From Oceanispirochaeta sp. (GTDB lineage Bacteria > Spirochaetota > Spirochaetia > DSM-2461), in contig CAXXQW010000006.1 in NCBI GenBank assembly GCA_963677615.2, forward strand, positions 33,520 through 97,519: 64,000 nt of DNA, written 5' to 3'. How positions within the stretch are numbered: the first letter of the stretch is position 1; each line of letters opens with the position of its first letter. The notes beneath the pieces are model-generated. The model was not told the DNA's origin. It saw nothing but the letters and a program-made list of their open reading frames with translations, and ran no database searches. A program made the position numbers and the translations under genes. Below are positions 1 through 64,000 of this stretch, one piece after another.

Positions 1-221
1 AGGTTCCTGTCAACAGTCGGTCCTATTCCAGCCGTCAGGATAATATTATGCTCTTCTGCACACCGTCTGATAGTTTCTAGTTGATCATCACTGTATTCCA
101 GTATCTGATGAGCAGCAATTTCCAGGATATCAAATCCAATCTCTGATACTTTTTTTATATAGTGGATATAATCTCCATCCCACTCCTGTTCCCAAAAAGC
201 GTAATATATTCCATGTTTCAT
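1..221 (-). CDS. dpe: D-psicose (D-allulose)/D-tagatose 3-epimerase family protein, 5' part only (runs off left edge; not in ORF track)
   Basis: Manual translation from ATG at 221 (SD GAGGA upstream): MKHGIYYAFWEQEWDGDYIHYIKKVSEIGFDILEIAAHQILEYSDDQLETIRRCAEEHNIILTAGIGPTVDRN. This closely matches the N-termini of characterised ketose 3-epimerases as recalled (MKHGIYY.YWE.EW...GFDI.E.AA...I.LT.G.GP). Confidence 0.88.
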   Translation of the reverse strand, partial: MKHGIYYAFWEQEWDGDYIHYIKKVSEIGFDILEIAAHQILEYSDDQLETIRRCAEEHNIILTAGIGPTVDRN

Positions 222-249
222 TTGATTTCCTCATTAAAGAAAGATTGAA

Positions 250-1950
250 TTATTTATCAATTTTTTCAGTAGTAATAACTGGTAAAATGACACGTGAAGG
301 GTAATCTTTTCCCATATAGAAGTTCTGTTTAGCTTTTTTCTTTGTTATCTGCTCCGACCAAACACCTGGAAGATTAGGATGGATTGAATATTGGGGAAAA
401 TCCGATGATTGTATATCAATTCTCAATTGAGAGCCTTTTTTGAATTGAAAAGCAATATCCCAGAGATCTATATTTACTTCAACAATCTCTCCCGGTTTAT
501 ATCCCACCCTTTTTTTGGAGTTGTTACGATAGCCCAGAGTTGTTATTCCGGACCTGACATTGTAGCTACTCCCATCCTTGAGAATGTTCATTATTTTTAC
601 TGAAAAGGATGTATCTTCAACATCAGTGCTGACATAAAGAAGAACATTTATCTTTCCCCATACCGTTATATCCTGATGCAAGGTACTGCTAATAAAACTG
701 ATGACATCTTCCCTGTAATCGGGTCCCGGCTGAAGAAGACTACCAATAGCCTCTCTTGTCTTTAACATGGATTCTGCCCCCCAACTGGGTACTGGGTCAT
801 CCGGATTATATTGAAAAGAAAATGTATGATTTTTTTCGAGAGATGTTATCATAGGAGTAAGCTCTTTTCGTTCCTTCTCCATATTAAAATACAATTCCAG
901 AATTTCCTGATTCTCTAAATTATAATCAGCCTGATCGATCCAATAATCCCCACCAATGACATAGGAAGAGACTCCTGTATCATGATTATCTTTTTTTACT
1001 TGAAGATCATAAAACCATTTAAAAGACCTGATCAGATCATTATTTTCGTAATTTTTCCCTATATGCCCCTGAATAGGGACATCAAACCAATGATCCCATG
1101 GACCAACAACAAGCTTGCTCTTCTTTCTGCATTCATCCGATAACGCATGGTAGGACAAGAGACCGGAACCCAGGTGATGATCATACCATCCTTCACTAAT
1201 GAGTAAGGGAATTTTCACTTTTTGGGGAATTGTTTTCAGAATCCCCCAAACTCCTTCATTCCAGTATTCATCATCCCCATCGGTAGAAGTAACCCATTTT
1301 TTATACCACTCCAGATGCTTTCCCCATAGGTTACCGCTGACGTCACAGTGAGGCTGATACTTACAGGTTTCAAGATAGTCGGCCTTTACATCATAACCGG
1401 CATTTTCCATAGCCCAAGCTGTTAAAACATCATGGCGGAAAAGTCCGTCTTTATAAGCAGAAATATGACGAAAAACACCATAATTGGACAGATACATAGT
1501 CTTCACTTTTTCCGGGAGAATATCTGCAATTATCCATCCCGTAAGAGCCATATAGGAAACTCCCATATAACCCACATTTTCCACCCAGGCCTGTGAGCAG
1601 ACCCAATCTATAGTATTTTTCCCGTCCCTTCTTTCATTGACATTAGGTTCCCATTCTCCTTCAGATCCTCCTGTTCCACGGCAGAACTGTGTTATAAATG
1701 CAAAACCTCTATGTGCATATTCCACAGCAATGGCCTTATACCAATCCTCCAGATCTTTATAGGGTGTTCTTACCAGAATTGCAGGATAACTTTCATCATC
1801 GCTAACAGGTCGGGAGATAAAAGTTCTGAGATTGACTCCATCACCCATGGTGAGCCTAATTTCTGAGGATTCTATGCTGTTGTGTGTTTCCGGGTATTCG
1901 CTGGATGAAAATTTATTGTGAATATCCTGTATTTTATCACTATCGCCCAT
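250..1950 (-). CDS. CocE/NonD family serine hydrolase (S15/X-Pro dipeptidyl-peptidase-like), copy 1
   Basis: RTPY, CRGTGGSEG, nucleophile GVSY, GWYDHH (Asp), GPWDH (His), C-terminal PepX_C-like jelly-roll (RIDIQSSDFP). No signal peptide. Confidence 0.9.
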   Translation of the reverse strand: MGDSDKIQDIHNKFSSSEYPETHNSIESSEIRLTMGDGVNLRTFISRPVSDDESYPAILVRTPYKDLEDWYKAIAVEYAHRGFAFITQFCRGTGGSEGEWEPNVNERRDGKNTIDWVCSQAWVENVGYMGVSYMALTGWIIADILPEKVKTMYLSNYGVFRHISAYKDGLFRHDVLTAWAMENAGYDVKADYLETCKYQPHCDVSGNLWGKHLEWYKKWVTSTDGDDEYWNEGVWGILKTIPQKVKIPLLISEGWYDHHLGSGLLSYHALSDECRKKSKLVVGPWDHWFDVPIQGHIGKNYENNDLIRSFKWFYDLQVKKDNHDTGVSSYVIGGDYWIDQADYNLENQEILELYFNMEKERKELTPMITSLEKNHTFSFQYNPDDPVPSWGAESMLKTREAIGSLLQPGPDYREDVISFISSTLHQDITVWGKINVLLYVSTDVEDTSFSVKIMNILKDGSSYNVRSGITTLGYRNNSKKRVGYKPGEIVEVNIDLWDIAFQFKKGSQLRIDIQSSDFPQYSIHPNLPGVWSEQITKKKAKQNFYMGKDYPSRVILPVITTEKIDK

Positions 1951-1997
1951 ATTTCTGAATTCTCCCTATAACTGTAGAAGCTTCAAATATTTAGCCT

Positions 1998-2669
1998 TCA
2001 AAAAATTTCAACCTGCCGGCAATCTTCGGCAATAACAATATTGGCTTTGGTATTTTCCAGAATAAAATCTTCTGTATAGGGTTTAAAGATTTCTTTGAGT
2101 ACAAATGCCCCATCGGATATTTCAAAATAACCGACATCTGTAACAAGCACATCAACCTCATTCTGAGCTGTCAGAGGCAAACGGCACTCCTTCAGCAGCT
2201 TGCAATTCCCATGTTTGTCAAAATGGACAGTTGCACCAATCACTTTCCGTGCGCCTACAGTAAGGTCCATCCCGCCCCCCATTCCCGGTACCATTTTTCC
2301 GGGGATTTTATAATTGGCCAGATTTCCCTGCTGATCCACTTCCAGCACTCCAAGAACAGTGTAATCCACATGACCACCGCGGATAATCCCGAAGGAAACA
2401 GCCGAATCAAAGTAACAGCCACCTGGTAAAAGAGTAACTGGCATTCCACCGGCATTAACAAGATAAGGATCTATACCGCTCTCATCAGGCTTAGGCCCCA
2501 GACCGATAAACCCATTTTCCGAATGAAAAATTATATCTATCCCTTCGGGGATGTAGTTACCAACTTCAGTGGGTAGTCCTATTCCCAGATTAACCACGTT
2601 ACCATTAGCAAAAATCTGAGCTATACGTTTTGCAATAATATCTTTCCGGGGAGTATATTCAATCATCAC
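1998..2669 (-). CDS. atoA: 3-oxoacid/acyl CoA-transferase subunit B (class I)
   Basis: VNLGIGLPT, catalytic SENG, GMGGGMDL motifs. Confidence 0.9.
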   Translation of the reverse strand: MMIEYTPRKDIIAKRIAQIFANGNVVNLGIGLPTEVGNYIPEGIDIIFHSENGFIGLGPKPDESGIDPYLVNAGGMPVTLLPGGCYFDSAVSFGIIRGGHVDYTVLGVLEVDQQGNLANYKIPGKMVPGMGGGMDLTVGARKVIGATVHFDKHGNCKLLKECRLPLTAQNEVDVLVTDVGYFEISDGAFVLKEIFKPYTEDFILENTKANIVIAEDCRQVEIF

Positions 2670-3355
2670 ACAACCTGCCTGTTCCTGGTTTCTACCAGAT
2701 AGTTAACAAAAATTGAGGGAGTCACTACTGAATCCGGATCCAGTTCTCCTATTTCAACAATTTCATCTGCCTGCACTATGACGGTATCACAAGCCATAGC
2801 CATAAGGGGATTGAAATTTCTTGCAGATCGAGCATAGACAAGATTTCCCGCCCGATCTGCTTTTTCAGCATGAATCAGTGCCACATGCCCGGGAAGGGCC
2901 AACTCAAGCAGATATTTTTTTCCGTCTGTCTCAATGATCTGCTTACCTTCCTCAACTTCGGTACCAACTCCTGTAGGAGTCAAAAAACCTCCGATTCCAT
3001 AACCTGCAGACCTGATTCGCTCGGCCAGTGTTCCCTGAGGGACAAGTTCGACTTCTGTTTCACCGGCAATCATTTGCCTTTGAATCTCTATATTCAAACC
3101 GATATGACTTGCAATTACTTTTACGAACTGGTGAGCCAATATATTTTCAGAGACACCATTTACTTTTCCCTTATCGGGAAGATACCATCCACAATCAGTA
3201 CTGATTAAAGTAAGATTATTGGTTCCCTGCTCTTTTAGAGCCTTAAGCAGTTCAGGAGGTGCACCACACCCCATAAAACCTCCGACCATTACAGTCTGAC
3301 CCGACTGAACGACTGTCAGAGCATCCTTACTAGACAGGATTTCTTTCTTAACCAT
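2666..3355 (-). CDS. atoD: CoA-transferase subunit A (class I)
   Basis: VGGF.GCG.P, PQGTLAERIR.GG.GIGGFLTPTGVGT, GNLVY...ARNFNP. Start trimmed to MVKKEIL (3355); overlaps subunit B by 4 nt. Confidence 0.9.
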   Translation of the reverse strand: MVKKEILSSKDALTVVQSGQTVMVGGFMGCGAPPELLKALKEQGTNNLTLISTDCGWYLPDKGKVNGVSENILAHQFVKVIASHIGLNIEIQRQMIAGETEVELVPQGTLAERIRSAGYGIGGFLTPTGVGTEVEEGKQIIETDGKKYLLELALPGHVALIHAEKADRAGNLVYARSARNFNPLMAMACDTVIVQADEIVEIGELDPDSVVTPSIFVNYLVETRNRQVV

Positions 3356-3368
3356 GAACAATTCTCCA

Positions 3369-4547
3369 TTACAATTCGATGCACATTGCGGCACCCATTC
3401 CTCCGCCGATACAGAGTGTAGCCAGCCCTTTTTTCAAACCTCTCCGTTTCATTTCATAAATCAATGTAACAAGGATTCGTGTCCCGCTTGCTCCGATCGG
3501 ATGACCGATTGCAATTGCTCCCCCATTGACATTAATTACCGATGTATCCCATCCCAGTTCTTTATTTACAGCAATAGCCTGAGCGGCAAAAGCTTCGTTT
3601 GATTCAATCAATTCCAGGTCTCCAATCGACCACCCGGCTTTTTTAAGGGCTTCCCTGGTTGCTCCTACAGGACCAATCCCCATGATTTCGGGAGGACAAC
3701 CAGCGTATCCATAGGATGCTATTCGCGCCAGAGGCTCGGAATTTCTCAAACGTAATTCATCTTGTGAAACCAGTAATGCAACTGCCGCAGAATCATTTAT
3801 TCCCGAAGAGTTGCCGGCAGTGACAGTTCCATCCTTCTTGAAAGCAGGACGCAGCCTGGAAAGGGATTCAACAGTAACCCCATGACGGATATACTCATCA
3901 TTCTGGAAGATGATGGGATCACCCTTATGCTGGGGAATAGAAACAGGGATAATTTCATCTTTGAATTTTCCGGTTTTTTGAGCTTCTTCCGCCTTATTCT
4001 GAGAACAGCAGGCAAACTGATCCTGTTCTTCTCGGCTTATACCGTATTTCTCAGCAAGATTCTCAGCAGTAATACCCATATGATAGTCGTTGAATTTGTC
4101 CCAGAGACCATCATAAATCATACTGTCTATAATCTCCCCATTTCCCATGCGGTATCCACTACGGGCTTTTGGCAGGATATAGGGAGCCATTGACATATTC
4201 TCTACTCCACCTGCTAGAACCATATTTGCATCACCGCATTTGATACTTTGAGCTGCAAGCATCAAGGCACGTAATCCTGAACCACAGACCATATCTATCG
4301 AAAGAGCGGTCTTCTCTTTTGGAATCCCCGCATTTACCGCTGCCTGTCGGGCAACATTCTGTCCCAATCCGGAACCCAGAACATTTCCCAGAATCAATTC
4401 ATCAATTCTTTCCGGTTCAATTGCATTTCGGGAAACCAGATCGGAAATAACAACTTCAGCCAAATCAGAAGGATGAATAGAAGAAAGGGTTCCTCCAAAG
4501 TTTCCTACAGCAGTCCTGGCACAATCCAATACATAAACATCCTTCAT
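3369..4547 (-). CDS. atoB: acetyl-CoA C-acetyltransferase (thiolase II)
   Basis: DMVCGSGL (active Cys), NEAFAAQ, GHPIGASG, CIGGGMG. Start trimmed to MKDVYV (4547, SD AGGAG). Confidence 0.95.
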   Translation of the reverse strand: MKDVYVLDCARTAVGNFGGTLSSIHPSDLAEVVISDLVSRNAIEPERIDELILGNVLGSGLGQNVARQAAVNAGIPKEKTALSIDMVCGSGLRALMLAAQSIKCGDANMVLAGGVENMSMAPYILPKARSGYRMGNGEIIDSMIYDGLWDKFNDYHMGITAENLAEKYGISREEQDQFACCSQNKAEEAQKTGKFKDEIIPVSIPQHKGDPIIFQNDEYIRHGVTVESLSRLRPAFKKDGTVTAGNSSGINDSAAVALLVSQDELRLRNSEPLARIASYGYAGCPPEIMGIGPVGATREALKKAGWSIGDLELIESNEAFAAQAIAVNKELGWDTSVINVNGGAIAIGHPIGASGTRILVTLIYEMKRRGLKKGLATLCIGGGMGAAMCIEL

Positions 4548-4569
4548 TACAAGATCTCCTTCACAAGTA

Positions 4570-5523
4570 TTATTCAAACAACGTACAAGATACGAAATGC
4601 CCTTCTTCTACTTCAATCATGGGGATATCACGATCCTTGCATTTATCGCTTACTTTCGGACAGCGGGCAGCAAACCGGCATCCCGGCTTTGGTTCGATAG
4701 GACTTGTGAGTTCTCCGCGCATAATATTTTTTGACAATTTCTTTCCCGTCAGACGAGGAGCCGGGATTGCATCGAGTAGACCGATAGTATACGGATGGAG
4801 TGGATTGCTGAAGAGCTTTTTCTTCTCGGTAAACTCTACACATTGCCCGAGATACATAACAGCAATATGGTGGCTTATATGCTTCACCACACTAAGATCA
4901 TGGGTTATGAACATGTAAGCTATTCCCTTTTCTTCCTGTAAGTCCATCAAAAGGTTTAAAATTTGTGCCTGTATTGATACATCAAGCGCAGAAACAGGCT
5001 CATCACAAACGACAAACTCAGGATTCAGGGCAAGAGCCCGGGCAATTCCGATTCTCTGCCGCCGACCGCCATCCAGCTCATGGGGATAACTGTGCAAGTA
5101 GCGATGAGCTATTCCGACAGTTTTCATCAATTGGTTCACCTTGTCGTTATATTCATCGCGGCTCTCATAGTTTTTGTAGATTTTCAAAGGCTCTCCGATC
5201 AACTCACCAACAGAATTTCTCGGATCCAGTGATGAAAAAGGATCCTGGAATATTAGTTGCATTTTAGGTCGAAGTTCATGCATCTCTTTTTTGTTGAAAT
5301 TCAGAATATTCCTGTTCTGAAAAAGAACTTCCCCATCAGTTACATCCAAAAGACGAAGTATGAGATTTCCCAGCGTGGTTTTTCCGCAACCCGATTCTCC
5401 CACGACACCAAGAGTCTTCCCCTTGGCAATATTAAAACTAACATTGTCTACGGCGTGGAGCATTCCTCTATGAGTTTTAAAGTATTTCTTAAGATTCTTG
5501 ACCTCTACCAAAGTATCATTCAT
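4570..5523 (-). CDS. oppF: oligopeptide/dipeptide ABC transporter ATP-binding protein (OppF/AppF-like)
   Basis: GESGCGKTT, FQDP, variant signature LDGGRRQRI, CDEPVSALD, C-terminal oligo_HPY domain (HPYT...CRFAARC). Confidence 0.92.
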   Translation of the reverse strand: MNDTLVEVKNLKKYFKTHRGMLHAVDNVSFNIAKGKTLGVVGESGCGKTTLGNLILRLLDVTDGEVLFQNRNILNFNKKEMHELRPKMQLIFQDPFSSLDPRNSVGELIGEPLKIYKNYESRDEYNDKVNQLMKTVGIAHRYLHSYPHELDGGRRQRIGIARALALNPEFVVCDEPVSALDVSIQAQILNLLMDLQEEKGIAYMFITHDLSVVKHISHHIAVMYLGQCVEFTEKKKLFSNPLHPYTIGLLDAIPAPRLTGKKLSKNIMRGELTSPIEPKPGCRFAARCPKVSDKCKDRDIPMIEVEEGHFVSCTLFE

Positions 5524-6512
5524 TGTGCTTCTCCATTGCCGATGTTTTTAAACAAGTGACATCTGATAAAGTGCCCCGGCTCAACTTCCTGCATAACCTG
5601 CGTTTGCCTGCAAACATCACTAACTTTCTTACACCTATCTGCAAACCGGCACCCTTTTATTTCCTCTGTTGGATCCGGCATCAAGCCTTCTATGGTATCC
5701 AGCCTATCAGTGTCTTCATCAAGTTTGGGTATGGCACCAAACAGTCCTTCCGTGTAGGGATGTCTGAATTCTCCTTCAAATATCGATTCAATCCTCCCGC
5801 TTTCAATAATCTCTCCGGAATACATTACAGCCACTTTCTCACAGGTTTGGGCAACAACTCCCAGATCATGTGTAATTAAAACCATAGCTGTGTTCAGTCT
5901 GACTTTGAGATCATTGATAAGAGAAAGCATCTGAGCCTGAATAGTTACATCCAGAGCAGTCGTCGGTTCATCCGCAAGAATCAATTTTGGCTCACATGCC
6001 AGGGCTATGGCAATAATGATTCTCTGCTTCATCCCTCCGGAAAACTGATGGGGAAACTCATTCTTCCGGTAGGCAGGAATACCAACCAGTTCCATCATCT
6101 CGTCAACAACTTTATTGAGCTCTTCTTTTGACAATTCCCTACGGTGAATAGCCAACACTTCAAGAATCTGGTTTCCAACAGACATAACTGGATTCAAACT
6201 GGTCATGGGATCCTGAAAAATCATGGAAACAACATCACCCTGCATCTTACGGATCTGCTCTGATGGGCAGTTAAGAACATCAATCCCATCAAGAGATAGG
6301 CTTCCGCCGGTGACATAACCAATATCCTGTGGCAACAGACGCATTATACTTAATGCTGTTGTTGTTTTCCCGGCACCAGTTTCGCCCACTAATCCAAGTG
6401 CTTCTCCATATCCCAGTGAAAGGCTCAAACCATTCACAGCGTATACATTGCCGTCCTCAACTCTGTATTCGACATGCAAATCTTTTATTTCAAGTAAGTT
6501 ATTAGTACTCAA
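5520..6512 (-). CDS. oppD: oligopeptide/dipeptide ABC transporter ATP-binding protein (OppD/DppD-like)
   Basis: GETGAGKTT, FSGGMKQR, ADEPTTALD, HPYT...CRFADRC. Confidence 0.92.
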   Translation of the reverse strand: MSTNNLLEIKDLHVEYRVEDGNVYAVNGLSLSLGYGEALGLVGETGAGKTTTALSIMRLLPQDIGYVTGGSLSLDGIDVLNCPSEQIRKMQGDVVSMIFQDPMTSLNPVMSVGNQILEVLAIHRRELSKEELNKVVDEMMELVGIPAYRKNEFPHQFSGGMKQRIIIAIALACEPKLILADEPTTALDVTIQAQMLSLINDLKVRLNTAMVLITHDLGVVAQTCEKVAVMYSGEIIESGRIESIFEGEFRHPYTEGLFGAIPKLDEDTDRLDTIEGLMPDPTEEIKGCRFADRCKKVSDVCRQTQVMQEVEPGHFIRCHLFKNIGNGEAQ

Positions 6513-7420
6513 CGTTTTTTCCTTTCAAACAGGCTGATTCTCTTTACAGTACCAAGAGAGCCGCGTAGTCGCGGATCCAATGCATCCCTTACCGCATCTC
6601 CAACGATATTGAAACACAAAACGATCAAAAAGATAAAAATACCCGGGGCTACGGCCAGTACCGGAATCATTCTCAGGAATGTATTCCCATCAGCGACCAT
6701 CCCCCCCCAAGAGGGAAGAGGTGGATTGATTCCCAATCCCAGAAAGCTCAGGTTTGCTTCCGCTAAAATTGCCGTTCCCAGATTCATGGTCATCAATACA
6801 ATATTAGGGGAAATACAGTTTGGTAGAATGTGCTTGAGGGTTGTACGGAACTTCGAGGAGCCACATATGGTGCTAGCTGTAATATAATCACTTCCCCGGA
6901 CTGTAAGGACCTGTCCTCTAGTTAGCCGGGCAAAACTTGGTGCCGCGCTTATTCCAACCGAAAGCATGACATTCGGAAGTCCCTTCCCAAGAATTCCTCC
7001 CAGAAATATAGCCAGAACAATCAAAGGAATGGACATCATGGCATCCATCAACCTCATTATGATTGTATCGACGATTCCACCTACAACACCTGCAGTAACT
7101 CCAAGAATCATGCCTATAGTACCTGCAATTAACACAGAAGCTAGACCGACGGAAAAAGAGATTCTCGTTCCATAGATGATTCGGGAAAATGTATCCCTAC
7201 CCAACGAATCAGTTCCGAAAATATGTTCCAGAGAACTAGTCTTCAAAGTATTATTCAGATCCTGTTTATAAGGATCATAGGGAGCAACAAAAGGGGCAAA
7301 AACAGCGGCAAATGCCAAAGCAAGTAGTATTATGAGGCATATAACAACCGCCTTTCTTGCCAATAGAACCCTGAAAAATCTTTTCATCTTCTGCGAAGCG
7401 GCCTTTTCATTATTTTTCAT
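6509..7420 (-). CDS. oppC: peptide ABC transporter permease (OppC/DppC-like)
   Basis: HIFGTDSLGRD, EAA-type loop, KHILPN, FLGLG, GDAVRDALDP. Confidence 0.92.
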   Translation of the reverse strand: MKNNEKAASQKMKRFFRVLLARKAVVICLIILLALAFAAVFAPFVAPYDPYKQDLNNTLKTSSLEHIFGTDSLGRDTFSRIIYGTRISFSVGLASVLIAGTIGMILGVTAGVVGGIVDTIIMRLMDAMMSIPLIVLAIFLGGILGKGLPNVMLSVGISAAPSFARLTRGQVLTVRGSDYITASTICGSSKFRTTLKHILPNCISPNIVLMTMNLGTAILAEANLSFLGLGINPPLPSWGGMVADGNTFLRMIPVLAVAPGIFIFLIVLCFNIVGDAVRDALDPRLRGSLGTVKRISLFERKKR

Positions 7421-7471
7421 GGCGATACTCTCTCCCTATTCTCTCATTTTGAACTATACACATCATATATC

Positions 7472-8434
7472 TCACTTTCTGTCTCTTATACGCGGATCAA
7501 CAACACCATAAAGTAGATCTACTATTAAATTGCAAATTATTATGAATACTGAAATAACAAAAACAACATTCTGAACAACCATAAAATCTTTACTTCTAAT
7601 CGCTGTTATCATTGTAGAGCCAAGACCGGGTATAACAAAAAGTGACTCAATAATAATGGTCGTTCCCACCATAATTCCCAGCTGAAATCCCATAACAGTA
7701 ATAATGGGAATCAGTGCATTCCTCAGCTGGTGTTTAAGAATTATATTTTTTCTGTCTAGCCCCTTTGCTCTGGCGGTTCTAACATAATCCTGACGAATAA
7801 CTTCCAGCATTGCAGACCTGGTCTGTCGGGTAAAAACAGCCGTAGGGGTTAAGGAACAGATAATCACCGGCATAATAAGCGGTTTTATCGACTTACCAAA
7901 ATCAACCCATGGAGGGACATATCCCTGTACAGGCAGCATGCGTAACTTAATGGAAAAGATAAGAATCAAAAGAATACCAAGCCAGAATATCGGCATGGCC
8001 ATTCCAAAATTAGCCAGGGTTGATACTACAGAATCAAGAGGCTTCCCCCTATGCAGAGCGGCTATGATTCCAAAAGTGGAACCTATAATTACGGCAAGAA
8101 AAAAAGCCGGTAAAACCACTGAAAGAGTAATCGCCAGTTTTTCAAATATAAACTGGGATATATCTTTCTGCATTAATACAGAGCGGCCCATCTGACCATG
8201 AAATAGGTTGCTTATCCATTTACCATATTGAACAAGTATAGGCTGATCATACCCAAATAGTTTCGTATAGTGGTCAATTTGTTCCATCGTTGCAGAAGGC
8301 CCCAGAAAGATACGAATGGGATCTCCTGGAACAGCCTGCATTACCATGAACACAATAAAAGTTACGACGACTAATACTATGAGTGAATGAGCAACCCTTG
8401 ATAAAATCATTTGTAATAATTTGTTCTTCATCAT
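7472..8434 (-). CDS. oppB: peptide ABC transporter permease (OppB/DppB-like)
   Basis: PGDP, QDYVRTARAKGL, RNALIP, DLLYGVVDPRI. Start trimmed to MMKNKLL. Confidence 0.92.
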   Translation of the reverse strand: MMKNKLLQMILSRVAHSLIVLVVVTFIVFMVMQAVPGDPIRIFLGPSATMEQIDHYTKLFGYDQPILVQYGKWISNLFHGQMGRSVLMQKDISQFIFEKLAITLSVVLPAFFLAVIIGSTFGIIAALHRGKPLDSVVSTLANFGMAMPIFWLGILLILIFSIKLRMLPVQGYVPPWVDFGKSIKPLIMPVIICSLTPTAVFTRQTRSAMLEVIRQDYVRTARAKGLDRKNIILKHQLRNALIPIITVMGFQLGIMVGTTIIIESLFVIPGLGSTMITAIRSKDFMVVQNVVFVISVFIIICNLIVDLLYGVVDPRIRDRK

Positions 8435-8570
8435 ATATCTCCAATTTCTCATCGGCAATGAACTAGTAAACCGTCACTAGCCGGATCTGATAAAAACAAA
8501 CTCCGGTTTCATTCACATTTACGATCACTTGAATTTCCATTCTCCGAGTAGTAAGTAAAAAATGAATACT

Positions 8571-8596
8571 GGGGACCAGATTTTTATCTGATCCCC
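8571..8596 (-). terminator. stem-loop between oppA and oppB (mRNA-stabilising hairpin or partial terminator)
   Basis: Inverted repeat ggggaccagat / atctgatcccc with 1 mismatch, just after the oppA stop. Confidence 0.5.
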
Positions 8597-8613
8597 GATT
8601 TCTCTATATATTG

Positions 8614-10176
8614 TTATTCGATCCAGGCGTTTGCAGGATCCCAGGTATAAACATGGTCCCAGTTGATTCTTGTATCATGGAGCGTTTTCACTTTGAATAC
8701 AAAAGGCTTTTGAATATAAAGAGGCTGACCAAACAACGCATATTTATCATAGGCCATAACCTGCATCTTCCACTCAAGTGCTACTTTTTCTTCATCCGTA
8801 GGGGCAACTCGTATCTGATGCAGAAGGTCCAGCATTTCCTGAGGATGCTGAAAACCTCCAGCATAGAAGGGAGCATCCGGATCTAGGTGTCTACCCATGA
8901 ACAAACCGAGGTCGGGAGAGATGGAGTGATAGTGACCCATTATTCCTTCCCAGGTACTGGAAAACATATTAAAGATTGTGGGGTCGTCCACCAGGTTTAC
9001 AGTAGTCCGGATACCTGCTTCAGTCAGCATGTTTGCAGCTGCGGTAAACATATCCTTAGTTTGGGGAGGTGTATTGATAACTGTATCAAAACCATTGGGA
9101 TATCCAGCTTCAGCAAGTAATTTTTTAGCTTTTTCAGGATTATAAGGATACCCTTTAACATTGGGATTATATGTTTTTGCACCTTTGGCTGCCCACTGAT
9201 TTGTAGAATCAAGAAGACCGTATCCGAAAGTTCTTACCAGAGCTTCTGCATCTATTGCATAACACATGGCCTGTCGAACCTTAACATCTGCAAAAGGTGA
9301 GTCTGGATCGGCACTATTAGGAATAAGCCCTGTTCCTACAAGACCGCGACCGGATTTATTCTCTTCCATGTCGTAGATGCCTGCATTCATCAGCTGCTGA
9401 CCAGCAATTATATCCTCTATCAGAATGGCATCATATTCCCCATTTTGAAACGCCAGGGCGATGGTCTGGTTTTCCTGAATAATGTCAAAATTGATCGCAT
9501 CCAGATAGGGCTTGCCTTCCTGCCAGTAATTTTCGTTCTTAACATAACGTACTTTTACGTTGTTTACAAATTCAGAGACAATGAAAGGACCTGTTCCCGC
9601 AGAAGACGACCGTAGTTTATCTACATCTTCAAGAGCTTTGGGTGAAGCGTAGAATACATAGAATCCCATACCTTCAAGAGTCGATGAATTCCAGTCTTTA
9701 AGTATCAGTTTTACCGTATAATCATCAATGATATTGATACTGGCAATATTTTGGGTCTCGTTTCTTCCTACACTCTGGTACTCCTCAATGTTCCTTTTAA
9801 CTGCTGCGGCGTTGAAGGGTTCACCATCGGAGAATTCTACTCCCTGACGAAGTGTCCATGTGATACTAGGTTCTGACGGGTCAGTAGTCCAGGCAGTCGC
9901 CAGACTCGGAATAACATTCCCCTTTTCATCATATTTGATAAGTGATTCATATGCTGAATAAACATAGAGCAAAGGTCCATTTGAGGTAACTTCCGGCATA
10001 TAACCGGAATTAGGCAGCTGATTGAACAAACCAAAACGTAATACGCCTCCGTATTTACCGTCTTTCTTGACAGTTGTTTGTTCTGTTTCCTGGCCGCCAT
10101 TAGCTAATACTGGACTGATAAATACAGCCATGATCGCCAAGGCAATGATAGTTCTAAATAGTTTTCTTGAACTCAT
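8614..10176 (-). CDS. oppA: family 5 ABC substrate-binding protein (OppA/DppA-like)
   Basis: Signal peptide ending LA-NGGQE, YESLIKYD...PSLAT.W...LRQGVEFSDG.PFNA.AVK, AGTGPF, KVRQAM.YAID, YNPEKAKKLLAEAGYP. Confidence 0.9.
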   Translation of the reverse strand: MSSRKLFRTIIALAIMAVFISPVLANGGQETEQTTVKKDGKYGGVLRFGLFNQLPNSGYMPEVTSNGPLLYVYSAYESLIKYDEKGNVIPSLATAWTTDPSEPSITWTLRQGVEFSDGEPFNAAAVKRNIEEYQSVGRNETQNIASINIIDDYTVKLILKDWNSSTLEGMGFYVFYASPKALEDVDKLRSSSAGTGPFIVSEFVNNVKVRYVKNENYWQEGKPYLDAINFDIIQENQTIALAFQNGEYDAILIEDIIAGQQLMNAGIYDMEENKSGRGLVGTGLIPNSADPDSPFADVKVRQAMCYAIDAEALVRTFGYGLLDSTNQWAAKGAKTYNPNVKGYPYNPEKAKKLLAEAGYPNGFDTVINTPPQTKDMFTAAANMLTEAGIRTTVNLVDDPTIFNMFSSTWEGIMGHYHSISPDLGLFMGRHLDPDAPFYAGGFQHPQEMLDLLHQIRVAPTDEEKVALEWKMQVMAYDKYALFGQPLYIQKPFVFKVKTLHDTRINWDHVYTWDPANAWIE

Positions 10177-10245
10177 AATTTTCTCCTTCTTGTTTATGTT
10201 CTACAAATGCCTGAACGGGCCCTGAACCGGCATTATGTAAATCGC

Positions 10246-12054
10246 TTAAATTAATGCGGGAAGCAAGATACAACTAGGATAATCCCCTCCGTACATAAGG
10301 GTATTAAAGGTTATGCAATCTTCTTCCTGTAAAGACCATATTTCATCATGATTCCTGTGAATATTGTACATGGGAAAATTCGAGGAGCTGATATCAACTC
10401 GGATTGTACTTCCAGCAGAGACTTTCCAGGCAACCGGCCACATCTCTATTTTTAATTGAGTGACATCATGAGGGGTGTACTCTCTTGCCATTCCATTTCC
10501 AGCTCTAAATCTGATAGTTGAAATGCCATCGCATATGTTAAAATACTGTCCTTGAATCTCTTCCATTATCTTTACGGCAATACATGTATCGGGTGCATCA
10601 GAACTGACATTAAGTAGCACCTTGATATTCCCGACAAGATCAATATCCTCTTCAAAAGGCTTCGATATAAATGTTACAACGTCATCTCTGAACTCCGGCT
10701 CCGGCTGCAGCACACATCCATGTTTCGCTCCTTTGAAATCAGGATTTATCCATGCTAAAAGAGCGCTTCCTCCAATAGTATGAACCGGGTTGGAAGAGTC
10801 ATACACAAATTCCCTGGTATATGTATTCTCAGGAGCTACCTCTCTTAAAATGCCAATTCTATTATTTACCAGATTCTCTGAATCTAAATAAAGACACTTT
10901 TGTTCAGCATCAACCGGCCACTTATCATGGGCTATCCATTTTCCGCTGTTTACCAGATAGGTTTCCACATTTCCGACTTCATGAGGATAGTTTTCACCCT
11001 TCAACTGAAAATCAAACCATTCAATAGCTTCCCTGACACAGAATGTACTCAAAGCAATTTTCCCTGCAAAACCCTTATCTCCAGGAGTTTTGAATGAATG
11101 ATCCCAGGGACCGATAAGAAAGCGGCTTTTATTCCTGATGGATTGGGGAAGATTGTTATATGCCTCACACATTCCATCAAGATGATGGTCAAACCAGCCG
11201 GCAATCATGTGAACTGGAATACTTATTTTCGAAGGGACTTTCTGGAGATCATACCAAAGACCGGAACTCCACAAATCCGAATCGACTGATGGATTGGTTA
11301 CCCAGTCCCGGTACCAGGATATTTCAGTATTGAACAGATTATAATCCATCTCTATATGGGGTTTAACTTTTAATGCTTCCTGGTAAAGATCTCCCGGATT
11401 CTTTTCTGTTGTAATCCCTGAATTTTCAACAGCCCACATGGTATAGATTTCATGACGGAACATACCACCCATATACATTTGGCGATACCGCTCTGTTCCC
11501 GCAACAGTAAAAAACAGGGTTTTTACTTCCACTGGTACAGCATCAGCCATCAACCACTGATTGATTGAAAGATAGGATGGACCGAACATTGCAATTCTAT
11601 TCTGGCTCCAGGGCTGTGCCTTTATCCATTCGATAGCAAGAAGTCCATCGTTACGCTCATTGACAAAGGGAATCCACTCTCCTTTTGAAGATCCAGTACC
11701 CCGACAATCCTGTACAACGACAACATACCCGTACATAGCCATTAATGAAGCAGCACAGAACAATTGTATTCCCGTTGACAAAGCAGAATAGGGAGATCGA
11801 ATAAGAATAACCGGGTATTCCTTTTCGAAGTTGGGCGAAATAACCTCGGTAAAAAGGGTTACATCTTCATCCACGTCTACCATAAAGGATCGTGAAACAA
11901 CACTTCGGTTTGTAACTTCCTGGTTTTCAAATATCATGTCATTTATTACAGAGCGGTTAGTTTCATCAATATTATCAGGAATGAGTTCGGTATAATTGAT
12001 TATTCTCTCCGCATCGTATTCACAATCCATACTGATTTTCACCTTTCTTTTCAA
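10246..12054 (-). CDS. CocE/NonD family serine hydrolase, copy 2
   Basis: RSPY, CRGTGSSKG, GPSY, GWFDHH, GPWDH, RVDISSSNFP. No signal peptide. Confidence 0.9.
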   Translation of the reverse strand: MKRKVKISMDCEYDAERIINYTELIPDNIDETNRSVINDMIFENQEVTNRSVVSRSFMVDVDEDVTLFTEVISPNFEKEYPVILIRSPYSALSTGIQLFCAASLMAMYGYVVVVQDCRGTGSSKGEWIPFVNERNDGLLAIEWIKAQPWSQNRIAMFGPSYLSINQWLMADAVPVEVKTLFFTVAGTERYRQMYMGGMFRHEIYTMWAVENSGITTEKNPGDLYQEALKVKPHIEMDYNLFNTEISWYRDWVTNPSVDSDLWSSGLWYDLQKVPSKISIPVHMIAGWFDHHLDGMCEAYNNLPQSIRNKSRFLIGPWDHSFKTPGDKGFAGKIALSTFCVREAIEWFDFQLKGENYPHEVGNVETYLVNSGKWIAHDKWPVDAEQKCLYLDSENLVNNRIGILREVAPENTYTREFVYDSSNPVHTIGGSALLAWINPDFKGAKHGCVLQPEPEFRDDVVTFISKPFEEDIDLVGNIKVLLNVSSDAPDTCIAVKIMEEIQGQYFNICDGISTIRFRAGNGMAREYTPHDVTQLKIEMWPVAWKVSAGSTIRVDISSSNFPMYNIHRNHDEIWSLQEEDCITFNTLMYGGDYPSCILLPALI

Positions 12055-12368
12055 TCAGTTTCAATTTCCATATCAAGAATTGCTGAACTTAAGGTTTTCC
12101 CATGCATATCAATCGATAAAGAACGAGTAACTCCCCCTCCCAGAGCATTGTCCATCACAAAGTTCAAAGCGCCAAGCTGAGGTAGTTCATATCGGACAAC
12201 CTCACCAAAAACTATTCCGGAAAACCAATCCCTCACCCTTTCCGCTGTAACATATTTTTCCAGGATTCCGTAATCTTTCATATCATATGCAATGACTGAA
12301 ATATTAGAGATATTACCTTTGTCTCCTGCTCTCGTATGAGCAACTTCGCGTAACTTTACCATATTCAT
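12051..12368 (-). CDS. small AtuA C-terminal-domain-like protein
   Basis: VAHTRAGDKGN.SNISVIA...V.RYELP.LGALNFV...LGGG...SL.ID.HGK.LS. Overlaps both neighbours by 4 nt. Confidence 0.8.
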   Translation of the reverse strand: MNMVKLREVAHTRAGDKGNISNISVIAYDMKDYGILEKYVTAERVRDWFSGIVFGEVVRYELPQLGALNFVMDNALGGGVTRSLSIDMHGKTLSSAILDMEIETD

Positions 12369-13735
12369 GTTCTCTCAAAATGTACTTTAATCTCTGCGTC
12401 AGATTCAGGAATAAAAATCGAGACAACAGAGATTTGTTCTTTGGTTGACGAGCGAAAACCACCGCCTGCGGCAGGTCCATTGAGATATAAAGTTTCTACT
12501 TCTCTGGCAACTGCTTCGGCAGAATCCTTTTCAGCTGTATTGGCTATTATTCGAACACGGATTTCAGAAAACCGCTTTTCAGCGCCCAGCAACTTATCAC
12601 TTAATTCATCACCATATAGAGAATTAAGACCTATATAATCAAATTTAAGTCCTTCAATTGGAAGTTTCAGACGTTTAAAACGTTTTTCTAGTATTTCTAC
12701 TGCAAGCCTGGCCCGATCAAGAGCACCGGGCCCGCCGTAACTGAATTCGCTCTCACTAACATAGCAGTCCCGGTATCCGATACTGACTTTCAACTTTCCT
12801 GTTGAAGGATGGCCAGATCCATTGGAGACTTTTACCCGGTTTTTACCAACCTCTTCAACGACCACCTGTGAAAAATCAGCTATTCCATCTGGGGTAATAT
12901 ATGCATGTGGATCATGGAGTTCATAGAGGATCTGTTCTGTACATGTGGCACGGTTTACAACCCCGCCTGCTTCATCAAGCTTACTAATCTCAATGGTCCC
13001 ATCGGGAGAGATTTCCCCAATCGGAAATCCAACATTCCATAAATCTGGAACATCTTTGTACCCAGGATCCGCGAAATACCCCCCTGTGACCTGTGCTCCG
13101 CATTCAAGGAGGTGCCCTGCAAGGATTCCCTTCCCAATCAATTCAAAATCATCAGTCTGCCAGCCGAACTCATGAATAATTGGAGCAAGTACCAATGCAG
13201 GATCTGAAACCCTTCCGCAGATAACAATATCAGCTCCGCTGTTGAGTGCTTTTACAATTCCTGAAGATCCAATGTAAGCATTTGCAGAAACAATTTCTTT
13301 ATTAAGTTCCCGCAGGGTTCCCCCTGTCTCCAGAACCTCGTTATCCAAATATTTATCAATTTTATCAGAAATGGAATCACCTGTAACATAGGCTATTTTC
13401 ATTCCATTAAATCCCAACTTCCTTGCCAGTTCAGATACTACATGAGCAGCGGATTTTGGATTAGCAGCACCCATATTGGTAATAACTTTAATTCCTGAAA
13501 TATGGCAAAGGGGGAGAACCTGCTCCATTCGGGCTACCAGCAGTTCATTATACCCCTTTTCAGGATCCTTCAATTTATCCTTCTGTGCCAGGGCTATTGT
13601 TCTTTCTGCCAGACATTCAAAGATAATGTAGTCAAGATTTCCTTTTTCCATAAGCTGAATAGCAGGATCTATCCGGTCACCGCCATATCCAGCTCCGGTA
13701 CCAATCCTCAGGCTTGAAGACTTTTTTTCTATCAT
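12365..13735 (-). CDS. acyclic terpene utilisation AtuA family protein (DUF1446)
   Basis: RIGTGAGYGGDR, ECLAERT, NAYIG, GRVSDPAL, GHLLECGAQVTGG, EQILYELHDP..YITPD, LNGPAAGGG. Confidence 0.9.
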   Translation of the reverse strand: MIEKKSSSLRIGTGAGYGGDRIDPAIQLMEKGNLDYIIFECLAERTIALAQKDKLKDPEKGYNELLVARMEQVLPLCHISGIKVITNMGAANPKSAAHVVSELARKLGFNGMKIAYVTGDSISDKIDKYLDNEVLETGGTLRELNKEIVSANAYIGSSGIVKALNSGADIVICGRVSDPALVLAPIIHEFGWQTDDFELIGKGILAGHLLECGAQVTGGYFADPGYKDVPDLWNVGFPIGEISPDGTIEISKLDEAGGVVNRATCTEQILYELHDPHAYITPDGIADFSQVVVEEVGKNRVKVSNGSGHPSTGKLKVSIGYRDCYVSESEFSYGGPGALDRARLAVEILEKRFKRLKLPIEGLKFDYIGLNSLYGDELSDKLLGAEKRFSEIRVRIIANTAEKDSAEAVAREVETLYLNGPAAGGGFRSSTKEQISVVSIFIPESDAEIKVHFERT

Positions 13736-13745
13736 ACCAAAACTT

Positions 13746-13762
13746 ATGCAATGTTCGTGCCA
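13746..13762 (-). promoter_or_regulatory. sigma54 (-24/-12) promoter of the atuA...dpe operon
   Basis: Minus strand reads TGGCAC-GAACA-TTGCAT, matching consensus TGGCAC-N5-TTGC(A/T). An adjacent gene encodes a GAFTGA activator. Confidence 0.9.
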
Positions 13763-13888
13763 GCTATCAAATTTATATGTTTTTTTTCATTAGATGTAAA
13801 ATTACCCTTTTAAAAAAGAGATCAAACATCCAGTTTTTTTAGTAATCGAGAAAATACGGTACGTTCAGGAATAAGATATTTTACAAAT

Positions 13889-13937
13889 TTCTAATTTTCT
13901 GGAAAAATCAAGCTTCTAAATTTCTAAAATTTTAGAA
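13889..13937. promoter_or_regulatory. candidate upstream activator sequences (bEBP binding sites)
   Basis: Perfect palindrome TTCTAAAATTTTAGAA (13922-13937) and imperfect copy TTCTAATTTTCTGGAA (13889-13904), 33 bp apart and about 130-175 bp upstream of the -24 element. Confidence 0.6.
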
Positions 13938-14078
13938 TTTCATTATTGTAAGTCACCATCATAGGAAACAACAGGTATTCTCATTTTAAAATTTTGAATA
14001 CAATTATAGCTCCTGGTATAATTATGTACCAATTTCTGAGAATTGATCTAAAGTCTTTATTAAGAGTTCTGAAAAAGA

Positions 14079-15428
14079 TTAAGGATTTGCTTTTTTTAGT
14101 TTATTGTAGAGTGATGCCAAAGAAATCCCCAGGGCTTTTGCAACTTCTTTCTTTCCTTCAACAGAATTTCCATATTTTTCAAGGGCTTGTGCAATCAACT
14201 TATGTTCTGCCTGATCTACTATCTTTGAAAGTGGCTGCAAACCTGTATCATGTTTTTCCTGAATAATATCTTTAATAGATTTGGGAAGATGGTTTAATTC
14301 TATTATTTCATCTTCACACATCATATAGCTGTATTCAATAGCATTCTTCAATTCTCTGATATTTCCAGGCCAAACATATTTCCTGAATATGTTCAGCACT
14401 TCTTCAGATATAACCTTGTCTGTTTTTTCAACACAATTCAATTCAGAAAGAAAATAATTCACGAGATGTTCGATATCTCCGGTACGCTCTCTGAGGGGAT
14501 TCAGATTAATTCCGAATACACAAAGACGGTAGTATAGATCTGCTCTGAATTCTTTTTTTGATATAAGCTCTGGAATATCCTTATTAGTTGCAGCAATGAC
14601 ACGAACATCAATTGGAATTTCCCTGGCACCACCGACAGGACGAATAGCCTTTTCCTGAAGGGCCCTGAGAAGTTTAGCCTGGATTTTGCAATCCATCTCA
14701 GTGACTTCATCCAAAAAAACGGTTCCCCCATTAGCTTCTTTAAATAAGCCCGTTTTACCGCCTTTTTTAGCGCCCGTAAATGCCCCATCCTGATATCCAA
14801 ACAACTCACTTTCCAATAAAGAGTTATCCAGGGTGGCACAGTTTACCGGAATAAAAGGACTATCCCTTCTGCTGCTTTCATTATGTATGGAATGGGCATA
14901 AAGCTCTTTACCAGTTCCACTTTCTCCGAAAATGAGAACATTTATATCTTTGTGGGCAATTTTCTTTGCAAGATTAATATTATCAAGGGATTTTTGATCT
15001 GTATAAATGATATCATCAAAAGTATACCTGGCACCTTTCAATTTTCTGACCTTGGCTTCAAGGTCTTTTATTATCATTCCGGATCTTTTAAGTTTTTTTG
15101 TAAGCTTCCCTATATCACTGATATCATTTAATAATGAAATACCACCTGTTATCTTCTCATTCTCAATTATAGGTACCATATTCACAATATACTCACGATC
15201 TCCAACTTTACGATGGACACCTAATAGTTGCTCACCTGTTTGCAGAACAGTCTGTAGTTTACTTCCGGGTCTTACTGACAGAGGTTTTCCAACAATATCA
15301 TCAAATGCAACAGAAGTGATTTTAGAATAGGATTTATTCACATAACGAACAATCGAATTGGAATCTACAATGAGGATTCCATCGTATAATGAGTCAAGAA
15401 TAACTTTTACTAAACTAGTAATTTCCAT
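14079..15428 (-). CDS. sigma54-dependent enhancer-binding activator (PAS-AAA+-Fis HTH)
   Basis: N-terminal PAS (ILDSLYDGILIVD), GESGTGKE, GAFTGA, FLDEV, FRADLYYRL, WPGNIREL, C-terminal ALGISLASLYNKL. Confidence 0.95.
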   Translation of the reverse strand: MEITSLVKVILDSLYDGILIVDSNSIVRYVNKSYSKITSVAFDDIVGKPLSVRPGSKLQTVLQTGEQLLGVHRKVGDREYIVNMVPIIENEKITGGISLLNDISDIGKLTKKLKRSGMIIKDLEAKVRKLKGARYTFDDIIYTDQKSLDNINLAKKIAHKDINVLIFGESGTGKELYAHSIHNESSRRDSPFIPVNCATLDNSLLESELFGYQDGAFTGAKKGGKTGLFKEANGGTVFLDEVTEMDCKIQAKLLRALQEKAIRPVGGAREIPIDVRVIAATNKDIPELISKKEFRADLYYRLCVFGINLNPLRERTGDIEHLVNYFLSELNCVEKTDKVISEEVLNIFRKYVWPGNIRELKNAIEYSYMMCEDEIIELNHLPKSIKDIIQEKHDTGLQPLSKIVDQAEHKLIAQALEKYGNSVEGKKEVAKALGISLASLYNKLKKANP

Positions 15429-15776
15429 ATCAATTTGTCTTTTCTTTCATATTAAAAACGCCTAATCAGGATAAATCTTGTGATTTTCATTTGTCAATGT
15501 TGATTATCACTTGAAAAGACTTTCTACATTCTGCTTTTGAACTTCATCTCTGCGCAAGAAGTATTGGCACATTTTACATCTTTGATAACCCGTTGTAAAT
15601 GATTAATACATGATTAAGATATTGTACTACAAAGTTTGGTTTTACCCATATCCATTATTCTCTTCTTGAATGGTCAATATCTACCATCTACACTCAGGCA
15701 ATTTAAATTAGATCCCCCTTGATTGGGCAATTTCTCTTTCAGGAGACCGGGTTTGGGAACTCAGATGGGCAATCAT

Positions 15777-15815
15777 AAAAGGCGGCCCCGGATAAGGAGG
15801 AGAAACCGGGGCCGC
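15777..15815 (-). terminator. rho-independent terminator after the fused E1 gene
   Basis: GCGGCCCCGG...CCGGGGCCGC hairpin followed by TTTT on the minus strand. Confidence 0.75.
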
Positions 15816-15865
15816 AACAACACAAATCTATTCTAAAAAGGTATTGGTCTATCTGTTACCGGAAA

Positions 15866-18325
15866 TCAAACTCCCTCCCTGAGGCGTCTCATCCAGTCAC
15901 CGTTTGTCTGAACGGTTTCCACCTTATGCCCTGCCAGCGGCATAATCTGCTCATGAATGGCATCTACAATCCACGAAACCTGGGGAAAGTAGATCTCTTC
16001 CATTTCTGCAGGAGGGGAAATCCAGTTTCTGGAGCCCACGACCACAGGAGGAGCATCCAGATAGTCAAAGGCCAAACGGGTCAGATTGGAGGCGATATTA
16101 TGGGTAAAGGCACCTTTTTCCACGGCATCTGATACGAGGATGCAGCGGCCTGTTTTTTTCAGGGACTCTACCAGGGGTTCATAATTCAGAGGAGTCAAGA
16201 ACCTCAGGTCGATCACTTCCACAGAAAGACCGTATTTTTCTTCCAGCACTTTAGCTGCATCCATGGCGGGATACAGGGTGGCTCCAATAGACATGATAGT
16301 CAGATCGTTCCCCTCTTTCCGGATAGCAGGTTCCCCTTCAGGAACTTCATAGTACCCTTCGGGAACACCTTCTTTCTCAAAAAGTTCGGCTTCGCCGTAG
16401 ATTTTCTGGCTTTCCAGAAAGATCACCGGATCGGTTCCTCTCAGGGCCAGGTTAAGCATACCTTTGGCATCGTAGGGAGTCGCAGGGAACATAACCTTCA
16501 ATCCGGGGATATGGGAAACAATAGCCGACCAGTCCTGGGAGTGCTGTGCTCCGTATTTGGCACCGACAGAGACTCTCAGCACCAGAGGCATCTTCAGAAC
16601 ACCTGCGGACATGGACTGCCACTTGGGCATCTGGTTGAAGACTTCGTCTCCCGCCCTACCCAGGAAGTCACAGTACATAAGCTCTACAACGGCACGGCCG
16701 CCGGCCATGGCGTATCCCACAGCAGAACCGACAATGGACGCTTCTGATATGGGAGAGTTAAAAAATCTATGGTAGGGCAGCAGCTCTGTCAAACCTCTGT
16801 AACAGGCGAACGCTCCGCCCCAGTCCCTGACATCTTCACCGTAGGCAATCATGGTGGGATCTTCTGCAAAGCGGTGAGCCATGGCTTCAAAAATACCGTC
16901 ACGGAAAGCATAGGTTTTGGAAGCAGGCAGTTTTTTGCCGTTTTCGTCATAGCCGTACCTGGCTTTCCTTTTCAACTGTTTCACACGGGGGTTCTCTTCC
17001 AGAGGCTGAAGGAGTTCGGCTTCCCTGTCTTCCATTTTGGGAACATTACCGCCCGAAAACATAACAGATTCAATGAACTGCCCGTCCACATGGGGGCTGA
17101 TGGCATCATCGATGGCAATTTTCATGGTAGTCGTTATTTTTTCAACAACCGTCTCTTTCATGGCGTCCAGCTCTTTCTGGGTTGCCACTTTGCCGGCTTT
17201 CAGATATTCACCGAACTCCACGATGCAGTCCATATTGGTAAAAGCATCGATCTCTTCTTTTGTTCTGTAGGAAGAAGCATCTGAAGGAGAGTGTCCGGAG
17301 AGCCTGTAGGTAATGGTATCCAGAAGGGCAGGACCCTGACCTTTCAGAAGGATCTCTTTCTTTCTGGCAGTTGCTTCCGCAACAGCCAGGGGATTGAATC
17401 CGTCAACTCTTTCGGCATGCATATTCTCTTCGTTAACACCGGCACCGAGACGGGCGGCAACACCGAATCCCATGGTTTCTCCCACAGGTTGTCCGCCCAT
17501 GGCGTAGAAGTTGTTAAAAACATTCAGCAGGTAAGGGGGCATACCACCCAGATCCTTGTCCCAGAGGGTCTTGTACTGATCCATGGCAGCCATCATCAGT
17601 CCTTCCCACACAGGGCCGCAGGCAAGAGATCCGTCACCGATATTGGCAATGACAATACCGTTTTTCCGGTTCACCCTTTTAAAGAGAGCCGCACCCAGAG
17701 CGATATCACCGGAACCACCGACAATAGCGTTATTGGGCATACTGCCGAAGGGAGCAAAGAAAGTGTGCATGGATCCGCCGAGCCCCCGGCTGAATCCGGC
17801 TCTTCTGGCAAAGATTTCCGCCAGAGCACCGTAGAGAACAAAGTTTTCTGCAGTATCCCGGACAGAGCTGCCATTATGATGATCCTGGACAACTTTCAGA
17901 GTATCACCGTCCATAAAGGATTCCATAACAGAAGTCAGATCTTTTTCTTCCATGGCATGAACAGCTTTGAAACATTTGGCCAGAATCTCACCATGAGAGC
18001 GGTGGGATCCGAAGATAAAATCGTCCGTATCCAGAGCCAGAGCCTGCCCGACATAGGCTGATTCCTGACCAATCGCCAGGTGAGCGGGACCTTTGTGGTT
18101 ATACTCTATTCCCTGGTAATGTCCCTCTTTTTTGATGGAGTTCAGCATGGATTCGAATTCCCGGATAATGAGCATGTCGTAATAAGCCTGCTTCAACCCG
18201 TCTTTTCCATACTTTTTGATCTCTTCCTTGATATCTCCCTTGTACTGGTTTACAGGAATATCTTTCAGTTTGATCACTTTGGATTCTCTGATCTTTTTAG
18301 GATCTACCGTAATCTGCTGTGCCAT
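15866..18325 (-). CDS. fused E1 alpha-beta subunit of a 2-oxoacid/acetoin dehydrogenase complex (ThDP-dependent)
   Basis: HLAIGQE, HRSHG, GGSMH, GDG...NN ThDP motif, YRLSGHS (alpha half); GEDV, SPISE, GAQHSQ, VIDLR.L.PL (beta half). Confidence 0.9.
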
Positions 18326-18485
18326 TTAAATATCTCCTTTGGCCGGTGGGCCGCTTATTTTTTTTGTTGTAACGTATCTGAATTCTTGTCGTTATGGCTT
18401 AAAGATTTGATCCGGAGACAAGGCAGAAAACGCGGAGCGTACGAAGGTACGTGAGCATTTTCAACGCAGAATCCGGATCAAAGAT

Positions 18486-19823
18486 TCAGTCTATCTCCCA
18501 CAAAGCGTCTTTTATGATTTCTGAAATAGAGGGATGGGGAAAAATAATCTCCTTCACATCCTGTACCCTCAGTTCCATCTCCAGCATAGCCGCTGCGCTA
18601 TGAATAATCTCCGAGCTGTAGGATCCCAGCAGATGGACTCCCAGAATTTCACCCGTATCTGCATCCGCCACTACTTTGCACATACCAGGGGCTTTCTTTC
18701 CCTGCTCTGCCAGAAAACGGCCGTTGGCCCGCATCTGAATGACACCGGTTTTGACATGATACCCCTGTGCTTTGGCATCTTTTTCGGTTAAGCCGCATCC
18801 GGCGGCTTCCGGTTCGGTATAGAGAGCCCAGGGAACAGCGCTGTAACGCATCCGGTCCTGTTTTCCCAAAATGGAATTGACTGCGACTTCTGCCATCCGG
18901 GATGCCGAATGGGCCAGAAGGGATTTTCCGTTTACATCCCCGATGGCATAGATTCCGGGAAGGTTGGTTCTCATCTGCTCATCTACCCGGATTCCCTGGG
19001 GAGCCACATCCAGCCCGATCTTTTCCAGTCCCATGGTAATGGGTCGCCGGCCGACTGCCATAAGAACCATATCTGCATCCAGTGCCGTTTCTGCTCCGTC
19101 TTTTTCAAAATAGACTTTCTTCTCATCGATTTTTGTCACTTTGGCCTTCAGGTGGAAATCCACCTTATCCAGACTCTTGCGTAGTGTGACAGAAAAATCG
19201 GCATCCATCAGAGGTATGATTTCCTCCATCATTTCCACAACCGAAACTTTGACTCCGATGTTGCTGAAAAAAGAGGCAAACTCCACACCGATAACACCTC
19301 CGCCGATGACAACCAGGTTTTCAGGAATCCTCTCAACATTCAGGATTCCCTTGTTGTCCAGTACATGGGGAAGGTCCGAACCGGGAATGGGAGGGACAAA
19401 AGCGGTGGATCCGGTAGCAATAATCAGATTATCAAAACCGTAGCTTTTACCATCGGCCACCACCGTATCGGTTGCTGTAACTTCCGCTTCGGCCATTACC
19501 ACATCCACTTTGTTTTTCTTCATAAGAAAAGCGATCCCTTTCCGCAGGGTATCGATGGTATCCTGCTTGTGGGCCATGGCTTTTTCCAGGCTGAACTGTA
19601 CGTTTTCGGCGGTTACACCGAAGGATTCGCTGGATTTGGCTTTTTTATAGAGCTTGGATGAGTTTAATAGGCTTTTGGTAGGAATACAGCCCCAGTTGGT
19701 ACAAACACCACCCAGGTTTTCTTTTTCAATAAGAAGGACTTTCAATCCTTCATGACCGGCTCTTTCGGCGGCGATATAGCCGCCCGGTCCGGCTCCGATG
19801 ACAATCAGATCGTATTTTTCCAT
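18486..19823 (-). CDS. lpdA: dihydrolipoyl dehydrogenase (E3)
   Basis: GAGPGG, GGVCTNWGCIPTK redox disulfide, GGGVIG, AIGDV, HPSISE. Confidence 0.97.
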   Translation of the reverse strand: MEKYDLIVIGAGPGGYIAAERAGHEGLKVLLIEKENLGGVCTNWGCIPTKSLLNSSKLYKKAKSSESFGVTAENVQFSLEKAMAHKQDTIDTLRKGIAFLMKKNKVDVVMAEAEVTATDTVVADGKSYGFDNLIIATGSTAFVPPIPGSDLPHVLDNKGILNVERIPENLVVIGGGVIGVEFASFFSNIGVKVSVVEMMEEIIPLMDADFSVTLRKSLDKVDFHLKAKVTKIDEKKVYFEKDGAETALDADMVLMAVGRRPITMGLEKIGLDVAPQGIRVDEQMRTNLPGIYAIGDVNGKSLLAHSASRMAEVAVNSILGKQDRMRYSAVPWALYTEPEAAGCGLTEKDAKAQGYHVKTGVIQMRANGRFLAEQGKKAPGMCKVVADADTGEILGVHLLGSYSSEIIHSAAAMLEMELRVQDVKEIIFPHPSISEIIKDALWEID

Positions 19824-19834
19824 AATTTCCTTCC

Positions 19835-21211
19835 TTACAGAGCCAGTATCAGATCGATGTTTTCGAGGTTATTAACAAGAGCCTTCAGAAACCGGCCGGC
19901 CGGCGCCCCATCGGTTGCCTGATGGTCGAAGGTCAGGGAAAGCCCCATATGGGGAACAAAGGAAACATCTTCCCCTTTCATAACCGGCTTGGGCTGAACG
20001 GCACAGACACCCAGGATTCCCACTTCCGGCTTATTCAATACCGGCGTAAAGCTTTCGATCCCCATAGCACCCAGGTTGGTGATGGTAAATGTCCCGCCTG
20101 TGAGTTCTTCAGGTTCGGCCTGCCCTTCCAGACATTTTCCAAAGAGCCTTTTGGTTTCGGTTCCCAGTTCTTTCAGGCTCAGCCTGTCTGCATAACGGAC
20201 AACCGGAACCAGCAGCCCCCGGGGGGTGTCCACAGCGCATCCCAGATGCACATGGGAGAACTGTTTGATCGTATCACCCAGCCAGTGAGCGTTCATTTCA
20301 GGGAAATCCACCAGAGTTCTGGCCGTAACAAGCATAACCAGATCGTTGATGGTGATCTTCTGGAGTCCCATCTCTTCAGGAGACTCTTTAAGCCGTTTTC
20401 TTAATGCCAGGATGCGTGTCGCATTGGCAGAGGTATTCATTGTGAGCTGGGCAGTCTGCTGTATGGACTGCAGCATAAGTGAGGCCGTGACTTTTCTTAC
20501 ACCCTTTACCTTGATTTCTTCTACCGGTCCGGGGAATTCCATGGAAACGGATGATGTCGCGGCTGCGGAGGCGGCAGGAGCGGCATCCGTCAAGTCGGAT
20601 TTGAGAACCCGGCCTCCCAGGCCCGTACCTTTGACGGGAGCTGTTTTGCCTGTTCTGATCATCTCTTCCAGAGCTGCGGGAGTCAGAGGAGCCTGCCCTT
20701 CCATGGCAGAAAGGACATCCCTTTCAATAATCCTTCCCTCGGGACCTGTTCCCGGCAGGGAGGAGAGATTCACGCCTTTGGCTGCCGCAAGATTTCTGGC
20801 CCTGGGAGAGGCAAATCCCCCAATCTCTCCGGAGACTTCCGGAGCAGACGCTGAAGCAGGAGCGGCGGCTGTTGTTTCCGCCTGGGCTTTTGCAGTCTCT
20901 TCAGCTGCGGGCTCAGGTGCGGTACTTTCTCCTCCGGACTGAACTTCCGCAAGGAGTGCGGTGATATCTTCTCCCGGAGTACCGACGATAGCCAGGGGAA
21001 GCATAACAGGAACATCGTCATCTACCTGATAGAGCTGCTTCAGCAGGACTCCTTCTGCTGTTGATTCAACCGAGACTGTAGCTTTATCGGTTTCTGCTTC
21101 ACAGAGTATATCACCGATGCTTACCGCATCGCCCTCCTGTTTGGACCATTCCAGAATAATACAGGACTCTACTGAGTTTCCCGCTTTCGGCATGACAACA
21201 ATTTCCGCCAT
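19835..21211 (-). CDS. pdhC: dihydrolipoamide acyltransferase (E2)
   Basis: Lipoyl domain ETDKA, Ala/Pro linker, PSBD ASPRARNLA..GTGP.GRI, catalytic domain ...FDHQATDGA. Confidence 0.93.
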   Translation of the reverse strand: MAEIVVMPKAGNSVESCIILEWSKQEGDAVSIGDILCEAETDKATVSVESTAEGVLLKQLYQVDDDVPVMLPLAIVGTPGEDITALLAEVQSGGESTAPEPAAEETAKAQAETTAAAPASASAPEVSGEIGGFASPRARNLAAAKGVNLSSLPGTGPEGRIIERDVLSAMEGQAPLTPAALEEMIRTGKTAPVKGTGLGGRVLKSDLTDAAPAASAAATSSVSMEFPGPVEEIKVKGVRKVTASLMLQSIQQTAQLTMNTSANATRILALRKRLKESPEEMGLQKITINDLVMLVTARTLVDFPEMNAHWLGDTIKQFSHVHLGCAVDTPRGLLVPVVRYADRLSLKELGTETKRLFGKCLEGQAEPEELTGGTFTITNLGAMGIESFTPVLNKPEVGILGVCAVQPKPVMKGEDVSFVPHMGLSLTFDHQATDGAPAGRFLKALVNNLENIDLILAL

Positions 21212-21379
21212 GGACCTCTCCTTAAATTTTATATTTCCTTTAATTGCTTTACAATTATCTTTCTTTTTACTTTCGATTGTATTTCAATTTGCCTTTCAAA
21301 TCAAGCATTAATTGATATATTTTTACTAAAAAGAGGGATTTTTCTAGGCCGTCGGCAATTTCCTCAGTATATTAATAGT

Positions 21380-21895
21380 ATGAAAAAGGAGATATCAGAG
21401 CTTACAGAGGCGCTTCTTACCCTGGAAGGCCTTTTATATGGAATTTCTGCCGACGGGATTATCAGCGACAAAGAACTTGCCAAGCTGAAAAACTGGAAAA
21501 AACAGCATTTTGATACCATCAGACACCACCCTGTGGGAGATCTGTTTTCCATAATAGATTCGACAACCGAGGGAAGGATCCTTCTGGAACACGAAAGGGA
21601 ATTTATAGAGCAGTTCTGCCAGCAGTACGGAGCTTGTGAGGATGAAGACGATCAGGTCCTGTGCGATTCCATCAGATTGAAGGGATACATTGAGGGTATC
21701 CTGATGGACAAAAAAATATACGAAGCGGAAATCCGGTCGCTCAGGACATGGCTGATGGAACGCCCTCATTTGAAAACACTGAGCGTCTATTCAGAGATTT
21801 TGGATAATCTGGAGAATTTTATCCAGGGACGGCAGATCAGCAGCGAGGAACTCTTTTATTACCTGAAAGAGATTGAGAAAGAAATACTGAACTGA
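21380..21895 (+). CDS. hypothetical helical protein with internal duplication (resembles the N-terminal region of BRCT-domain-containing proteins, but has no BRCT)
   Basis: Two repeats: L.GLLYGISADG.I..KEL..L..W and L.GYIEGILMD.KI.EAEI..L..W. Confidence 0.6.
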   Translation: MKKEISELTEALLTLEGLLYGISADGIISDKELAKLKNWKKQHFDTIRHHPVGDLFSIIDSTTEGRILLEHEREFIEQFCQQYGACEDEDDQVLCDSIRLKGYIEGILMDKKIYEAEIRSLRTWLMERPHLKTLSVYSEILDNLENFIQGRQISSEELFYYLKEIEKEILN

Positions 21896-22060
21896 TTTAA
21901 CACAGTAAATCAGATAAAACTGCACAAAAAAGAGTTTTTCCTCACTGGAGACAATCCTGAAACTGGAATGGAATTCCCTCCGTCAGGACAGGAAAATCAC
22001 ATTGACAGAACCCCGGGGCCTCACTATGTTGTAATAACACAAATCGGAGGAGCCCATCCC

Positions 22061-23332
22061 ATGCTTTACGCCGCTGTCGGAAATGAACATACGAATCTTT
22101 CCCGCGAAGACCTTCAGAAGATTCTTTACGGAGCACTAGACAAAATTCCTGCCAAAGAAAGGACCCTTATCATTCCTCCTGACATGACCCGTCTTCATTC
22201 CCGGGCGGGCGAACTGACAGAGCTGGCATGGCAATACCTGGGAAAAAAGCTTCAGGCTGTCATCCCGGCGTTGGGTACCCATTTCCCCATGAGCAAAAAT
22301 GAGCTGAAAAAAATGTATGGGCATCTCCCTCTTGAACTGATAAAAGAGCATAACTGGCGATGCGGTCTCACCGAACTGGGAAGATTGAGCGGAAAATTCA
22401 TCAGAGAGATTTCCGGAGAAAAGCTGGATTATGACTGGCCTGTAGAGGTTAACAGGATTCTCATTGATCACCCATGGGATCTTATCCTCTCCATCGGTCA
22501 GGTCGTCCCCCATGAAGTCGTGGGTATGGCTAACTATACCAAAAACATTATGGTGGGAGTAGGCGGTAAAGAAGCGATTGATAAAAGCCATTTCCTTGGC
22601 GCCGTTTGTGGCATGGAAAGGATCATGGGAAGGAGTGAAACACCGGTACGGCAGCTCTTCGACCGGGGAGCCGACGAGTTCTGCAAAGACCTGCCTATTG
22701 TTTATGTTCTCACCGTCGTAGCTACTGATGAGGCTGGGAACAATATCACAAAAGGTATCTTTATCGGCGATGACCGGGAATGCTATGAAAAAGCCGCTGA
22801 ACTCTCCCGAAATGTGAATATAAAAAAGCTTGAGAAAGCCCCGAAAAAGGTTGTGGTGTATCTGGAACCTGAGGAGTTCCGCAGCACCTGGCTGGGCAAC
22901 AAAAGCATCTACCGGACCAGAATGGCCATGGCAGACCGGGGGGAGCTGATAGTTCTGGCTCCGGGTGTTCACTGCTTCGGGGAGAATGAAACCATTGATA
23001 AGCTGATCCGCCGGTACGGATACAGAGGAACGGAACAGACCCTCAAGGCGGTTAAAAATAATCCTGATCTGGCGGAAAATCTCAGCGCCGCAGCCCATCT
23101 GATTCACGGCTCATCGGAAGGACGATTTACCATAACTTATTGTCCGGGAGGCTTGTCCCGTGAGGAGATTGAAAAAGCAGGTTACCAGTTTGGAGATCTG
23201 GAATCTTATAGAAAAAGGTACAATCCGGAAAAGCTGAAAGAAGGGTGGAACACCATGGATAACGATGAGGAAATCTATTTTATTTCCAACCCGGCTCTGG
23301 GCCTGTGGGTATGGGAAGAGAAGTTCTTATAG
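22061..23332 (+). CDS. LarA (lactate racemase) superfamily nickel-pincer enzyme, possibly a sugar-acid 2-epimerase
   Basis: IIPPDMTR.H, PALGTH.PM, HNW, VVPHEVVGMANYTK, HLIHGS. Start trimmed to MLYAAV at 22061 (SD GGAGG). Confidence 0.8.
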   Translation: MLYAAVGNEHTNLSREDLQKILYGALDKIPAKERTLIIPPDMTRLHSRAGELTELAWQYLGKKLQAVIPALGTHFPMSKNELKKMYGHLPLELIKEHNWRCGLTELGRLSGKFIREISGEKLDYDWPVEVNRILIDHPWDLILSIGQVVPHEVVGMANYTKNIMVGVGGKEAIDKSHFLGAVCGMERIMGRSETPVRQLFDRGADEFCKDLPIVYVLTVVATDEAGNNITKGIFIGDDRECYEKAAELSRNVNIKKLEKAPKKVVVYLEPEEFRSTWLGNKSIYRTRMAMADRGELIVLAPGVHCFGENETIDKLIRRYGYRGTEQTLKAVKNNPDLAENLSAAAHLIHGSSEGRFTITYCPGGLSREEIEKAGYQFGDLESYRKRYNPEKLKEGWNTMDNDEEIYFISNPALGLWVWEEKFL

Positions 23333-23333
23333 A

Positions 23334-23810
23334 TCAGATTTCTTTTATGTTCTTTTCCATCATTTCCAGGGAATATGCAGTTATGTCTTGAAAGCAAGAA
23401 AAATCAACAAGATTTTCTGTTAATAGAAACTCAATCCCATGAGTCTTCATGGTTGAAACAATATTGGCATCATGGATCTTTTTCCCTTTTAAATCATGCT
23501 TTATGGCAAGATGTGACAGGATTTCTGATGTAACCCGAGTGTCCTCTTTTATTAAAATAAACTTTTTAAAAACTTCAATATTCTGAAAGACATCTTCAGA
23601 CTTCAATCCCAACCCATTTTTATCCAAAGGTCTGGTAGCAACTACCATATACTCTCTGATGACCTGACCACTAAAAACGGGATGAAAGCCATTCTTGTAT
23701 AGTTCTTTGATAACAGTTTTTGCCGTATAATGATTATTCCGGGAACTATCAGTTGCAGTTATTAGTATATTAGTATCCAGAAATACCGTATCACCTTCCA
23801 TCATCACCAT
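23334..23810 (-). CDS. vapC: PIN-domain toxin (VapC/FitB-like)
   Basis: VFLDTNIL, QVIREY, IHDANI, LLTEN..DF acidic PIN residues. Overlaps the upstream antitoxin. Confidence 0.85.
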   Translation of the reverse strand: MVMMEGDTVFLDTNILITATDSSRNNHYTAKTVIKELYKNGFHPVFSGQVIREYMVVATRPLDKNGLGLKSEDVFQNIEVFKKFILIKEDTRVTSEILSHLAIKHDLKGKKIHDANIVSTMKTHGIEFLLTENLVDFSCFQDITAYSLEMMEKNIKEI

Positions 23811-24021
23811 AGATTTCTTCTCTATTCCAATTTGTATGTAATCCAGTGTGGACAGTAATTAAATTCAGTTCTAGATCATCTGGATCCTGCAGATCCATTT
23901 GAGAAGCTTTCTCTAAAATGAAATGTAATTCACCTTGTAATGACCTATGATGCCTAACAGCCAAACGTTTAAGAGAATGCAGTACTTTTTCATCAACATT
24001 TCGAATATGCAGCGACTTCAT
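23791..24021 (-). CDS. fitA: ribbon-helix-helix antitoxin (FitA-like)
   Basis: SLHIRNVDEKVLHSLKRLAVRHHRSLQGELHFIL matches the FitA/Arc-like RHH pattern. 76 aa, directly upstream of the PIN gene. Confidence 0.85.
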   Translation of the reverse strand: MKSLHIRNVDEKVLHSLKRLAVRHHRSLQGELHFILEKASQMDLQDPDDLELNLITVHTGLHTNWNREEIYGDDGR

Positions 24022-24027
24022 ACCAGT

Positions 24028-24056
24028 ATCATAATGCTACCGCTAAAAGCTGTTAA
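24028..24056 (-). promoter_or_regulatory. sigma70-type promoter of the TA operon (leaderless)
   Basis: TTAACA-17 nt-TATGAT, followed by only 6 nt and then the ATG. No SD. Confidence 0.6.
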
Positions 24057-24090
24057 ATATCCTGATCAATTACAGGAAAATGTTCTGATT

Positions 24091-24282
24091 TTATAGTATT
24101 TTCTGAACCCTGCCGACCTGACCGTCCTGAAGCCGGACTTTGATTCCGTGGGGGTGATGGGGCGAGTTTGTGAGGATATCCGCCACCAACCCTTCGGTGA
24201 GTTTACCCGACCTCTGGTCCTCTTTCAGAACGATTGCGACCTTCAGGCCGGGTTTGATATTGGCGCGTGTTTTTCCATTCAT
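24091..24282 (-). CDS. ywbE: YwbE family protein (DUF2196)
   Basis: IKPGLKV.IVLK.DQRSGKLTEG.V.DILT.S..HPHGIKVRL.DGQVGRV. Confidence 0.9.
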   Translation of the reverse strand: MNGKTRANIKPGLKVAIVLKEDQRSGKLTEGLVADILTNSPHHPHGIKVRLQDGQVGRVQKIL

Positions 24283-24301
24283 AGAGGGATAGTATCACAT
24301 T

Positions 24302-25342
24302 TTACTGTATTTGACTCAGAATCTTCAGAAACAACCGGATCTGCTCGTCCGGAACAGACTTGTCAATTCCCACACAGGAGAGAGAAACCGATGATTCCGG
24401 GCCGCCAGCTTGCTGAACCATACGGGAAAGATCAGCCCGCAGATCCTCTTGTGGCACATCAGCAAGCACAACCGGGGAGTATCTCAGATTCAGCCAGCAC
24501 CCGGGAAGTGCCTTCCTCACAGCTGCGATATCCGAACCGGCTCCGACTTCGGCAAAGACAAGACCGGGAACGCCCGCATACCCTTCGACCACATGCTCCA
24601 TGGACTGACCGCAGTGATGAATTCCGTAGGGCTGAAATAACTGGGCAAGTTTCACATCATATTCCAGAAGGAAATCCCGGTAGCTGTCCAGAGAGATCAT
24701 TTCCACGGAACAGTTGGAATGAACATAGAGGGAAGGAAAATCCAGGTAATTGGTAATAGCAGTCACCCCTCCTGAAAGCCAGTCAGAAACCTCGCTGAGC
24801 CTATTGCCCACCTGAACGGACAGGTCAAAACACTTGTCAAAGAGCTGTCTGGCACCCTGTTCATTCTGGTACATATCGATAAAAACGGAATCCCCCCGGA
24901 TATCCAGAGCAAGATTCAGAATTCCCTGCAGATTAATGGCGGAATGGACAGAACCGTATTCTTTCTGCAGCCAGCTGATCTGATCTTCTACAATCCGCCA
25001 ATCCTCACTATCTGTAAGATTTGGCGCCTGAAAATTCTGCATATCCTCTTCAGAAAGATGGGCACAGATCACTTCCGGCGGAGCATCTTCACTAAACCGG
25101 ACATCGCATCCCATCAGACTGGAATACAAATACCCGCTGGCAATCAGATCACTGCCGAGAAGGGGTCTGGGCTCGGGATGTTCCTCCCCGATGCCCCACT
25201 CTCCGAATCTTTCAAACAGAAATCGCCGCATTTTCACATCAGATGCGATCCTGTATGCAGGGTTATTGAAAAACTCTTCTGTGAACCGGATACCCAGGTT
25301 CTGATTCCACCAGGAGGGGTGGAAGGTTATATCATATTTCAT
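24302..25342 (-). CDS. URO-D/MtaA-fold protein (putative Zn-dependent methyltransferase-like)
   Basis: QGILNLA..IRG...F.DMY, SNCSVEMIS, IHHCG, C-terminal LSCVG. Lacks the HemE RQAGR motif. Start trimmed to MKYDIT (25342). Confidence 0.7.
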   Translation of the reverse strand: MKYDITFHPSWWNQNLGIRFTEEFFNNPAYRIASDVKMRRFLFERFGEWGIGEEHPEPRPLLGSDLIASGYLYSSLMGCDVRFSEDAPPEVICAHLSEEDMQNFQAPNLTDSEDWRIVEDQISWLQKEYGSVHSAINLQGILNLALDIRGDSVFIDMYQNEQGARQLFDKCFDLSVQVGNRLSEVSDWLSGGVTAITNYLDFPSLYVHSNCSVEMISLDSYRDFLLEYDVKLAQLFQPYGIHHCGQSMEHVVEGYAGVPGLVFAEVGAGSDIAAVRKALPGCWLNLRYSPVVLADVPQEDLRADLSRMVQQAGGPESSVSLSCVGIDKSVPDEQIRLFLKILSQIQ

Positions 25343-25361
25343 CTGAATTTCCTTTTTTATT

Positions 25362-26489
25362 TTATGAAATCTTATGAATCCTGTTATAAACGGTTTCCTG
25401 ATCTTCAGGTGTTTCGCAGTAGGTGGTGACAATACATTTGAGTCCGTCCTGCTTCAGTTTTCCGTAATACTCCAGAACTGTTTCGGCAGACCCGACAATT
25501 CTTACATGAAGGACCTTACCGGAACCTGAAAAGGCCTTTCCCAGCAATTCCGGATCATTGGGAGAGGGATCGGTCTGTTTTCCCACTGCACCATCAGCCA
25601 TCAGCAGGGAGGGGATGGACTTTACCAGATCAGCCCTGCCCGACCAGTTTCCGCATGAGTGAAAAACCGGGCCTGAAAAAGACCGGGAGGCTGAAACCAT
25701 GGACGGGATACCGAAACGCGCATAATCCTCATCGCTGAACATCAGGATATTGTCGTCACTGAAGCCTATCCCTTCAAAGGCCCGGGAAGAGGCAAATCCA
25801 TGACCCGGTTTCGCAAGAGCATCACCAATCAGGTTCAGCTGTTGATCCAGGAATTCCTTTTCCATTTCGGCAACCGTATCAATCAGCTCCTTAAGATCTT
25901 CCGGGTGATCAAAGGTTTCATACATAAAAGCTGTGGACTCCATCAGGTAGGAAGAGACAATATTCAATGGAGACTGGGTATCCCCCGGGCTCAGAGGAAT
26001 TTTCCCTTTGGTCTGGTCCAGAAAATATTCAATCATTTCCAGAACCTTCTTTCCTTCGGGACTCTCTCCCACAGAACAGACCCTATGGTTCAGAGCGTCT
26101 TTCGCGCTGGTAAAAGGGCCTTCCACAGCAGGAGCTTGCCCCTCTTTCCAGAGATAGGGAACCCCGAAAGCACTGGAAACCACGCCGATTCCGTACCAGG
26201 GTTCCAGGAAATTGGGAATATCCGCTTTAAAGGCCATACTCTTTTGTAAAGCTGCCAGCTGAAGCCCCAGAGAGAGTTTTCTATCCCTGCATCCCCAGGA
26301 AAACACCTCGGGCACACGGAAACGCCGGTAAACCGCAATGCCGTCCTCAGCCTGCCAGAAACTCCGGCACCGGTCCAGGAGGGCCCTTTCATAATCGGCA
26401 TATCCCTCCAGGTCAAAATCGTCTACAGCCACAGGTTCTACCGAAGTTCCCTGGGAATCCGCCAGGGCGGTATTGAATTCATCTTTCAT
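25362..26489 (-). CDS. URO-D/MtaA-fold protein, second copy
   Basis: EPWYGIGVVSSAFG, DTQSPLNI, SDDNILMFS, VFHSCGNW. Start trimmed to MKDEFN (26489, TAATG overlap with the esterase). Confidence 0.7.
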   Translation of the reverse strand: MKDEFNTALADSQGTSVEPVAVDDFDLEGYADYERALLDRCRSFWQAEDGIAVYRRFRVPEVFSWGCRDRKLSLGLQLAALQKSMAFKADIPNFLEPWYGIGVVSSAFGVPYLWKEGQAPAVEGPFTSAKDALNHRVCSVGESPEGKKVLEMIEYFLDQTKGKIPLSPGDTQSPLNIVSSYLMESTAFMYETFDHPEDLKELIDTVAEMEKEFLDQQLNLIGDALAKPGHGFASSRAFEGIGFSDDNILMFSDEDYARFGIPSMVSASRSFSGPVFHSCGNWSGRADLVKSIPSLLMADGAVGKQTDPSPNDPELLGKAFSGSGKVLHVRIVGSAETVLEYYGKLKQDGLKCIVTTYCETPEDQETVYNRIHKIS

Positions 26490-27292
26490 TATTTCTGTCC
26501 ATTTGTTGTTTGAATTTCGAGCCATCCAAGAGCGAGATGGAACCACTGGGCCACATGGGGATCGGAGAGACGGTTTTTCTCAGGCTGATCCACCTCGGGA
26601 GTTGCCAGGGACAAACCATGTTCTCCCTTGGGAAAAACATGAAGTTCCGCCGCAACTCCTGCTTTTTTCAGGGCAGAAAAGAAATGGAGAGAATTCTCTA
26701 CCGGCACCTCCCTGTCGTCTGCGGTGTGCCATAAAAAGGTAGGGGGAGAGCTCTTTTTTACCTGGAATTCCAGAGAAAAATACTCCCGCAGGGCGGGATC
26801 TCCCCCGGTAAGATGACGCATGGAGCCTTGATGATAATCCTGGCTCATGGAAATCACAGGATAGCTGAGAACCACAGCATCAGGCCGGCAGGTTACGGCA
26901 GGAGAGGAGGCTCCCGCTTCATCCGTAAACTGCTGATCCACAGATGCCCAGTGAACTCCCAGAGAAGCAGCCAGGTGTCCTCCTGCGGAAAACCCGCAGA
27001 CAGCAACCCGCACATACCCCATGGCCCGGACTTCCCGGACAGCTCTGCCCAGAGAGCACAGAGGTTCAAAGCGCAGAGGTTCGTCCCGGGTGTCATCCTT
27101 AACAGGATAACGGAGCACAAAAGGCTGCCACCCGCCGGCGGCATAGGCATCCGCCACCGGTTCAGCTTCCCGGTCGGCCAGCATTTGATACCCGCCGCCA
27201 GGGCAGATGACAACCGCCCCCTTAGCCTGTGGAACCTTTGGAAAGGAGCTAAGTCCTTTCATAGAAAAATCTTTATCCTTCATATATGACAT
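26489..27292 (-). CDS. alpha/beta-hydrolase carbohydrate esterase (PaeX/BD-FAE-like acetylesterase)
   Basis: ICPGGGY, GFSAGGH, SYPVIS, PPTFLWHTADD..VP, HGL. Cytoplasmic. Confidence 0.85.
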   Translation of the reverse strand: MSYMKDKDFSMKGLSSFPKVPQAKGAVVICPGGGYQMLADREAEPVADAYAAGGWQPFVLRYPVKDDTRDEPLRFEPLCSLGRAVREVRAMGYVRVAVCGFSAGGHLAASLGVHWASVDQQFTDEAGASSPAVTCRPDAVVLSYPVISMSQDYHQGSMRHLTGGDPALREYFSLEFQVKKSSPPTFLWHTADDREVPVENSLHFFSALKKAGVAAELHVFPKGEHGLSLATPEVDQPEKNRLSDPHVAQWFHLALGWLEIQTTNGQK

Positions 27293-27317
27293 GGCAACCT
27301 TACTTGAGAGTTAAAAA

Positions 27318-28628
27318 TCAGTTTCCCGTTGCCAGGGGCATCAGTTTATCCGGAAGGAACATAACAATACCGGGCACATAGGAGATAATCAGAAGCACGG
27401 CGATCATAATCATAAAGAAGGGCAGCAGCTTTTTAACCAGTTTCTCAATCGGCACTCCCGACACAGCAGACCCCACAAAAAGGGTTCCCCCTACGGGAGG
27501 TGTAATAAGGCCGATTCCCAGGTTCAGAATCATCACAACACCAAAGTGGACAGGATCCATTCCGATGGTCCGGGCTATGGGGAGGAGAATGGGAGTCGCC
27601 ACAAGAATAATGGCGGACATATCCATGATAGTCCCCAGGACAAGCATAACAATATTGAGAATGATCATAATGACAATCTTGTTCTGAGTCAGACTGAGAA
27701 TTCCGTTGGCAACCAGTTCAGGCATGTGAAGATAAGTCAGCAGCCAGCCGAAAACCTGAGAAGTGGAAATCAGGATCATAACAATAGCCAGAGTATTGAG
27801 TGACCGTTCCATCAGATGCCAGATTTTTTTGGGTGTCAGTTCCTTATAGACTATAATTCCCACAAGGATGGCCCATACAACCGCAATAGCAGCAGACTCG
27901 GTAGCTGTAAAAATACCGCTCACAACTCCTACAACAACAATAAGGACTGTAATCAGCCCCCAGATGGAATCTCCAAGGGTTCTGAACAGGGTTTTAAAGC
28001 TAAACGCATCTCCTTTGGGGTATTTATGACGGACTGCTTCGATATAACTGAAAACCATCAGGGCAATTCCCAAAAAAACACCGGGTATAATCCCCCCCAG
28101 AAACAGGCGTCCCACCGAAACACCGCCGGCAACCATGGCATACATAACCATATTGTGACTGGGTGGAATCAAAAGCCCCTGAACCGAACTGGCCATGGTA
28201 ATATTGGTGGCAAACTCCTTGTCATACCCTTCCTTGGCCATCATGGGAATAAGAATGGTACCCAGCGAAGCAGTATCAGCTGTGGATGACCCGGAGATTC
28301 CTCCGAAAAACATGGAAGCCATAACATTTACCGTAGCAAGACCTCCCCGCATCCATCCGATAATCGCATTGGAAAGCTTGATCAGGCGGTTGGAAATTCC
28401 CCCTGCCCCCATGAGCTCTCCGGCAATAATAAAGAAAGGCACTGCCATAAGGGTGTAGACATTCACTCCTTTTACCATGAGCTGAGCTATCTGCATGATG
28501 GGTAGTCCCAGATAGATGGTTGTCACGATACTGGAGACACCGATAGCAAATGCGATAGGGACTCTCAGAACCAGAAAAATAAAAAATGACCCCACCAGAA
28601 TGAGGGTGGCTGTAGTATTAAGATCCAT
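27318..28628 (-). CDS. dctM: TRAP transporter large permease
   Basis: AVPFFI.AGELM, SMFFGGISGSS.AD, LIPPSH, GLITPPVG. Confidence 0.95.
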   Translation of the reverse strand: MDLNTTATLILVGSFFIFLVLRVPIAFAIGVSSIVTTIYLGLPIMQIAQLMVKGVNVYTLMAVPFFIIAGELMGAGGISNRLIKLSNAIIGWMRGGLATVNVMASMFFGGISGSSTADTASLGTILIPMMAKEGYDKEFATNITMASSVQGLLIPPSHNMVMYAMVAGGVSVGRLFLGGIIPGVFLGIALMVFSYIEAVRHKYPKGDAFSFKTLFRTLGDSIWGLITVLIVVVGVVSGIFTATESAAIAVVWAILVGIIVYKELTPKKIWHLMERSLNTLAIVMILISTSQVFGWLLTYLHMPELVANGILSLTQNKIVIMIILNIVMLVLGTIMDMSAIILVATPILLPIARTIGMDPVHFGVVMILNLGIGLITPPVGGTLFVGSAVSGVPIEKLVKKLLPFFMIMIAVLLIISYVPGIVMFLPDKLMPLATGN

Positions 28629-28630
28629 TA

Positions 28631-29203
28631 TTAATTATCCTCGCAGTGTTGGATGATTTCTGCAGCATCTTCCACAAGAGCTTCCGCTTCTTCTTCCTGA
28701 CATCGGGTTATTTCAAGCTTCTGCCCTGTGGCCATCCGGTGGCAGAAGTTAATAAAACGTTCTATTTCCATCAGCATTATGGCGGCACCTGATATGGGGC
28801 CGGCCAAAAAAAGCCAGCTAGACTTGATAGACATCCCGGTAATGACATTCCGATTGGCAATGCTCAGGAATTTACTCCCGTATATAAACAGAAAAAGGCC
28901 GAAACCGAACATGAGAATCTGTCCGAATGCCCTTATGACAGGCATAGCTTTATCCGGAACCAGGTAGTCGATAATCTGCATACGGATATGAGTGTCTTTC
29001 CGGATGGCCAGAGCGGCGCTTATAAGGGACATGTACACCATAAACATAAGAACAACCGGTTCACCCCATGTCATAGGTGATTTGATAAAATAGCGGTTTA
29101 TAATAACCCAGGTTGTAATAACAATCATTCCGATAAATCCGATTTTACAGATTGTCAGAAAGATCCAGTAAACCGTATCGAAAAATTTTTTAACTGCTTT
29201 CAT
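28631..29203 (-). CDS. dctQ: TRAP transporter small permease
   Basis: Four TM segments, RY....TWGE, HIRMQI; lies between dctP and dctM. Confidence 0.9.
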   Translation of the reverse strand: MKAVKKFFDTVYWIFLTICKIGFIGMIVITTWVIINRYFIKSPMTWGEPVVLMFMVYMSLISAALAIRKDTHIRMQIIDYLVPDKAMPVIRAFGQILMFGFGLFLFIYGSKFLSIANRNVITGMSIKSSWLFLAGPISGAAIMLMEIERFINFCHRMATGQKLEITRCQEEEAEALVEDAAEIIQHCEDN

Positions 29204-29336
29204 TTGAACTCCTCTCTCCCCATTCCCTGATTAAACTTTTAATACAGGCTCCCCTCCGGACAACAGCAAGAGGGGGGCCGGAGATAGTCAATCAGGAAAT
29301 GACAGACCTCCTCGGAAGGAGGCAGTATTCACTCAA

Positions 29337-30359
29337 TTACTTAGAGAGAATCGCTTCGTAATAGTCTTCCAGACCTTCGATATATTTCAGCACAACAGGT
29401 TTGGCCAGTTCGACATAAGCGGCTTTATCGGAGACTTCGGAAACACTGGCACCGGCAGCTTTGATCTTTTCGATAAGCTCACCGTCAAGCTTTTCAATAG
29501 AAGCGCGGTTCCACTCTTCCGCTTCTTTACCGGCTTCCATGATAATCGCCTGATCTTCAGCATCCAGTTTGTTGAATACCGCTTCGCTCATAAGAACGAT
29601 AGAGGGGCTGTAGGTATGTCCGGAAAGGGTGTAGTTGGGCGCAACTTCAAAGAAGTTATTGGAAAAGTAACCTGAGTAGGGCTGTTCCGCTCCATCTACT
29701 GTTCCAGCCTGAAGTGCAGAATAAAGCTCACCGAAACTGATGGGAGTAGGCTGTACACCCAGAGCCTGGAAAGTCTCAGACATCAGCTGGGTAGTGGGAA
29801 CTCTCAGTTTCAGACCTTTCAGATCTTCCACGCTGCTGATTTCAATTCCGGGTTTGGTAAAAATATGACGGGCTCCTTCGTCCAGGTAAAAAAGTCCAAC
29901 CATTCCGGTGTTGGTTTCCTGAGGTTCTTTCAGGAACTCTGCCCCGATTTCACTGTTCAGAACATTCCAAAGATGTTCTCTGTCCCGGAATATAAAGGGA
30001 AGACCGAAAAGGGTCAGTTTCTGTACGCCAAAATCACCCAGTGAGTTGGTATTTCCGCGGCACATATCGATGGCGCCGCCGCCCATCTGAAGAGACTGAT
30101 ACATGGTTTTTTCATCACCCAGCTGACCGGCAGGGAAAACCTCGATTTTAATGCGGCCGTCAGACTTTTCATAAACAAGCTCAGCAAACTTGGAATCCAC
30201 CTGTTCCATAATATGATCTTTGGGGTTCAGTTCCGCAAATTTAAAGGTGTAGCTCTTTTTTGCTCCGTCAGAAGCACCACTTTCACCCTGGCCATTGGAC
30301 CAGGCCAGTACAGAAACCATCATTAATACAGCAGATAGCAAAACAATTCTTTTTTTCAC
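29337..30359 (-). CDS. dctP: TRAP transporter substrate-binding protein
   Basis: IEVFPAGQLG.E, LPFIFRD, DLKGLKLRVP, PTPISFGELYSALQ.G.VDGAE. GTG start; signal peptide ending WS-NGQGE. Confidence 0.95.
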   Translation of the reverse strand: MKKRIVLLSAVLMMVSVLAWSNGQGESGASDGAKKSYTFKFAELNPKDHIMEQVDSKFAELVYEKSDGRIKIEVFPAGQLGDEKTMYQSLQMGGGAIDMCRGNTNSLGDFGVQKLTLFGLPFIFRDREHLWNVLNSEIGAEFLKEPQETNTGMVGLFYLDEGARHIFTKPGIEISSVEDLKGLKLRVPTTQLMSETFQALGVQPTPISFGELYSALQAGTVDGAEQPYSGYFSNNFFEVAPNYTLSGHTYSPSIVLMSEAVFNKLDAEDQAIIMEAGKEAEEWNRASIEKLDGELIEKIKAAGASVSEVSDKAAYVELAKPVVLKYIEGLEDYYEAILSK

Positions 30360-30524
30360 AAGAATCCTCCATTTAATATGTACGCCATTCGATAAACTAT
30401 TATCAAAAGGCTGTTAAATGGTATGACGGGTTTTCCGAACCCGCTCTATGGAAGATTTTGAAAATTTAGGGAATTGTATTTTCTTTCTATGCGATTGTAC
30501 TTTAAACCTCAGTGATTGTATTAA

Positions 30525-32438
30525 TCAGGCCTTTTTCTGGGAATTTTTCCACTGGGTGGGGGACATTCCCGTCTCTCTTTTAAAAAGCGAACTGAATGAG
30601 TTGGGAGTCTGGTACCCCACATCCAGGGCAATCTCAGTGACAGATTTTTCGGTTGTATTCAGAAGATTCTTGGCCTGATTCATTCTGACAACCGTCAGAT
30701 ATTCCGAATAGGAGTAGCCGCTGCTCTTTTTGAAGATCGATTTGAAATAGGATTCGCTGATGCAGACAGCATCGGCCACATCCTTTACCGAAATGGCTTC
30801 GGCATAGTGTTCGTTGATATACTCTTTCGCCTTGATCACCAGATTTTTGGACCGGTTGGAGTGAGACCGGGATACAATCTGGATAATATCTTCCGTGCGG
30901 GACTTCAGCCACTCCAGCAGCTGCGCCTGGCTCCGGATAATAGCCGATTCGGAGAAAAGTTTTTCACTGAGCTCCAACAGCTCATCCACATCTCCCCCTC
31001 CGGCAATGGCCGACTCCACCATAGTACCCAAAAGCTCATAAGTACGGACTTTTTGGAGTTTGTCGGTTTCACTGCCGTAACTGAACAGGAGGCTCATCAG
31101 TTTCTGAAGCTGATCCTGGGCTTTCACACTATCTCCCATACGGATAGCCGAAAGAAAGGCGTTTTTCTCTTTCAGAGGGTACTCCCGCCGGGGCTCCTCA
31201 TCCTGAAGATCCGTAATATGGACAACCTGCCCGCCCTCTATACGGTTTGCGTATTCAACAGCTGTGACCGCCTCGTGGTAAGACCGTTTCAGATCCTCCA
31301 GCCCCTTATAGGTCCGGCCGATTCCGAAATCATAATTTCGCAGCATTTCTACGGAACTCTTCAGGTTCTCGCAAATCCGGATGGTTTCACTCCTGCACAA
31401 ACCTGTATCTGAGGAAACAGGAAGGCATATACCCAGCATATCCGTTCCCATGGGCATAAGGATATACTGATTCGCCCCGAGGGTTTTATCCAGAAGGCTT
31501 GCAGCATCCCGGAGCAGAAGGTCGTTAAAATCCCTGCTTCCGCTCTCCTTGTCTTTCCCCGAAGAGTTTTGTTTCAGCACAATAAAGGTGTTGATATCTT
31601 CCGGTATATGAAGAAGCTTCAGCATATCAGCAACCTGCTGGTGCATCTGGACATCCAGGGACAGATCCTGAATCAGATCTTCCCGTATATAGGCAACAAC
31701 TTTCTGCATCCTGGTTCTGTTCTCCCTGATCTCCCGGGCAATTCCGTACCCCAGAAAAGAGACGCTCACCAGAGCTCCCACATAATAGATCCACCACTGA
31801 TGTATCAGCGCTCCGCAGAAGAACGTGAGAGCAAAAATCATTTTGCCTGTGTTATAGAGATAAACCTTGTTCAGAAAGCCTTTTCCCCTGGCATGATTTA
31901 GTCTGTACCTCTGAATTTTGGCGATCGAATCCAGAAAGAGGATGGTTGCCAGGACAAGATAGATGGCAATGGTCACCTCTCTGCCATAGTAAGGATCAGA
32001 GCGGCTGGGAGTCACAGAATCGTATACGTTCAAATTCCCGATGGTAAATATGACTTCCGCACCGGTTGTCGTTACCGTATTGAAAATACTGTAGACAATG
32101 CCGATCAGAATGCCTGTAATAATCAGAGGCCAGAAAAGGGAGCGCCTGTTTTTGGCAGGGCGGGAAAAATCAGCCAGGATCACCATGGGAATGGTAATGG
32201 AACTGAAAATAAAGGAACGGATATTATTGATGATCACCGGAGCAGGATGCCCTCCCGAAAGGATCTGAACCGGACGGCCAATGAGAAACAGACCGAAAGA
32301 GATTAGAAAAACCGTAAAGTAACGGATTGAGTTGTCTTTCGACTCTTCAATAAGAACAAAATAGAGAACATAAATTAAAAGTATTATACCCGTCAGAGCC
32401 GGGATAAGTATGTTTCCGAAAATTTCCAGTACTGGCAT
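30525..32438 (-). CDS. membrane-anchored AraC-family transcriptional regulator
   Basis: About 230 aa N-terminal multi-TM region, central degenerate GGDEF/CdaR-like domain (GIG.....LEDL..SY.EA..A), C-terminal AraC double HTH (YFKSIFKK...IALDVGY...SFSSLFKR.TGMSP..W). Confidence 0.88.
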   Translation of the reverse strand: MPVLEIFGNILIPALTGIILLIYVLYFVLIEESKDNSIRYFTVFLISFGLFLIGRPVQILSGGHPAPVIINNIRSFIFSSITIPMVILADFSRPAKNRRSLFWPLIITGILIGIVYSIFNTVTTTGAEVIFTIGNLNVYDSVTPSRSDPYYGREVTIAIYLVLATILFLDSIAKIQRYRLNHARGKGFLNKVYLYNTGKMIFALTFFCGALIHQWWIYYVGALVSVSFLGYGIAREIRENRTRMQKVVAYIREDLIQDLSLDVQMHQQVADMLKLLHIPEDINTFIVLKQNSSGKDKESGSRDFNDLLLRDAASLLDKTLGANQYILMPMGTDMLGICLPVSSDTGLCRSETIRICENLKSSVEMLRNYDFGIGRTYKGLEDLKRSYHEAVTAVEYANRIEGGQVVHITDLQDEEPRREYPLKEKNAFLSAIRMGDSVKAQDQLQKLMSLLFSYGSETDKLQKVRTYELLGTMVESAIAGGGDVDELLELSEKLFSESAIIRSQAQLLEWLKSRTEDIIQIVSRSHSNRSKNLVIKAKEYINEHYAEAISVKDVADAVCISESYFKSIFKKSSGYSYSEYLTVVRMNQAKNLLNTTEKSVTEIALDVGYQTPNSFSSLFKRETGMSPTQWKNSQKKA

Positions 32439-32447
32439 ATGCGCTGT

Positions 32448-32456
32448 AGTATATCA
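32448..32456 (-). promoter_or_regulatory. extended -10 promoter of the AraC gene
   Basis: TG-A-TATACT, 9 nt upstream of the ATG at 32438. Confidence 0.5.
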
Positions 32457-32530
32457 CGGAAAATTTGATTCTGAGTATGCAGATTTCAGGCTGTTTTTTT
32501 CAGGAATTTTCCCAATGACGGTTTTTTTCA

Positions 32531-32580
32531 TTGACAAATCTGGTTAACCAGTTATATTAATCTAACACGATGGTTAACCA
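32531..32580 (+). promoter_or_regulatory. sigma70 promoter with two FadR-type operators
   Basis: TTGACA (32531)-16 nt-TATATT (32553). Perfect palindrome TGGTTAACCA at 32541-32550 (in the spacer) and again at 32571-32580. Confidence 0.75.
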
Positions 32581-32608
32581 ATCTTAAGAAAGTGGCAGGA
32601 GCTTTTCC

Positions 32609-33142
32609 TTGGAGAAAACAGAGACTTTCCGGTTCAAAACAAATATGGATGAAAAAACATTCAGAGATTTTGCTTTTTTTAACAGTTTCCTGTCCCGGGG
32701 CCGATGGAAGAGTCTGGCTCTTTTTCCTGTGGCAATGGCAGGTATGGGCCTTTTGAATTTAAAAACCGGAAGCCCCTTTCTCTTTAAACTTTTCCTTGTA
32801 CTGGCAGCAGCCGGTCCTGTTTTGTACATTCTTTTTTTTAAAATCACCCTGAAGAATCAGATAAAAGCCAATAATCTGAAAGAAGGCCGCCTTGTCTATA
32901 CAGCCCTTTTCAGGGATGGTCTGATCGAAATAGCCAATGACCATGAAAAACAGCCTGTAGAATGGGAGAATATCTACAGGATCTACAGATATAAGGATTA
33001 TTTCTACCTTTATGCCACCCTCACCCATGCGTTTATCCTGCCTGCAAAGGGGTTGATAGAAGGATCTTCGATTGAAAATTTCTGGAAATTTGCAAAACAG
33101 ATGGCACCGGAAGGAAGGAGCAAATCCTATAAAAAAGCTTGA
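32609..33142 (+). CDS. YcxB family membrane protein
   Basis: Two TM helices then a C-terminal YcxB-like domain (VEWENIYRI...DYFYLY.....AFILP). TTG start with SD AGGAG. Confidence 0.7.
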   Translation: MEKTETFRFKTNMDEKTFRDFAFFNSFLSRGRWKSLALFPVAMAGMGLLNLKTGSPFLFKLFLVLAAAGPVLYILFFKITLKNQIKANNLKEGRLVYTALFRDGLIEIANDHEKQPVEWENIYRIYRYKDYFYLYATLTHAFILPAKGLIEGSSIENFWKFAKQMAPEGRSKSYKKA

Positions 33143-33209
33143 TGGAACCGTAAGAAATCCGGTTTTTCAGGTTGATAATCCCCTGGAAAACCTTTTTTTA
33201 CGAACAAAC

Positions 33210-33250
33210 TGGTTAACCAATTACGGCATATTAAAATCTGGTAAACCAGA
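33210..33250 (+). promoter_or_regulatory. two further FadR-type operators upstream of the regulator
   Basis: TGGTTAACCA at 33210-33219 and TCTGGTAAACCAGA at 33237-33250. Confidence 0.7.
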
Positions 33251-33276
33251 TAAAAGACTTAAGGGGGGAATAACAA

Positions 33277-34017
33277 ATGGGAAATGAGACTTCAGCCATA
33301 GTGTCCATAGAGCTATTTGAAAACAGGGAAACAGAACTGGCTCCGGAAGATTACATTCTCACAAGAATCAGGGAACTGGTGGTATCCGGCCAGCTTCATC
33401 CCGGGGCAAAACTCCCTTCCGAAAGGGCTCTGGCGGAAAAGCTGGAAACCACCAGAGGAACAATCCGAAAGGCTCTGCAGAAACTGGACTTCTACGGCCT
33501 GGTGGAGATTTCTCCCCAGAGCGGTACCAGAATCGCCAATCTTCATGCGGGGACAGTGGAACAGCTAATGCAGTCCATCCCGGTCAGTAAAAACCAGAAG
33601 ATGGCGGATCTTATGGAAGCCCGTTTTATCCTGGATGTTCAGTGCGCCAGACTGGCCGCCGAAAGACGGTCCGAGACAGACCTGGAACTTATCGAGAAGA
33701 GACAGGAAGAGTTTCTCTCCCGCTTTTACGGCAAAGAAGACTACCTGGAAGAGGATTACCTTTTTCATCTGGCCATAGCCCATGCAACAGGCAATCATGT
33801 TCTGGTATCCCTTTTCAGCCAGCTGACTCCCAGAATCGTCATGCAGGACCAGCCCCATCTGAAGCAGAAGGATAAGGACTTTTCCCGCATTCCCATGGAA
33901 CATATCCGCATACTCGAAGCCATACGGCAGGGAAATCCCGACGAAGCCGAAGCAGCTATGATCCAGCATCGGGAATGGGCTTTAAAGCGGGTTTTTTCAA
34001 GTAAAGAGAAGGAATAA
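33277..34017 (+). CDS. GntR/FadR-family regulator (UxuR/ExuR-like by context)
   Basis: PGAKLPSERALAE.L..TR.TIR.AL..L wHTH, FCD domain (D..FH.AIA.A.GN..L; EH..I..AI). Confidence 0.92.
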   Translation: MGNETSAIVSIELFENRETELAPEDYILTRIRELVVSGQLHPGAKLPSERALAEKLETTRGTIRKALQKLDFYGLVEISPQSGTRIANLHAGTVEQLMQSIPVSKNQKMADLMEARFILDVQCARLAAERRSETDLELIEKRQEEFLSRFYGKEDYLEEDYLFHLAIAHATGNHVLVSLFSQLTPRIVMQDQPHLKQKDKDFSRIPMEHIRILEAIRQGNPDEAEAAMIQHREWALKRVFSSKEKE

Positions 34018-34057
34018 TCCTTCTAAACATACACAGGAATCAAATCAGGAGTAAAAA

Positions 34058-35539
34058 ATGAGTCAAGTAACAGATAAAGTACTGAATGCATCAGTCGCAG
34101 CGGAAAAAGGCTGTGTAAAACAGAAGAGGCCGGAGAGGATCCTCCAGTTCGGTGAAGGGAACTTCCTCCGCTGCTTTATAGACTGGCAGGTGGATATTCT
34201 GAACGAAAAAAAAGGTCTGAATGCGGGAGTCGTAGTCGTTCGTCCCATAGATACAGACTTCCCCCCCCTGCTGGATACCCAGGACGGGCTTTATACCTCC
34301 ATCATACGGGGTTACGATGAGCAGGGTGAACTGAAAAATGAAAAGCGTCTGATATCCTGTATTACCCGGGAAATCCCCGTTTACAAAGAGTATGACAAGT
34401 TCCTCGCTCTGGCGGAAAATCCGGATCTGCGGTTTATCGTGTCCAACACCACAGAAGCGGGGATTGCCTACAACCCTGAAGACAGATACGATGACCGTCC
34501 ACAGTCTGCCTATCCGGCCAAACTGACCCGGTTTCTCCATGAGAGATTCAAAAAGTTCGGAGGATCCTCCGATTCGGGTTTTATCCTGATTCCCTGCGAG
34601 CTGATTGATTACAACGGAGACGCCCTCAAAGAGATTGTCCTGAAGTATGCAGATCTCTGGAATCTGGAGGAGGAATTTGTCTCCTGGATTGAAAAAGACA
34701 ATACCTTCTGCTCCACCCTGGTGGACCGCATTGTTACCGGATACCCCCGGGATGAAGTGGAAGAACTGACGAAAGAACTGGGATACAAAGACAATTTTAT
34801 TACAACCGGAGAATACTTTCACCTCTTTGTTATTCAGGGACCAGACTTCGTGGGAGAAGAACTTCACCTGAAAGGCAGCGGTCTGAATATCAAGCTGGTG
34901 GAAGACTTAAAGCCCTACAAACAGAGAAAAGTGGGAATCCTGAACGGCTGTCATACAGCCCTGGTTCCCGTTGCCTATCTCTGCGGCATAGAGCTGGTGA
35001 AAGACGCTGTGGAAAATCCAGATCTTGCCGCCTTCATCCAGAAGCTCCTGGACAATGAGATTATCCCCAACCTGGGAATGCCGGTGGATTATCTGAAGGA
35101 CTATGCCGAAACGGTTCTGAACCGGTTCAGAAACCCTTTTATCAACCATCAGCTGCTTTCCATTTCTCTCAACTCCATGACCAAGTTTAAAACAAGACTG
35201 CTACCCCAGTTTATGGAATACTATAAATCCAATTCCTCCGTCCCCCCTCTGATGTCACTCTCCCTGGCAGCTCTCATCTGCTTCTACAGAGGAACCCTGG
35301 ACGGAAAAGAGTATCCCGTCAACGACGACAAACCCTTCCTGGATCTGTATAAGGAACTCTGGCAAAAGGATCCTGAATCCCTTGAAGATGCCATGGACAT
35401 TGCTGGCAGGATTCTCTCGCTAGATGATCACTGGGGTGTTTCTCTCAAAAGCCTGGATGGTCTTCACCAGAAAGTGGGTGAAGATATTCTGAAAATCATC
35501 ACCAATGGTATGACAAAAACACTGGAGGAGTACCTTTGA
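34058..35539 (+). CDS. uxaB: tagaturonate reductase (altronate oxidoreductase)
   Basis: LQFGEGNFLR.F.DW, SNTTEAGI, PCELI..NG..L, TLVDRIVTG, KV.ILNG.HT, RF.NPFI.H.L.SISLNS. Confidence 0.93.
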   Translation: MSQVTDKVLNASVAAEKGCVKQKRPERILQFGEGNFLRCFIDWQVDILNEKKGLNAGVVVVRPIDTDFPPLLDTQDGLYTSIIRGYDEQGELKNEKRLISCITREIPVYKEYDKFLALAENPDLRFIVSNTTEAGIAYNPEDRYDDRPQSAYPAKLTRFLHERFKKFGGSSDSGFILIPCELIDYNGDALKEIVLKYADLWNLEEEFVSWIEKDNTFCSTLVDRIVTGYPRDEVEELTKELGYKDNFITTGEYFHLFVIQGPDFVGEELHLKGSGLNIKLVEDLKPYKQRKVGILNGCHTALVPVAYLCGIELVKDAVENPDLAAFIQKLLDNEIIPNLGMPVDYLKDYAETVLNRFRNPFINHQLLSISLNSMTKFKTRLLPQFMEYYKSNSSVPPLMSLSLAALICFYRGTLDGKEYPVNDDKPFLDLYKELWQKDPESLEDAMDIAGRILSLDDHWGVSLKSLDGLHQKVGEDILKIITNGMTKTLEEYL

Positions 35540-37041
35540 AACCCGAACTGTTTTTTCTGGATGAAAAAGATAATGTGGGAATCACCTTTGCCGATCTTAC
35601 AGCAGGATCATCTGTAACTGCCGGACAAGCGGAAGTTACAGTGGTCAGCGACATTCCCAAGGGACATAAAGTAGCTGTCAGAGAGATAAAGGAGGGAGAA
35701 GCTGTCCTGAAATACGGAGCGGTAATAGGCTATGCCCTCTCGGATATAAAAACGGGAGAACATGTTCATGTTCATAACATTAAGACCGGCCTTTCCGGAC
35801 AGACCGAGTACAAATATGAACCGGAGATAGATGCCTCGGAAGAGACTCCCCTCACATCGGTTCCCCGTTTATACAAAAGGAAGAACGGCAAAGCCGGGAT
35901 CCGGAATGAACTGTGGATTCTCCCCACAGTGGGCTGTGTCAACGGGACGGCCCAGCAGATTCTTCAGCAGTTCCTTATGAAAAAAGGAAAAGACGGTCTG
36001 GCCGGTGTAGACGGGGTGTACTGCTTTACCCACCCCTACGGCTGTTCCCAGCTGGGAGAGGATCATGTGAGGACCCGCAGGGTTCTTCAGAATATGGCCC
36101 TTCATCCCAATGCGGGTGGAGTCCTGATTCTGGGGCTCGGCTGCGAGAACAACCAGATCAAAGCCTTTCAGGAAACCATGCCGGAAGCACCGGATCCCGC
36201 CAGAATCAGATACCTGGAATCCCAGAGTGTGGAAGATGAAATTGAAGCGGGCATTGCCTGCCTGGAAGAACTTCTGGAAGAGGCATCAAAAGACGAAAGG
36301 ACGCCCGGCTCCTGGTCGGATCTTGTGATCGGCCTGGAGTGCGGCGGCTCGGATGCCTTCTCGGGAATTACAGCCAACCCCCTGATCGGAGCCGTATCAG
36401 ACAGGGTGATCAGATCGGGAGGAACAACAGTTCTGACCGAAGTCCCCGAGATGTTCGGAGCTGAAAATGTTCTGATGAAACAGTGTGCTGATGAATCCAT
36501 CTTTGAAATGACCAAAGAGATGATAGAAAGCTATAAAAGATATTACCTTTCCCACAATCAGCCTGTGTATGAAAACCCCTCCCCCGGAAACAAGGCCGGC
36601 GGAATTACCACACTGGAGGATAAATCTCTGGGATGCATCAGGAAGTCCGGAAAGTCCGAAATTGTGGATGTTGTTAAAATGGACGGGATGATCCAAAAGA
36701 CCGGACTCAACCTTCTGTATGCACCGGGGAATGATATTGTAGCCACCACGGCACTGGGTACTGCCGGATGCCAGCTGGTTCTTTTCTCTACCGGAAGGGG
36801 AACGCCTCTGGGTGGATTTATACCCACATTGAAGATAGCCAGCAATACAGCTCTGGCGGAACACAAAAAGAAGTGGATCGACTTTAACGCGGGGATCATT
36901 GCAGACGGAACCTCGGGCATGGCCGAAGCAGCCGGGCTTCTGCTGGAAAAAATCCTCAGAGTTGTGAACGGAGAAGAGACCGCTGCAGAAAAAAGCGGTA
37001 TCAGAGAAATAGCCATTTTCAAAGACGGCGTAACCCTTTAA
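35536..37041 (+). CDS. uxaA: altronate dehydratase
   Basis: N-terminal SAF domain (IPKGHKVA...VHVHN), PTVGCVN, HPYGCSQLG, LECGGSD, NPSPGNKAGG.TTLE.KSLG. Confidence 0.95.
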   Translation: MKPELFFLDEKDNVGITFADLTAGSSVTAGQAEVTVVSDIPKGHKVAVREIKEGEAVLKYGAVIGYALSDIKTGEHVHVHNIKTGLSGQTEYKYEPEIDASEETPLTSVPRLYKRKNGKAGIRNELWILPTVGCVNGTAQQILQQFLMKKGKDGLAGVDGVYCFTHPYGCSQLGEDHVRTRRVLQNMALHPNAGGVLILGLGCENNQIKAFQETMPEAPDPARIRYLESQSVEDEIEAGIACLEELLEEASKDERTPGSWSDLVIGLECGGSDAFSGITANPLIGAVSDRVIRSGGTTVLTEVPEMFGAENVLMKQCADESIFEMTKEMIESYKRYYLSHNQPVYENPSPGNKAGGITTLEDKSLGCIRKSGKSEIVDVVKMDGMIQKTGLNLLYAPGNDIVATTALGTAGCQLVLFSTGRGTPLGGFIPTLKIASNTALAEHKKKWIDFNAGIIADGTSGMAEAAGLLLEKILRVVNGEETAAEKSGIREIAIFKDGVTL

Positions 37042-37062
37042 ACCACAGGAGAACTGAAAGAT

Positions 37063-38457
37063 ATGAAATTTATCCATGATGATTTTTTACTGGAGAATGC
37101 CTTTGCCAGAAGGCTTTACCACGATTATGCGGAACACCAGCCGATTGTTGACTACCATTGTCACCTGAATCCGAAAGAGATAAGGGACAATATCAGCTGG
37201 GAGAATATTACCCAGGTATGGCTCTATGGAGACCACTACAAATGGCGTACCATGAGAAGCAACGGTATCAGCGAAGATTTCTGTACCGGAGATAAATCCG
37301 ACAGGGAAAAGTTTCAGAAATTCGCCGAAACCATGCCCTATCTTCTCAGAAACCCCATGTACCACTGGAGCCACCTGGAGCTGGCCCGCTATTTTGGAGT
37401 GGATGACACCCTCCTCTCAGGTGAAACCGCTGAGGAAATCTGGAACAGAACCGGAGATGTTCTTAAAGGGGGACTTTCAGCCCGGAAACTCATGACCGAC
37501 AGCAAAGTGGTTGTCTCCTGTACAACCGATGACCCTATCGATTCACTGGAACATCACAAAGCTCTGAAAGAGGAAGGATTTGAAGTGAAGATTCTTCCTG
37601 CCTGGCGGCCTGATAAATCCATGGCCGTCGAAAAGGATTTCTGGAACTCCTACATAGACCAGCTGGCTGAAGCGGCAGACAGGACCATCGGATCCTACGG
37701 AGATCTGATTGAAGCCCTGAGAATCCGCCATCAGTACTTTCACGATGCGGGCTGCCGGCTCTCCGACCATGGTCTGGATACGGTGTATGCCTCGGATTTT
37801 ACGGATGCTGAAATAACAGCCATTTTTAATAAGGCCCGCTCCGGAGCCGATGTGACACCGGAAGAGGCAGATACGTTCAAAACAGCCATGATGCTGGAAT
37901 TCGGACGGATGGATGCCGAAAAGGGCTGGACCAAACAGCTCCATATCGGGGCCTTAAGGAGCAACAACTCCCGGCTTTTTGCCAAACTGGGGCCTGATAC
38001 AGGATTTGACTCCATTGACGATCAGAACTATGCCCGTCCCCTTGCTTCGTATATGGACAGGCTCGACAGGGAGAACAGACTCCCTAAAATGATTATTTAC
38101 AATCTGAACCCCAGAGACAACGAAGTGATCGCCACCATGCTGGGAAATTTCCAGGACGGCAGTGTGGCCGGAAAGATTCAGATGGGGTCAGGCTGGTGGT
38201 TCCTGGATCAGAAAGACGGTATGGAGAGGCAGATGGAAGCCCTTTCGCAGCTGGGACTCCTAAGCCGCTTTGTGGGCATGCTCACAGACAGCCGCTCCTT
38301 TCTCTCCTACACCAGACATGAATACTTCAGAAGGGTTCTCTGCAATATCCTGGGAAAGGATATGGAAAAAGGACTGATCCCCATGGATTTCAATCTGGTG
38401 GGATCCATGGTGGAAAACATCTGTTTTAAAAACGCCGACACCTATTTCGGTTTCTGA
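37063..38457 (+). CDS. uxaC: glucuronate/galacturonate isomerase
   Basis: DYHCHL, DHYKWR.MR.NG, NPMYHW.HLEL, WWFLDQ..GM, GMLTDSRSFLSY.RHEYFRR. Confidence 0.97.
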   Translation: MKFIHDDFLLENAFARRLYHDYAEHQPIVDYHCHLNPKEIRDNISWENITQVWLYGDHYKWRTMRSNGISEDFCTGDKSDREKFQKFAETMPYLLRNPMYHWSHLELARYFGVDDTLLSGETAEEIWNRTGDVLKGGLSARKLMTDSKVVVSCTTDDPIDSLEHHKALKEEGFEVKILPAWRPDKSMAVEKDFWNSYIDQLAEAADRTIGSYGDLIEALRIRHQYFHDAGCRLSDHGLDTVYASDFTDAEITAIFNKARSGADVTPEEADTFKTAMMLEFGRMDAEKGWTKQLHIGALRSNNSRLFAKLGPDTGFDSIDDQNYARPLASYMDRLDRENRLPKMIIYNLNPRDNEVIATMLGNFQDGSVAGKIQMGSGWWFLDQKDGMERQMEALSQLGLLSRFVGMLTDSRSFLSYTRHEYFRRVLCNILGKDMEKGLIPMDFNLVGSMVENICFKNADTYFGF

Positions 38458-38480
38458 CAGTGAAAATCTGATGAGTTAAC

Positions 38481-38513
38481 AGGCGGCTTTGTTTTTTCAA
38501 AGCCGTCTTTTTT
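38481..38513 (+). terminator. rho-independent terminator after uxaC
   Basis: AGGCGGCTTTG / CAAAGCCGTCT stem followed by TTTTT. Confidence 0.75.
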
Positions 38514-38562
38514 CTGCTCTGAATGTGCTATGATGGTTTCCATTATGAAAAAAGGAGATACC

Positions 38563-39060
38563 ATGACAATCCTGATTTTAATGGGCGTAAGCGGATGCGG
38601 CAAAACAACCCTGGGAAAAGCCCTGTCAGAAAAGCTGAACCTGCCTTACTTCGAAGCGGATGATCTTCATCCTGAAGAGAATATCAGAAAAATGAGCAGC
38701 GGCATTCCCCTTACAGACGATGACCGCCGGCCCTGGCTCGAACGTATCCGGAGTATCATAAACACTCAGCAGAATACCGGTGAATCTGCAGTGATCTCCT
38801 GTTCGGCCCTGAAAGAATCATACAGGCAGTATCTGCAGGAAGGACTCTCAGACTCTCCCGTATGGGTCTACCTGAAAGGCAGCTTTGACACTCTTGCGGC
38901 CCGCTTGGAAAACAGAAAGAACCATTTTTTTAAAAAAGAGATGCTGGAAAGTCAGTTTGCCGCACTGGAAGAGCCGGAATACGGGATAGTGGTGGATATA
39001 GAGCTCCCCCTGGAAGAGAAAATCAGTCTGATAATGGAAAAACTGGAAGATTCACCCTGA
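38563..39060 (+). CDS. gntK: gluconokinase
   Basis: MGVSGCGKTT, EADDLHP.ENI.KM..G.PL.DDDR.PWL, SCSALK..YR, HFF...L.SQF..LE.P. Start trimmed to MTILIL (SD AGGAG); own extended -10 TGcTATGAT. Confidence 0.93.
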   Translation: MTILILMGVSGCGKTTLGKALSEKLNLPYFEADDLHPEENIRKMSSGIPLTDDDRRPWLERIRSIINTQQNTGESAVISCSALKESYRQYLQEGLSDSPVWVYLKGSFDTLAARLENRKNHFFKKEMLESQFAALEEPEYGIVVDIELPLEEKISLIMEKLEDSP

Positions 39061-39068
39061 TACAGAAT

Positions 39069-39095
39069 AAAAAAGGGCCCTCCGAAGAGAGCCCT
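39069..39095 (-). terminator. terminator of the sugar ABC operon
   Basis: AGGGC...GCCCT hairpin followed by TTTTTT on the minus strand. Confidence 0.65.
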
Positions 39096-39123
39096 GATTG
39101 TTTAACTTTTTGCTACGAGGATA

Positions 39124-40221
39124 TCAGTCGTACAGAAGTCCGGCGATATCGGCATCATCCATATTGTCTTTGGTATAGAACTTGGCACCGGTATCCACGT
39201 CGGAAACAGGTTTTCCTTCGTAGGCCATGAAAGCCAGCTCAACAGCTTTGTAACCGATAGAATAGGGATCCTGGGTAATGGAACCGAGGAAGTATTCGTT
39301 TCTTACAGCATTTTTCTGTCCTTCACCGGCATCAAATCCGATGGCGATCAGACCGGGATATTTCGCGGGAAGATCAGCACCGTCATTGGTTGCAGCCAAA
39401 AGACCTTTTACAGTAGCTTCGTTGGAACAGAAGATACCGAGGATATTATCATCAGCCACTTTGTTCAGAACAGCAGAAGCGGAAGCCATGGCGTCGGTGT
39501 TGGCCGCAGAAGCGGGGACAACCATTTCGATCATAACTTTTTTACCGCTGGTGGGGTTTTTGGGATCAATGTATGCGGGGTTACCCATAACTTTGATGTC
39601 TGCTTCACTCATGGCAGTTTCTTTTACGATCAGGTCAACCATGGTATCTCTAAAACCTTTACCGCGGCTTAACAGAGATTCACCGGCAGCATCCTGATTA
39701 AGGACAACGATTTTTACAGGTGATGCTTCAGTTGCCGCTTCGATGTCAGCCTTGATCACTTTGAACATCTCTTTGGCAGCCATACCGGCAGCATTGAAGT
39801 TGTCAGTAGAAGCGTTGGCATAGATGGATCCTGCAGGAGCATTGGGAACACCCGAGTCAAAACCGATGACGGGAACTCCGTTGTCTTTGCACTGCTGGAG
39901 CTGATCCATTACAGATGTCGTATCAAGAGCGGCCAGAGCAATAGCCACAGGTGCTTTTGCCATGGCGTTGTTCAGCATTTCCACCTGGATCTGAACATCA
40001 CTTTCTGAGGGAGGTCCTTCAAAAGTTACATCAACGCCATATTTTTCAGCAGCGTCCATGGACCCCAGTTTTACCTGCTGCCAGAAGTCATGCTGTTCCC
40101 CTTTTGAAACCACAGCGATGTAGGGCTTTCCGCCGCCATCTTTCTGTCCATTAGCAAAAGTGCTGAAACTAACGGCTAAAAGCACGATCAGTACAATTGC
40201 AATCCTCTTAGATAATCTCAT
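39124..40221 (-). CDS. sugar ABC transporter substrate-binding protein (RbsB-like fold)
   Basis: Signal ...FA-NGQKD, VSKGEQHDFWQQVK.G, VIGFDSG, GFDAG, ITQDPY.IGY. Confidence 0.9.
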   Translation of the reverse strand: MRLSKRIAIVLIVLLAVSFSTFANGQKDGGGKPYIAVVSKGEQHDFWQQVKLGSMDAAEKYGVDVTFEGPPSESDVQIQVEMLNNAMAKAPVAIALAALDTTSVMDQLQQCKDNGVPVIGFDSGVPNAPAGSIYANASTDNFNAAGMAAKEMFKVIKADIEAATEASPVKIVVLNQDAAGESLLSRGKGFRDTMVDLIVKETAMSEADIKVMGNPAYIDPKNPTSGKKVMIEMVVPASAANTDAMASASAVLNKVADDNILGIFCSNEATVKGLLAATNDGADLPAKYPGLIAIGFDAGEGQKNAVRNEYFLGSITQDPYSIGYKAVELAFMAYEGKPVSDVDTGAKFYTKDNMDDADIAGLLYD

Positions 40222-40298
40222 AAAATCCTCCTGTATTTTTACCCGGTTCGATCATGACCGGAATCCGGGTTTATACCTTTTTTGGGAAAACCGGTTTA

Positions 40299-41519
40299 TT
40301 ACTGGTTTTTCATTTCCATGGCAAACTGCCTCTCCGCCTCTTTTTCCTGGGCCAGGACACGCATTTTCTCGGCTTTTTCCTCAGCTTTCATTTTTGCGAA
40401 ATTTTCTTTCAGCTCTTTTTTAAGAGCAGCAATTTCTGCAGTTTTTCCTTCCAGCTTCAGGTTGTTGATTTTTCTGGTCATCTCTTCCTTGTACATATCA
40501 GAAGGCGCCAGGATTCTTACTTCCGAAGCTTTCTTGTTCCGGTAGATATCAAGGAGTACCGCACCGATAACAACCACACCTGTAAAGAAGGTCTGATAGT
40601 GGGACTGAAGATCCATGGAAGGAAGTCCGGTTCTCAGAACACTCATGATATACACACCGATCATGGTTCCGAAGATCGTACCGATACCGCCGGAAAGGGA
40701 GGTACCGCCGATAACTGCACCGGCAATGGCATACAGTTCAAATCCCTGTCCCTGTGCCGGCATAACAGTAGTGTAAACCGCAGCAAACGCAATGGCTCCG
40801 ATACCGGACATGACTCCGCTGACCACATAGGCCATCATTTCCCATTTCTTGACATTTACACCGGAAAGTCTGGCAGCTTCCTTGTTGCTTCCTACAGCAA
40901 AAATGTAACGGCCCATCTTTGTTTTTGTCAGAATAATAAAACAGATAAAAGCCGTGCCGAACAGGACTAAAGCACCGGTGGGAAAGGAAAAGTTATCTTC
41001 CGTAATATACTTGAAAATATTCTTGAACCATCCATCCTCATTGGCTCTGGTGGGGAAAGTGGCACTTCTGACATTGGAGACAATGGACCCGATACCCATG
41101 GAAATCATCATGGTACCCAGAGTGGCGATAAAAGGCGGCAGGTTTAAACGGGAAACCATAATTCCGTTGAAAAACCCGAAGGCAATCGCCACAGCCATAA
41201 TCAGAACCAGTGAGAGCCACATGGGCCATCCCCAGGATTTATAGGCTGTACCTCCGATAATGGCGGCGGCCATCATAACCGTACCGCAGGAAAGGTCTAT
41301 ACCGCCTGTGATGATAACAAAGGTTACCCCGATGGCGATAAAACCGATGTAATAGGAGGAATCCAGGATATTCACCAGGGTGGTGTAGGAAAAGAAGTTC
41401 CTCCCGAAGATTCCAAAAAAGATGTAAAGGATAATCAGGGCCGCAGGCGCCAGAAACTTCTGGAGGCCGATTTCACGGATCTTGTCTCCCATGCTTTTTT
41501 CATTCAATTTGGTTTCCAT
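40299..41519 (-). CDS. sugar ABC transporter permease with charged C-terminal extension
   Basis: VIITGGIDLS, PPFIATLG, GSN.EAARLSG, IAGAVIGGTSL.GG.G. Confidence 0.92.
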   Translation of the reverse strand: METKLNEKSMGDKIREIGLQKFLAPAALIILYIFFGIFGRNFFSYTTLVNILDSSYYIGFIAIGVTFVIITGGIDLSCGTVMMAAAIIGGTAYKSWGWPMWLSLVLIMAVAIAFGFFNGIMVSRLNLPPFIATLGTMMISMGIGSIVSNVRSATFPTRANEDGWFKNIFKYITEDNFSFPTGALVLFGTAFICFIILTKTKMGRYIFAVGSNKEAARLSGVNVKKWEMMAYVVSGVMSGIGAIAFAAVYTTVMPAQGQGFELYAIAGAVIGGTSLSGGIGTIFGTMIGVYIMSVLRTGLPSMDLQSHYQTFFTGVVVIGAVLLDIYRNKKASEVRILAPSDMYKEEMTRKINNLKLEGKTAEIAALKKELKENFAKMKAEEKAEKMRVLAQEKEAERQFAMEMKNQ

Positions 41520-41525
41520 AGTCTC

Positions 41526-43025
41526 TTAATCCCTCTTAGTCGCGTATTTCATAATTTCTTCCTGACTGGCATCTTTGATATCCAGTTCGCCTGTCACTCT
41601 TCCTTCGCACATTACAAGAACCCGGTCGCTCATACGCAGGATCTCGGGGAGTTCGGAAGAGATCATAATGATGGACTTTCCCTCTTTCACCAGAGCATTC
41701 ATCAATGTATAGATCTCACTTTTCGCACCCACATCAATTCCTCTTGTGGGCTCATCGAAAATCAGGATATCACTGTTCTTGATCAGCCATTTGGCAATAA
41801 CGACTTTCTGCTGATTACCGCCGGAAAGGTTCTTCAGAAGCTGTTCCACCGAAGGTGTCTTGATTTTCAGGGTATCCACATACTCACTGGTGATTTTTGC
41901 CACCTTCTTTTTATGAACAAACAATCCGTGTTCAAAGTCGTCATAAGCCGCCAGGATAGAGTTCTCTGTTACACTCAGCCCCAGAGCCAGTCCGTATCTT
42001 TTTCTGTCCTCCGACAGGTATCCGATCCCGTGTTTGACCGCATCCATGGGCGAAGAGATTTTCACGGGTTTCCCGTGGATCTCAATATATCCCCCGTCCA
42101 GAGGATCCGCGCCGAACAGGGCTCTTGCCGTTTCTGTTCTTCCGGCTCCCATAAGGCCTGCGAATCCCAGGATTTCCCCTTTCCGCAGTTCAAAAGAGAC
42201 ATTTTTCACCAGCCTTCCAGCGTTCAGGTTGTTGACCTTCAGTACAACTTCCGCATCGGCAGGAACATTACTCTGCTGTTTGGGCTCTTCGTATATTACC
42301 CGGCCGACCATCATATTGATGATATCTTCCTTGGTCAGGTCTTTCGTATTGCCCATACCGGCATTCTCCCCATCGCGCATAACTGTTACCCGGTCGGTAA
42401 TCTGACCGATTTCATCCATACGGTGAGAGATATAGATCATTCCTACTCCCTTGGATGCCAGATCGCGCATAATGGCAAATAGCTCATTTATCTCTGTTTC
42501 GGTTAACGCAGCTGTTGGCTCATCCAGAATCAGGATTTTCAGATTGTGGGATACGGCCTTGGCAATTTCCACCATCTGCTGTTTTCCGACAGTCAGGTTT
42601 CCCAGGGTTTCCCGGGGATCAATATTCATGTTCAAACGCTGAAAGAGCGCTTCCGCCCGCTGGTTCAGTTTCTTTTCATCCAGAAAGAGGCCCTTCCCTT
42701 TTGTAGATTCCCTTCCGATGAAAATGTTCTGTGCTACTGTCAGATGCTCCATCATATTCAGTTCCTGATGGATAATGCCGATCCCTTTTCCCAGGGCTTC
42801 CTTGGGATCACGGGGATTATAAAGTTTGCCCAGGTAGTAAATTTCACCTGAGTCCTTGGGGTAAATACCGGTGAGGGCTTTCATCAATGTGGATTTCCCT
42901 GCTCCGTTTTCACCCATAAGCGCGTGGATCTCGCCAGCACGCAACTCGAAGTCTACACCCTTCAGGGCATGCACTCCGGAAAAACGTTTATCGATTTTTT
43001 GCATCGAGAGTATTACTTCTCCCAA
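41526..43025 (-). CDS. sugar ABC transporter ATP-binding protein (tandem NBD, RbsA/MglA-like)
   Basis: GENGAGKST, LDEPTAAL, LSGGNQQK, DEPTRGIDVGAK, ISSELPE. TTG start. Confidence 0.95.
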   Translation of the reverse strand: MGEVILSMQKIDKRFSGVHALKGVDFELRAGEIHALMGENGAGKSTLMKALTGIYPKDSGEIYYLGKLYNPRDPKEALGKGIGIIHQELNMMEHLTVAQNIFIGRESTKGKGLFLDEKKLNQRAEALFQRLNMNIDPRETLGNLTVGKQQMVEIAKAVSHNLKILILDEPTAALTETEINELFAIMRDLASKGVGMIYISHRMDEIGQITDRVTVMRDGENAGMGNTKDLTKEDIINMMVGRVIYEEPKQQSNVPADAEVVLKVNNLNAGRLVKNVSFELRKGEILGFAGLMGAGRTETARALFGADPLDGGYIEIHGKPVKISSPMDAVKHGIGYLSEDRKRYGLALGLSVTENSILAAYDDFEHGLFVHKKKVAKITSEYVDTLKIKTPSVEQLLKNLSGGNQQKVVIAKWLIKNSDILIFDEPTRGIDVGAKSEIYTLMNALVKEGKSIIMISSELPEILRMSDRVLVMCEGRVTGELDIKDASQEEIMKYATKRD

Positions 43026-43175
43026 AATCTCACACTCCTTTATGGGATTTTTCCTGTGAGGATAGAAAAATTATCCCCCCGAATTTCAAATCGCGAAATT
43101 GAGGATTTTACGGAGAATGTTTAAATTTTTCCTAAAAGGTGGAGTTTTTTTAACAAAAAAAGGGAAACAGGAACT

Positions 43176-44909
43176 CTATTGATAAATACAGATGCGGTTT
43201 TTTCCCTGTTCTTTTGCTGTTAAAAGAGCCTGATCCGCCTTATTGACAGCATCCATGAGAGAGCTTCCGGGATGCCAGGAGGCAAACCCCAGGGAAAGGC
43301 CGAGAAGGCACTCTTTTTCAGACAGCTCACGGCTGATCTTTTCTACCAGATTCTGAAACTCCTCATGAAGACGCCGGCTCAGCTGACGGGCCGGCTCAGA
43401 AGGGGTTGAAGGCATGAGAATGAGAAACTCATCACCCCCGTAGCGAAAAATCAGATCATCCGAACGGAGATGGGTCATGAGAAAACGGGAAAAATCTTCC
43501 AGGATCCGGTCTCCCGCAGGATGGCCGAAGTTATCATTGTAATATTTAAAATTATCAAGATCAGCAAAAAGGATACTCAGCTCTTCCCGGTAGTTGTTCT
43601 CTATCTCCTGTATTTTATCAAGCATACAGGCTCTGTTCAGCAGACCCGTAAGAGGATCTCTGTATACCGTATTCTGCAGCTCTTCCGTTCTGGCCTTTAC
43701 ACTTCTGTCTACATGGGAGTGAAATGTTTTTCTCAGGGCTGTGTACCGCAGATCCAGGTCAGCCTGTCTCATGGCCATACTGTAACTCATAATCAGGGCA
43801 TGTATCATCGTACCGGTCACAAGAAGGAGCCCCTGCCGGCTTGAAGAGAGAAAATCCGTATAGGCAAAAAGATTGTCCAGGAGCCCCCCGGTAACAAGGG
43901 GCAGAAAACTGAGGAGGACCAGACGGGATACCCGGTCCCCTTTAAAACTCTTTCTGAAAATAAAATAGAGGATGTAAACCAGTGCAGGAATAATGAGGAG
44001 ATTCATAATGTCCCCCAGCACAGGAGTGGGTCTTATAAGGGAAAATGCGGTAATCAGAACAAAAAGGGCAATAAAACCTGTAAGGATCCGCCCCTCCCGG
44101 CCCCTGCCGGATATTCTGAAAAAAGCTTTTGAAAAGAGAAGACTGAAGAGAATTGCCAGGGAATTAAAAAACAGATAGATAAAATACCCATAGGGTCTTC
44201 CCGGCAGAAATATGTAACTGAAGATCCTCTGCTTTCCCAGTAGCGTAATAACCAGACAGATCATGACCAGCGCATAGTAGAGATAAAACTGTTTTCTGCC
44301 CGCAAGATACAGGAAAAAATGATACAGGGCAACGATAATAATGAAACTGAACGAGAAGTAAAGGAATCCATTCCTCTTTCCGGCCTGCAGCAGAAACATT
44401 TCTGGAGAAACCAGCCGTACCGTTATGGATTTTTCCTGATAATCCTGCACATGAATAAATAAATCCGTTTCTGAGGCATCCGATAGCTCAAGAGGAATAA
44501 TCAGAGAGGGATGGGGCAGGTCTCTCCTGTTCATGGGAATCTGATCACCCGAATAGAGTGAGACCCAGCTGTTTCTGATCCGGGAGAAATAAAAGATTTC
44601 CACCAGTTCAAACTGGGACTGGAATTCCAGACACCACCGTTCCCTCCCGGTAGTGTTGTGAACTGTAACCGCCAGGTAACGGTCTGTTTTCAGAGGCGAA
44701 TCATAGAGATACCGCTTCTCAAGAGAGTTTTCAACATGATCAGGAACAGAGTTCTGCCAGACTTGCCGGGATATATCATCAATTTTCCGGAAAGTCTCCT
44801 CTCCCGCATTCACCGGAGAAAAAGAGAAAACCGGTACGGAACAGAGTATCAGAATCAGGCAGAACAGGATTTTTATATTTATTTTATACATGCAGGAATT
44901 TTCATTCAA
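43176..44909 (-). CDS. 7TM-DISM diguanylate cyclase
   Basis: Signal peptide, periplasmic DISMED2-like domain, about 7 TM, DPLTGLLNR, DLDNFKYYND.FGH..GD, I-site RSDD, RYGGDEF. Confidence 0.9.
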   Translation of the reverse strand: MNENSCMYKINIKILFCLILILCSVPVFSFSPVNAGEETFRKIDDISRQVWQNSVPDHVENSLEKRYLYDSPLKTDRYLAVTVHNTTGRERWCLEFQSQFELVEIFYFSRIRNSWVSLYSGDQIPMNRRDLPHPSLIIPLELSDASETDLFIHVQDYQEKSITVRLVSPEMFLLQAGKRNGFLYFSFSFIIIVALYHFFLYLAGRKQFYLYYALVMICLVITLLGKQRIFSYIFLPGRPYGYFIYLFFNSLAILFSLLFSKAFFRISGRGREGRILTGFIALFVLITAFSLIRPTPVLGDIMNLLIIPALVYILYFIFRKSFKGDRVSRLVLLSFLPLVTGGLLDNLFAYTDFLSSSRQGLLLVTGTMIHALIMSYSMAMRQADLDLRYTALRKTFHSHVDRSVKARTEELQNTVYRDPLTGLLNRACMLDKIQEIENNYREELSILFADLDNFKYYNDNFGHPAGDRILEDFSRFLMTHLRSDDLIFRYGGDEFLILMPSTPSEPARQLSRRLHEEFQNLVEKISRELSEKECLLGLSLGFASWHPGSSLMDAVNKADQALLTAKEQGKNRICIYQ

Positions 44910-44931
44910 ATCAAAAAAAAAGTAAAGTTCT

Positions 44932-45924
44932 TTATTCGTTTATATTTGAAAAAGGAAAAAGCAGCTCCTGAAACTCCCTCTCAAACATATTGTCTTTTGT
45001 AATCAGAACAGAACCAGTATCGATGAAAGGAGGAACAACCTCTCCTTTCAGGAAATCCGCGGCAACCTTTACGGAAAGGTACCCCATATTATAGGGTCTC
45101 TGCACCACTGTCGCTTTCAGAACCCCCTCTTCCAGATACGAAAGTTCCCGGACGGCATTATCAAACCCCACAACCAGAACACGATCCTGGGCATCCGCTT
45201 CGTCAATGGCCCGGCAGACTCCCAGGGTGGAGACTTCATTCAGAGCGACGATCCCCCCGAGAGAGGGATTTTTCAAAAGATCTTTTGTAATCTGGTAGGC
45301 GATCTCCTGATCCACATCACAAAACCAGGTTCCGATAACAGCTTCTCCCTCCAATCCGCCTCTCACCCCGGATTCCCTGTCGATAGCCGTAGCGGTTCCC
45401 TTTATATGACTGACAATAGCCACTTCCCTTCGGGAAGAGCTCTGAAGTAGCCGTTTCATCTCCCGTCCCGCCTTATGACCGGCAATGATATTGTCGGTGG
45501 CAATAAAGGATACAGGAATATCAGAGTCGATTCCCGAATCTATGGTAATCACGGGAATCCCGGCTTCCTGGGCCTTTTTCACCGGCTCTACCAGCTGGGT
45601 ATAATCCGTGGCGGCCAGAATGATCAGCGGCGGGTTTTTCGAGATCACGTTTTCCAGAATATGGACCTGCCTGTTTATCTCCCTTTCATACCGGGGTCCC
45701 GAGATCTCCACGGGAAGGCCGAACTCCTTGGAGGCTTCCTGAATTCCCTGATCCACCACATTCCAGAAATCCATGGCAGGCCCGATAGTGGATTTGAGAA
45801 CGATTTCCACCGGCGCATTCATCACCGGGGCTTCAGGCCCTGAAGAGTTATACAGAAACGAGAGGGCCATAAACAGAAAGAGGGCCGCAATAAGGCTCAG
45901 CAGAAGAAGGTACCAGTTTTTCAC
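44932..45924 (-). CDS. periplasmic sugar-binding protein associated with the two-component system
   Basis: N-terminal anchor, FW..V.QG, VITIDSG, FIATDN..AG, VVGFD, VVQRPYNMGY. GTG start overlapping the kinase stop. Confidence 0.85.
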   Translation of the reverse strand: MKNWYLLLLSLIAALFLFMALSFLYNSSGPEAPVMNAPVEIVLKSTIGPAMDFWNVVDQGIQEASKEFGLPVEISGPRYEREINRQVHILENVISKNPPLIILAATDYTQLVEPVKKAQEAGIPVITIDSGIDSDIPVSFIATDNIIAGHKAGREMKRLLQSSSRREVAIVSHIKGTATAIDRESGVRGGLEGEAVIGTWFCDVDQEIAYQITKDLLKNPSLGGIVALNEVSTLGVCRAIDEADAQDRVLVVGFDNAVRELSYLEEGVLKATVVQRPYNMGYLSVKVAADFLKGEVVPPFIDTGSVLITKDNMFEREFQELLFPFSNINE

Positions 45925-47726
45925 AGGACAGCCTCCAGAGAAGAAGCGGGCATCTTCACGCGGATCCTGGTGCCTTCACTGGGGGAACTGATACAGGTCA
46001 GGCCGTACTCACTGCCGAAATACAGACGGATCCGCTCATGAACATTCCGGACTCCCATCCCCTGCCGGGAAAGCCGGGGCCTTTTTTCCGGCGGTGTTTC
46101 CAGGCCCTGAATCATCTCGTTCAGCTGATCCTGATCCATTCCTCTTCCGTTGTCTTTTACTTCCAGGATCATATTGTTATCCTCCAGCCACCCTGTTATC
46201 AGGATATATCCCTGATAATCCACCTCTTTGATCCCGTGATATATCGCATTTTCCACCAGGGGCTGAAGGGTTATTTTCAGGGTGATCATATCATAAAGGT
46301 CCGGATCGATATCCATCTCGTAGGTGAATTTATCCCGGTAACGCATCTCCTGGATGGTCAGATAGGACTGAACATGCTCCATTTCATCCCGGATGGGGAT
46401 GAGTTCCCGGCCTTTGCTGATACTGATACGGAAGAGCTTGGAGAGAGCGGAGGTCATCTGCACGACTTTATCGCTCTGGCCCATCTCCCCCATCCAGATA
46501 ATGGAATCCAGGGTATTGTACAGAAAGTGGGGATTAATCTGGGCCTGAAGGGCTTTCAGATCGCTCTTTCTTTTCTGCTCCTGCTCCCGGGTGTTTGCTT
46601 CCATAAGCTCCCGGATACGGGTTACCATCAAGTCATATTCCCGGGCCAGTTCCCGGATCTCGTCGGTTGCCCTGATGGAACCCACCTGCCGGAACTCCCC
46701 GGTTTCCACGCTCTGCATGATTTCCTGGAGTTTTCTCACAGGTTTTGTAATGCCCGATGAGATCCTGTTGGTTGCAAGACCGACGATCAGAAAAAGGATC
46801 AAACCTATTATGGCATAGATAAGCTGAACCGATTTCCATTCGGTGACAATATCACTGTCATGGGTCACATTGACCACATGCCACCCTGTGAGATCCGAGG
46901 TTTCCACCAGATAGTAGCGGTCTCCGTCCTGAAAAGAGAAGAGTTCCGGATTATCCACGGTCTGAAGAATCTGACGGACCGGTTCTTTCTTGATATTGCT
47001 GTATACCAGCTGCTGGGTGGGATGAAAAACGTAATTCCCCTCTTTGTCCAGAATAAAGTTGTACCCTTTGCGTCCGATCACAAGAGAGTGGCACAGCTCT
47101 TTGATACGGTTGAATTTCAGATCTACCAGAAGCACTCCGATGATCCTCCGGTCCTCTAACGAGAGTATGGCCCGGCTGAGAGAAACAACCCAGGAGTATC
47201 TGTCCCTGATAAGGTTCTGAACATACGATGAGGAGACCACGGTTCTGTCGAAGGCAGCCTCAGCGCCGGAAAACCAGTCCTTTTCCCGGATGGAAGTCCA
47301 TGGGTTGATAACCGCATCAATATCGCTGGCGATCACCTCGCCGTTATAGCCGATGACCAGGATATCTGAAATATCCTCCCTGGCCTGAGTATAGTTGAAA
47401 AGGCGGTTTTGCACCGTGCCATTCAGGTTTTTCTTCACTTCTTCCGTGAGGACGGGAGAATCCTCATTCCGGTTAAGAAGCCGCTGAATTTCCTGATCCG
47501 CTGCGACAGCCATGGAAATCTGCTCCATCCCCTGAATATAGGTGTCCATCTGATTGACCAGCTGCTGCAGCATGGCCCGGTTGCTCTCCAGGGTAGAGCT
47601 CCTGACCGTATTGATGGTGAACCGGAAAGAAACCAGCTGCATAATAAAAATGGCAAGGAAGATCATCAGAGTGAAGATGGTATAGATTCTGGAATCCAGG
47701 GTGCCGAATCGCAAGGTGTTTTTCAT
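45921..47726 (-). CDS. yesM: YesM/LytS-type sensor histidine kinase (dCache-HAMP-His_kinase)
   Basis: LKALQAQINPHFLYNTL, LQPLVENAIYHG, DNGRGM, GMGVRNV.ERI. Confidence 0.93.
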   Translation of the reverse strand: MKNTLRFGTLDSRIYTIFTLMIFLAIFIMQLVSFRFTINTVRSSTLESNRAMLQQLVNQMDTYIQGMEQISMAVAADQEIQRLLNRNEDSPVLTEEVKKNLNGTVQNRLFNYTQAREDISDILVIGYNGEVIASDIDAVINPWTSIREKDWFSGAEAAFDRTVVSSSYVQNLIRDRYSWVVSLSRAILSLEDRRIIGVLLVDLKFNRIKELCHSLVIGRKGYNFILDKEGNYVFHPTQQLVYSNIKKEPVRQILQTVDNPELFSFQDGDRYYLVETSDLTGWHVVNVTHDSDIVTEWKSVQLIYAIIGLILFLIVGLATNRISSGITKPVRKLQEIMQSVETGEFRQVGSIRATDEIRELAREYDLMVTRIRELMEANTREQEQKRKSDLKALQAQINPHFLYNTLDSIIWMGEMGQSDKVVQMTSALSKLFRISISKGRELIPIRDEMEHVQSYLTIQEMRYRDKFTYEMDIDPDLYDMITLKITLQPLVENAIYHGIKEVDYQGYILITGWLEDNNMILEVKDNGRGMDQDQLNEMIQGLETPPEKRPRLSRQGMGVRNVHERIRLYFGSEYGLTCISSPSEGTRIRVKMPASSLEAVL

Positions 47727-49288
47727 ATCTTCCGGCTCCTGCGGTATTCCATGGCGGTCATCCCGGTCTGTTTTTTAAAGATAATGGTAAAATACCGGGG
47801 ATCCGTATAACCCACTTTTTCGGCCACCTCATACCCCTTCAGATCGGTTCCTGCCAGAAGTTTTTTCGCCTCCTCCACCCGGCAGGCTGTGAGGTACTCC
47901 ACAAAAGTCTGACCGGTTCCTTCCTTAAAGAGCAGGCTGAACTGGCTGGTGGAGAGATAAAGCTCATCGCAGATATCCTGAAGGGAAAACCGGCTTTCCC
48001 GGAACCTCTCCCGGATTATTGCTTTAGCCCTGTCTATTCTGGAAAGGAGCATATCGTTTCTTCTCTGATTGATTTTCTCATCCAGTCCGGCAATCTGGTT
48101 TCTGAAAAAATCCGCTGCCTTTTCCAGAGACGCAAAGGCATCCTTCTGATTCAGAAGGCTCTCCTGATTTTCCGAAACAAGATCCATATCGCGGGAAAAG
48201 GCATCCAGCATCTGATAGAAGTGCATAAAGCCGATAACCAGCTGATCCGAAGTCAGATAGTGGGATTCCAGATAGTTCAGAAGTTCATCAAGGGCCGCAA
48301 GACTCTTCTCTTTGCCCCCCTCTTTCAGATTTTCAATAATCCTGCCGCAATAGGTATTGAACTGCTCCGGAGAAATGGCTTCTCTGGTTCTGATATCCTG
48401 AACTGACAGGATATGGGCCAGTCCGAGGATCCGGGCATATTCCACCGCATTCTGAGCGCCCTTGTAGGAAAACTCCAGCTTATCCACCCCATCAACCACT
48501 TCTCCGCAGCCGATGGAAACCTGAAGGTCTCCTTTCCGGGATGTAACACGAAACGCTTCTTCTGCCATCAGAAGGGTTCGTTTCTCCAGCTCTTCCCTCT
48601 CCCGGCTCTGCAGAAACAGAATAAGATCTTCGTCTCTGTTAAAAAAGACCTCGTCCTGGTGCCGCACTTTTTCCCTGATCGATTCAGAAAGAGAGAATCG
48701 ATCAAGATCATCCCAATCCAGAGGGAACCGGACAACAACCACCGCATAAAACCCGCCCAGATCGGTCCATCCCATAAAATCCCCGCGGGATTCCAGTTCA
48801 CCCCGGGTAAGCCTTCCGTTCAGCAGACGGCATAGGAATCTCTCTTTTAAAAGGGGAAAACTCTGTTCCAGCTTCTGGAGCAGTATTTCATGGGCTCTCC
48901 GGCTCTCCTGTTTCCGGTCCAGCTCATCCTTAATGGTAGTGATCACTTTGGAAAGTTCTTTTCTGGTAATGGGTTTGAGCAGAAACTCCCGAACCTGATA
49001 TTTCACAGCTTCCTGGGCGTACTCAAAATCATCATAACCGGTCAGGAGAATGACTGTAATATCGGGAAACCTCTCCCCCAGAATCCGGCTCAGGGTCAGG
49101 CCGTCCATCCGGGGCATATTAATATCCGACAGAACGACATCAACCTTGTGAGTTTCAATATATTCCAGGGCCTGCTGACCGTGTTCAAAGACGCCGGCCA
49201 GAAAGAAGCCGTTCTCCTCCCAGGGAATCACACTGGAGATACCCTCACGGATTATGGCTTCATCATCCACCAGGATCATGTTATACAT
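47723..49288 (-). CDS. yesN: YesN-type response regulator (REC-AraC)
   Basis: LVDDE, SDINMPRMDG, LTGY.DFEYA, FLLKP, C-terminal AraC (KVGY.DPRYF..IFKK.TG). Confidence 0.93.
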   Translation of the reverse strand: MYNMILVDDEAIIREGISSVIPWEENGFFLAGVFEHGQQALEYIETHKVDVVLSDINMPRMDGLTLSRILGERFPDITVILLTGYDDFEYAQEAVKYQVREFLLKPITRKELSKVITTIKDELDRKQESRRAHEILLQKLEQSFPLLKERFLCRLLNGRLTRGELESRGDFMGWTDLGGFYAVVVVRFPLDWDDLDRFSLSESIREKVRHQDEVFFNRDEDLILFLQSREREELEKRTLLMAEEAFRVTSRKGDLQVSIGCGEVVDGVDKLEFSYKGAQNAVEYARILGLAHILSVQDIRTREAISPEQFNTYCGRIIENLKEGGKEKSLAALDELLNYLESHYLTSDQLVIGFMHFYQMLDAFSRDMDLVSENQESLLNQKDAFASLEKAADFFRNQIAGLDEKINQRRNDMLLSRIDRAKAIIRERFRESRFSLQDICDELYLSTSQFSLLFKEGTGQTFVEYLTACRVEEAKKLLAGTDLKGYEVAEKVGYTDPRYFTIIFKKQTGMTAMEYRRSRKI

Positions 49289-49444
49289 GGATTTTCCTTT
49301 TTCTCGCGATTATGATCTCCCAGTATAATCGACTTTGGCAAATCGTACAGGCTTTTCTCAGGGATAATTATATATTTGAATTTTTATAATATATCGGGAT
49401 TTACTGAGAATCCCTGAAGAAGATCAGATCAGTGATCGATTTTT

Positions 49445-50185
49445 TTAAAAATTCGACATGTCATCCCGGGAAACTTTTCCCTTCAGCTCAGGATCCCGGC
49501 TTCTTATAATTTCAGGGAGATTCCCCATGGCACCCAGCTTATCGTCTCTGATGACAAGGCATCCCGCAATGCCTTCAATACCCATCAAATGCTCCATGGC
49601 AGATTCTATAGACTCTTCCGATAAAACCAGATTCCCCCCCAGAGTGGCAGCTGCATCCGCCAGAGAAGCATCTGAAGAAAAAACCGTGACCACATCCGCA
49701 TCCCCCAGGCTCAGGGAATGCCCCATTCTGCCTGAAGAGGAGCAGACCGCCAAAGGCATCATGTCCGCCGGGATCCTCAAAGCCAGAGGACCGAATCTGT
49801 CATTAGTTCCGGTATAGAGACCCAGAATAACTTCTGACTCACAATCCAGGAAGAGATCTCCGCCATTCTCGATTATGGTTTCCAGAGAACCCTTTTTCCG
49901 GGAGGTTTCTGCAGCCAGCTGGGCCATTGTACCGGCCACAGCCGCCATAGGACCGAGTCCTGTGGAAAGGGACGCCCTGTGCATCCTTTTTACAGACTCC
50001 GGAGCTCCCTGAAGATCCAGATCGGCCAGGGGAGAAAGTGCCGTGGTAAAACCGGGGTTCTGCAGGATAAAAGCTTCGAGGTTCAGACGGTCTTCCACAA
50101 TGCGAGTGACCACATCATCCCACCACTCTGTATGGATGTGGAAATGGGCATCCCTGTACTGGAAACTCCGGATGTCTCTTTTCAT
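49445..50185 (-). CDS. UPF0280 (COG2122, ApbE-like) protein
   Basis: GPMAAVAG, ENGGD, VCSSSG..GHSLSLG.ADVVTV, ADAAAT..GN. Confidence 0.9.
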   Translation of the reverse strand: MKRDIRSFQYRDAHFHIHTEWWDDVVTRIVEDRLNLEAFILQNPGFTTALSPLADLDLQGAPESVKRMHRASLSTGLGPMAAVAGTMAQLAAETSRKKGSLETIIENGGDLFLDCESEVILGLYTGTNDRFGPLALRIPADMMPLAVCSSSGRMGHSLSLGDADVVTVFSSDASLADAAATLGGNLVLSEESIESAMEHLMGIEGIAGCLVIRDDKLGAMGNLPEIIRSRDPELKGKVSRDDMSNF

Positions 50186-50197
50186 GAAAATATGAGA

Positions 50198-50626
50198 TCA
50201 GAAGAGAGAAGAGACCGCGCCGAAAGGACAGACTTTCAGACAGCTGAGACACTCAATACACTCTTCGGAATTGAAAACGACTTCCATGGTATTTCTATCG
50301 GGAATACTCAGAGCCTTGGTCGGACAGTGGGGCACGCAGCTCCCGCACTGGACGCACTTATCCCTCTCCCAGCGGACACCCTTTTCGGTAGTGCTGATCC
50401 GGATATCCAGATCCTCGATAAAGCGGATTCCTTTTTGGATATTCTCCTCAGTTCCGGTCACATCCAGAACCAGATACCCTTCGTCATCAGGAGTCACACG
50501 GGCCCGGAATATATTAATAATCAGATCATAGTCTTTGACCAAATGGTAGACGATGGGCTTTTCGGTTTCGCACTCGGGAAAGTAGAGCATCAGTTTTCTG
50601 GTAACTTTTTCATCTTTCTGACTCAT
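50198..50626 (-). CDS. NIL domain + 2[4Fe-4S] ferredoxin protein
   Basis: NIL region (PIVYHLVKDYDL.INIF.A.V) plus CVQCGSCVPHCP and CIECLSCLKVCP. Confidence 0.92.
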   Translation of the reverse strand: MSQKDEKVTRKLMLYFPECETEKPIVYHLVKDYDLIINIFRARVTPDDEGYLVLDVTGTEENIQKGIRFIEDLDIRISTTEKGVRWERDKCVQCGSCVPHCPTKALSIPDRNTMEVVFNSEECIECLSCLKVCPFGAVSSLF

Positions 50627-50630
50627 CGGC

Positions 50631-51809
50631 TCAAACCTCTTTCATGGGTTTCATCCCCTGTTCTACAGGCAGGGATGCAATAGGAGATGAGACAAGGAAA
50701 TCTCCTCTTTTGATTTCATCCTGCAAAATCGCGGCAATTTTCCTGGCCCCGGCATAGGAGGAGAGGCTTCCTGCTTCGATCTTTTGCCCATTCAGCTCTA
50801 TCTGCCCGGATTTCAGCTCTTCGTAACTGACGCTACCCAGAACCTTCCCGGTCCGCTGGGGATAGTCGGTGGAATAATCTATCACCTGGGCCTTGATATC
50901 CCTGTCGCGGATGGTCGTCTGAAGGAGCATCTGTTCATCCAGAATGGGAATGGGAATCCCCACCCCGAGAGAGAGGGAGACGCCGTACCCTTTCAGGCTG
51001 ACCCCCCGGACAAATTCCGGAAGCATCTTTTTCATATCACCTGTAAGGGCCAGGGTTCCTGCTCCTTCAGAAGGCACTCCCAGAACACCCCTTTCACAGC
51101 TGGGAGAATGCTGGGTTCCCTCTGCATAGACATGCCCCTGAGCGCCCGCCAGCCAGACCCTCGTCCCTACTCCGATGGTTCTGTAGAACGGATCATTCAG
51201 CAGGGGAGAAAGCTGCCCGGCGCTGGAATACCCGCAATTCTTCATCCGGGGCTTCAGATACCCCAAATAGGTATGGATGGGATTGTCCGAAGTATTCACA
51301 GCCACATTGTAATTCTGATAACAGTTACGGGGATTCACCATAATCGCCTGATTCAGATCATCTATGGTTATTCGGGTACGAAGCTCCCGGTTGGGATAGT
51401 CATCGGTCCCGTAGGAGAGGGCAAACAGCTGAACCTCTTCTCCGGCCACGAGTTTTTCGATCACATGGCCTCCCCCGAACTTGAAATCCCCGGGATATTC
51501 AATATTCGCAGGATCATTGGCTCTGAGCTGGGTGGCTCCCAGATAGAGATCTACCGCAGCAATTCCCGAATAGGCCAGAACATCATCCAGCCAGGCTTCG
51601 GTTATCCGGATTTTCGGTTTGCTATGCCCGAAATTGAGGAAACATCCGGAAGAGCACATGGGGCCGAAGGTGGCGGTGGTAACAACGTCCACTTCTCTGG
51701 CTGCCTGCTCCAGCCCTTTTTTATCAACATAATCGATCACTTCCTCGGCGGTAAGAACCACCGCCTTGCCGGAACTGATCCTGTCGTTTATCTGTTCTAC
51801 AGTTTTCAT
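50631..51809 (-). CDS. DUF39 homocysteine biosynthesis protein (aspartate-semialdehyde sulfurtransferase type), no CBS domains
   Basis: INDRI..G.AVVLTAEE, DVVTTATFGPMCSSG, AAVD.Y.GATQ, PRN.YQNY, SSAGQLSPL.NDP, G.GVSL..GVGIPIP. Confidence 0.92.
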   Translation of the reverse strand: MKTVEQINDRISSGKAVVLTAEEVIDYVDKKGLEQAAREVDVVTTATFGPMCSSGCFLNFGHSKPKIRITEAWLDDVLAYSGIAAVDLYLGATQLRANDPANIEYPGDFKFGGGHVIEKLVAGEEVQLFALSYGTDDYPNRELRTRITIDDLNQAIMVNPRNCYQNYNVAVNTSDNPIHTYLGYLKPRMKNCGYSSAGQLSPLLNDPFYRTIGVGTRVWLAGAQGHVYAEGTQHSPSCERGVLGVPSEGAGTLALTGDMKKMLPEFVRGVSLKGYGVSLSLGVGIPIPILDEQMLLQTTIRDRDIKAQVIDYSTDYPQRTGKVLGSVSYEELKSGQIELNGQKIEAGSLSSYAGARKIAAILQDEIKRGDFLVSSPIASLPVEQGMKPMKEV

Positions 51810-51969
51810 GATTGTCTAGAATATCAGAGCTGTGTCATCCTGACCAGTCCGGCCTCTCAAAGGAGAAAGAGTTTATAAGGGAGGAGGAGCGATAACAAAA
51901 TTATTCAATAGAGAGGAACTTAAGTATGCTGGATGATTAAAAGTTACTCGCGAGTTGAAAAAGAAGGAA

Positions 51970-52998
51970 TCAGATAACTTCTTCCACACTCTTCCAGTAG
52001 GCTTTTTTCTCTTTGGGAGACAGGAAAGTGGAATCCAGGGTATTTTTCATAACCCCCAGAAGTTCTTCCTGTGAAAAATTCAGCTTTTCATAAAGATTCA
52101 TGTATTCCTGATTCAGATCCACATCAAAAAGAACGGGATCATCCGTATTGAGAGTCACATTCAACCCTTTGTCATAGAAAGACCGGATCGGGTGCTCTTC
52201 CATGGCGCTGACATATTTTTTGGTTATGATGTTACTGGTGGGACAGATCTCCAGGGGGATCCGGTTTTTTTTCAGGTACCCTACCAGCTTCTCATCGAAC
52301 ATGGCGCTGGTGCCGTGCCCGATCCTTTCTGCTCCCAGATCCTCAACCGCATGCCAGATAGATTCCGAACCGACTTCCTCCCCTGCATGGGCAACGGTGT
52401 GGAGTTTTTTCTTCTGGGCCAGTTTAAAAACATCCCTGTATTCCAGACAGTCGTTACCGGCTTCCGCGCCCCCCAGTCCGATACCGATAAACCGGGATTT
52501 TCTGTTTTTCTTCAGGTATTCCAGAAGGGTTTCCAGATTGCTCATGGCATTATCAGGGCCGAATGAACGGGAAACATCCACGATAACTCTGATGTCAATG
52601 CCGTGATTTTTATGAATATCCTGAAAAGTATCATTCAGAATTTGGTAAACCGAGAGAATATCCACATACCCTAACTGTACAATTTTGGAAGGAGAAAAAT
52701 AGACTTCCATATAGGTGATGTTATTGTTCTGTGCATACTCCAGAACATCCCGGGCCATGAACTGATAATCTTCCTCGTTCCTGTAGAAGGTCTGGAGATG
52801 AAGAAAAAAATTGATCATGTCCTTCAGATCTCTGAAAGAGAGGTGTTTCTGATAGTCTTCGGAGGTTTTCAAAGAGCTGTCAATATTATATTTCCGGTTT
52901 AGCTCCATATAGGATGAGATTTTCACCACTGCTTCCAAATGGAGATGTATTTCTGTTTTAGGAACTTTTTTTATCCATGCCAACATTGTGTGATCCAT
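51970..52998 (-). CDS. add: adenosine (adenine) deaminase
   Basis: PKTEIHLHLE, AHAGE, RIGHG, EICPTSN, LNTDDP. Confidence 0.93.
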   Translation of the reverse strand: MDHTMLAWIKKVPKTEIHLHLEAVVKISSYMELNRKYNIDSSLKTSEDYQKHLSFRDLKDMINFFLHLQTFYRNEEDYQFMARDVLEYAQNNNITYMEVYFSPSKIVQLGYVDILSVYQILNDTFQDIHKNHGIDIRVIVDVSRSFGPDNAMSNLETLLEYLKKNRKSRFIGIGLGGAEAGNDCLEYRDVFKLAQKKKLHTVAHAGEEVGSESIWHAVEDLGAERIGHGTSAMFDEKLVGYLKKNRIPLEICPTSNIITKKYVSAMEEHPIRSFYDKGLNVTLNTDDPVLFDVDLNQEYMNLYEKLNFSQEELLGVMKNTLDSTFLSPKEKKAYWKSVEEVI

Positions 52999-53177
52999 AT
53001 TTCAGCTCCTTAAAAAGGATATATCAAATTCAATACAAAACAACTTTAAAATGCAAGGCAATAGAAATAATTGCATTAAAGCCCTTCGGGAATTTGTAAA
53101 ATAGTATATATATTATATCGTATTATTTTGATTTTTCTTAATTATTAAATAGAATCGCTGAAAAATGATAAATTCCC

Positions 53178-53936
53178 TTACAGCTCTTCCACTCTGACCA
53201 GACCGGCCTGAAGCTGTTCGATCACCCGCATGGCACTGCTTAAGGGCTGGATTACCGCATCAGCCAGCATCTCACCCAAAAGGGTATGTTTTCCGCAGAA
53301 ATGGACCTCCGGACCGTTTCCGGAAAAAACCAGGATCGAATCGGTCCCCGTACCGCTGGCGATCCGTCCGGTAACAGGGCTCTTTACCTGAAAATCACAA
53401 AGGGTCCAGGCCCTGGCTTCCGCCGCCAGCATCAGGGCTTCCGCCAGAGCGGCTTCGCTGAGACAGGCATTTGTCCCCAGGGCGATATTGATGGTGCCTG
53501 AACCTGCCTGATGAGCTTCCAGCTCCACACAATCCGCCGGATCTCCTGCAGCCCGGGCATTGGTGGTTCCCACTGTCATAAAGCAGAAAGCGTAAAGTTC
53601 CCCTTCCTCTCTGAGGTGCCACCGGAAACTTTTCATGGAGGCGGATGTCATCATTCCCGCCATGGGTGTTTTCAGCCCCAGGGATGCGGCTTTTGCTTCC
53701 AGCTGATGTCCGGGAGGATCGAATCCCCCGTAATGTTCGGAAGTGTTGTGACCGACCTGCATATTCAGCAGTGAGGAAATCGTCTGCCTCCCTCCGTTAT
53801 ACAGGGCGGAAGAAAGAACCTCTACAGGAGAGTCCCATTGGAGGGTCACACAATCCTCCATGGGTGAAACTGTCAAGCCCAGAGATCCCATCTGCAGGCG
53901 AATCGGTTTGAATTCCATTTTTTTCACAGGAAACAT
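53178..53936 (-). CDS. cbiZ: adenosylcobinamide amidohydrolase
   Basis: LSSA..NGG, GMMTSA, TVGTTNA, GTINI, EAR..A, SGTGTD, GKHT.LGE. Located in a riboswitch-led btu operon. Confidence 0.85.
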   Translation of the reverse strand: MFPVKKMEFKPIRLQMGSLGLTVSPMEDCVTLQWDSPVEVLSSALYNGGRQTISSLLNMQVGHNTSEHYGGFDPPGHQLEAKAASLGLKTPMAGMMTSASMKSFRWHLREEGELYAFCFMTVGTTNARAAGDPADCVELEAHQAGSGTINIALGTNACLSEAALAEALMLAAEARAWTLCDFQVKSPVTGRIASGTGTDSILVFSGNGPEVHFCGKHTLLGEMLADAVIQPLSSAMRVIEQLQAGLVRVEEL

Positions 53937-53939
53937 CCT

Positions 53940-54737
53940 TTATATTTCACCTAAAGGCCCCGGCCCCAGAATGGGAGAGCCTTTACCCCGAGCGGGATAA
54001 TAGTAGTCCATATCGGTATCATAAACCTGACGGATCCTTTCGGGAGTGACAACCTCTTTGACAGGACCATGAACAACACAGCGTCCTTCTTTCATCAGAA
54101 TAACCCTGTCAGCATGTAAAAGCGCCTGATTCACGTCGTGGAGTATGGCGATTACGGTTTTTCCATGGTCAGCCTGTTTCCGCAGGAGCTTCAAAAGGGT
54201 GTCCTGATGGCGCAGATCCAGATGATTGGCCGGCTCATCCAGAAGAAGAACCCCCGGATTCTGAAGGAGGACCCGGGCCAGGAGGACCCGCTGATATTCT
54301 CCCCCGCTGAGACTGTCTACAGGCCGGTAACGGAAGGAGATCAGATCACACTGATCCAGCACATCTTCCAGAGCCTCCTCCTGAGCTTTCCCAAAGTGGC
54401 AGAAGGCGCTTCCAAACCGGTAGGCTCCCATTTTCACCACATCTTCCACGGTAAAATCATAGGGGGATTCATTCAGCTGAGGTACGAGCCCTACCAAAGA
54501 CGCTCTTTGAACATCATGAACACGGGAAATATCTCTGTTATTAATATAGATAGCCCCCTCTTCGGGTTTCAGACGACCCCGGATCAAGGCGAAAAGAGTG
54601 GATTTTCCCGAACCGTTCGGCCCCAGGATCGCTGTAACCTCACGGGGATTCATCTCCAGATTCTCCAGGGAAAGGTGAAATCCTTTGGCGTAGGAAAATT
54701 TCAGGGCCGGGATTCTGACCCCTTCGGCAATAGGCAT
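53940..54737 (-). CDS. btuD: cobalamin ABC transporter ATP-binding protein
   Basis: GPNGSGKST, LSGGEYQR, LDEPANHLD, LHDVNQA. Confidence 0.9.
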   Translation of the reverse strand: MPIAEGVRIPALKFSYAKGFHLSLENLEMNPREVTAILGPNGSGKSTLFALIRGRLKPEEGAIYINNRDISRVHDVQRASLVGLVPQLNESPYDFTVEDVVKMGAYRFGSAFCHFGKAQEEALEDVLDQCDLISFRYRPVDSLSGGEYQRVLLARVLLQNPGVLLLDEPANHLDLRHQDTLLKLLRKQADHGKTVIAILHDVNQALLHADRVILMKEGRCVVHGPVKEVVTPERIRQVYDTDMDYYYPARGKGSPILGPGPLGEI

Positions 54738-55768
54738 CAGACAGCCTTCCTGGATTTGATATACTGCCTGAGAAGATAAAGGAAAAAAGGACCTCCCAGC
54801 ATTGCGGTAATAACTCCCACCGGGATTTCAAGCGGAGCCATGACGCTCCGGGCCACCAGATCTGAAAGGATCATAAGAATGGCTCCTGAGGGGAGAGAGA
54901 GAACCATAACCCTGCGGTTCTCCGACCCGGCCAGGATCCTGACAATATGAGGAACCAGGAGGCCCGTAAAACCGATGATCCCGGAAAAGGAGACAATCGC
55001 CGAAGTGATGATACAGGCTGTTCCCAGAAGAATCAGGCTCTGCCTTTCCGGATTTATCCCCAGGGAGTGGGCCTCTTCGCTTCCCATGGCCAGAAGGTTC
55101 AGTTCCCGGCTTTTCAGAATAAGGAACCCCGTTGCGGGGGTCAGAACGCACAGGAGGATCAGGATTCTCACCCAGTCGGCGCTTCCGAAGCTCCCCATCA
55201 TCCAGAAGATAATCCGCTCAGCCCGGTCCCTGTGAAGCATCATCAGAAAGGATACACCCGCCTGAGCAATATTGCTGAAAGCGATACCCGCCAGAAGAAG
55301 GCTTCCGATATTGCCTCTGGTTCTGCCTGCCACGGCCATAATCAGAAACATGGCAGCGATCCCTCCCAGAAAAGCCGAGACTGTCACTCCCAGGACGGGC
55401 AGAATGAGAACAGGAAGATTCAGGAGAAAAAACAGAGCCGCACCCAGAGAAGCCCCCGAGGAGATTCCCAAAAGATAGGGTTCCGCCATGGGGTTACGGA
55501 ATACACCCTGAAAAATCACACCCGAAATAGCCAGCCCCGCTCCTGCCAGTCCTGCATAAAGAACCCTGGGAAGGCGGATTTTCATCAGGATGGTCTGGTG
55601 AGACTCTATCAGGCCGGCCTCCCCCCTGCTGGTGAAAAACTTCAGGATTCCCAGAGGATCTATGGCTACAGCGCCTATGGAGGAGGCAATAGGGATCAGG
55701 CAGACCAGGATAAAAAGGAGAAGGGGCATCATCCAGGGGTTTTTCACAGAGGCTTTATCAGTTTTCAA
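54737..55768 (-). CDS. btuC: cobalamin ABC transporter permease (FecCD family)
   Basis: IRLPR, FRNP.AEPYLLG.SSGA, GSEEA.SLG, IGF.GL.VPH. Confidence 0.92.
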   Translation of the reverse strand: MKTDKASVKNPWMMPLLLFILVCLIPIASSIGAVAIDPLGILKFFTSRGEAGLIESHQTILMKIRLPRVLYAGLAGAGLAISGVIFQGVFRNPMAEPYLLGISSGASLGAALFFLLNLPVLILPVLGVTVSAFLGGIAAMFLIMAVAGRTRGNIGSLLLAGIAFSNIAQAGVSFLMMLHRDRAERIIFWMMGSFGSADWVRILILLCVLTPATGFLILKSRELNLLAMGSEEAHSLGINPERQSLILLGTACIITSAIVSFSGIIGFTGLLVPHIVRILAGSENRRVMVLSLPSGAILMILSDLVARSVMAPLEIPVGVITAMLGGPFFLYLLRQYIKSRKAV

Positions 55769-56663
55769 TGTTTTCCCTGAAGATCCGGGCTAACAGTTCC
55801 AGCCCGTCAATCAGACGCGGCCCCTGACGTACCAGAATATTTTCATCAATCTCATAGACCTTTCCCGCCCGGGAGGCCGAGAGGTCTTTGTATATGGGCA
55901 GGGTCAGAAAATTCTCCTTTTTTCCCATTCCCATAAGGATGAGCTCGGGATCCTGATCAACCAGCATCTCTTTGGAGTAGGACCATCCTTCCTGAGTCAC
56001 GATGTTCTCTCCTCCGGCCATGGTAATAAGGCTGTCCATAAAAGTTCCGGCGCCGGCGGTCCAGTCTCCTCCGTCACCAAACCCCAGAGCGTAATAGACC
56101 CGGGGATGTCTCGGCCAGGCAGCCGCCTCTTTTTCCACCCGGGCGATTCTCTCATCCAGATCCTCAAGGATACGGCGTGCTTCCGCTTCGGCTCCCAGCA
56201 GAGTTCCGCATCCGCTGATAACATCGGCCAGTCCGGAAAAGTCCTCTTCGCCGTACAGAAGAGCTACAGGAATTCCGACCTGTTCCAGGGTTTGCACAGT
56301 TTCTTCGGAAACATGGGTGGAGGCGATCACCAGATCCGGTTCCATACTGATGATGATTTCCAGATTGGGTTCCTGCAGGGTTCCGATAGACGGAACATCC
56401 TGAGCTTCCGCAGGATAATCGCACCAGTCGGTCCGTCCCGCGAGAAGATTCCCTCGTCCCAGGGCAAAAACGGTTTCTGTGATATTCGGCCCCAGAGAGA
56501 TTACTTTTTCAGGGTATCGGCCGAGGCGGATTTCCCGGCCTTTGGAATCGGAAAGGGAAATCTCCGTATTTCCTGCAGTTTCTCCGGCTCCCGAAGGGAA
56601 CATCTGAGAGAAAGGGAGAATCAATATAAGGAGAAGAAGGCTTCTTCGCAGACGTTCCAACAT
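55758..56663 (-). CDS. btuF: cobalamin ABC transporter substrate-binding protein
   Basis: PEKVISLGPNITE..FALG, GRTDWCDYP, PNLE.I....PDLV, RQGPRL. Directly downstream of a cobalamin riboswitch. Confidence 0.9.
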   Translation of the reverse strand: MLERLRRSLLLLILILPFSQMFPSGAGETAGNTEISLSDSKGREIRLGRYPEKVISLGPNITETVFALGRGNLLAGRTDWCDYPAEAQDVPSIGTLQEPNLEIIISMEPDLVIASTHVSEETVQTLEQVGIPVALLYGEEDFSGLADVISGCGTLLGAEAEARRILEDLDERIARVEKEAAAWPRHPRVYYALGFGDGGDWTAGAGTFMDSLITMAGGENIVTQEGWSYSKEMLVDQDPELILMGMGKKENFLTLPIYKDLSASRAGKVYEIDENILVRQGPRLIDGLELLARIFRENIEN

Positions 56664-56664
56664 T

Positions 56665-56847
56665 GTATATACCTCGTATACGTTATTTGGTTTTCATAAC
56701 GGAAGGTCTTCTGGCTTTCAGATCATCAGCTGATTTCACCCTTCCCGGGGGTTCCCAGTGGGCGGTGGTAAAACCTGAAAAATCAACTTCCCTGATTACA
56801 GCGGCGGGACCGCGGAGGAATCTCACCTCTCTTCCCTGTTCCGTATG
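56665..56847 (-). ncRNA. cobalamin riboswitch (controls btuFCD-cbiZ)
   Basis: Minus strand: AGGGAA-gaga-GGTGagATTCC...GGTCCCGCCGCTGTAA...GCCCACTGG...GGGAAG...AAGCCAGAAGACC. P1 CATACGG/CCGTTATG. The 3' hairpin GTATA-CGAGGTA-TATAC carries the SD of btuF. Confidence 0.93.
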
Positions 56848-56964
56848 AATTGTAAGTAGAAAACTGGGGCATAAAAGACGAATTGTCAACATGAATAGCA
56901 AATGATTACAAAAACATCGCTATTTTTTTATGGAAGGATCCGTTCAAACCGGTTTACCATGTCA

Positions 56965-57133
56965 GCGTTATTTCAGAGGAAGTCAGGTGAAAAGCCTGCA
57001 CGGACCCGCCACTGTAAGGGTGTAAGGCGATCTGCAAGACCATTGGGAAAAACCGGGAAGGGCAGATACGTATACCCCGAGTCAGGAAACTCTGGTAACG
57101 CAACAACAAGTATCAGGCTTCGAGGACTAAGCC
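56965..57133 (+). ncRNA. cobalamin riboswitch (controls lipoprotein-btuB-btuG operon)
   Basis: AGAGGAAGTCAGGTGAAAAGCCTG...GGACCCGCCACTGTAA...GACCATTGG...GGGAAGG...GAGTCAGGAAAC. P1 GCGTTA..TCAGAG/CTCTGGTAACGC. 3' hairpin GGCTT-CGAGGACT-AAGCC. Confidence 0.93.
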
Positions 57134-57233
57134 GGGATATGTCTATAAAAAACCATTTTTAAAAATAGTTTTTAAAATTCGGACTTTTTATAATACCTAT
57201 CCTGTCTTTTCCGGCCTTACCGAGGAAGGAAAA

Positions 57234-57731
57234 ATGAAAACATTGAAAAACTGGATTGTACTGCTGACTGCTCTTTTTGTATTGGGCGGAATGATGTCAT
57301 GTGAACTGTTTGAAGAAGAGGAAGAAACCATTGAAATCATTGGAACGTGGGACGCTGGAATTATTATTGATGGTGATCTGATATCCTTCAATAATTTTGA
57401 TTATTATCCGGATGAAGCAAAATATACTGCTGATATTATTTCATTTAGCAATCAATCATTTAATGCAGGAGAAACCGGAGAAGGTAATTGTGGTTACGTG
57501 GTTGTTTGTTATAACAATTCTCCCGATTATTCAGCCTGGGGTTTTGGTGTAAATGAGATTGAGGGAAAATACATGGTTATCAGATGGCAAAATCTAGAAG
57601 AAGTAGATGGTGTAATCTCAATGAGATATGCAGAAGGATATGGAACTTACTTTGATACCGCTGATGATGCGATAGAGAATGCAACAGATTCAAACGGATA
57701 TTTCTCATTTAGCTCTACAACACAAGAGTAG
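57234..57731 (+). CDS. uncharacterised lipoprotein (possible beta-barrel/lipocalin-like)
   Basis: Signal with lipobox MMS-C23, acidic tether ELFEEEEE, IIGTW motif. SD GAGGAAGG. Confidence 0.75.
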   Translation: MKTLKNWIVLLTALFVLGGMMSCELFEEEEETIEIIGTWDAGIIIDGDLISFNNFDYYPDEAKYTADIISFSNQSFNAGETGEGNCGYVVVCYNNSPDYSAWGFGVNEIEGKYMVIRWQNLEEVDGVISMRYAEGYGTYFDTADDAIENATDSNGYFSFSSTTQE

Positions 57732-57733
57732 GA

Positions 57734-58681
57734 ATGATAAAGCAATTGATATCAACAACCCTAATCATAGGGTTGTTAATTTCACTATTAAACTGTGGTG
57801 GAGAAGATTCTCCCTTATCTCCCTATACTCCTGATACGGACGAGACTTCCGATATGACATGGGAGGAACTCCTTGCCAGCGATTCCAGTTACCCGGACAA
57901 TGTGTATCTAACCGAGTTTGTCGAGTGGAATCCCGGGCTGGTTGGTTCTGCCCGTATGGGAACTGAATACACAGACGATTCGGGTTATCCATTGGAAAGT
58001 TTAACAGTAGATGCGCTTGGTCCCCCCGAGGGAGGAGGACCCCACACCGGCGGAGACGGATTAACCTGTCCTGTTGGAATCAACGGCTGGGCTGTATGGA
58101 AGTTCAACCCCGACTATGTCATTGTGGATGGTACGGGGGATGATTTTATGACCTTTACCAAAACCTGGGCCTGGGGCAGCGCCGAAGACGGACTCTGCTG
58201 CGAACTGGCCTTTGTGCAGGTATCGGAAGACGGCACCACCTGGTACGAAGTGGATCCTGATCCAACTATATTAAAATATGACACAAACCCTTCTCCTACG
58301 GTTGATAATGACAGCTATGTCTATGCCAACGTGGCCAACCTGCACGGCAACAACCCCACCAACGCAAACTTCCGGAAGGATATGCCCGCCGAAGCGATCC
58401 AGACCATTGACGGCGAAAGGATCTGGGCCGAGGTGGAGGGAGAAACGGTAAGCCGGTATTTCGAACCGGATGATCCCTACCTGGGGGGTATTTCATTTGA
58501 TTTAGCCAACTTCGTTCTGGTCAGCGATAACTCTCAGAGCTGGCCGTCAGATGGAAAAATGCGGTACCTCAAGATCATCGACAGCGATACGATTCTGGAC
58601 GGACAGGATTACAGCAAAGACTGGTGCCTGGGTGCCAATCTGATGTCCGCCATGGGTATCAATACCGAGGCAGCTCCTTAA
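57734..58681 (+). CDS. acidic surface lipoprotein, 'cell surface protein'/BtuH-like candidate corrinoid-binding protein
   Basis: Lipobox LLN-C. Motif series ALGPP.GGG, G.NG..V..F, I.DG.G.DF, E.A.V.VS.DG..W, GG.SFDLA, RY.KI.D, recalled from cell-surface proteins in B12 loci. Confidence 0.6.
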   Translation: MIKQLISTTLIIGLLISLLNCGGEDSPLSPYTPDTDETSDMTWEELLASDSSYPDNVYLTEFVEWNPGLVGSARMGTEYTDDSGYPLESLTVDALGPPEGGGPHTGGDGLTCPVGINGWAVWKFNPDYVIVDGTGDDFMTFTKTWAWGSAEDGLCCELAFVQVSEDGTTWYEVDPDPTILKYDTNPSPTVDNDSYVYANVANLHGNNPTNANFRKDMPAEAIQTIDGERIWAEVEGETVSRYFEPDDPYLGGISFDLANFVLVSDNSQSWPSDGKMRYLKIIDSDTILDGQDYSKDWCLGANLMSAMGINTEAAP

Positions 58682-58682
58682 T

Positions 58683-60638
58683 ATGAAATTTTCCCGAAGG
58701 TTTCCCATATTTGTCGTTCTATTCACATCTCTGGCTCTCCCCCTGACAGCTCAGGAAGGAACAACAGACGACCCCATCCTGATTGAGGATGAACGCCTGC
58801 AAACAGAAACCGAAGCGGGACAGAAAAGTGTGATTGAAAAGGAAACCTGGGAACAGAAAGGAGCCCGAACGGTTTCCGAGGCTATTCAGTTTACCCCGGG
58901 TTTGACGATGAGCAAAACCGGCACCACCCTGGAAAACACAACTGTCAGCATCAGAGGTACAAGCGGACAGCAGGTTCTGGTTATGGTCAACGGCATACCC
59001 CTGAACAACGGGAAGGGAGATGCGGTCAACCTGAACACCCTCAGCCTGAATAACGTGGTGAAAATAGAGGTAATTCGGGGCGGCAACAGCGCGGTTTACG
59101 GCGAGGGAGCTTTCGGCGGTGTAATCAATATCATTACAGAAGAAGAACCCCCTCTCTACTTCCAGGGAGATATCTACGGAAAAGCCGGGTCTTTTTCCAC
59201 CTATACAGGAGGGGGGGATTTCCGCTTTCCTGTAAATTTCTCCGGAACCCTGACCGGCAATATATCCGGTGAATACCGGATGACCCGGGGAGATTACAGC
59301 TACGAATCCAGCCAGGGTGATGTTGACCGGTCCAACAGCGAAGGATGGGCCGACAATGCGGCTGCCGGACTGGACTGGAATATCGGCGGGATGGACCGCC
59401 ACAGGATATCCCTGAAAACCTCCTGGTACCAGGGCGGCCGGGGAATCCCCGGTCTGATGGAGTACTTAACACCCGAAGCCCGGCTGGACGACTCCCGGCT
59501 GAACCTTTCCACCCGTTATGTTTTTACCGGCTACAGTCAGGAAGTTCTGGACAGCGAGTTTACCTGGATCCGTCAGGATTCCCTCTATGAAAATTCCGAA
59601 TCCGGAACCCTGCAGGACCATGAAAATTCCTCTCTCCGGGGACGGGTGGATTTTACCCTGCCTATGGGAAGAGGCGTTTTGACCTGGACCCCTTTTCTGG
59701 GCACAGCCGTTTCCAGCGATTCTTTAACATCCACCAGTTTGAGAAGCAGCGACGGCACAAACCTCCCGGGAGAAGCAAAGCAGACCGCTCTCTCAGCTTA
59801 TGGTCGCATTACACTGACAGGACAGGATTTCACTCTGACTCCGGCCTATCGCTGGGATGGCAGCGACACATCCTATGCGGGATGGGATTCCCGGTCAGAC
59901 AGCCACTCATCCTATTCACTGTCCGGAACCTATACCCTTCCGTTCTACAGGAGATTGACTGTAAAGAGTAATATAGGAACAGCATATCACAGCCCGGGGT
60001 TTGATGACCTGTTCTGGAGCGGTGGAGCTTTTGCAGAGGGAAATCCGGATCTCCTCCCGGAGGAGAACTTCAACTGGGATACCGGGATCTATCTCACTCC
60101 TGCCAGAGGTCTGGAGCTAACAACGGTGTACTTCCAGAGCCGGACAAAAAATCTGATCCAATGGATGCCAACTGCCGGAGGAACCTGGAGGCCTGTCAAT
60201 ATCGGAGAAGTGGACAGTTTTGGACTGGAAAACAGTCTCTCCTGGCTCCAGCCGCTTATGGATGAGAATTTATTTATGGAACTGAGCGGAACCTACTCCT
60301 GGATGAAACTGACCGATACCTCGGAAGACTCCATCAATCAGGGGAATCAGCTCCCCTATCGGCCTGTGCATTCCGGATCAGGGTCAGTCTCACTTTTGTA
60401 TAAGCGACACAGCCTGACTTTTTCCTCCCGGTATATGGGGCAGAGATTTACCAACATGGCCAATACAAAAGATCTGGCACCGGCCCTCATTATGGATACG
60501 GTATTACTGCTTCAGTTTGAATCGGGATTTTATACATCTCTGGCTGTGCTGAACCTGGCTGATCTTCAATATATTGACAAATTAGGTTATCCCGTTCCCG
60601 GCCGGGAATGGACTGTGACCGGAGGATACAGATTTTGA
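58683..60638 (+). CDS. btuB: TonB-dependent outer-membrane receptor (BtuB-like)
   Basis: Signal peptide; plug motifs IRG...QVLVMVNG.P and IEVIRG.NSAVYG.GA.GGVINIIT; GNPDLLPE; C-terminal PGR...GGYRF. Riboswitch context. Confidence 0.9.
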   Translation: MKFSRRFPIFVVLFTSLALPLTAQEGTTDDPILIEDERLQTETEAGQKSVIEKETWEQKGARTVSEAIQFTPGLTMSKTGTTLENTTVSIRGTSGQQVLVMVNGIPLNNGKGDAVNLNTLSLNNVVKIEVIRGGNSAVYGEGAFGGVINIITEEEPPLYFQGDIYGKAGSFSTYTGGGDFRFPVNFSGTLTGNISGEYRMTRGDYSYESSQGDVDRSNSEGWADNAAAGLDWNIGGMDRHRISLKTSWYQGGRGIPGLMEYLTPEARLDDSRLNLSTRYVFTGYSQEVLDSEFTWIRQDSLYENSESGTLQDHENSSLRGRVDFTLPMGRGVLTWTPFLGTAVSSDSLTSTSLRSSDGTNLPGEAKQTALSAYGRITLTGQDFTLTPAYRWDGSDTSYAGWDSRSDSHSSYSLSGTYTLPFYRRLTVKSNIGTAYHSPGFDDLFWSGGAFAEGNPDLLPEENFNWDTGIYLTPARGLELTTVYFQSRTKNLIQWMPTAGGTWRPVNIGEVDSFGLENSLSWLQPLMDENLFMELSGTYSWMKLTDTSEDSINQGNQLPYRPVHSGSGSVSLLYKRHSLTFSSRYMGQRFTNMANTKDLAPALIMDTVLLLQFESGFYTSLAVLNLADLQYIDKLGYPVPGREWTVTGGYRF

Positions 60639-61807
60639 AAAAGCTCTTTTTCTTTTTTGTGACGTCCCTGATCCTGCTTTCCTGTGAAGAAGAGATACAA
60701 TCGGACTATCAGAAATATATGGATAAAAACTACAGTGAAGTCCTCTTTATTCTGAATGGAGAGGCCGAGTCGTTCAGTGCCTATGCCCCATCGGACGGCG
60801 CCATGTACCGGGATATTCAGCTTGTAGGGTTTTCCGGGTCCAGCGAAGCCTGGCCCAAAGATATTCTCTACACAAATGACAGTATCTATGTGGTGAACTC
60901 CGGGCAAAACACAATAGAGCGTTTCAATGCGGCGACTCTGGATTATGAGGATGATCTGTACCTGGATAATGGATTCAACCCTATGACACTCTGCCTGGTG
61001 GGAGGCGGAACCAGAGCAGCCATTTCCGGTTATGGAGCAGACCAGGTAAAACTGGTTGACCTGGATCTGATGACAATACTGGATTCTGCCAATGTTTACG
61101 GGTCAACAGCAGAAACCAATGCAACCGATGACAGTTATGATAGAAACCCTACCGGTTTAGCCGCTGCTGGCACAACTCTGTATGCTTCCAATATCCGATA
61201 CAGCGGAACAGGGTTCAGAGAAGCCACCATAAGTATTTTCAGTATAGATGGGGCATACGGAACCCTGAACCTTGTCAAAGAGATCAATCTGGAAGAGATG
61301 TACGATACCTTCAGCGGAGAAAGCTATACCTCCGATTACGGTCTGAACCCCCAATCCCTTTTTGTGCTGAATGAAAAACTCCATGTGATCTGTACCGGAA
61401 CCAACGGAGGCAGTGAAGGAGATGACGGAAAAATCCTGATCCTGGATATTACCGACTCCACCTCCCCCACAATGCATAAAGTGCTGGAGATTGGTGGATC
61501 CCCTGAGGGATTCCGTTCCTCCATGGACACTTTAAATGGCGTGATGTATCTGGCCGGTGTTGGCGGTGTACAGTCCTACGATTATGTAAACGAAACAATC
61601 CTTCATGACTCAAGGGATCTAATCCTTGCCGGAAGTGATTCCACCCTGGATTATTACTCTCATGTGCTTTACAACAATGGCATCCTCTATGTTTCTGACT
61701 GGACCCATGACAAACTGAACCTCATAGACGTTTCGTCTAACGATGAACCGATCGATTCCATCACCTGCGGAGACGGCCCCGGAGCCCTGCTCTATTTGAC
61801 CTATTAA
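60635..61807 (+). CDS. YncE/BtuG-like seven-bladed beta-propeller lipoprotein
   Basis: TTG start at 60635 (SD GGAGG, TTGA overlap with btuB), lipobox LLS-C. Repeated blade starts WPKDI, NPMTL, NPTGL, NPQSL, SPEGF, YYSHV, GPGAL. Confidence 0.75.
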   Translation: MKKLFFFFVTSLILLSCEEEIQSDYQKYMDKNYSEVLFILNGEAESFSAYAPSDGAMYRDIQLVGFSGSSEAWPKDILYTNDSIYVVNSGQNTIERFNAATLDYEDDLYLDNGFNPMTLCLVGGGTRAAISGYGADQVKLVDLDLMTILDSANVYGSTAETNATDDSYDRNPTGLAAAGTTLYASNIRYSGTGFREATISIFSIDGAYGTLNLVKEINLEEMYDTFSGESYTSDYGLNPQSLFVLNEKLHVICTGTNGGSEGDDGKILILDITDSTSPTMHKVLEIGGSPEGFRSSMDTLNGVMYLAGVGGVQSYDYVNETILHDSRDLILAGSDSTLDYYSHVLYNNGILYVSDWTHDKLNLIDVSSNDEPIDSITCGDGPGALLYLTY

Positions 61808-61824
61808 CACCTATAAAAGCGGCC

Positions 61825-61919
61825 CTTCGACTCCGCTCAGGGACCGCTTAAATTTTCCATAAGTCTCATATCGGATTCTCTGGTTTTTTGTAAATTCTGG
61901 TAGCTGAGCGGAGCCGAAG
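61825..61919. repeat. REP-like inverted repeat pair between convergent genes
   Basis: CTTCGACTCCGCTCAG (61825-61840) and inverted CTGAGCGGAGCCGAAG (61904-61919), 15/16 identical, each within its own small hairpin. Confidence 0.7.
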
Positions 61920-62633
61920 CTAGCTTATCAAACGGAATGAGAAGGTTTTCCAGACGCGGATGTCTTCGTCCCTTTTGGGGAAGCGCCAGGCTTTTTCCAC
62001 GGTTTTAACCACTGTATCATCAAGAACATCGTATCCTGAGCTGTCTTCCACACAGATGCTCTCTACGCGGCCTTTATGATTAATGACAAACGAAACGGTC
62101 ACATCTCCCTCCCATTCCATGCGTTTTGCCTGGGAAGGATAGGCAGGAACAGGCATTCTGGCCCCGTTCAAATCTATTTTTTCCAGTTTAATCCCTGCAT
62201 AAACCGGTGGGGCCTGTGTTTCTGTAGGGACTTCCGCAGCCTCCCCCGTCCCTGCGGTTTCGGCAGCCGGGGGAACAGGGTCTTCAATAGCAGGAACCGC
62301 CGGTTCCAAGATGTCTGTTTCTACCGGTTGAGCAGAATCAGCCGGTACCATTTCCACAGGAGGGTCCGTTCCGGGAGCTTCGGAAACAGGAGGGGTTTCA
62401 ACCGGTTCGGGAGCAACTTTATCCGGTTCCGGCAGGGAGGGAAGAGGTAAGGATTCGGGAGTTGCCGGAACCGGAACCTCCGGTACAAAAAGGGACACCT
62501 TCATGGGGGAAAAATCCGGCATATCCAGTGTTTTGGAACCTGTAATATTTTTTTCCAGCACAAAGAGTAACACCCCATGGGCAGCTATTGAAACCAGCAG
62601 GGCTCTTTTAAAGATTTTCTCTGATGCGTACAA
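61920..62633 (-). CDS. tonB: TonB energy transducer
   Basis: N-terminal TM with S...H (SIAAHG), Pro/Glu-rich linker, TonB_C (YPSQAKRMEWEG.V.V.F.I...G.V...V..SSG...LD). Confidence 0.88.
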   Translation of the reverse strand: MYASEKIFKRALLVSIAAHGVLLFVLEKNITGSKTLDMPDFSPMKVSLFVPEVPVPATPESLPLPSLPEPDKVAPEPVETPPVSEAPGTDPPVEMVPADSAQPVETDILEPAVPAIEDPVPPAAETAGTGEAAEVPTETQAPPVYAGIKLEKIDLNGARMPVPAYPSQAKRMEWEGDVTVSFVINHKGRVESICVEDSSGYDVLDDTVVKTVEKAWRFPKRDEDIRVWKTFSFRLIS

Positions 62634-62752
62634 AGGCAGACTTTCCTTGATTATTGGGTTATATTATACAGGAATCCTCAGAATCTTCCAATAGAAAAAT
62701 GGGTGAAGAATCGGATTCGTCTTCATTATTTCTGTATTCCGGAGAGTTTTTT

Positions 62753-63397
62753 ATGAACCTTTCACAACGTCTGTTTATGCTGTTGTTTTTTCTTATACCT
62801 GCAGCACTCTTATCTGCCCATCCCCATATGATGCTGACCAGCCGATGCACCATTCACACCACGGAAAAAGGAGTTGCAGGCATAACCCTGGAATGGGAAT
62901 TTGATAAATTTTTCAGTGCCGATGTGAATATGAATTTCGATGAAGACAAAAACGGGATTTTCGATTCTTCCGAAACAGAAAATGTTTTTCAATACGCTTT
63001 CAGTAACCTGAAAAAATACAACTATTTTGTCTTTTTCAGACAGGGAGACAGGCGTTTCAGTCCTCACAGGGTTGAGGACTTCCGGGTATGGAATAAAAAC
63101 GGGGATACCATGGTTTACAGTTTTTTCGTATCCACAGAAGACTATCCAGATCAGGATATAAGCCTTGCGGTTTACGATTCCAGTTTTTTCTGCCATGTGA
63201 GCTACGACAAGGACAATCCCGTAACATTCGACAGCAAAACAGACTCCCGACCTTACCGTTACACCCTGAAAGAAAACAAAGATTATCCGGTCTATTATGA
63301 TCCCTTTGCCCCGGCAACAGATTTAACGGTATACACAGAGTGGCGGCCGGGACTGAAAACATTTTATCCCACGGAGATTCAGATTGAACTCCCATAA
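62753..63397 (+). CDS. DUF1007 family periplasmic metal-binding protein (ZevA-like)
   Basis: Signal peptide followed by AHPHM, W.FD.FFS, YF..F, AVYD.SFF. Start trimmed to MNLSQR (62753). Confidence 0.8.
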   Translation: MNLSQRLFMLLFFLIPAALLSAHPHMMLTSRCTIHTTEKGVAGITLEWEFDKFFSADVNMNFDEDKNGIFDSSETENVFQYAFSNLKKYNYFVFFRQGDRRFSPHRVEDFRVWNKNGDTMVYSFFVSTEDYPDQDISLAVYDSSFFCHVSYDKDNPVTFDSKTDSRPYRYTLKENKDYPVYYDPFAPATDLTVYTEWRPGLKTFYPTEIQIELP

Positions 63398-64000
63398 TGG
63401 TCAAATCCCCCCTGTTGTTTTCACCATGTTATTGCTGATCTTTCTGGTTCTGCCTGCAGGAGCCAATCCGTTTCTGGGATCTTCGGAACAAACAGTTCCC
63501 CAGGTAGCGACAGCCGGGCAAACCAGAGCGGATCTGGCGGAAAAACAGCTGGATTTGAGAAACAGAATGGCCAATATCATGCTGGATCTGAAAGAGTCCG
63601 GTTCCGGCAGGTTTCATCTGTTTCTGTACGGCATGGCTTTTCTTTACGGCATGCTCCACGCTTCCGGCCCGGGTCACAGAAAAACCATTGTCTTTTCACT
63701 CTACCTGGGAAAAGAATCCAGACCGCTGGAACCGTTAGCCATGGGTCTCCTCCTCTCTCTCCTGCATGGGGGAAGTGCGGTTTTTCTTGTACTTTTATTC
63801 AAATCCCTGACCGGCCCTCTTTTTTCACAGTCACTCAATAACTCGACCCTGCAGATGGAAGGCTGGGCGTATTCACTCCTTACTGTGATATCGTTTTTTC
63901 TGGTTATATCGGCAGTAAGACATGCGGGAAAGGGCCATATCCATGATCATACAGCGGGCAGACGCTCCTTCTGGGCTATTGCCATGACCGGCTTTTTTCC
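63384..64000 (+). CDS. RcnA/HoxN-like nickel/cobalt transporter (ZevB-like), 3' end beyond window; not in ORF track
   Basis: Manual translation gives ...FLYGMLHASGPGHRKTIVFSLYL...LLHGGSA...GHIHDH.... Probable TTG start at 63384 (SD GGAG); alternative ATG at 63426. Confidence 0.8.
   Translation, partial: MNSHNGQIPPVVFTMLLLIFLVLPAGANPFLGSSEQTVPQVATAGQTRADLAEKQLDLRNRMANIMLDLKESGSGRFHLFLYGMAFLYGMLHASGPGHRKTIVFSLYLGKESRPLEPLAMGLLLSLLHGGSAVFLVLLFKSLTGPLFSQSLNNSTLQMEGWAYSLLTVISFFLVISAVRHAGKGHIHDHTAGRRSFWAIAMTGFF

Follow-up and report, generated by a model that had tools for sequence, protein, structure and literature searches.

A conserved operon that joins a predicted CmlAB-type lyase, CocE hydrolases and a family-5 ABC importer behind a sigma-54 promoter

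Several described systems share parts with the locus reported here. The E. coli ato operon (atoSC-atoDAEB) is transcribed from a sigma-54 promoter under an enhancer-binding protein. The acyclic terpene cluster of Pseudomonas, atuABCDEFGH, contains the founding AtuA protein, for which acetate cleavage from a 3-hydroxy-3-alkylglutaryl thioester has been proposed. Some CocE/NonD enzymes are peptidases, and in the amino-ester hydrolases an acidic D-x-E-D cluster after the catalytic Asp holds the alpha-amino group. Within the AtuA family, a protein named citramalate lyase CmlAB has been solved (PDB 9ERQ/9EVF); this CoA-independent lyase is described from Raoultella planticola and E. coli O157:H7 (ECs_0760/ECs_0759), and the crystal contains ADP. 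In addition, Snodgrassella uses up 3-hydroxy-3-methylglutarate (HMG), producing acetate, by first steps that are "not annotated in the genome" (PMC11343714).

In the window (the whole 64-kb stretch of DNA that was analysed), 13 co-directional minus-strand genes lie downstream of a sigma-54 promoter, in the order atuA, atuA-C, cocE2, SBP (substrate-binding protein), oppB, oppC, oppD, oppF, thiolase, CoA-transferase A and B, cocE1 and dpe, with a PAS/GAFTGA activator gene upstream (Table 1). Every gene listed in the initial annotation was confirmed, with its position, on the minus strand. The intergenic spacing ranges from -26 to +69 nt, except for the 155-nt SBP-oppB gap, which holds a hairpin that is a possible attenuator or mRNA stabiliser. 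The window starts within dpe, so the 3' end of the operon falls outside the stretch. The operon has a G+C content of 41% versus 48% in its neighbours, a difference that points to recent assembly or transfer. The operon is real and conserved in bacteria, yet undescribed, and its genes very likely form one pathway.

Table 1. Features of the operon and its control region in the window
Feature	Position	Strand	Basis
dpe, 5' part (D-psicose/D-allulose 3-epimerase); extends beyond window start	1..221	-	NCBIfam PsicseEpim, 101 bits over 72 residues
CocE1, second cytoplasmic CocE/NonD serine hydrolase	250..1950	-	TIGR00976, 270 bits
Class I CoA-transferase subunit B (AtoA/ScoB-like)	1998..2669	-	pcaJ_scoB, 279 bits, over cutoff
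Class I CoA-transferase subunit A (AtoD/ScoA-like)	2666..3394	-	CoA_trans, 198 bits
Acetoacetyl-CoA thiolase (thiolase II)	3369..4577	-	Thiolase_N, 338 bits; Thiolase_C, 172 bits
OppF-type ABC ATPase	4570..5523	-	Walker A GESGCGKT; 81-91% identity to relatives
OppD-type ABC ATPase	5520..6512	-	Walker A GETGAGKT; 78-86% identity to ABC_tran/oligo_HPY genes, L001-L003
OppC-type ABC permease	6509..7420	-	ORF; 84-88% identity to OppC_N/BPD_transp_1 genes, L001-L003
OppB-type ABC permease	7472..8458	-	ORF; 80-87% identity to same-position BPD_transp_1 gene, L001-L003
GC-rich hairpin past SBP gene	8571..8596	-	Sequence feature
Family-5 (cluster C) SBP, SBP_bac_5	8614..10176	-	PF00496, 230 bits
CocE2, cytoplasmic CocE/NonD serine hydrolase	10246..12054	-	TIGR00976, 272 bits
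AtuA-C, small ferredoxin-like subunit, 105 aa; 4-nt overlap with atuA	12051..12368	-	PF23544, 131 bits
AtuA, large subunit of predicted CmlAB-type lyase, 456 aa	12365..13735	-	PF07287, 519 bits
Sigma-54 -24/-12 promoter, TGGCACGAACATTGCA	13747..13762	-	Exact consensus match
Upstream activator site 2, TTCCAGAAAATTAGAA	13889..13904	.	33 bp centre-to-centre from site 1
Upstream activator site 1, palindrome TTCTAAAATTTTAGAA	13922..13937	.	Kept in window and L001-L003
Sigma-54 enhancer-binding activator (EBP): PAS, AAA+ with GAFTGA, HTH_8	14079..15428	-	Pfam

The promoter element TGGCACGAACATTGCA, placed within the 343 nt that separate atuA from the EBP gene, is the sole exact sigma-54 match in the 64 kb (chance expectation, 0.03); the initial annotation had recognised this perfect site, with its start set one base off at 13746. 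In 11 related loci (L001-L003, L008, L009, L012-L015, L018 and L019), a corresponding site stands ahead of the unit's first gene. The pair of palindromes is conserved across the window and L001-L003, four loci in all, and within the 64 kb their motif, TTCYA-N6-TAGAA, is found at these two sites only. The activator gene does lie directly before the operon, as had been claimed, and its product combines PAS, Sigma54_activat (222 bits, with GAFTGA at residue 215) and HTH_8 domains; its top NCBIfam match is PrdR-like, below the cutoff of that model, and orthologues occupy the equal position in L001 and L002. Since the atuA ATG lies 11 nt past the -12 element, the transcript would have no leader, or almost none. 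An inducer sensed by the PAS-domain activator would lead it to bind the two palindromes and open the -24/-12 promoter, with the transcript starting at, or adjoining, the atuA ATG.

The AlphaFold model of AtuA (pLDDT 89.6) has a single real match in the PDB, 9evf_A ("Citramalate lyase - ADP - pyruvate complex"; E 4e-24, TM 0.75), and that of AtuA-C (pLDDT 88) has a single significant one, 9evf_B (E 3.6e-4, TM 0.66). Sequence and profile matches of AtuA to CmlA are weak yet significant, with just 17-22% identity, and the sequence comparison of AtuA-C with CmlB gave no similarity, the two small subunits belonging to different Pfam families (PF23544 versus DUF4387). AtuA-C is found beside AtuA in every closely examined locus. 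Because both subunits match CmlAB by fold, the pair (AtuAB) is most plausibly a C-C lyase, and the earlier view that AtuA has no established activity is outdated. On the basis of these models we lean towards a CmlAB-like enzyme that would release a keto acid: it would cut the C-C bond adjoining the tertiary alcohol of a freed beta-hydroxy acid to give acetate and the keto acid and, in our specific proposal, HMG would yield acetoacetate and acetate.

For the subsequent steps, CoA-transferase subunit A scores 229 bits with pcaI_scoA, over its cutoff, and 263 bits with the AtoD model, subunit B has the SENG catalytic glutamate motif at residue 50, and the thiolase, with acetyl-CoA C-acetyltransferase as its top NCBIfam match (577 bits), contains the catalytic Cys and His motifs. 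Acetoacetate would be activated to acetoacetyl-CoA by the Ato-type CoA-transferase and split by the thiolase into two acetyl-CoA; the net gain of one acetyl-CoA would give one ATP via acetate kinase in a fermenter. CoA-transferase A/B genes, with or without thiolase, are also located 3' of AtuAB in Snodgrassella, Entomohabitans, Rhizobium, Clostridium intestinale (with Bcd-EtfBA-Hbd adjoining) and Fusobacterium. The Snodgrassella AtuA is 50% identical to that of the window, and this gene context, together with the one physiological paper cited above, makes HMG a tentative candidate for the acid cleaved. A CitMHS carrier is found in 33 of 80 AtuA loci at the place held here by the ABC system and CocE; the one beside the Snodgrassella AtuAB could equally be a citrate carrier. 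If true, this would be a lyase not recognised before, related to citramalate lyase, that yields acetate and acetoacetate for energy.

The binding protein has a signal peptide and no lipobox cysteine, and its nearest solved structures are 5U4O, GsiB, NikA, AgaA and AccA, with low identity to characterised binding proteins (best, 136 bits). Together with OppBCDF it would bring in the whole conjugate. The importer is of the peptide/opine type, which is a point against a sugar-ester cargo; elsewhere it is swapped for a CUT1 sugar ABC system, a PTS or a CitMHS carrier. Both hydrolases keep the catalytic Ser, Asp and His (GPSYL, WFDHH and GPWDH in CocE2; GVSYM, WYDHH and GPWDH in CocE1). CocE2 matches the Rhodococcus cocaine esterase best in the PDB (162 bits, full length), and its orthologues show 62% identity in L001 and L003 and 42-46% in Bacillaceae pairs. 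CocE2 and CocE1 would de-esterify the imported conjugate in the cytoplasm, freeing the acid.

At least six lineages combine AtuA, AtuA-C, one or more CocE/NonD hydrolases and an ABC importer, in many cases joined by CoA-transferase A/B and thiolase, under five types of regulator (sigma-54 EBP, LacI, GntR, IclR and LysR) and with three types of importer. Thus, the linkage in other genomes for which a gene-neighbourhood search had been proposed is found, beyond chance; the conserved core is AtuAB, CocE and importer, with or without CoA-transferase and thiolase. L001, L002 and L003 have a layout like that of the window and variable tails: L003 stops after OppF, L001 is without thiolase and CoA-transferase, and L002 is without CocE2. 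In Bacillaceae (L169), a unit beside an IclR gene reads SBP5-OppBC-OppDF-AtuA-AtuAC-CoAT A/B-CocE-CocE. The cultured Bacillus sp. FJAT-49711 (L171) has nearly the parts list of the window, but a sugar-type importer: esterase-AtuA-CUT1 sugar ABC-carboxylesterase-AtuAC-thiolase-CoAT A/B-CocE-CocE-Gfo/Idh/MocA-TIM barrel-GH3. A biogas locus (L165) has LacI beside CUT1 ABC-esterase-MBL hydrolase-AtuA-AtuAC-CocE. In a metagenome sample of 80 SBP-anchored loci, a CocE, of the CocE1 type, follows OppF in 35 of the 37 with sufficient room, and 16 of the 17 with full flanks have AtuA no more than 10 kb away.

The visible part of dpe comprises its first 73 codons (3-221), preceded by a Shine-Dalgarno sequence, GAGGAAA, 28 nt past the cocE1 stop, and is 71% identical to the full-length L001 gene. 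With the D-psicose 3-epimerase equivalog model (cutoff 300), the L001 epimerase reaches 454 bits, versus 53 with the FrlC fructoselysine 3-epimerase model, and it gives 440 bits against the A. tumefaciens enzyme (2HK0). The gene is linked in three lineages only (the window, L001 and L103); elsewhere its slot is taken by Gfo/IolE-like and GH3, ROK and GH1, or YdjC and PTS. It is a peripheral, lineage-variable tail outside the conserved core. A released ketose would be converted by the epimerase to fructose or a related usable sugar. Sugar genes in related loci include LacI regulators, an FGGY kinase with DPE, ROK with GH1, GH3, YdjC with PTS and the CUT1 importer, and we give about even odds to a sugar-linked acyl conjugate as the cargo.

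We propose, with a probability of roughly 45%, that the operon serves the uptake and breakdown of a beta-hydroxy carboxylic acid ester-linked to a sugar or glycoside-type carrier. In its general logic, the scheme first put forward for this DNA agrees with the varied contexts found: a conjugate would be imported and hydrolysed in the cytoplasm, its acyl part would enter the AtuA, CoA-transferase and thiolase steps, and its sugar part would take another route. The Amadori variant of the scheme is unsupported.

An amide or peptide pathway is unlikely, though several features are consistent with it. Here, the cargo of the Opp system would be peptide-like or an N-acylated amino compound, the CocE proteins, which carry Peptidase_S15 and PepX_C domains, would be amidases or dipeptidyl-peptidases, and AtuAB, CoA-transferase and thiolase would degrade an acyl or amino-acid-derived acid, without sugars. 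GsiB, DppA and Opp proteins count among the nearest relatives of the binding protein, amidase (10 loci) and M20 peptidase genes adjoin AtuAB in other lineages, and the EBP is PrdR-like, a type of regulator that often governs amino-acid catabolism in Firmicutes. However, CUT1 sugar importers, LacI regulators, GH3/GH1, sugar kinases, PTS/YdjC and DPE also accompany the AtuAB, CocE and CoA-transferase set. Among solved structures CocE2 is closest to an esterase, the cocaine esterase, with alpha-amino-acid ester hydrolases reaching just 38 bits, and in an unaligned motif comparison the stretch after the catalytic Asp reads D-H-H in both CocE proteins, where amino-ester hydrolases have the acidic cluster.

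Less probable still is a mosaic, in which three unrelated functions (uptake of peptides together with peptidases, use of acetoacetate, and epimerisation of a rare sugar) share only the promoter and the substrate of AtuAB is a free acid imported by another route. The differing tails of L001, L002 and L003 and the low G+C of the operon would agree with this, but the recurrence of the core across its lineages, regulators and importers is hard to explain without a common substrate, and no separate free-acid carrier was found in or beside the operon, a place that CitMHS fills in simple loci.

We regard the Amadori variant, with a glycated amino acid or peptide as cargo and an epimerase acting on a ketosamine as FrlC does, as very improbable: DPE and FrlC form one fold family and the binding protein is related to the opine binders AgaA (96 bits) and AccA, but neither the window operon nor any related locus has an FrlB-type deglycase, an FrlD-type kinase or an amadoriase, the epimerase scores given above favour psicose, and AtuAB, CoA-transferase and thiolase would be left without a role. 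That AtuAB is itself an (S)-citramalate lyase is the least probable reading, since, although CmlA and CmlB are the sole structural matches, identity to CmlA is low and the small subunit is from another family, the locus is, unlike that of E. coli O157, without mesaconase, methylaspartase and glutamate mutase, and with pyruvate and acetate as products the 3-oxoacid CoA-transferase and the thiolase that recur after this AtuA subfamily would not be needed.

The Rhodococcus cocaine esterase, whose catalytic motifs are kept, is distant kin of the two window paralogues, which have just 35% mutual identity. The AgaA, AccA and NikA systems, family-5/cluster C importers of non-peptide cargo and among the nearest solved relatives despite low sequence identity, share the five-component architecture. 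The chemistry proposed for Pseudomonas AtuA is of the same class as that proposed for AtuAB; AtuB-H (geranyl-CoA carboxylase, dehydrogenase, hydratase) are all absent here, AtuA is split into two genes, unlike in Pseudomonas, and the window probably comes from an anaerobic saccharolytic bacterium. The E. coli ato operon shares the class I CoA-transferase A/B and thiolase, for conversion of acetoacetate to acetyl-CoA, and the sigma-54/EBP control; the window has no AtoE carrier or AtoS kinase, its activator has a PAS rather than a receiver domain, and acetoacetate would arise intracellularly via AtuAB instead of by import. The Snodgrassella-type locus (LysR-CitMHS-AtuA-AtuAC-CoA-transferase-thiolase) shares the AtuA subfamily (~50% identity), CoA-transferase and thiolase; unlike the window, it has a LysR regulator, no CocE hydrolase and, in place of the ABC importer, a CitMHS-family carrier, which fits free-acid uptake. 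CmlAB is the unique fold match for both subunits, and in E. coli O157 it shares a 456-aa AtuA-family subunit and a 105-aa partner, encoded by adjoining genes with a 4-nt overlap. The acetate-releasing C-C cleavage is presumed to be alike, but CmlAB acts in glutamate fermentation through mesaconate, whereas the window pair, set among conjugate import and acetoacetate genes, has a different predicted substrate.

The 14 genes at positions 1-15428 of the window all lie on the minus strand, and every gene family named in the initial annotation, which had proposed one sigma-54 operon for the import and breakdown of a conjugate, was borne out by Pfam and NCBIfam. The gene gaps are, as described there, mostly small or overlapping (-26 to +69 nt), with one exception of 155 nt 3' of the binding-protein gene, which contains a GC-rich hairpin. 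The D-psicose 3-epimerase (DPE) gene, dpe, is preceded by a Shine-Dalgarno sequence of its own, 28 nt past the cocE1 stop, and promoter space is therefore absent between the two genes; the window edge falls inside dpe and the 3' end of the operon is outside view. An Rfam search of the operon was negative for riboswitches and leader RNAs, and the scans for sigma-70 promoters and terminators were at or below chance level, giving no evidence for internal ones. The G+C content of the operon is 41.1% versus 48.3% for the remaining window (37-45% across 1-15865, which comprises operon and upstream spacer, and 46-50% across 15866-64000), which suggests gain by horizontal transfer; in L001, one of the three closest related loci, the contrast is smaller (48.7% versus 51.8%).

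Genes and control elements of the operon, with the atuA start regions of the closest relatives (L001-L003)
Feature	Position	Strand	Evidence or detail
PAS / sigma-54 AAA+ / HTH_8 activator	14079-15428	-	GAFTGA at residue 215
Palindrome, first copy	13922-13937		TTCYA-N6-TAGAA
Palindrome, second copy	13889-13904		TTCYA-N6-TAGAA
Sigma-54 promoter	13747-13762		TGGCACGAACATTGCA
atuA start and -12 region, window	13733-13762
atuA start and -12 region, L001	9972-10005
atuA start and -12 region, L002	2694-2723
atuA start and -12 region, L003	1043-1075
AtuA	12365-13735	-	PF07287, 519 bits (cutoff 22.8)
AtuA-C, AtuA ferredoxin-like protein, 105 aa	12051-12368	-	PF23544
CocE2, CocE/NonD hydrolase	10246-12054	-	Pfam/NCBIfam
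Family-5 binding protein	8614-10176	-	Pfam/NCBIfam
Two permeases and two ATPases	4570-8458	-
Thiolase	3369-4577	-	Pfam/NCBIfam
Class I CoA-transferase subunits A and B	1998-3394	-	Pfam/NCBIfam
CocE1, second CocE/NonD hydrolase	250-1950	-	Pfam/NCBIfam
dpe, first 73 codons of D-psicose 3-epimerase gene	3-221	-	NCBIfam

The consensus sigma-54 promoter and the upstream PAS-GAFTGA activator gene reported earlier are both present. The promoter, an exact TGGCAC-N5-TTGCA ahead of the first gene, is the sole exact -24/-12 match in 64 kb (0.03 expected), and its counterparts lie ahead of the leading gene of the unit both in L001-L003 and in eight remoter loci linked to a sigma-54 enhancer-binding activator (EBP), 11 in total. 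About 130-190 bp upstream, two copies of a palindrome are kept in all four close relatives and are absent elsewhere in the window, as expected for activator sites, which we predict them to be. In the window and L001-L003, just 11-14 nt separate the -12 element from the atuA ATG, and there is no alternative start codon, so that the atuA transcript should be leaderless or nearly so, an unusual feature for a sigma-54 promoter; the remoter loci, in contrast, have ordinary leaders with Shine-Dalgarno sequences.

Directly upstream and in the same orientation (15866-21211), an 819-aa ORF encodes a putative fused 2-oxoacid dehydrogenase E1 alpha-beta and is followed by genes that look like those for a dihydrolipoamide dehydrogenase and an acyltransferase; as read from the translations only, these would form a complex of the acetoin/pyruvate dehydrogenase type. 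Further along, a 454-aa ORF (21968-23332) has a weak match to Lar_N, the lactate racemase N-terminal domain (42 bits), and a set for hexuronate catabolism (27318-28628 and 34058-38457) comprises a mannitol-dehydrogenase-family reductase, altronate/galactarate dehydratase and the glucuronate isomerase UxaC, together with a TRAP DctM subunit. Regulators of the AraC, dCache histidine kinase and GGDEF types also occur, and the host would appear to be saccharolytic and to use pectin. Two divergent cobalamin riboswitches lie ~90 nt apart (56684-56885, minus strand; 56976-57092, plus strand), each presumably controlling a B12-related transport or biosynthesis unit.

A neighborhood check showed the linkage to be real, since it recurs in close and distant lineages and under several regulator types. 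The closest three relatives, whose AtuA is 68-79% identical to that of the window, read EBP-AtuA-AtuAC-CocE-SBP5-BCDF-SDR-DPE (L001), EBP-AtuA-AtuAC-SBP5-BCDF-thiolase-CoAT A/B-CocE (L002) and AtuA-AtuAC-CocE-SBP5-BCDF (L003), where AtuAC is AtuA-C, SBP5 the family-5 binding protein, BCDF the OppB/OppC permeases with the OppD/OppF ATPases, and CoAT the CoA-transferase. A Bacillaceae MAG has, with an IclR regulator, SBP5-OppBC-OppDF-AtuA-AtuAC-CoAT A/B-CocE-CocE; the cultured Bacillus sp. FJAT-49711 has esterase-AtuA-CUT1 sugar ABC-carboxylesterase-AtuAC-thiolase-CoAT A/B-CocE-CocE-Gfo/Idh/MocA-TIM barrel-GH3; and a biogas-reactor organism has, with LacI, CUT1 ABC-esterase-MBL hydrolase-AtuA-AtuAC-CocE. 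Anchoring a metagenome scan on the binding protein gave 80 loci (45-56% identity), many of them from the human gut. CocE follows OppF in 35 of the 37 with enough room, and in 16 of the 17 with full flanks, a second AtuA subfamily (34-36% identical) with its own AtuA-C is encoded within 10 kb; these loci are under LacI or GntR control. One human-gut organism of 56-59% G+C, represented by dozens of contigs (among L105-L163), carries SBP5-OppBCDF-CocE with genes for a transporter, ROK kinase and GH1 after it (e.g., L118, 1338-17902), and a divergent AtuA/AtuA-C pair ~7 kb upstream that adjoins a sugar-sensing two-component system.

The wider context of AtuA was read from 80 species-representative genomes among the matches listed (AtuA 48-59% identical, the closest genomes being outside this set), where AtuA-C adjoins AtuA in 80/80 and the commonest neighbor is a CitMHS carrier (33 loci), accompanied by a LysR or sigma-54 EBP regulator. 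The minimal unit is therefore a regulator, an acid carrier and AtuA with AtuA-C (AtuAB), and in the clade of the window, an ABC importer and a CocE hydrolase take the place of the CitMHS carrier. Elsewhere, AtuAB is partnered by other deacylases (Amidase, PF00756 esterase, carboxylesterase, MBL hydrolase, YdjC, a ceramidase-like protein, M20) and by sugar functions (PTS, GH3, GH1, ROK, FGGY kinase, Gfo/Idh/MocA, LacI). The acyl-processing genes are constant among lineages and the sugar-side tail is variable, as expected if the acyl group is the common feature of the substrates. In several loci, genes for a DUF2201 metallopeptidase/VWA-like protein and a MoxR-type AAA+ protein come after AtuA-C (L085, 18720-19516; L101, 13852-16440; L167, 4945-8408). 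Pairs of this kind are frequently involved in the maturation or activation of metalloenzymes, and these neighbors may represent an activation step for AtuAB.

The initial annotation had considered AtuA to be without established activity, which is outdated: PDB entries 9ERQ/9EVF carry the description 'Acyclic terpene utilization AtuA family protein | Citramalate lyase, subunit A (cmlA)'. Chain A of this enzyme (9evf_A, CmlA) is the sole real PDB match to the AlphaFold model of AtuA from the window (pLDDT 89.6), over the full length (TM 0.75, E 4e-24), and the model of AtuA-C (pLDDT 88) has the small subunit CmlB (9evf_B) as its sole significant one (TM 0.66, E 3.6e-4). For AtuA-C, the link is through fold comparison only, with sequence and profile searches against the PDB giving no match. 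As judged from these models, AtuA/AtuA-C is a distant two-subunit homologue of a C-C lyase. The AtuA/DUF1446 family is very large (at least 8000 candidates at E <= 1e-30), and citramalate lyase is its only assigned activity, so far from the PDB entry and one preprint using the enzyme; this 2026 preprint employs cmlAB of Raoultella planticola. Our literature search joining AtuA with citramalate lyase found no reports. The nearest named homologues of AtuA-C include those of Treponemataceae and Rectinemataceae MAGs.

Gene context argues for a substrate other than citramalate. CoA-transferase A/B genes directly follow AtuAB, usually with a thiolase, in Snodgrassella, Entomohabitans, Rhizobium, Fusobacterium, Clostridium intestinale (where Bcd-EtfBA-Hbd is adjacent too), two Bacillaceae and the window. 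The CoA-transferases of the window pass the pcaI_scoA and pcaJ_scoB family models (263 bits on the AtoD model) and carry the SENG catalytic glutamate motif, and the thiolase has the catalytic Cys/His and is of the acetoacetyl-CoA type (NCBIfam). With a 3-oxoacid CoA-transferase and an acetoacetyl-CoA thiolase following AtuAB, the product of the lyase would most simply be acetoacetate. By analogy with citramalate -> pyruvate + acetate, AtuAB would then convert 3-hydroxy-3-methylglutarate (HMG) -> acetoacetate + acetate, and HMG is our specific proposal for the substrate. The Snodgrassella locus, a LysR gene with CitMHS-AtuA-AtuAC-CoAT A/B-thiolase, encodes an AtuA 50% identical to that of the window, and, according to PMC11343714, all strains deplete HMG in the bee gut and, in vitro, turn it into acetate. 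This provides independent, although circumstantial, physiological support; on the other side, the CitMHS carrier of Snodgrassella could be for citrate. A literature search for a CoA-independent HMG lyase found no reports. That AtuA/AtuA-C is such an enzyme, and the operon the first described bacterial route for HMG-esterified sugars or glycosides (e.g., plant HMG-glycosides), is a tentative reading to which we assign a probability of roughly 30%.

The acid would enter as a conjugate and be set free in the cytoplasm by a CocE hydrolase, the main reason being that the ABC importer and CocE hold the place of the CitMHS carrier. The importer has Opp/Dpp architecture (family-5 binding protein, two permeases and two ATPases with an oligo_HPY tail), with permease and ATPase domains, including oligo_HPY, read from 78-91%-identical orthologues, and the binding-protein family, ORFs and Walker A motifs from the window itself. 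A plain peptide Opp-PepX unit was rejected; the importer position is interchangeable with CUT1, PTS and CitMHS systems in related loci, and this context suggests a non-peptide ligand. The binding protein starts with a signal peptide ending ...VLANGGQ and has no lipobox cysteine, which suggests a periplasmic location and hence a diderm host. Taken with the Treponemataceae and Rectinemataceae homologues of AtuA-C, it would tentatively indicate a spirochaete.

The epimerase would be a lineage-specific handler of the ketose moiety and is the weakest link of the model. Over the 73 residues in the window, dpe scores 101 bits on the NCBIfam model PsicseEpim; its L001 orthologue, with 71% identity across the stretch that can be compared, scores 454 bits (cutoff 300) and matches the A. 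tumefaciens enzyme 2HK0 with 440 bits. Another related locus, L103, has CocE-DPE-FGGY kinase-LacI-SBP5, its epimerase scoring 436 bits against the same cutoff. The gene is linked to the CocE/importer system in three lineages, and in Bacillus an unrelated TIM-barrel/dehydrogenase pair stands in its place. The Amadori or glycated cargo offered as an alternative in the initial annotation was not borne out: the FrlB deglycase and FrlD kinase of a Frl-type system are absent in the window operon and L001-L003, and an FrlC-type epimerase was rejected as the L001 orthologue scores 454 bits on PsicseEpim versus 53 on FrlC. D-psicose 3-epimerase is known mainly as an industrial enzyme, and a literature search on its physiological role found nothing useful.

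The one-pathway interpretation is partly supported and sharpened: the linkage stands, whereas an AtuA without known activity and the Amadori cargo do not. Together with its relatives, the operon points to another class of substrates for the AtuA family and to a surrounding pathway, namely the uptake and de-esterification of acylated sugars; a very large family of formerly unassigned function gains a second predicted reaction. If true, the HMG lyase would account for the unannotated steps with which Snodgrassella, a bee symbiont, begins its use of HMG, a candidate answer to how it uses host HMG that makes this question of bee-gut symbiosis directly testable, and D-psicose 3-epimerase would gain a physiological, natural catabolic setting. 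A related module is common in human-gut metagenomes, and the operon suggests a way in which gut and plant-degrading bacteria might remove and burn the acyl decorations of glycosides.

Among known systems, the Pseudomonas Atu terpene pathway was rejected, its geranyl-CoA carboxylase (AtuC/AtuF), AtuD dehydrogenase and AtuE hydratase being absent among the 13 operon genes. With the Ato acetoacetate module, the operon shares a class I CoA-transferase A/B with catalytic glutamate and a biosynthetic-type thiolase, but the AtoE short-chain fatty acid carrier is absent from it. The comparison with CmlAB can be drawn through E. coli O157:H7, where ECs_0760 (456 aa) and ECs_0759 (105 aa) adjoin methylaspartase, glutamate mutase and the mesaconase FumD (PMC4682846). 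ECs_0760 matches the PDB CmlA with 970 bits and the adjacent 105-aa DUF4387 gene, ECs_0759, is most likely CmlB; in the Sakai genome (L164, NC_002695.2, 26934-28618), the RefSeq name '3-methylaspartate ammonia-lyase' for ECs_0760 is therefore wrong, and so, most likely, is 'acyl-CoA synthetase' for ECs_0759. Both systems have a PF07287 large subunit (68 bits for E. coli O157 CmlA, 519 for the window AtuA) and a small partner of ~100 aa directly downstream, with a 4-nt gene overlap in each. However, the window AtuA is only 17-22% identical to CmlA, and AtuA-C belongs to PF23544, versus PF14330 (DUF4387) for ECs_0759, with no match between the two by hhalign (probability 1%). Given this identity and the different small-subunit family, AtuAB is filed as working like CmlAB and not as a citramalate lyase. 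The system combines known families into what is most likely a route for an acylated conjugate under sigma-54 control, centered on a CmlAB-like lyase.

Follow-up and report, generated by a model that had tools for sequence, protein, structure and literature searches.

An edge-cut gene start behind a hydrolase gene

The reverse complement of positions 1-221 of the window (the whole stretch of DNA analysed, 64,000 nucleotides) reads as an ATG (221-219) and then 72 more sense codons without a stop (MKHGIYYAFWEQEWDGDYIHYIKKVSEIGFDILEIAAHQILEYSDDQLETIRRCAEEHNIILTAGIGPTVDRN), and the reading frame is still open at position 1, where the gene runs off the edge. On the basis of the translation, a phmmer search of the PDB, and NCBIfam model NF051856, this minus-strand feature (1..221; 73 codons and 2 nt) is almost certainly the start of a gene of the D-psicose/D-allulose 3-epimerase (DPE) family, of which about 216 codons (about 650 bases) would be expected beyond position 1. 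A ribosome-binding site, GAGGA, is located at 232-228 on the same strand, 6 nt ahead of the ATG, and an in-frame TGA 12 nt upstream makes this ATG the first possible start.

The preceding hydrolase ORF (250..1950, minus strand) stops with TAA at 252-250. The intergenic gap (222..249, minus strand) therefore spans 28 nt and holds the GAGGA site; a promoter and terminator scan of the minus strand in and next to this gap showed no terminator-like hairpin and no sigma-70-like promoter. The GC content of the fragment (38.9%) and its GC3 (33%) were both like those of the upstream hydrolase gene. An earlier note on this DNA had described a 73-residue N-terminus cut by the window edge and starting 28 nt beyond the end of a gene it called cocE1; translation gave exactly those 73 residues, and the gap from 249 to 222 measured 28 nt. 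As the note had also stated, the gene is absent from the ORF track because of its truncation: the listing leaves out ORFs that cross an end, and the gene was "hidden" for this reason. With a 28-nt gap and no terminator-like or sigma-70-like site in or next to it, co-transcription with the hydrolase gene is plausible.

The sigma-54 operon upstream of the gene start

The genes upstream of the epimerase-family gene lie on the same minus strand and form a sigma-54 operon of about 14 kb, with the activator gene upstream of it (window 250-15428). The activator (14079..15428) is a PAS-AAA+-HTH sigma-54 enhancer-binding protein (Pfam Sigma54_activat, E 3.7e-66; HTH_8; PAS). A -24/-12 promoter element, TGGCACGAACATTGC (TGGCAC-N5-TTGC; 13748..13762, minus strand), ends 12 nt upstream of the ATG of an AtuA-family gene. 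The element at 13762-13748 was the sole match in the 64 kb; since at least one match also occurred in 23 of 100 shuffled sequences, it is its position beside the AtuA start that makes it persuasive.

The AtuA-family protein (12365..13735) matched PF07287 at E 1e-155, and no relative of it with a solved structure was found. Its stop codon is overlapped by a 105-aa ORF (12051..12368) that was labelled AtuA_ferredoxin-like by position alone; the label derives from the gene at the corresponding place in L030, the metagenome contig described below, which carries PF23544. A CocE/NonD S15 hydrolase of 602 aa follows (10246..12054; Pfam, NCBIfam), the first of two in transcription order and the one with no counterpart in L030. 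Next come the genes of an ABC importer of the peptide/opine/nickel type (4570..10176), comprising a family-5 substrate-binding protein (8614..10176; NCBIfam matches and the Pfam families of the L030 orthologues), two permeases (7472..8458 and 6509..7420), and two ATPases (5520..6512 and 4570..5523), the permeases and ATPases being assigned from the Pfam families of their L030 orthologues. The binding protein gave sub-threshold NCBIfam matches to opine, nickel, and peptide binders.

Behind the importer are an acetyl-CoA C-acetyltransferase (thiolase; 3369..4547; Pfam Thiolase_N/C; TIGR01930, 476 bits) and subunits A (2666..3355) and B (1998..2666) of a 3-oxoacid CoA-transferase (TIGR02428/TIGR02429 above cutoff), for which the exact proteins are present in the protein collection. 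The last gene before the epimerase encodes a second CocE/NonD S15 hydrolase, of 566 aa (250..1950; PF02129 and PF08530; TIGR00976, 269 bits), which matched the Rhodococcus cocaine esterase at E 3.5e-53. The gaps between the operon genes are short or the genes overlap.

A hairpin with an 11-bp stem containing 6 G-C pairs, but without a good T-tract, is found on the minus strand at 8571-8596, in the 155-nt gap after the binding-protein gene. Hairpins that act as stabilisers or attenuators are often found after ABC binding-protein genes, and this one might be an intra-operon element of that sort.

The epimerase-family gene shares the strand of the operon and is separated from it by a short gap with no intervening terminator or promoter; these were among the features by which operon membership was judged. 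Given the 28-nt gap, the gene's own ribosome-binding site, and the missing terminator, read-through from the sigma-54 operon is most likely, and the likeliest reading is that the epimerase would be co-transcribed with the operon from the sigma-54 promoter. No public run indexed as RNA contains the epimerase/operon stretch. A literature search on what DPEs do physiologically and which genes surround them, as well as on AtuA together with a thiolase and a CoA-transferase, returned nothing usable. The operon may be of greater interest than the epimerase itself.

Composition of the segment and flanking genes

GC content is 37-45% in the first 15.8 kb or so of the window and 44-53% in the rest, with a sharp change at about position 15,750. 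In an independent assembly (run X1), the region is found on an 18,109-bp Logan contig, with window position 1 corresponding to record position 1790. The first and last 30 letters of this contig are the same 30-mer (window 16291-16320), located inside the ORF of an E1 dehydrogenase, and the contig has a depth of 6.75, compared with 10.7 for the adjoining contig, which begins with the same 30-mer. The shared 30-mer at both ends indicates either that a direct repeat flanks an 18,079-bp unit or that the assembly graph contains a loop. The segment carrying the operon and the epimerase may be a strain-variable accessory segment.

At 15866-21211 and 27318-38457, the flanks carry genes for a 2-oxoacid dehydrogenase complex, in which the E1 alpha and beta parts are fused into one subunit of 819 aa, for a TRAP transporter, and for a group of hexuronate proteins (a mannitol-dehydrogenase family protein, altronate dehydratase, and glucuronate isomerase). 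None of these genes is a partner for a ketohexose epimerase. The other window edge also cuts a gene (about 63380-64000, plus strand), which encodes a nickel/cobalt transporter of the NicO/RcnA type; the complete protein, P0165 (283 aa), is present in the protein collection, and its best named relatives come from Treponemataceae and Spirochaetales, a hint of a spirochaete origin.

Family assignment of the fragment

When the 73 residues were compared with all PDB chains using phmmer, the best match was 2hk0, the DPE of Agrobacterium tumefaciens (91.9 bits, E 1.5e-25), aligned over residues 1-73 without gaps. The five best distinct PDB sequences were all DPEs, with 87-92 bits (7x7w, 3vni with E 4.4e-24, and 7e9w at about 87 bits). 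They were followed by 8xix/8xiv, named D-tagatose 3-epimerase (72 bits), the Pseudomonas cichorii D-tagatose 3-epimerase (DTE; about 30 bits, E 5e-6), and the ketose 3-epimerase 8yeb (16.5 bits).

A scan of 18,950 NCBIfam models gave a sole match at E<=1e-3, the D-psicose 3-epimerase equivalog NF051856, with 101 bits and E 1e-28 over model positions 1-72 of 287; its cutoff of 300 bits applies to the whole protein, whereas the fragment covers 72 of the 287 positions. The score was calibrated with the first 73 residues of two known DPEs, those of A. tumefaciens (AtDPE; 100.0 bits) and Clostridium cellulolyticum (CcDPE; 103.2 bits), and in this comparison the visible quarter of the protein does as well as genuine DPEs. 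The N-termini of two metagenomic relatives scored 95.3 and 102.3 bits and rose to 443 and 434.5 bits at full length, and full-length relatives with similar N-terminal scores reached 434-474 bits on the same model. The model of the fructoselysine 3-epimerase FrlC, NF007360, gave no match to the fragment at E<=1e-3, and on the full-length relatives it reached 34-58 bits against a cutoff of 305.

Tyr6, Trp14, and Ile66, listed as substrate-binding residues of DPEs (PMC7934257), are all present in the translated fragment, as is Gly65; in alignment A1, Trp14, Gly65, and Gly67 are invariant. The visible part is about 25% of the protein, for which a complete barrel would have about 289 aa, and the positions of the metal ligands Glu150, Asp183, His209, and Glu244 and of Glu156, His186, and Arg215 lie beyond position 1. 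Judged from the sequence, positions 221..1 with near certainty encode a DPE-family N-terminus. The likeness to D-allulose 3-epimerases that the earlier note had pointed out is borne out by both the phmmer and the NF051856 E-values, and the comparison with DPE, DTE, and FrlC that it had proposed separates them clearly: about 92 bits for DPE against about 30 for the P. cichorii DTE, with FrlC unmatched.

A syntenic relative with a decayed epimerase gene

L030, a 15.8-kb JGI metagenome contig, carries the same activator and operon at about 76% nucleotide identity to the window. The shared genes have 75-91% amino-acid identity and all look intact, and the only operon gene missing is the counterpart of the hydrolase at 10246..12054. 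Upstream of the activator, the L030 gene differs from that of the window. Behind the S15 hydrolase of L030, the DPE is present as a decayed remnant in three pieces: the hydrolase gene is fused at its end to residues about 61-96 (WLSVGIGPIIDSN...), residues 163-196 (AEESVAYVQEVDRENAKVMLDTLHMNIEEDSIRE) come next in a different frame, and residues 197-210 (AIRTAGSLLGHYHS) in a third frame, after which the sequence is unrelated. DPE residues 1-60 and 97-162 and the C-terminus are missing, and the frame is broken twice within about 240 nt. The stretches with Asp183/His186 and His209 are kept; the regions of Glu150 and Glu244 are deleted.

The last 29 bases of the window fragment matched L030 at 24 of 29 positions (score 38, compared with 26 for the best of 500 shuffles). 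A match so far above the shuffles indicates that the remnant is orthologous to the window epimerase, from which it follows that the epimerase was in place in the common ancestor and decayed in L030 while the shared operon genes stayed intact. After the remnant, at L030 14405-15800, an 83-aa ORF with a weak sulfatase match is followed by an unannotated ORF that is truncated where the contig stops; from this debris, the region behind the operon in L030 seems to be decaying as a whole.

Gene neighbourhoods of related hydrolases and epimerases

Relatives of the S15 hydrolase with 41-56% identity were surveyed at 29 loci in reference genomes, mostly of Lachnospiraceae. The ABC importer was found immediately upstream of the hydrolase in at least 17 of the 29, with 53-73% identity, and many of the loci have an AtuA homologue nearby. 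This core module, in which the ABC importer precedes an S15 hydrolase and AtuA is often close by, is found repeatedly in Lachnospiraceae as well as in further Clostridia, with identities of 53-73%. At none of the 29 loci was there a homologue of the DPE within 10 kb; with the DPE decayed in L030 as well, conserved co-occurrence of DPE and operon was not observed. The GTDB reference set contained no genome closer than 55% identity, an exact 44-mer was absent from the metagenome contigs scanned, and two of the window proteins are singletons in the protein collection.

The opposite comparison started from the closest full-length DPEs found with the fragment or by alignment (60-70% N-terminal identity). 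Their loci contain CUT2 permeases and an FGGY kinase (L045/L046); the order LacI-DPE-PfkB kinase (L047); LacI, a ribose-type binding protein, an ABC transporter, an FGGY kinase, M24, and DPE (L048/L049); an FGGY kinase, a ribose-type ABC transporter, DPE, and a Zn-dehydrogenase (L032); and MFS, an M24-like ORF, DPE, and LacI (L031). None of the window operon genes was present in those DPE loci that were compared with the operon. The recurring partners of the closest relatives are thus sugar ABC transporters, LacI regulators, and FGGY or PfkB kinases, which fits the channelling of a rare ketohexose into glycolysis.

In three of these loci, an M24-type gene lies directly upstream of the DPE gene (L031 1397-3428; L048/L049 5360-8876). 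It was identified by Pfam Peptidase_M24 in L048/L049, where an FGGY kinase gene precedes it, and by reading of an unscanned ORF in L031.

Interpretation of the epimerase gene

We favour an ordinary DPE-clade gene that is intact, encodes an active enzyme, and sits as a passenger behind the sigma-54 operon, and we give this reading a probability of roughly 60%. By homology, the product would belong to the D-psicose/D-allulose 3-epimerase clade and would be a ketose 3-epimerase with a (beta/alpha)8 barrel that depends on a metal, interconverting D-fructose and D-allulose by deprotonation and reprotonation at C3, with two Glu residues acting on a Mn/Co site. Its gene would be the next one after the visible end of the catabolic operon, reached by read-through. 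Because the linkage is limited to this lineage and the one close relative that was found has a decayed copy, the epimerase is probably not a working part of the operon pathway and would be a lineage-specific passenger at the 3' flank. Its true partners, if there are any, would be genes for sugar uptake or sugar kinases, like those next to its closest full-length relatives, possibly located beyond the window edge.

It is also conceivable that the window gene is itself a pseudogene, with an intact N-terminus and a frameshift, truncation, or deletion beyond the edge. The heavily decayed orthologue in L030 shows that selection on this epimerase copy can lapse, so the window copy might be broken downstream as well, and the segment resembles an accessory region of low GC. 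However, the gene has an undamaged start codon and ribosome-binding site and 73 uninterrupted codons, and the profile score of the fragment equals that of active enzymes, whereas the L030 remnant loses its frame twice over a short distance. In addition, a further 1,789 bases lie past the edge on the X1 Logan contig, a length that could accommodate the complete gene, with room for the missing bases and roughly one more gene. We therefore consider a pseudogene unlikely, while according it a real share of the probability.

A query of the protein database with the 73-aa fragment returned only proteins of 89-121 aa, with no 100% match; a control query with the transporter gene truncated at the opposite edge returned the full-length P0165. 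Absence from the database was considered as a sign of an uncalled gene or a pseudogene and rejected, because full-length proteins with 66-70% N-terminal identity were also missed: short queries miss long targets, and the absence is uninformative on this point.

In a further alternative, the epimerase would be a working member of the operon, acting on the ketose moiety of an imported conjugate, such as a sugar ester or an amino acid or peptide that has been glycated, which would be taken up by the peptide-type ABC system and cleaved by the CocE/NonD hydrolases. The tight spacing on the same strand without a terminator, and the low GC and GC3 shared with the operon, would also fit a functional member; the sub-threshold opine, nickel, and peptide binder matches of the family-5 binding protein are compatible with such a conjugate, and the ancestor shared with L030 already had the DPE at this place. 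These points are outweighed by the fate of the gene in L030, where the operon genes were kept at 75-91% identity and the DPE decayed, and by the surveys, in which neither the 29 other S15 loci nor the DPE loci compared combine both. The nearest relatives are located in free-sugar clusters, and the FrlC model, unmatched by the fragment, scored far below its cutoff on the full-length relatives. We judge working membership in the operon to be quite improbable. The same observations count against the expectation of the earlier note that the operon context may reveal a natural substrate, and the neighbourhood should not serve to infer that of the epimerase.

A more specific proposal, which we regard as very improbable, is that a DPE-clade epimerase was recruited to a sigma-54 pathway that imports a ketose-bearing conjugate through the peptide-type ABC transporter; the CocE/NonD hydrolases would free either the sugar or the acyl moiety, and what is left would be fed to acetoacetyl-CoA. 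If this were true, an industrial enzyme would gain a defined natural substrate distinct from the free rare sugars.

A chance ORF or another enzyme of the AP-endonuclease-2 fold (hydroxypyruvate isomerase, IolO, L-ribulose-5-P 3-epimerase, or FrlC) is effectively refuted by the PDB, NCBIfam, and full-length relative scores: although Pfam PF01261 matched the fragment only weakly and below threshold (19.8 bits), E-values of 1e-25 to 1e-28 were specific to DPEs, no second NCBIfam model matched at E<=1e-3, and non-DPE models reached at most 135 bits on the full-length relatives, compared with 434-474 bits for the DPE model.

Comparison with known ketose 3-epimerases

Ketose 3-epimerases are used industrially to make D-allulose, and each new sequence is a possible catalyst. 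A search of protein representatives with the fragment returned 346 relatives, the best of them 59% identical and none of them the protein itself, and 7,532 database proteins belong to the DPE family at E<=1e-20. Over its visible part, no sequence found exceeds 70% identity to the predicted protein. The gene is an uncharacterised new member of a very large, well-studied family, to which it makes a modest addition.

The nearest sequences found, with 66-70% identity over the 73 residues, form an uncharacterised metagenomic DPE clade (L031 = P0231, P0234, P0236, P0246), whose members have 289-290 aa and score 443-456 bits on NF051856. Their genes are accompanied by CUT2 sugar transporters, an FGGY kinase, an M24-like protein, and LacI, whereas the window copy lies behind an S15 hydrolase gene.

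When the fragment was compared with the A. tumefaciens DPE (2HK0/2HK1), that is, with the first quarter of that protein, 43 of 73 residues were identical in an ungapped alignment. The two sequences have in common MKHGIYY, Trp14, the GFDI(L/I)E strand, AAH..EYSD, and IILTAGIGP, which includes Gly65 and Ile66. The C. cellulolyticum DPE (3VNI) is identical at 41 of 73 positions (E about 4e-24). Clostridium-type DPEs have Ala-Ser-Pro-Leu and Gly-His-Gly, whereas the fragment has the Agrobacterium-type Ala-His-Gln-Ile and Gly-Ile-Gly. The P. cichorii DTE (2QUL) and E. coli FrlC (NF007360) share with the fragment the superfamily of AP_endonuc_2/xylose-isomerase-like TIM barrels; the likeness to the former is far weaker than that to the DPEs, and the latter was unmatched.

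Follow-up and report, generated by a model that had tools for sequence, protein, structure and literature searches.

Introduction

The idea that hexuronates can be catabolized independently of the mannonate dehydratase UxuA, with a LarA homologue converting D-mannonate to D-gluconate, is already published (Rodionova et al. 2012, as cited in PMC7583248 and PMC6978723; Desguin et al. 2020, PMC7583248). In the hexuronate route that Rodionova et al. are cited as having proposed for Thermotoga, gluconate formed from mannonate by GntE2 (LarAH20; T. maritima, structure 4NAR) passes on to GntK and Gnd. A second enzyme of the GntE branch, GntE1 (LarAH19) of Corynebacterium glutamicum, has a uronic-acid-linked genomic context, and its native substrate was doubted by its authors because its Km for mannonate is 120 mM. 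The order of steps is reversed in Lactobacillus suebicus, in which a kinase acting on mannonate and a 2-epimerase acting on 6-phosphomannonate, the latter an orphan activity of cell extracts, provide a UxuA-independent passage from the isomerase pathway to 6-phosphogluconate (PMC6978723); this route is known as activities only, and a link to LarA would be hypothetical. For group 18 of the LarA homologues (LarAH; here LarAH18) catalogued by Desguin et al., the supplement of PMC7583248 gives the label 'G2E3, putative hexonate epimerase', and the NCBI annotation pipeline already has a name for the family; we found no group-18 member with an assayed activity in the literature searched.

Here, we compare with these systems a locus of Oceanispirochaeta sp. 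that lies in a stretch of 64,000 nucleotides (the window; positions are counted from its first letter). A sequence-only reading had located a LarA-superfamily gene and gntK within 17 kb of uxaB, uxaA and uxaC, and all of these genes lie where it placed them.

Results

A LarA homologue of group 18

The LarA-superfamily gene occupies an open reading frame at 21968-23332 on the forward strand. Homologues are 421-427 aa long and align from residue 32 of this frame; because a promoter-like site (TTGACA-17-TATGTT, 22002-22030, forward strand, a consensus match only), the ribosome-binding site GGAGGAG (22046-22052) and an ATG at 22061 precede the point of alignment, we place the start at that ATG, giving an intact gene of 423 aa (22061-23332). 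The promoter-like site suggests that the gene is monocistronic. The protein matches Pfam Lar_N (DUF2088, PF09861) with 42 bits (cut-off 23.3) and the NCBIfam model NF052594, "nickel-dependent putative hexonate epimerase", with 645 bits (equivalog cut-off 500), while the remaining LarA models give at most 51 bits. Besides this score and a length of about 423 aa, it shares with group 18 the signature D R H H E V K H .. W L N K S .. A A L I H S, fits the published group-18 logo and shows 55-71% identity to group members of many phyla; only the gene arrangement differs, the gene here being apparently monocistronic and standing apart from uxuB, gnd and gntK.

A sequence search of the PDB gave 4NAR as the sole match (E 2e-31), and 4NAR was also the top hit of a Foldseek search with the predicted model (pLDDT 88; TM 0.82, probability 1.00). 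The entries 5HUQ, 2YJG and 9EID reached TM 0.66-0.69 (probability 1.00), and true LarA and Mar structures TM 0.52-0.69. The protein has D41, R44, H74, H151, E152, V153, K161, H177, W277, N280, K281, A345 and H346. The residues that bind the cofactor, R44, K161 and H177, are the counterparts of LarA R75, K184 (the covalent tether) and H200 (a ligand of Ni); 4NAR has R, K and H at the aligned positions, and R44, K161 and H177 do not vary among 12 diverse homologues. The catalytic residues D41, H74, H151 and K281, corresponding to LarA D72, H108, H174 and K298, likewise show no variation in the family alignment. At the positions of LarA F175, F176, W358 and T359 stand E152, V153, A345 and H346, the GntE signature E-V-A-H, in agreement with the published specificity rule for GntEs (PMC11770544). 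GntE2 thus resembles the protein in fold, in cofactor-binding and catalytic residues, in the Glu that starts the loop following catalytic His number two and in a Trp in helix 11. However, the two are only about 22-30% identical, Asn280 before the catalytic Lys is Gly in GntE2, and helix 14 reads AAAHLIHGSS in the present protein and AAHVINVRG in GntE2; GntE1, in turn, belongs to a separate phylogenetic group. The product is most likely a putative nickel-pincer nucleotide (NPN)-dependent hexonate 2-epimerase, for which interconversion of D-mannonate and D-gluconate is the favored reaction. The gene represents a catalogued family of nickel-cofactor sugar-acid epimerases, and its product probably has mannonate-to-gluconate activity, which would let uronic acids enter the pentose-phosphate pathway with no need for the usual dehydratase.

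The uxa operon, gntK and a TRAP transporter

A gene for a GntR/FCD-family regulator (33277-34017; profile matches) heads the uxa operon on the forward strand. It is followed on the same strand by uxaB for tagaturonate reductase (altronate oxidoreductase; 34058-35539; NF002969, 668 bits, cut-off 359), uxaA for altronate dehydratase (35536-37041; Pfam SAF, GD_AH_second and GD_AH_C, the last with E 3e-94) and uxaC for glucuronate/galacturonate isomerase (37063-38457; PF02614, 673 bits). Directly 3' of uxaC, itself present once in the genome, is the single genomic gntK, also on the forward strand, which encodes a P-loop gluconokinase of the GntK/IdnK type (TIGR01313, 178 bits, cut-off 114; match to E. 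coli GntK 1KNQ, E 1.5e-39). Its reading frame opens at 38530 (38530-39060), and the likely start is the ATG at 38563, giving a gene at 38563-39060; this ATG is preceded by the ribosome-binding site AAAGGAG and an extended -10-like element, TGCTATGAT (38526-38534). An intrinsic-terminator-like hairpin with an 11-bp stem and a T run separates uxaC and gntK (38481-38514, forward strand; -22.9 kcal/mol, z -2.95) and is also kept in the syntenic relative G007, which lacks gntK. Operator-like palindromes, TGGTTAACCA at 32541, 32571 and 33210 and TGGTAAACCA at 33239, form a cluster in the uxa promoter region that is unique in the genome, and no such motif was found near 22061 or 38563. The distance from the LarAH18 gene to uxaB is 10.7 kb and that to gntK 15 kb, and from these signals the LarAH18 gene and gntK each look separately transcribed. 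In this genome, LarAH18, gntK and uxaBAC lie near one another without evident co-transcription or co-regulation.

Between the LarAH18 gene and uxaBAC sit the genes of a TRAP transporter on the reverse strand (27318-30359; Pfam DctM, DctQ and DctP), a candidate hexuronate importer. The two closest solved relatives of its binding protein, 4N8Y (E 8e-54) and 4X8R (E 2e-51), are reported to be bound to galacturonate and glucuronate (PMC11668362).

Cofactor and pathway genes in the genome

As noted earlier from the sequence, the window lacks larB, larC and larE; a different contig carries all three as an intact, contiguous larE-larC-larB cluster (C9:507811-510628), and each product scores above its cut-off (LarE 303 bits, LarC 458 bits, LarB 299 bits). 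The reported lack of uxuA extends from the window to the whole 95%-complete genome. None of the 10 proteins scanned, of 12 enolase-superfamily proteins found, reaches the ManD cut-off (best 261 bits vs 550); the 12 include glucarate-, galactarate- and galactonate-dehydratase types, and the genome also encodes seven LarA homologues. No Edd above cut-off was found in the genome, and UxaE is absent from it. This is the reverse of Thermotoga, which has UxaE but neither UxaB nor UxaA; here both of the latter are encoded and UxaE is not. Elsewhere it carries kdgK-eda and gnd, whose product is 64% identical to a representative Gnd. The combination that marks UxuA-independent catabolism of the Thermotoga type, namely UxaC, gluconokinase and Gnd without a mannonate dehydratase, is therefore present.

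The genome search that the sequence-only reading called for thus located larB, larC and larE and found no uxuA, but it returned no recognized uxuB. No SDR in the genome reaches the cut-off of the fructuronate reductase model NF006132 (best 170 bits vs 281), nor is there an orthologue of the uxuA-linked uxuB of the genus (best match 28-30% identical). Two long-chain dehydrogenases (C6:292512 and C15:152323) have mannitol 2-dehydrogenase 1LJ8 as their nearest relative and score about 345 bits on the fructuronate-reductase model (cut-off 603); these mannitol-dehydrogenase-like paralogues are candidates for the fructuronate reductase step.

Gene neighborhoods across phyla and within the genus

We compared 42 informative loci, defined as those in which the LarAH18 orthologue is flanked on each side by 3 kb or more, from about nine phyla (Bacteroidota, Planctomycetota, Acidobacteriota, Ignavibacteriota, Spirochaetota and others). 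In 28 loci the orthologue has a gene for an SDR D-mannonate oxidoreductase nearby (representative 377 bits, cut-off 281), and gnd is likewise near it in 28 of 42, followed by uxaC (22), uxaE (19) and a PfkB kinase (18); 37 of the 42 have one or more of uxuB, gnd, uxaC, uxaE and a kinase, and none has uxaB or uxaA. In conserved neighborhoods from many phyla, LarAH18 has a reductase that forms mannonate on one side and gnd or gntK on the other. Six genus mates (G001, G002, G004, G005, G008 and G009) have gntK directly 3' of the orthologue, 58-64% identical to gntK of the window, and six other relatives have gnd in this place. Because of the six gntK-adjacent genus mates and the 37 of 42 loci across phyla, we consider the gene association to be beyond chance. 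The linkage of GntE-type epimerases to mannonate-forming and gluconate-consuming genes is therefore seen family-wide, and is loose in the Oceanispirochaeta genome.

UxuA, LarAH18 or both are found in all 29 UxaC-positive relatives that are at least 90% complete, eight of which have LarAH18 only. Most genus mates carry UxuA together with LarAH18, and the epimerase is therefore not simply a substitute for UxuA. In 14 of 61 relatives LarAH18 occurs while UxaC is lacking, so that the family is also not strictly tied to the isomerase pathway.

Discussion

With moderate confidence, we favor a model in which LarAH18 is a mannonate/gluconate 2-epimerase in a UxuA-free uronate route of Oceanispirochaeta sp. 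This mannonate-to-gluconate bypass, as proposed in the sequence-only reading, gains support from the match to the group-18 model, the absence of uxuA, the presence of larBCE and the gene neighborhoods. Our inference on substrate, reaction direction, reductase step and physiological role is as follows. Hexuronates would be imported, probably by the neighboring TRAP system, and isomerized by UxaC. In the galacturonate branch, UxaB and UxaA would yield KDG for KdgK and Eda, whereas glucuronate-derived fructuronate would be reduced to mannonate by a putative reductase. The epimerase would convert mannonate to gluconate, which GntK would phosphorylate before decarboxylation by Gnd to ribulose-5-phosphate, the epimerase route standing in for the absent mannonate dehydratase. 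By analogy with LarA and GntE, the NPN cofactor made by LarB, LarC and LarE from the other contig would be tethered to Lys161, and His74 and His151 would take turns in removing the C2 proton and giving it back, with the hydride held for a moment by the cofactor, inverting C2 of D-mannonate to give D-gluconate.

In this model, the epimerase fills an apparent hole that the missing mannonate dehydratase leaves in the uronic-acid catabolism of Oceanispirochaeta. The route would take uronate carbon to ribulose-5-phosphate with a redox balance unlike that of the KDG route, which makes it somewhat interesting for the fermentation of pectin and xylan. About 40 informative loci, roughly nine phyla and about 60 relatives also provide comparative support that group 18 may act on the mannonate/gluconate pair. 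Because the route is published and the family is named by NCBI, the gain is in annotation quality rather than in principle.

That the gene encodes a true lactate racemase is highly improbable. Pfam gives the generic Lar_N only, and some sources call close homologues 'nickel-dependent lactate racemase', but the LarA model NF033504 gives 20.7 bits against a cut-off of 460, so that the protein is placed apart from lactate racemases, as the 645 bits of the group-18 model also indicate. Moreover, a sequence search at E <= 1 matches no LarA structures, the substrate loop carries E-V and not F-F, and no lactate genes lie near LarAH18; with the score below cut-off and the E-V loop, LarA proper is effectively refuted. 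More room, although still not much, should be left for the idea that LarAH18 acts on another hexonate or 2-hydroxy sugar acid and is unlinked to uxaBAC, its proximity within 17 kb reflecting a sugar-acid-rich neighborhood. This would agree with the lack of a recognized fructuronate reductase and of a shared operator, the separate transcription units, the 14 relatives that have LarAH18 but no UxaC and the genomic wealth of sugar-acid enzymes (LarA homologues and enolase-superfamily proteins), and both NCBI and Desguin et al. (2020) commit to 'hexonate' only. It sits poorly, however, with the GntE residue signature, with the orthologue adjoining gntK in six genus mates and with a family-wide linkage to the mannonate-forming SDR and gnd or gntK, never to uxaB or uxaA.

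Returning to mannonate as the substrate, we regard it as unlikely that the steps occur in reversed order, in which a kinase makes 6-phosphomannonate and the LarA homologue epimerizes it to 6-phosphogluconate. The Km of characterized GntEs for free mannonate is high (9-120 mM), many loci have a dedicated PfkB kinase between uxuB and the epimerase, this PfkB forms a clade apart from the Eda-linked KdgK (support 99/94), and the group-18 invariant residues K175, R287, H349 and R355 differ in GntE2, all in line with such an order. On the other hand, GntE1, GntE2 and LarAH15 epimerize free mannonate in vitro, the partner kinase in the genus Oceanispirochaeta is a P-loop GntK-type gluconokinase, and E. 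coli GntK does not use mannonate, according to a source cited in PMC6978723. Extended to the family, the reversed order would make group-18 homologues 6-phosphomannonate 2-epimerases and the kinases that travel with them mannonate kinases. We give this little credence; if true, it would assign genes to both orphan activities of L. suebicus and would also explain the high Km of characterized GntEs for free mannonate. The kinases concerned are P-loop GntK-like proteins in the genus, whereas those of Bacteroidota, Planctomycetota and Ignavibacteriota belong to the distinct PfkB clade.

A model for mannonate epimerisation

Our results favour, as a better-than-even reading, a model in which the LarA homologue of the window (423 aa; LarAH18) would epimerise D-mannonate at C2 to D-gluconate in an NPN-dependent reaction, and the gluconate would then pass through GntK and on to Gnd. 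A UxuA-independent route of this kind was proposed for Thermotoga in 2012, the epimerase enzymology was shown in 2020 for LarAH groups 19 and 20 (PMC7583248), and group 18 already has a curated NCBI name. What sets the genome of the window apart is that the genes are dispersed, uxuAB has been lost, gntK has moved to a place beside uxaC and no recognised reductase gene was found.

Identity of the LarA homologue

The placement in group 18 is based on HMM scores, PDB sequence and fold searches, and published logos. The protein scores 645 bits (cut-off 500) against NCBIfam NF052594, 'nickel-dependent putative hexonate epimerase', and 51 bits or less against the malate-racemase, LarAH10 and lactate-racemase models. 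Its sole PDB sequence relative at E <= 1 is 4NAR (E 2e-31), which is GntE2, the D-gluconate 2-epimerase of Thermotoga maritima (Desguin et al., PMC7583248), and its AlphaFold model (pLDDT 88) matches 4NAR with a TM of 0.82, as against only 0.52-0.69 for true LarA, Mar2 and the Isosphaera racemase. A lactate racemase is excluded by the score against the lactate-racemase model and by the PDB sequence search, in which the LarA structures went unmatched. Both the cofactor-binding residues (R75, K184 and H200 of LarA, here R44, K161 and H177) and the catalytic residues (D72, H108, H174 and K298, here D41, H74, H151 and K281) are invariant in twelve diverse homologues. The four specificity positions are E, V, A and H, the pattern of GntEs (PMC11770544), and the longer residue logo agrees with the one that the supplement of PMC7583248 shows for group 18 under the label 'G2E3, putative hexonate epimerase'. 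That paper puts a hexonate function of the group forward as a hypothesis, and a search of the literature after it found no assay of any group-18 enzyme. Among named homologues, the nearest come from Spirochaetales MAGs.

Gene neighbourhood and transcription

ORF and family searches of the window bore out the gene calls and coordinates of the sequence-only reading. On the forward strand, an ORF without family (171 aa, 21380-21895) precedes the LarA homologue (22061-23332). The reverse strand then carries a PIN-toxin (VapC-like) cassette (23334-23810), two URO-D-like genes (24302-26546), an alpha/beta hydrolase (26489-27292), the TRAP transporter DctM/DctQ/DctP (27318-30359) and a membrane AraC regulator (30525-32438), after which a YcxB-like gene (32609-33142), a GntR/FCD regulator (33277-34017), uxaB (34058-35539), uxaA (35536-37041), uxaC (37063-38457) and gntK (38530/38563-39060) follow on the forward strand, with a convergent sugar ABC transporter (39124-43025) on the reverse strand beyond them. 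The two solved proteins closest to the binding protein of this TRAP system, 4N8Y (E 8e-54) and 4X8R (E 2e-51), are listed with galacturonate and glucuronate bound (PMC11668362), which argues that 22-39 kb is a loose uronate-utilisation neighbourhood and no chance juxtaposition. In a genus mate, an operon headed by a URO-D-like gene (62% identity to 25362-26546) continues with TRAP DctPQM, uxuA, a GFO-type oxidoreductase, a 6-phosphogluconolactonase-like gene and uxuB (locus L146, G005:C1:3724000-3743999, about 5345-14105), and this content ties the URO-D/TRAP operon of the window (24302-30359) to mannonate metabolism.

The PIN-toxin cassette (23334-24056 when compared with relatives) directly adjoins the LarA gene at its 3' end, at the position that gntK occupies in six genus mates, and is missing from the otherwise syntenic relative G007 (locus L127, G007:C2:1075000-1094999). 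In L127, a 475-aa PAS histidine kinase and an ORF of 88 aa (10528-12223 of the locus) separate the LarA gene from the 171-aa ORF; the window has neither. The LarA proteins of the two genomes share only 67% identity, compared with 85-95% for the flanking proteins E1, E2, E3, DctM, DctQ and DctP; the gene may be fast-evolving, or may have been replaced in one of the two lineages.

Judging from sequence, the LarA gene and gntK look to be transcribed separately. The LarA reading frame is open from 21968; its homologues have 421-427 aa and the alignment begins at residue 32, near which lie the gene's own promoter-like site (TTGACA-17-TATGTT), the RBS GGAGGAG and the ATG at 22061, and gntK is preceded by its own extended -10-like element. 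Because a terminator hairpin between uxaC and gntK (11-bp stem, z -2.95) is kept in G007, a relative without any gntK, it is doubtful that the uxa operon extends as far as gntK. Co-regulation by way of the FCD operator is rejected, since TGGTTAACCA operators cluster only at 32541-33248, with none near the LarA gene or gntK.

Pathway genes in the genome

The assembly (18 contigs, 95% complete) encodes seven LarA homologues, just one of them in group 18 and none in groups 19 and 20. The cofactor genes larE, larC and larB, which the sequence-only reading had recorded as lacking from the window, lie adjacent to one another on contig C9. A gnd gene and a kdgK-eda pair are present, UxuA is absent from the genome and no Edd match was over cut-off. 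The suspicion that there is no recognised mannonate dehydratase holds genome-wide: in addition to the absence of UxuA, a hidden ManD is rejected, none reaching cut-off among ten of the twelve enolase-superfamily genes (all but the short C14:182934 and C6:430801), all ten being glucarate-, galactarate- or galactonate-dehydratase-like. A UxaE shunt, from fructuronate to tagaturonate and into UxaB/UxaA, is likewise rejected, tblastn of the genome finding no UxaE.

For the step from fructuronate to mannonate, no recognised gene was found in the genome. Genus mates carry a uxuA-uxuB pair and this genome has neither, and an SDR-type UxuB is rejected, none of its 25 SDR matches being over cut-off. 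Two long-chain dehydrogenases, closest to mannitol 2-dehydrogenase and encoded around C6:292512-293264 and C15:152323-153072, remain candidate reductases. The best two fructuronate-reductase matches of G007, which is without UxuA, are of the same mannitol-dehydrogenase-like type, and the occurrence of these paralogues, two each in the genome of the window (G000) and G007 and none in the relative G002, hints weakly at substitution.

Conservation and the order of steps

LarAH18 is over cut-off in 42 of 61 genomes (60 relatives and the genome of the window), including all ten genus mates. It is directly followed by gntK in six genus mates (58-64% identity to the gntK of the window) and by gnd in six other relatives, while here a single gntK directly follows a single uxaC; taken across genomes, adjacency thus links LarAH18, gntK and uxaC. 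No UxaC-positive relative of at least 90% completeness lacks both UxuA and LarAH18, and eight such genomes, this one among them, have LarAH18 without UxuA. The occurrence of LarAH18 without UxaC (14 of the 61 genomes) and together with UxuA (most genus mates) makes the enzyme a mannonate/gluconate branch point in this reading, and not merely a substitute for UxuA.

Across phyla, the family comprises at least 8000 proteins at E <= 1e-20 from at least 586 species, with unusually high conservation (55-61% identity). ORFs were predicted in 80 loci, neighbouring genes were clustered by BLAST and the top clusters named; the counts cover the 42 loci that have 3 kb or more to either side. An SDR passing the D-mannonate oxidoreductase model (377 bits, cut-off 281) is found in 28 of the 42, usually directly upstream, and gnd in 28, usually just downstream of LarAH18; uxaC is present in 22, uxaE in 19 and a PfkB kinase in 18, and just five loci have none of these. 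This pattern is seen in Bacteroidota, Planctomycetota, Acidobacteriota, Ignavibacteriota, Spirochaetota, Rhodothermota, Fidelibacterota and Pseudomonadota. The PfkB kinase lies between an SDR uxuB and LarAH18 in L055, L075, L087, L092, L093, L094 and about 20 other loci. Altronate as the substrate of group 18 is rejected, because uxaB and uxaA were never found in the clustered neighbourhoods of the LarAH18 loci examined.

That LarAH18 acts on a different hexonate, unlinked to uxaBAC in this genome, we regard as unlikely. Quite improbable, in our judgement, is a reversed order in which a kinase acts first and LarAH18 then epimerises 6-phosphomannonate, even with its biochemical precedent in Lactobacillus suebicus (PMC6978723), where the genes are unknown. 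Three observations would be in line with such an order: the assayed GntEs show a high Km for free mannonate, several group-18-invariant residues differ in GntE2, and LarAH18 operons have a PfkB clade of their own, which separates cleanly from the KdgK encoded beside Eda in the same genomes (support 99/94, with long branches). The LarAH18-linked PfkB is a candidate for a non-orthologous gluconate kinase or a mannonate kinase. Epimerisation before phosphorylation is favoured over the reversed order by the action of GntEs on free mannonate in vitro and by the GntK type of the partner kinase in the genus. In the genome of the window, PfkB is of the KdgK type only.

Other sugar-acid genes

The sugar-acid repertoire of the genome is unusually broad. 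Among its enolase-superfamily genes, four or five paralogues resemble glucarate dehydratase and fall just short of the equivalog cut-off; an L-talarate/galactarate dehydratase and a galactonate dehydratase are each present once. Two further LarA homologues belong to the uncharacterised 'group 22' (NF052515, 519-528 bits; G000:C15:212400-216100, locus L157, and G000:C9:380806-381312), and the one on C15 adjoins a glucarate-dehydratase-like enolase-superfamily gene (707 bits) and an SDR, neighbours that suggest an aldarate-related epimerase.
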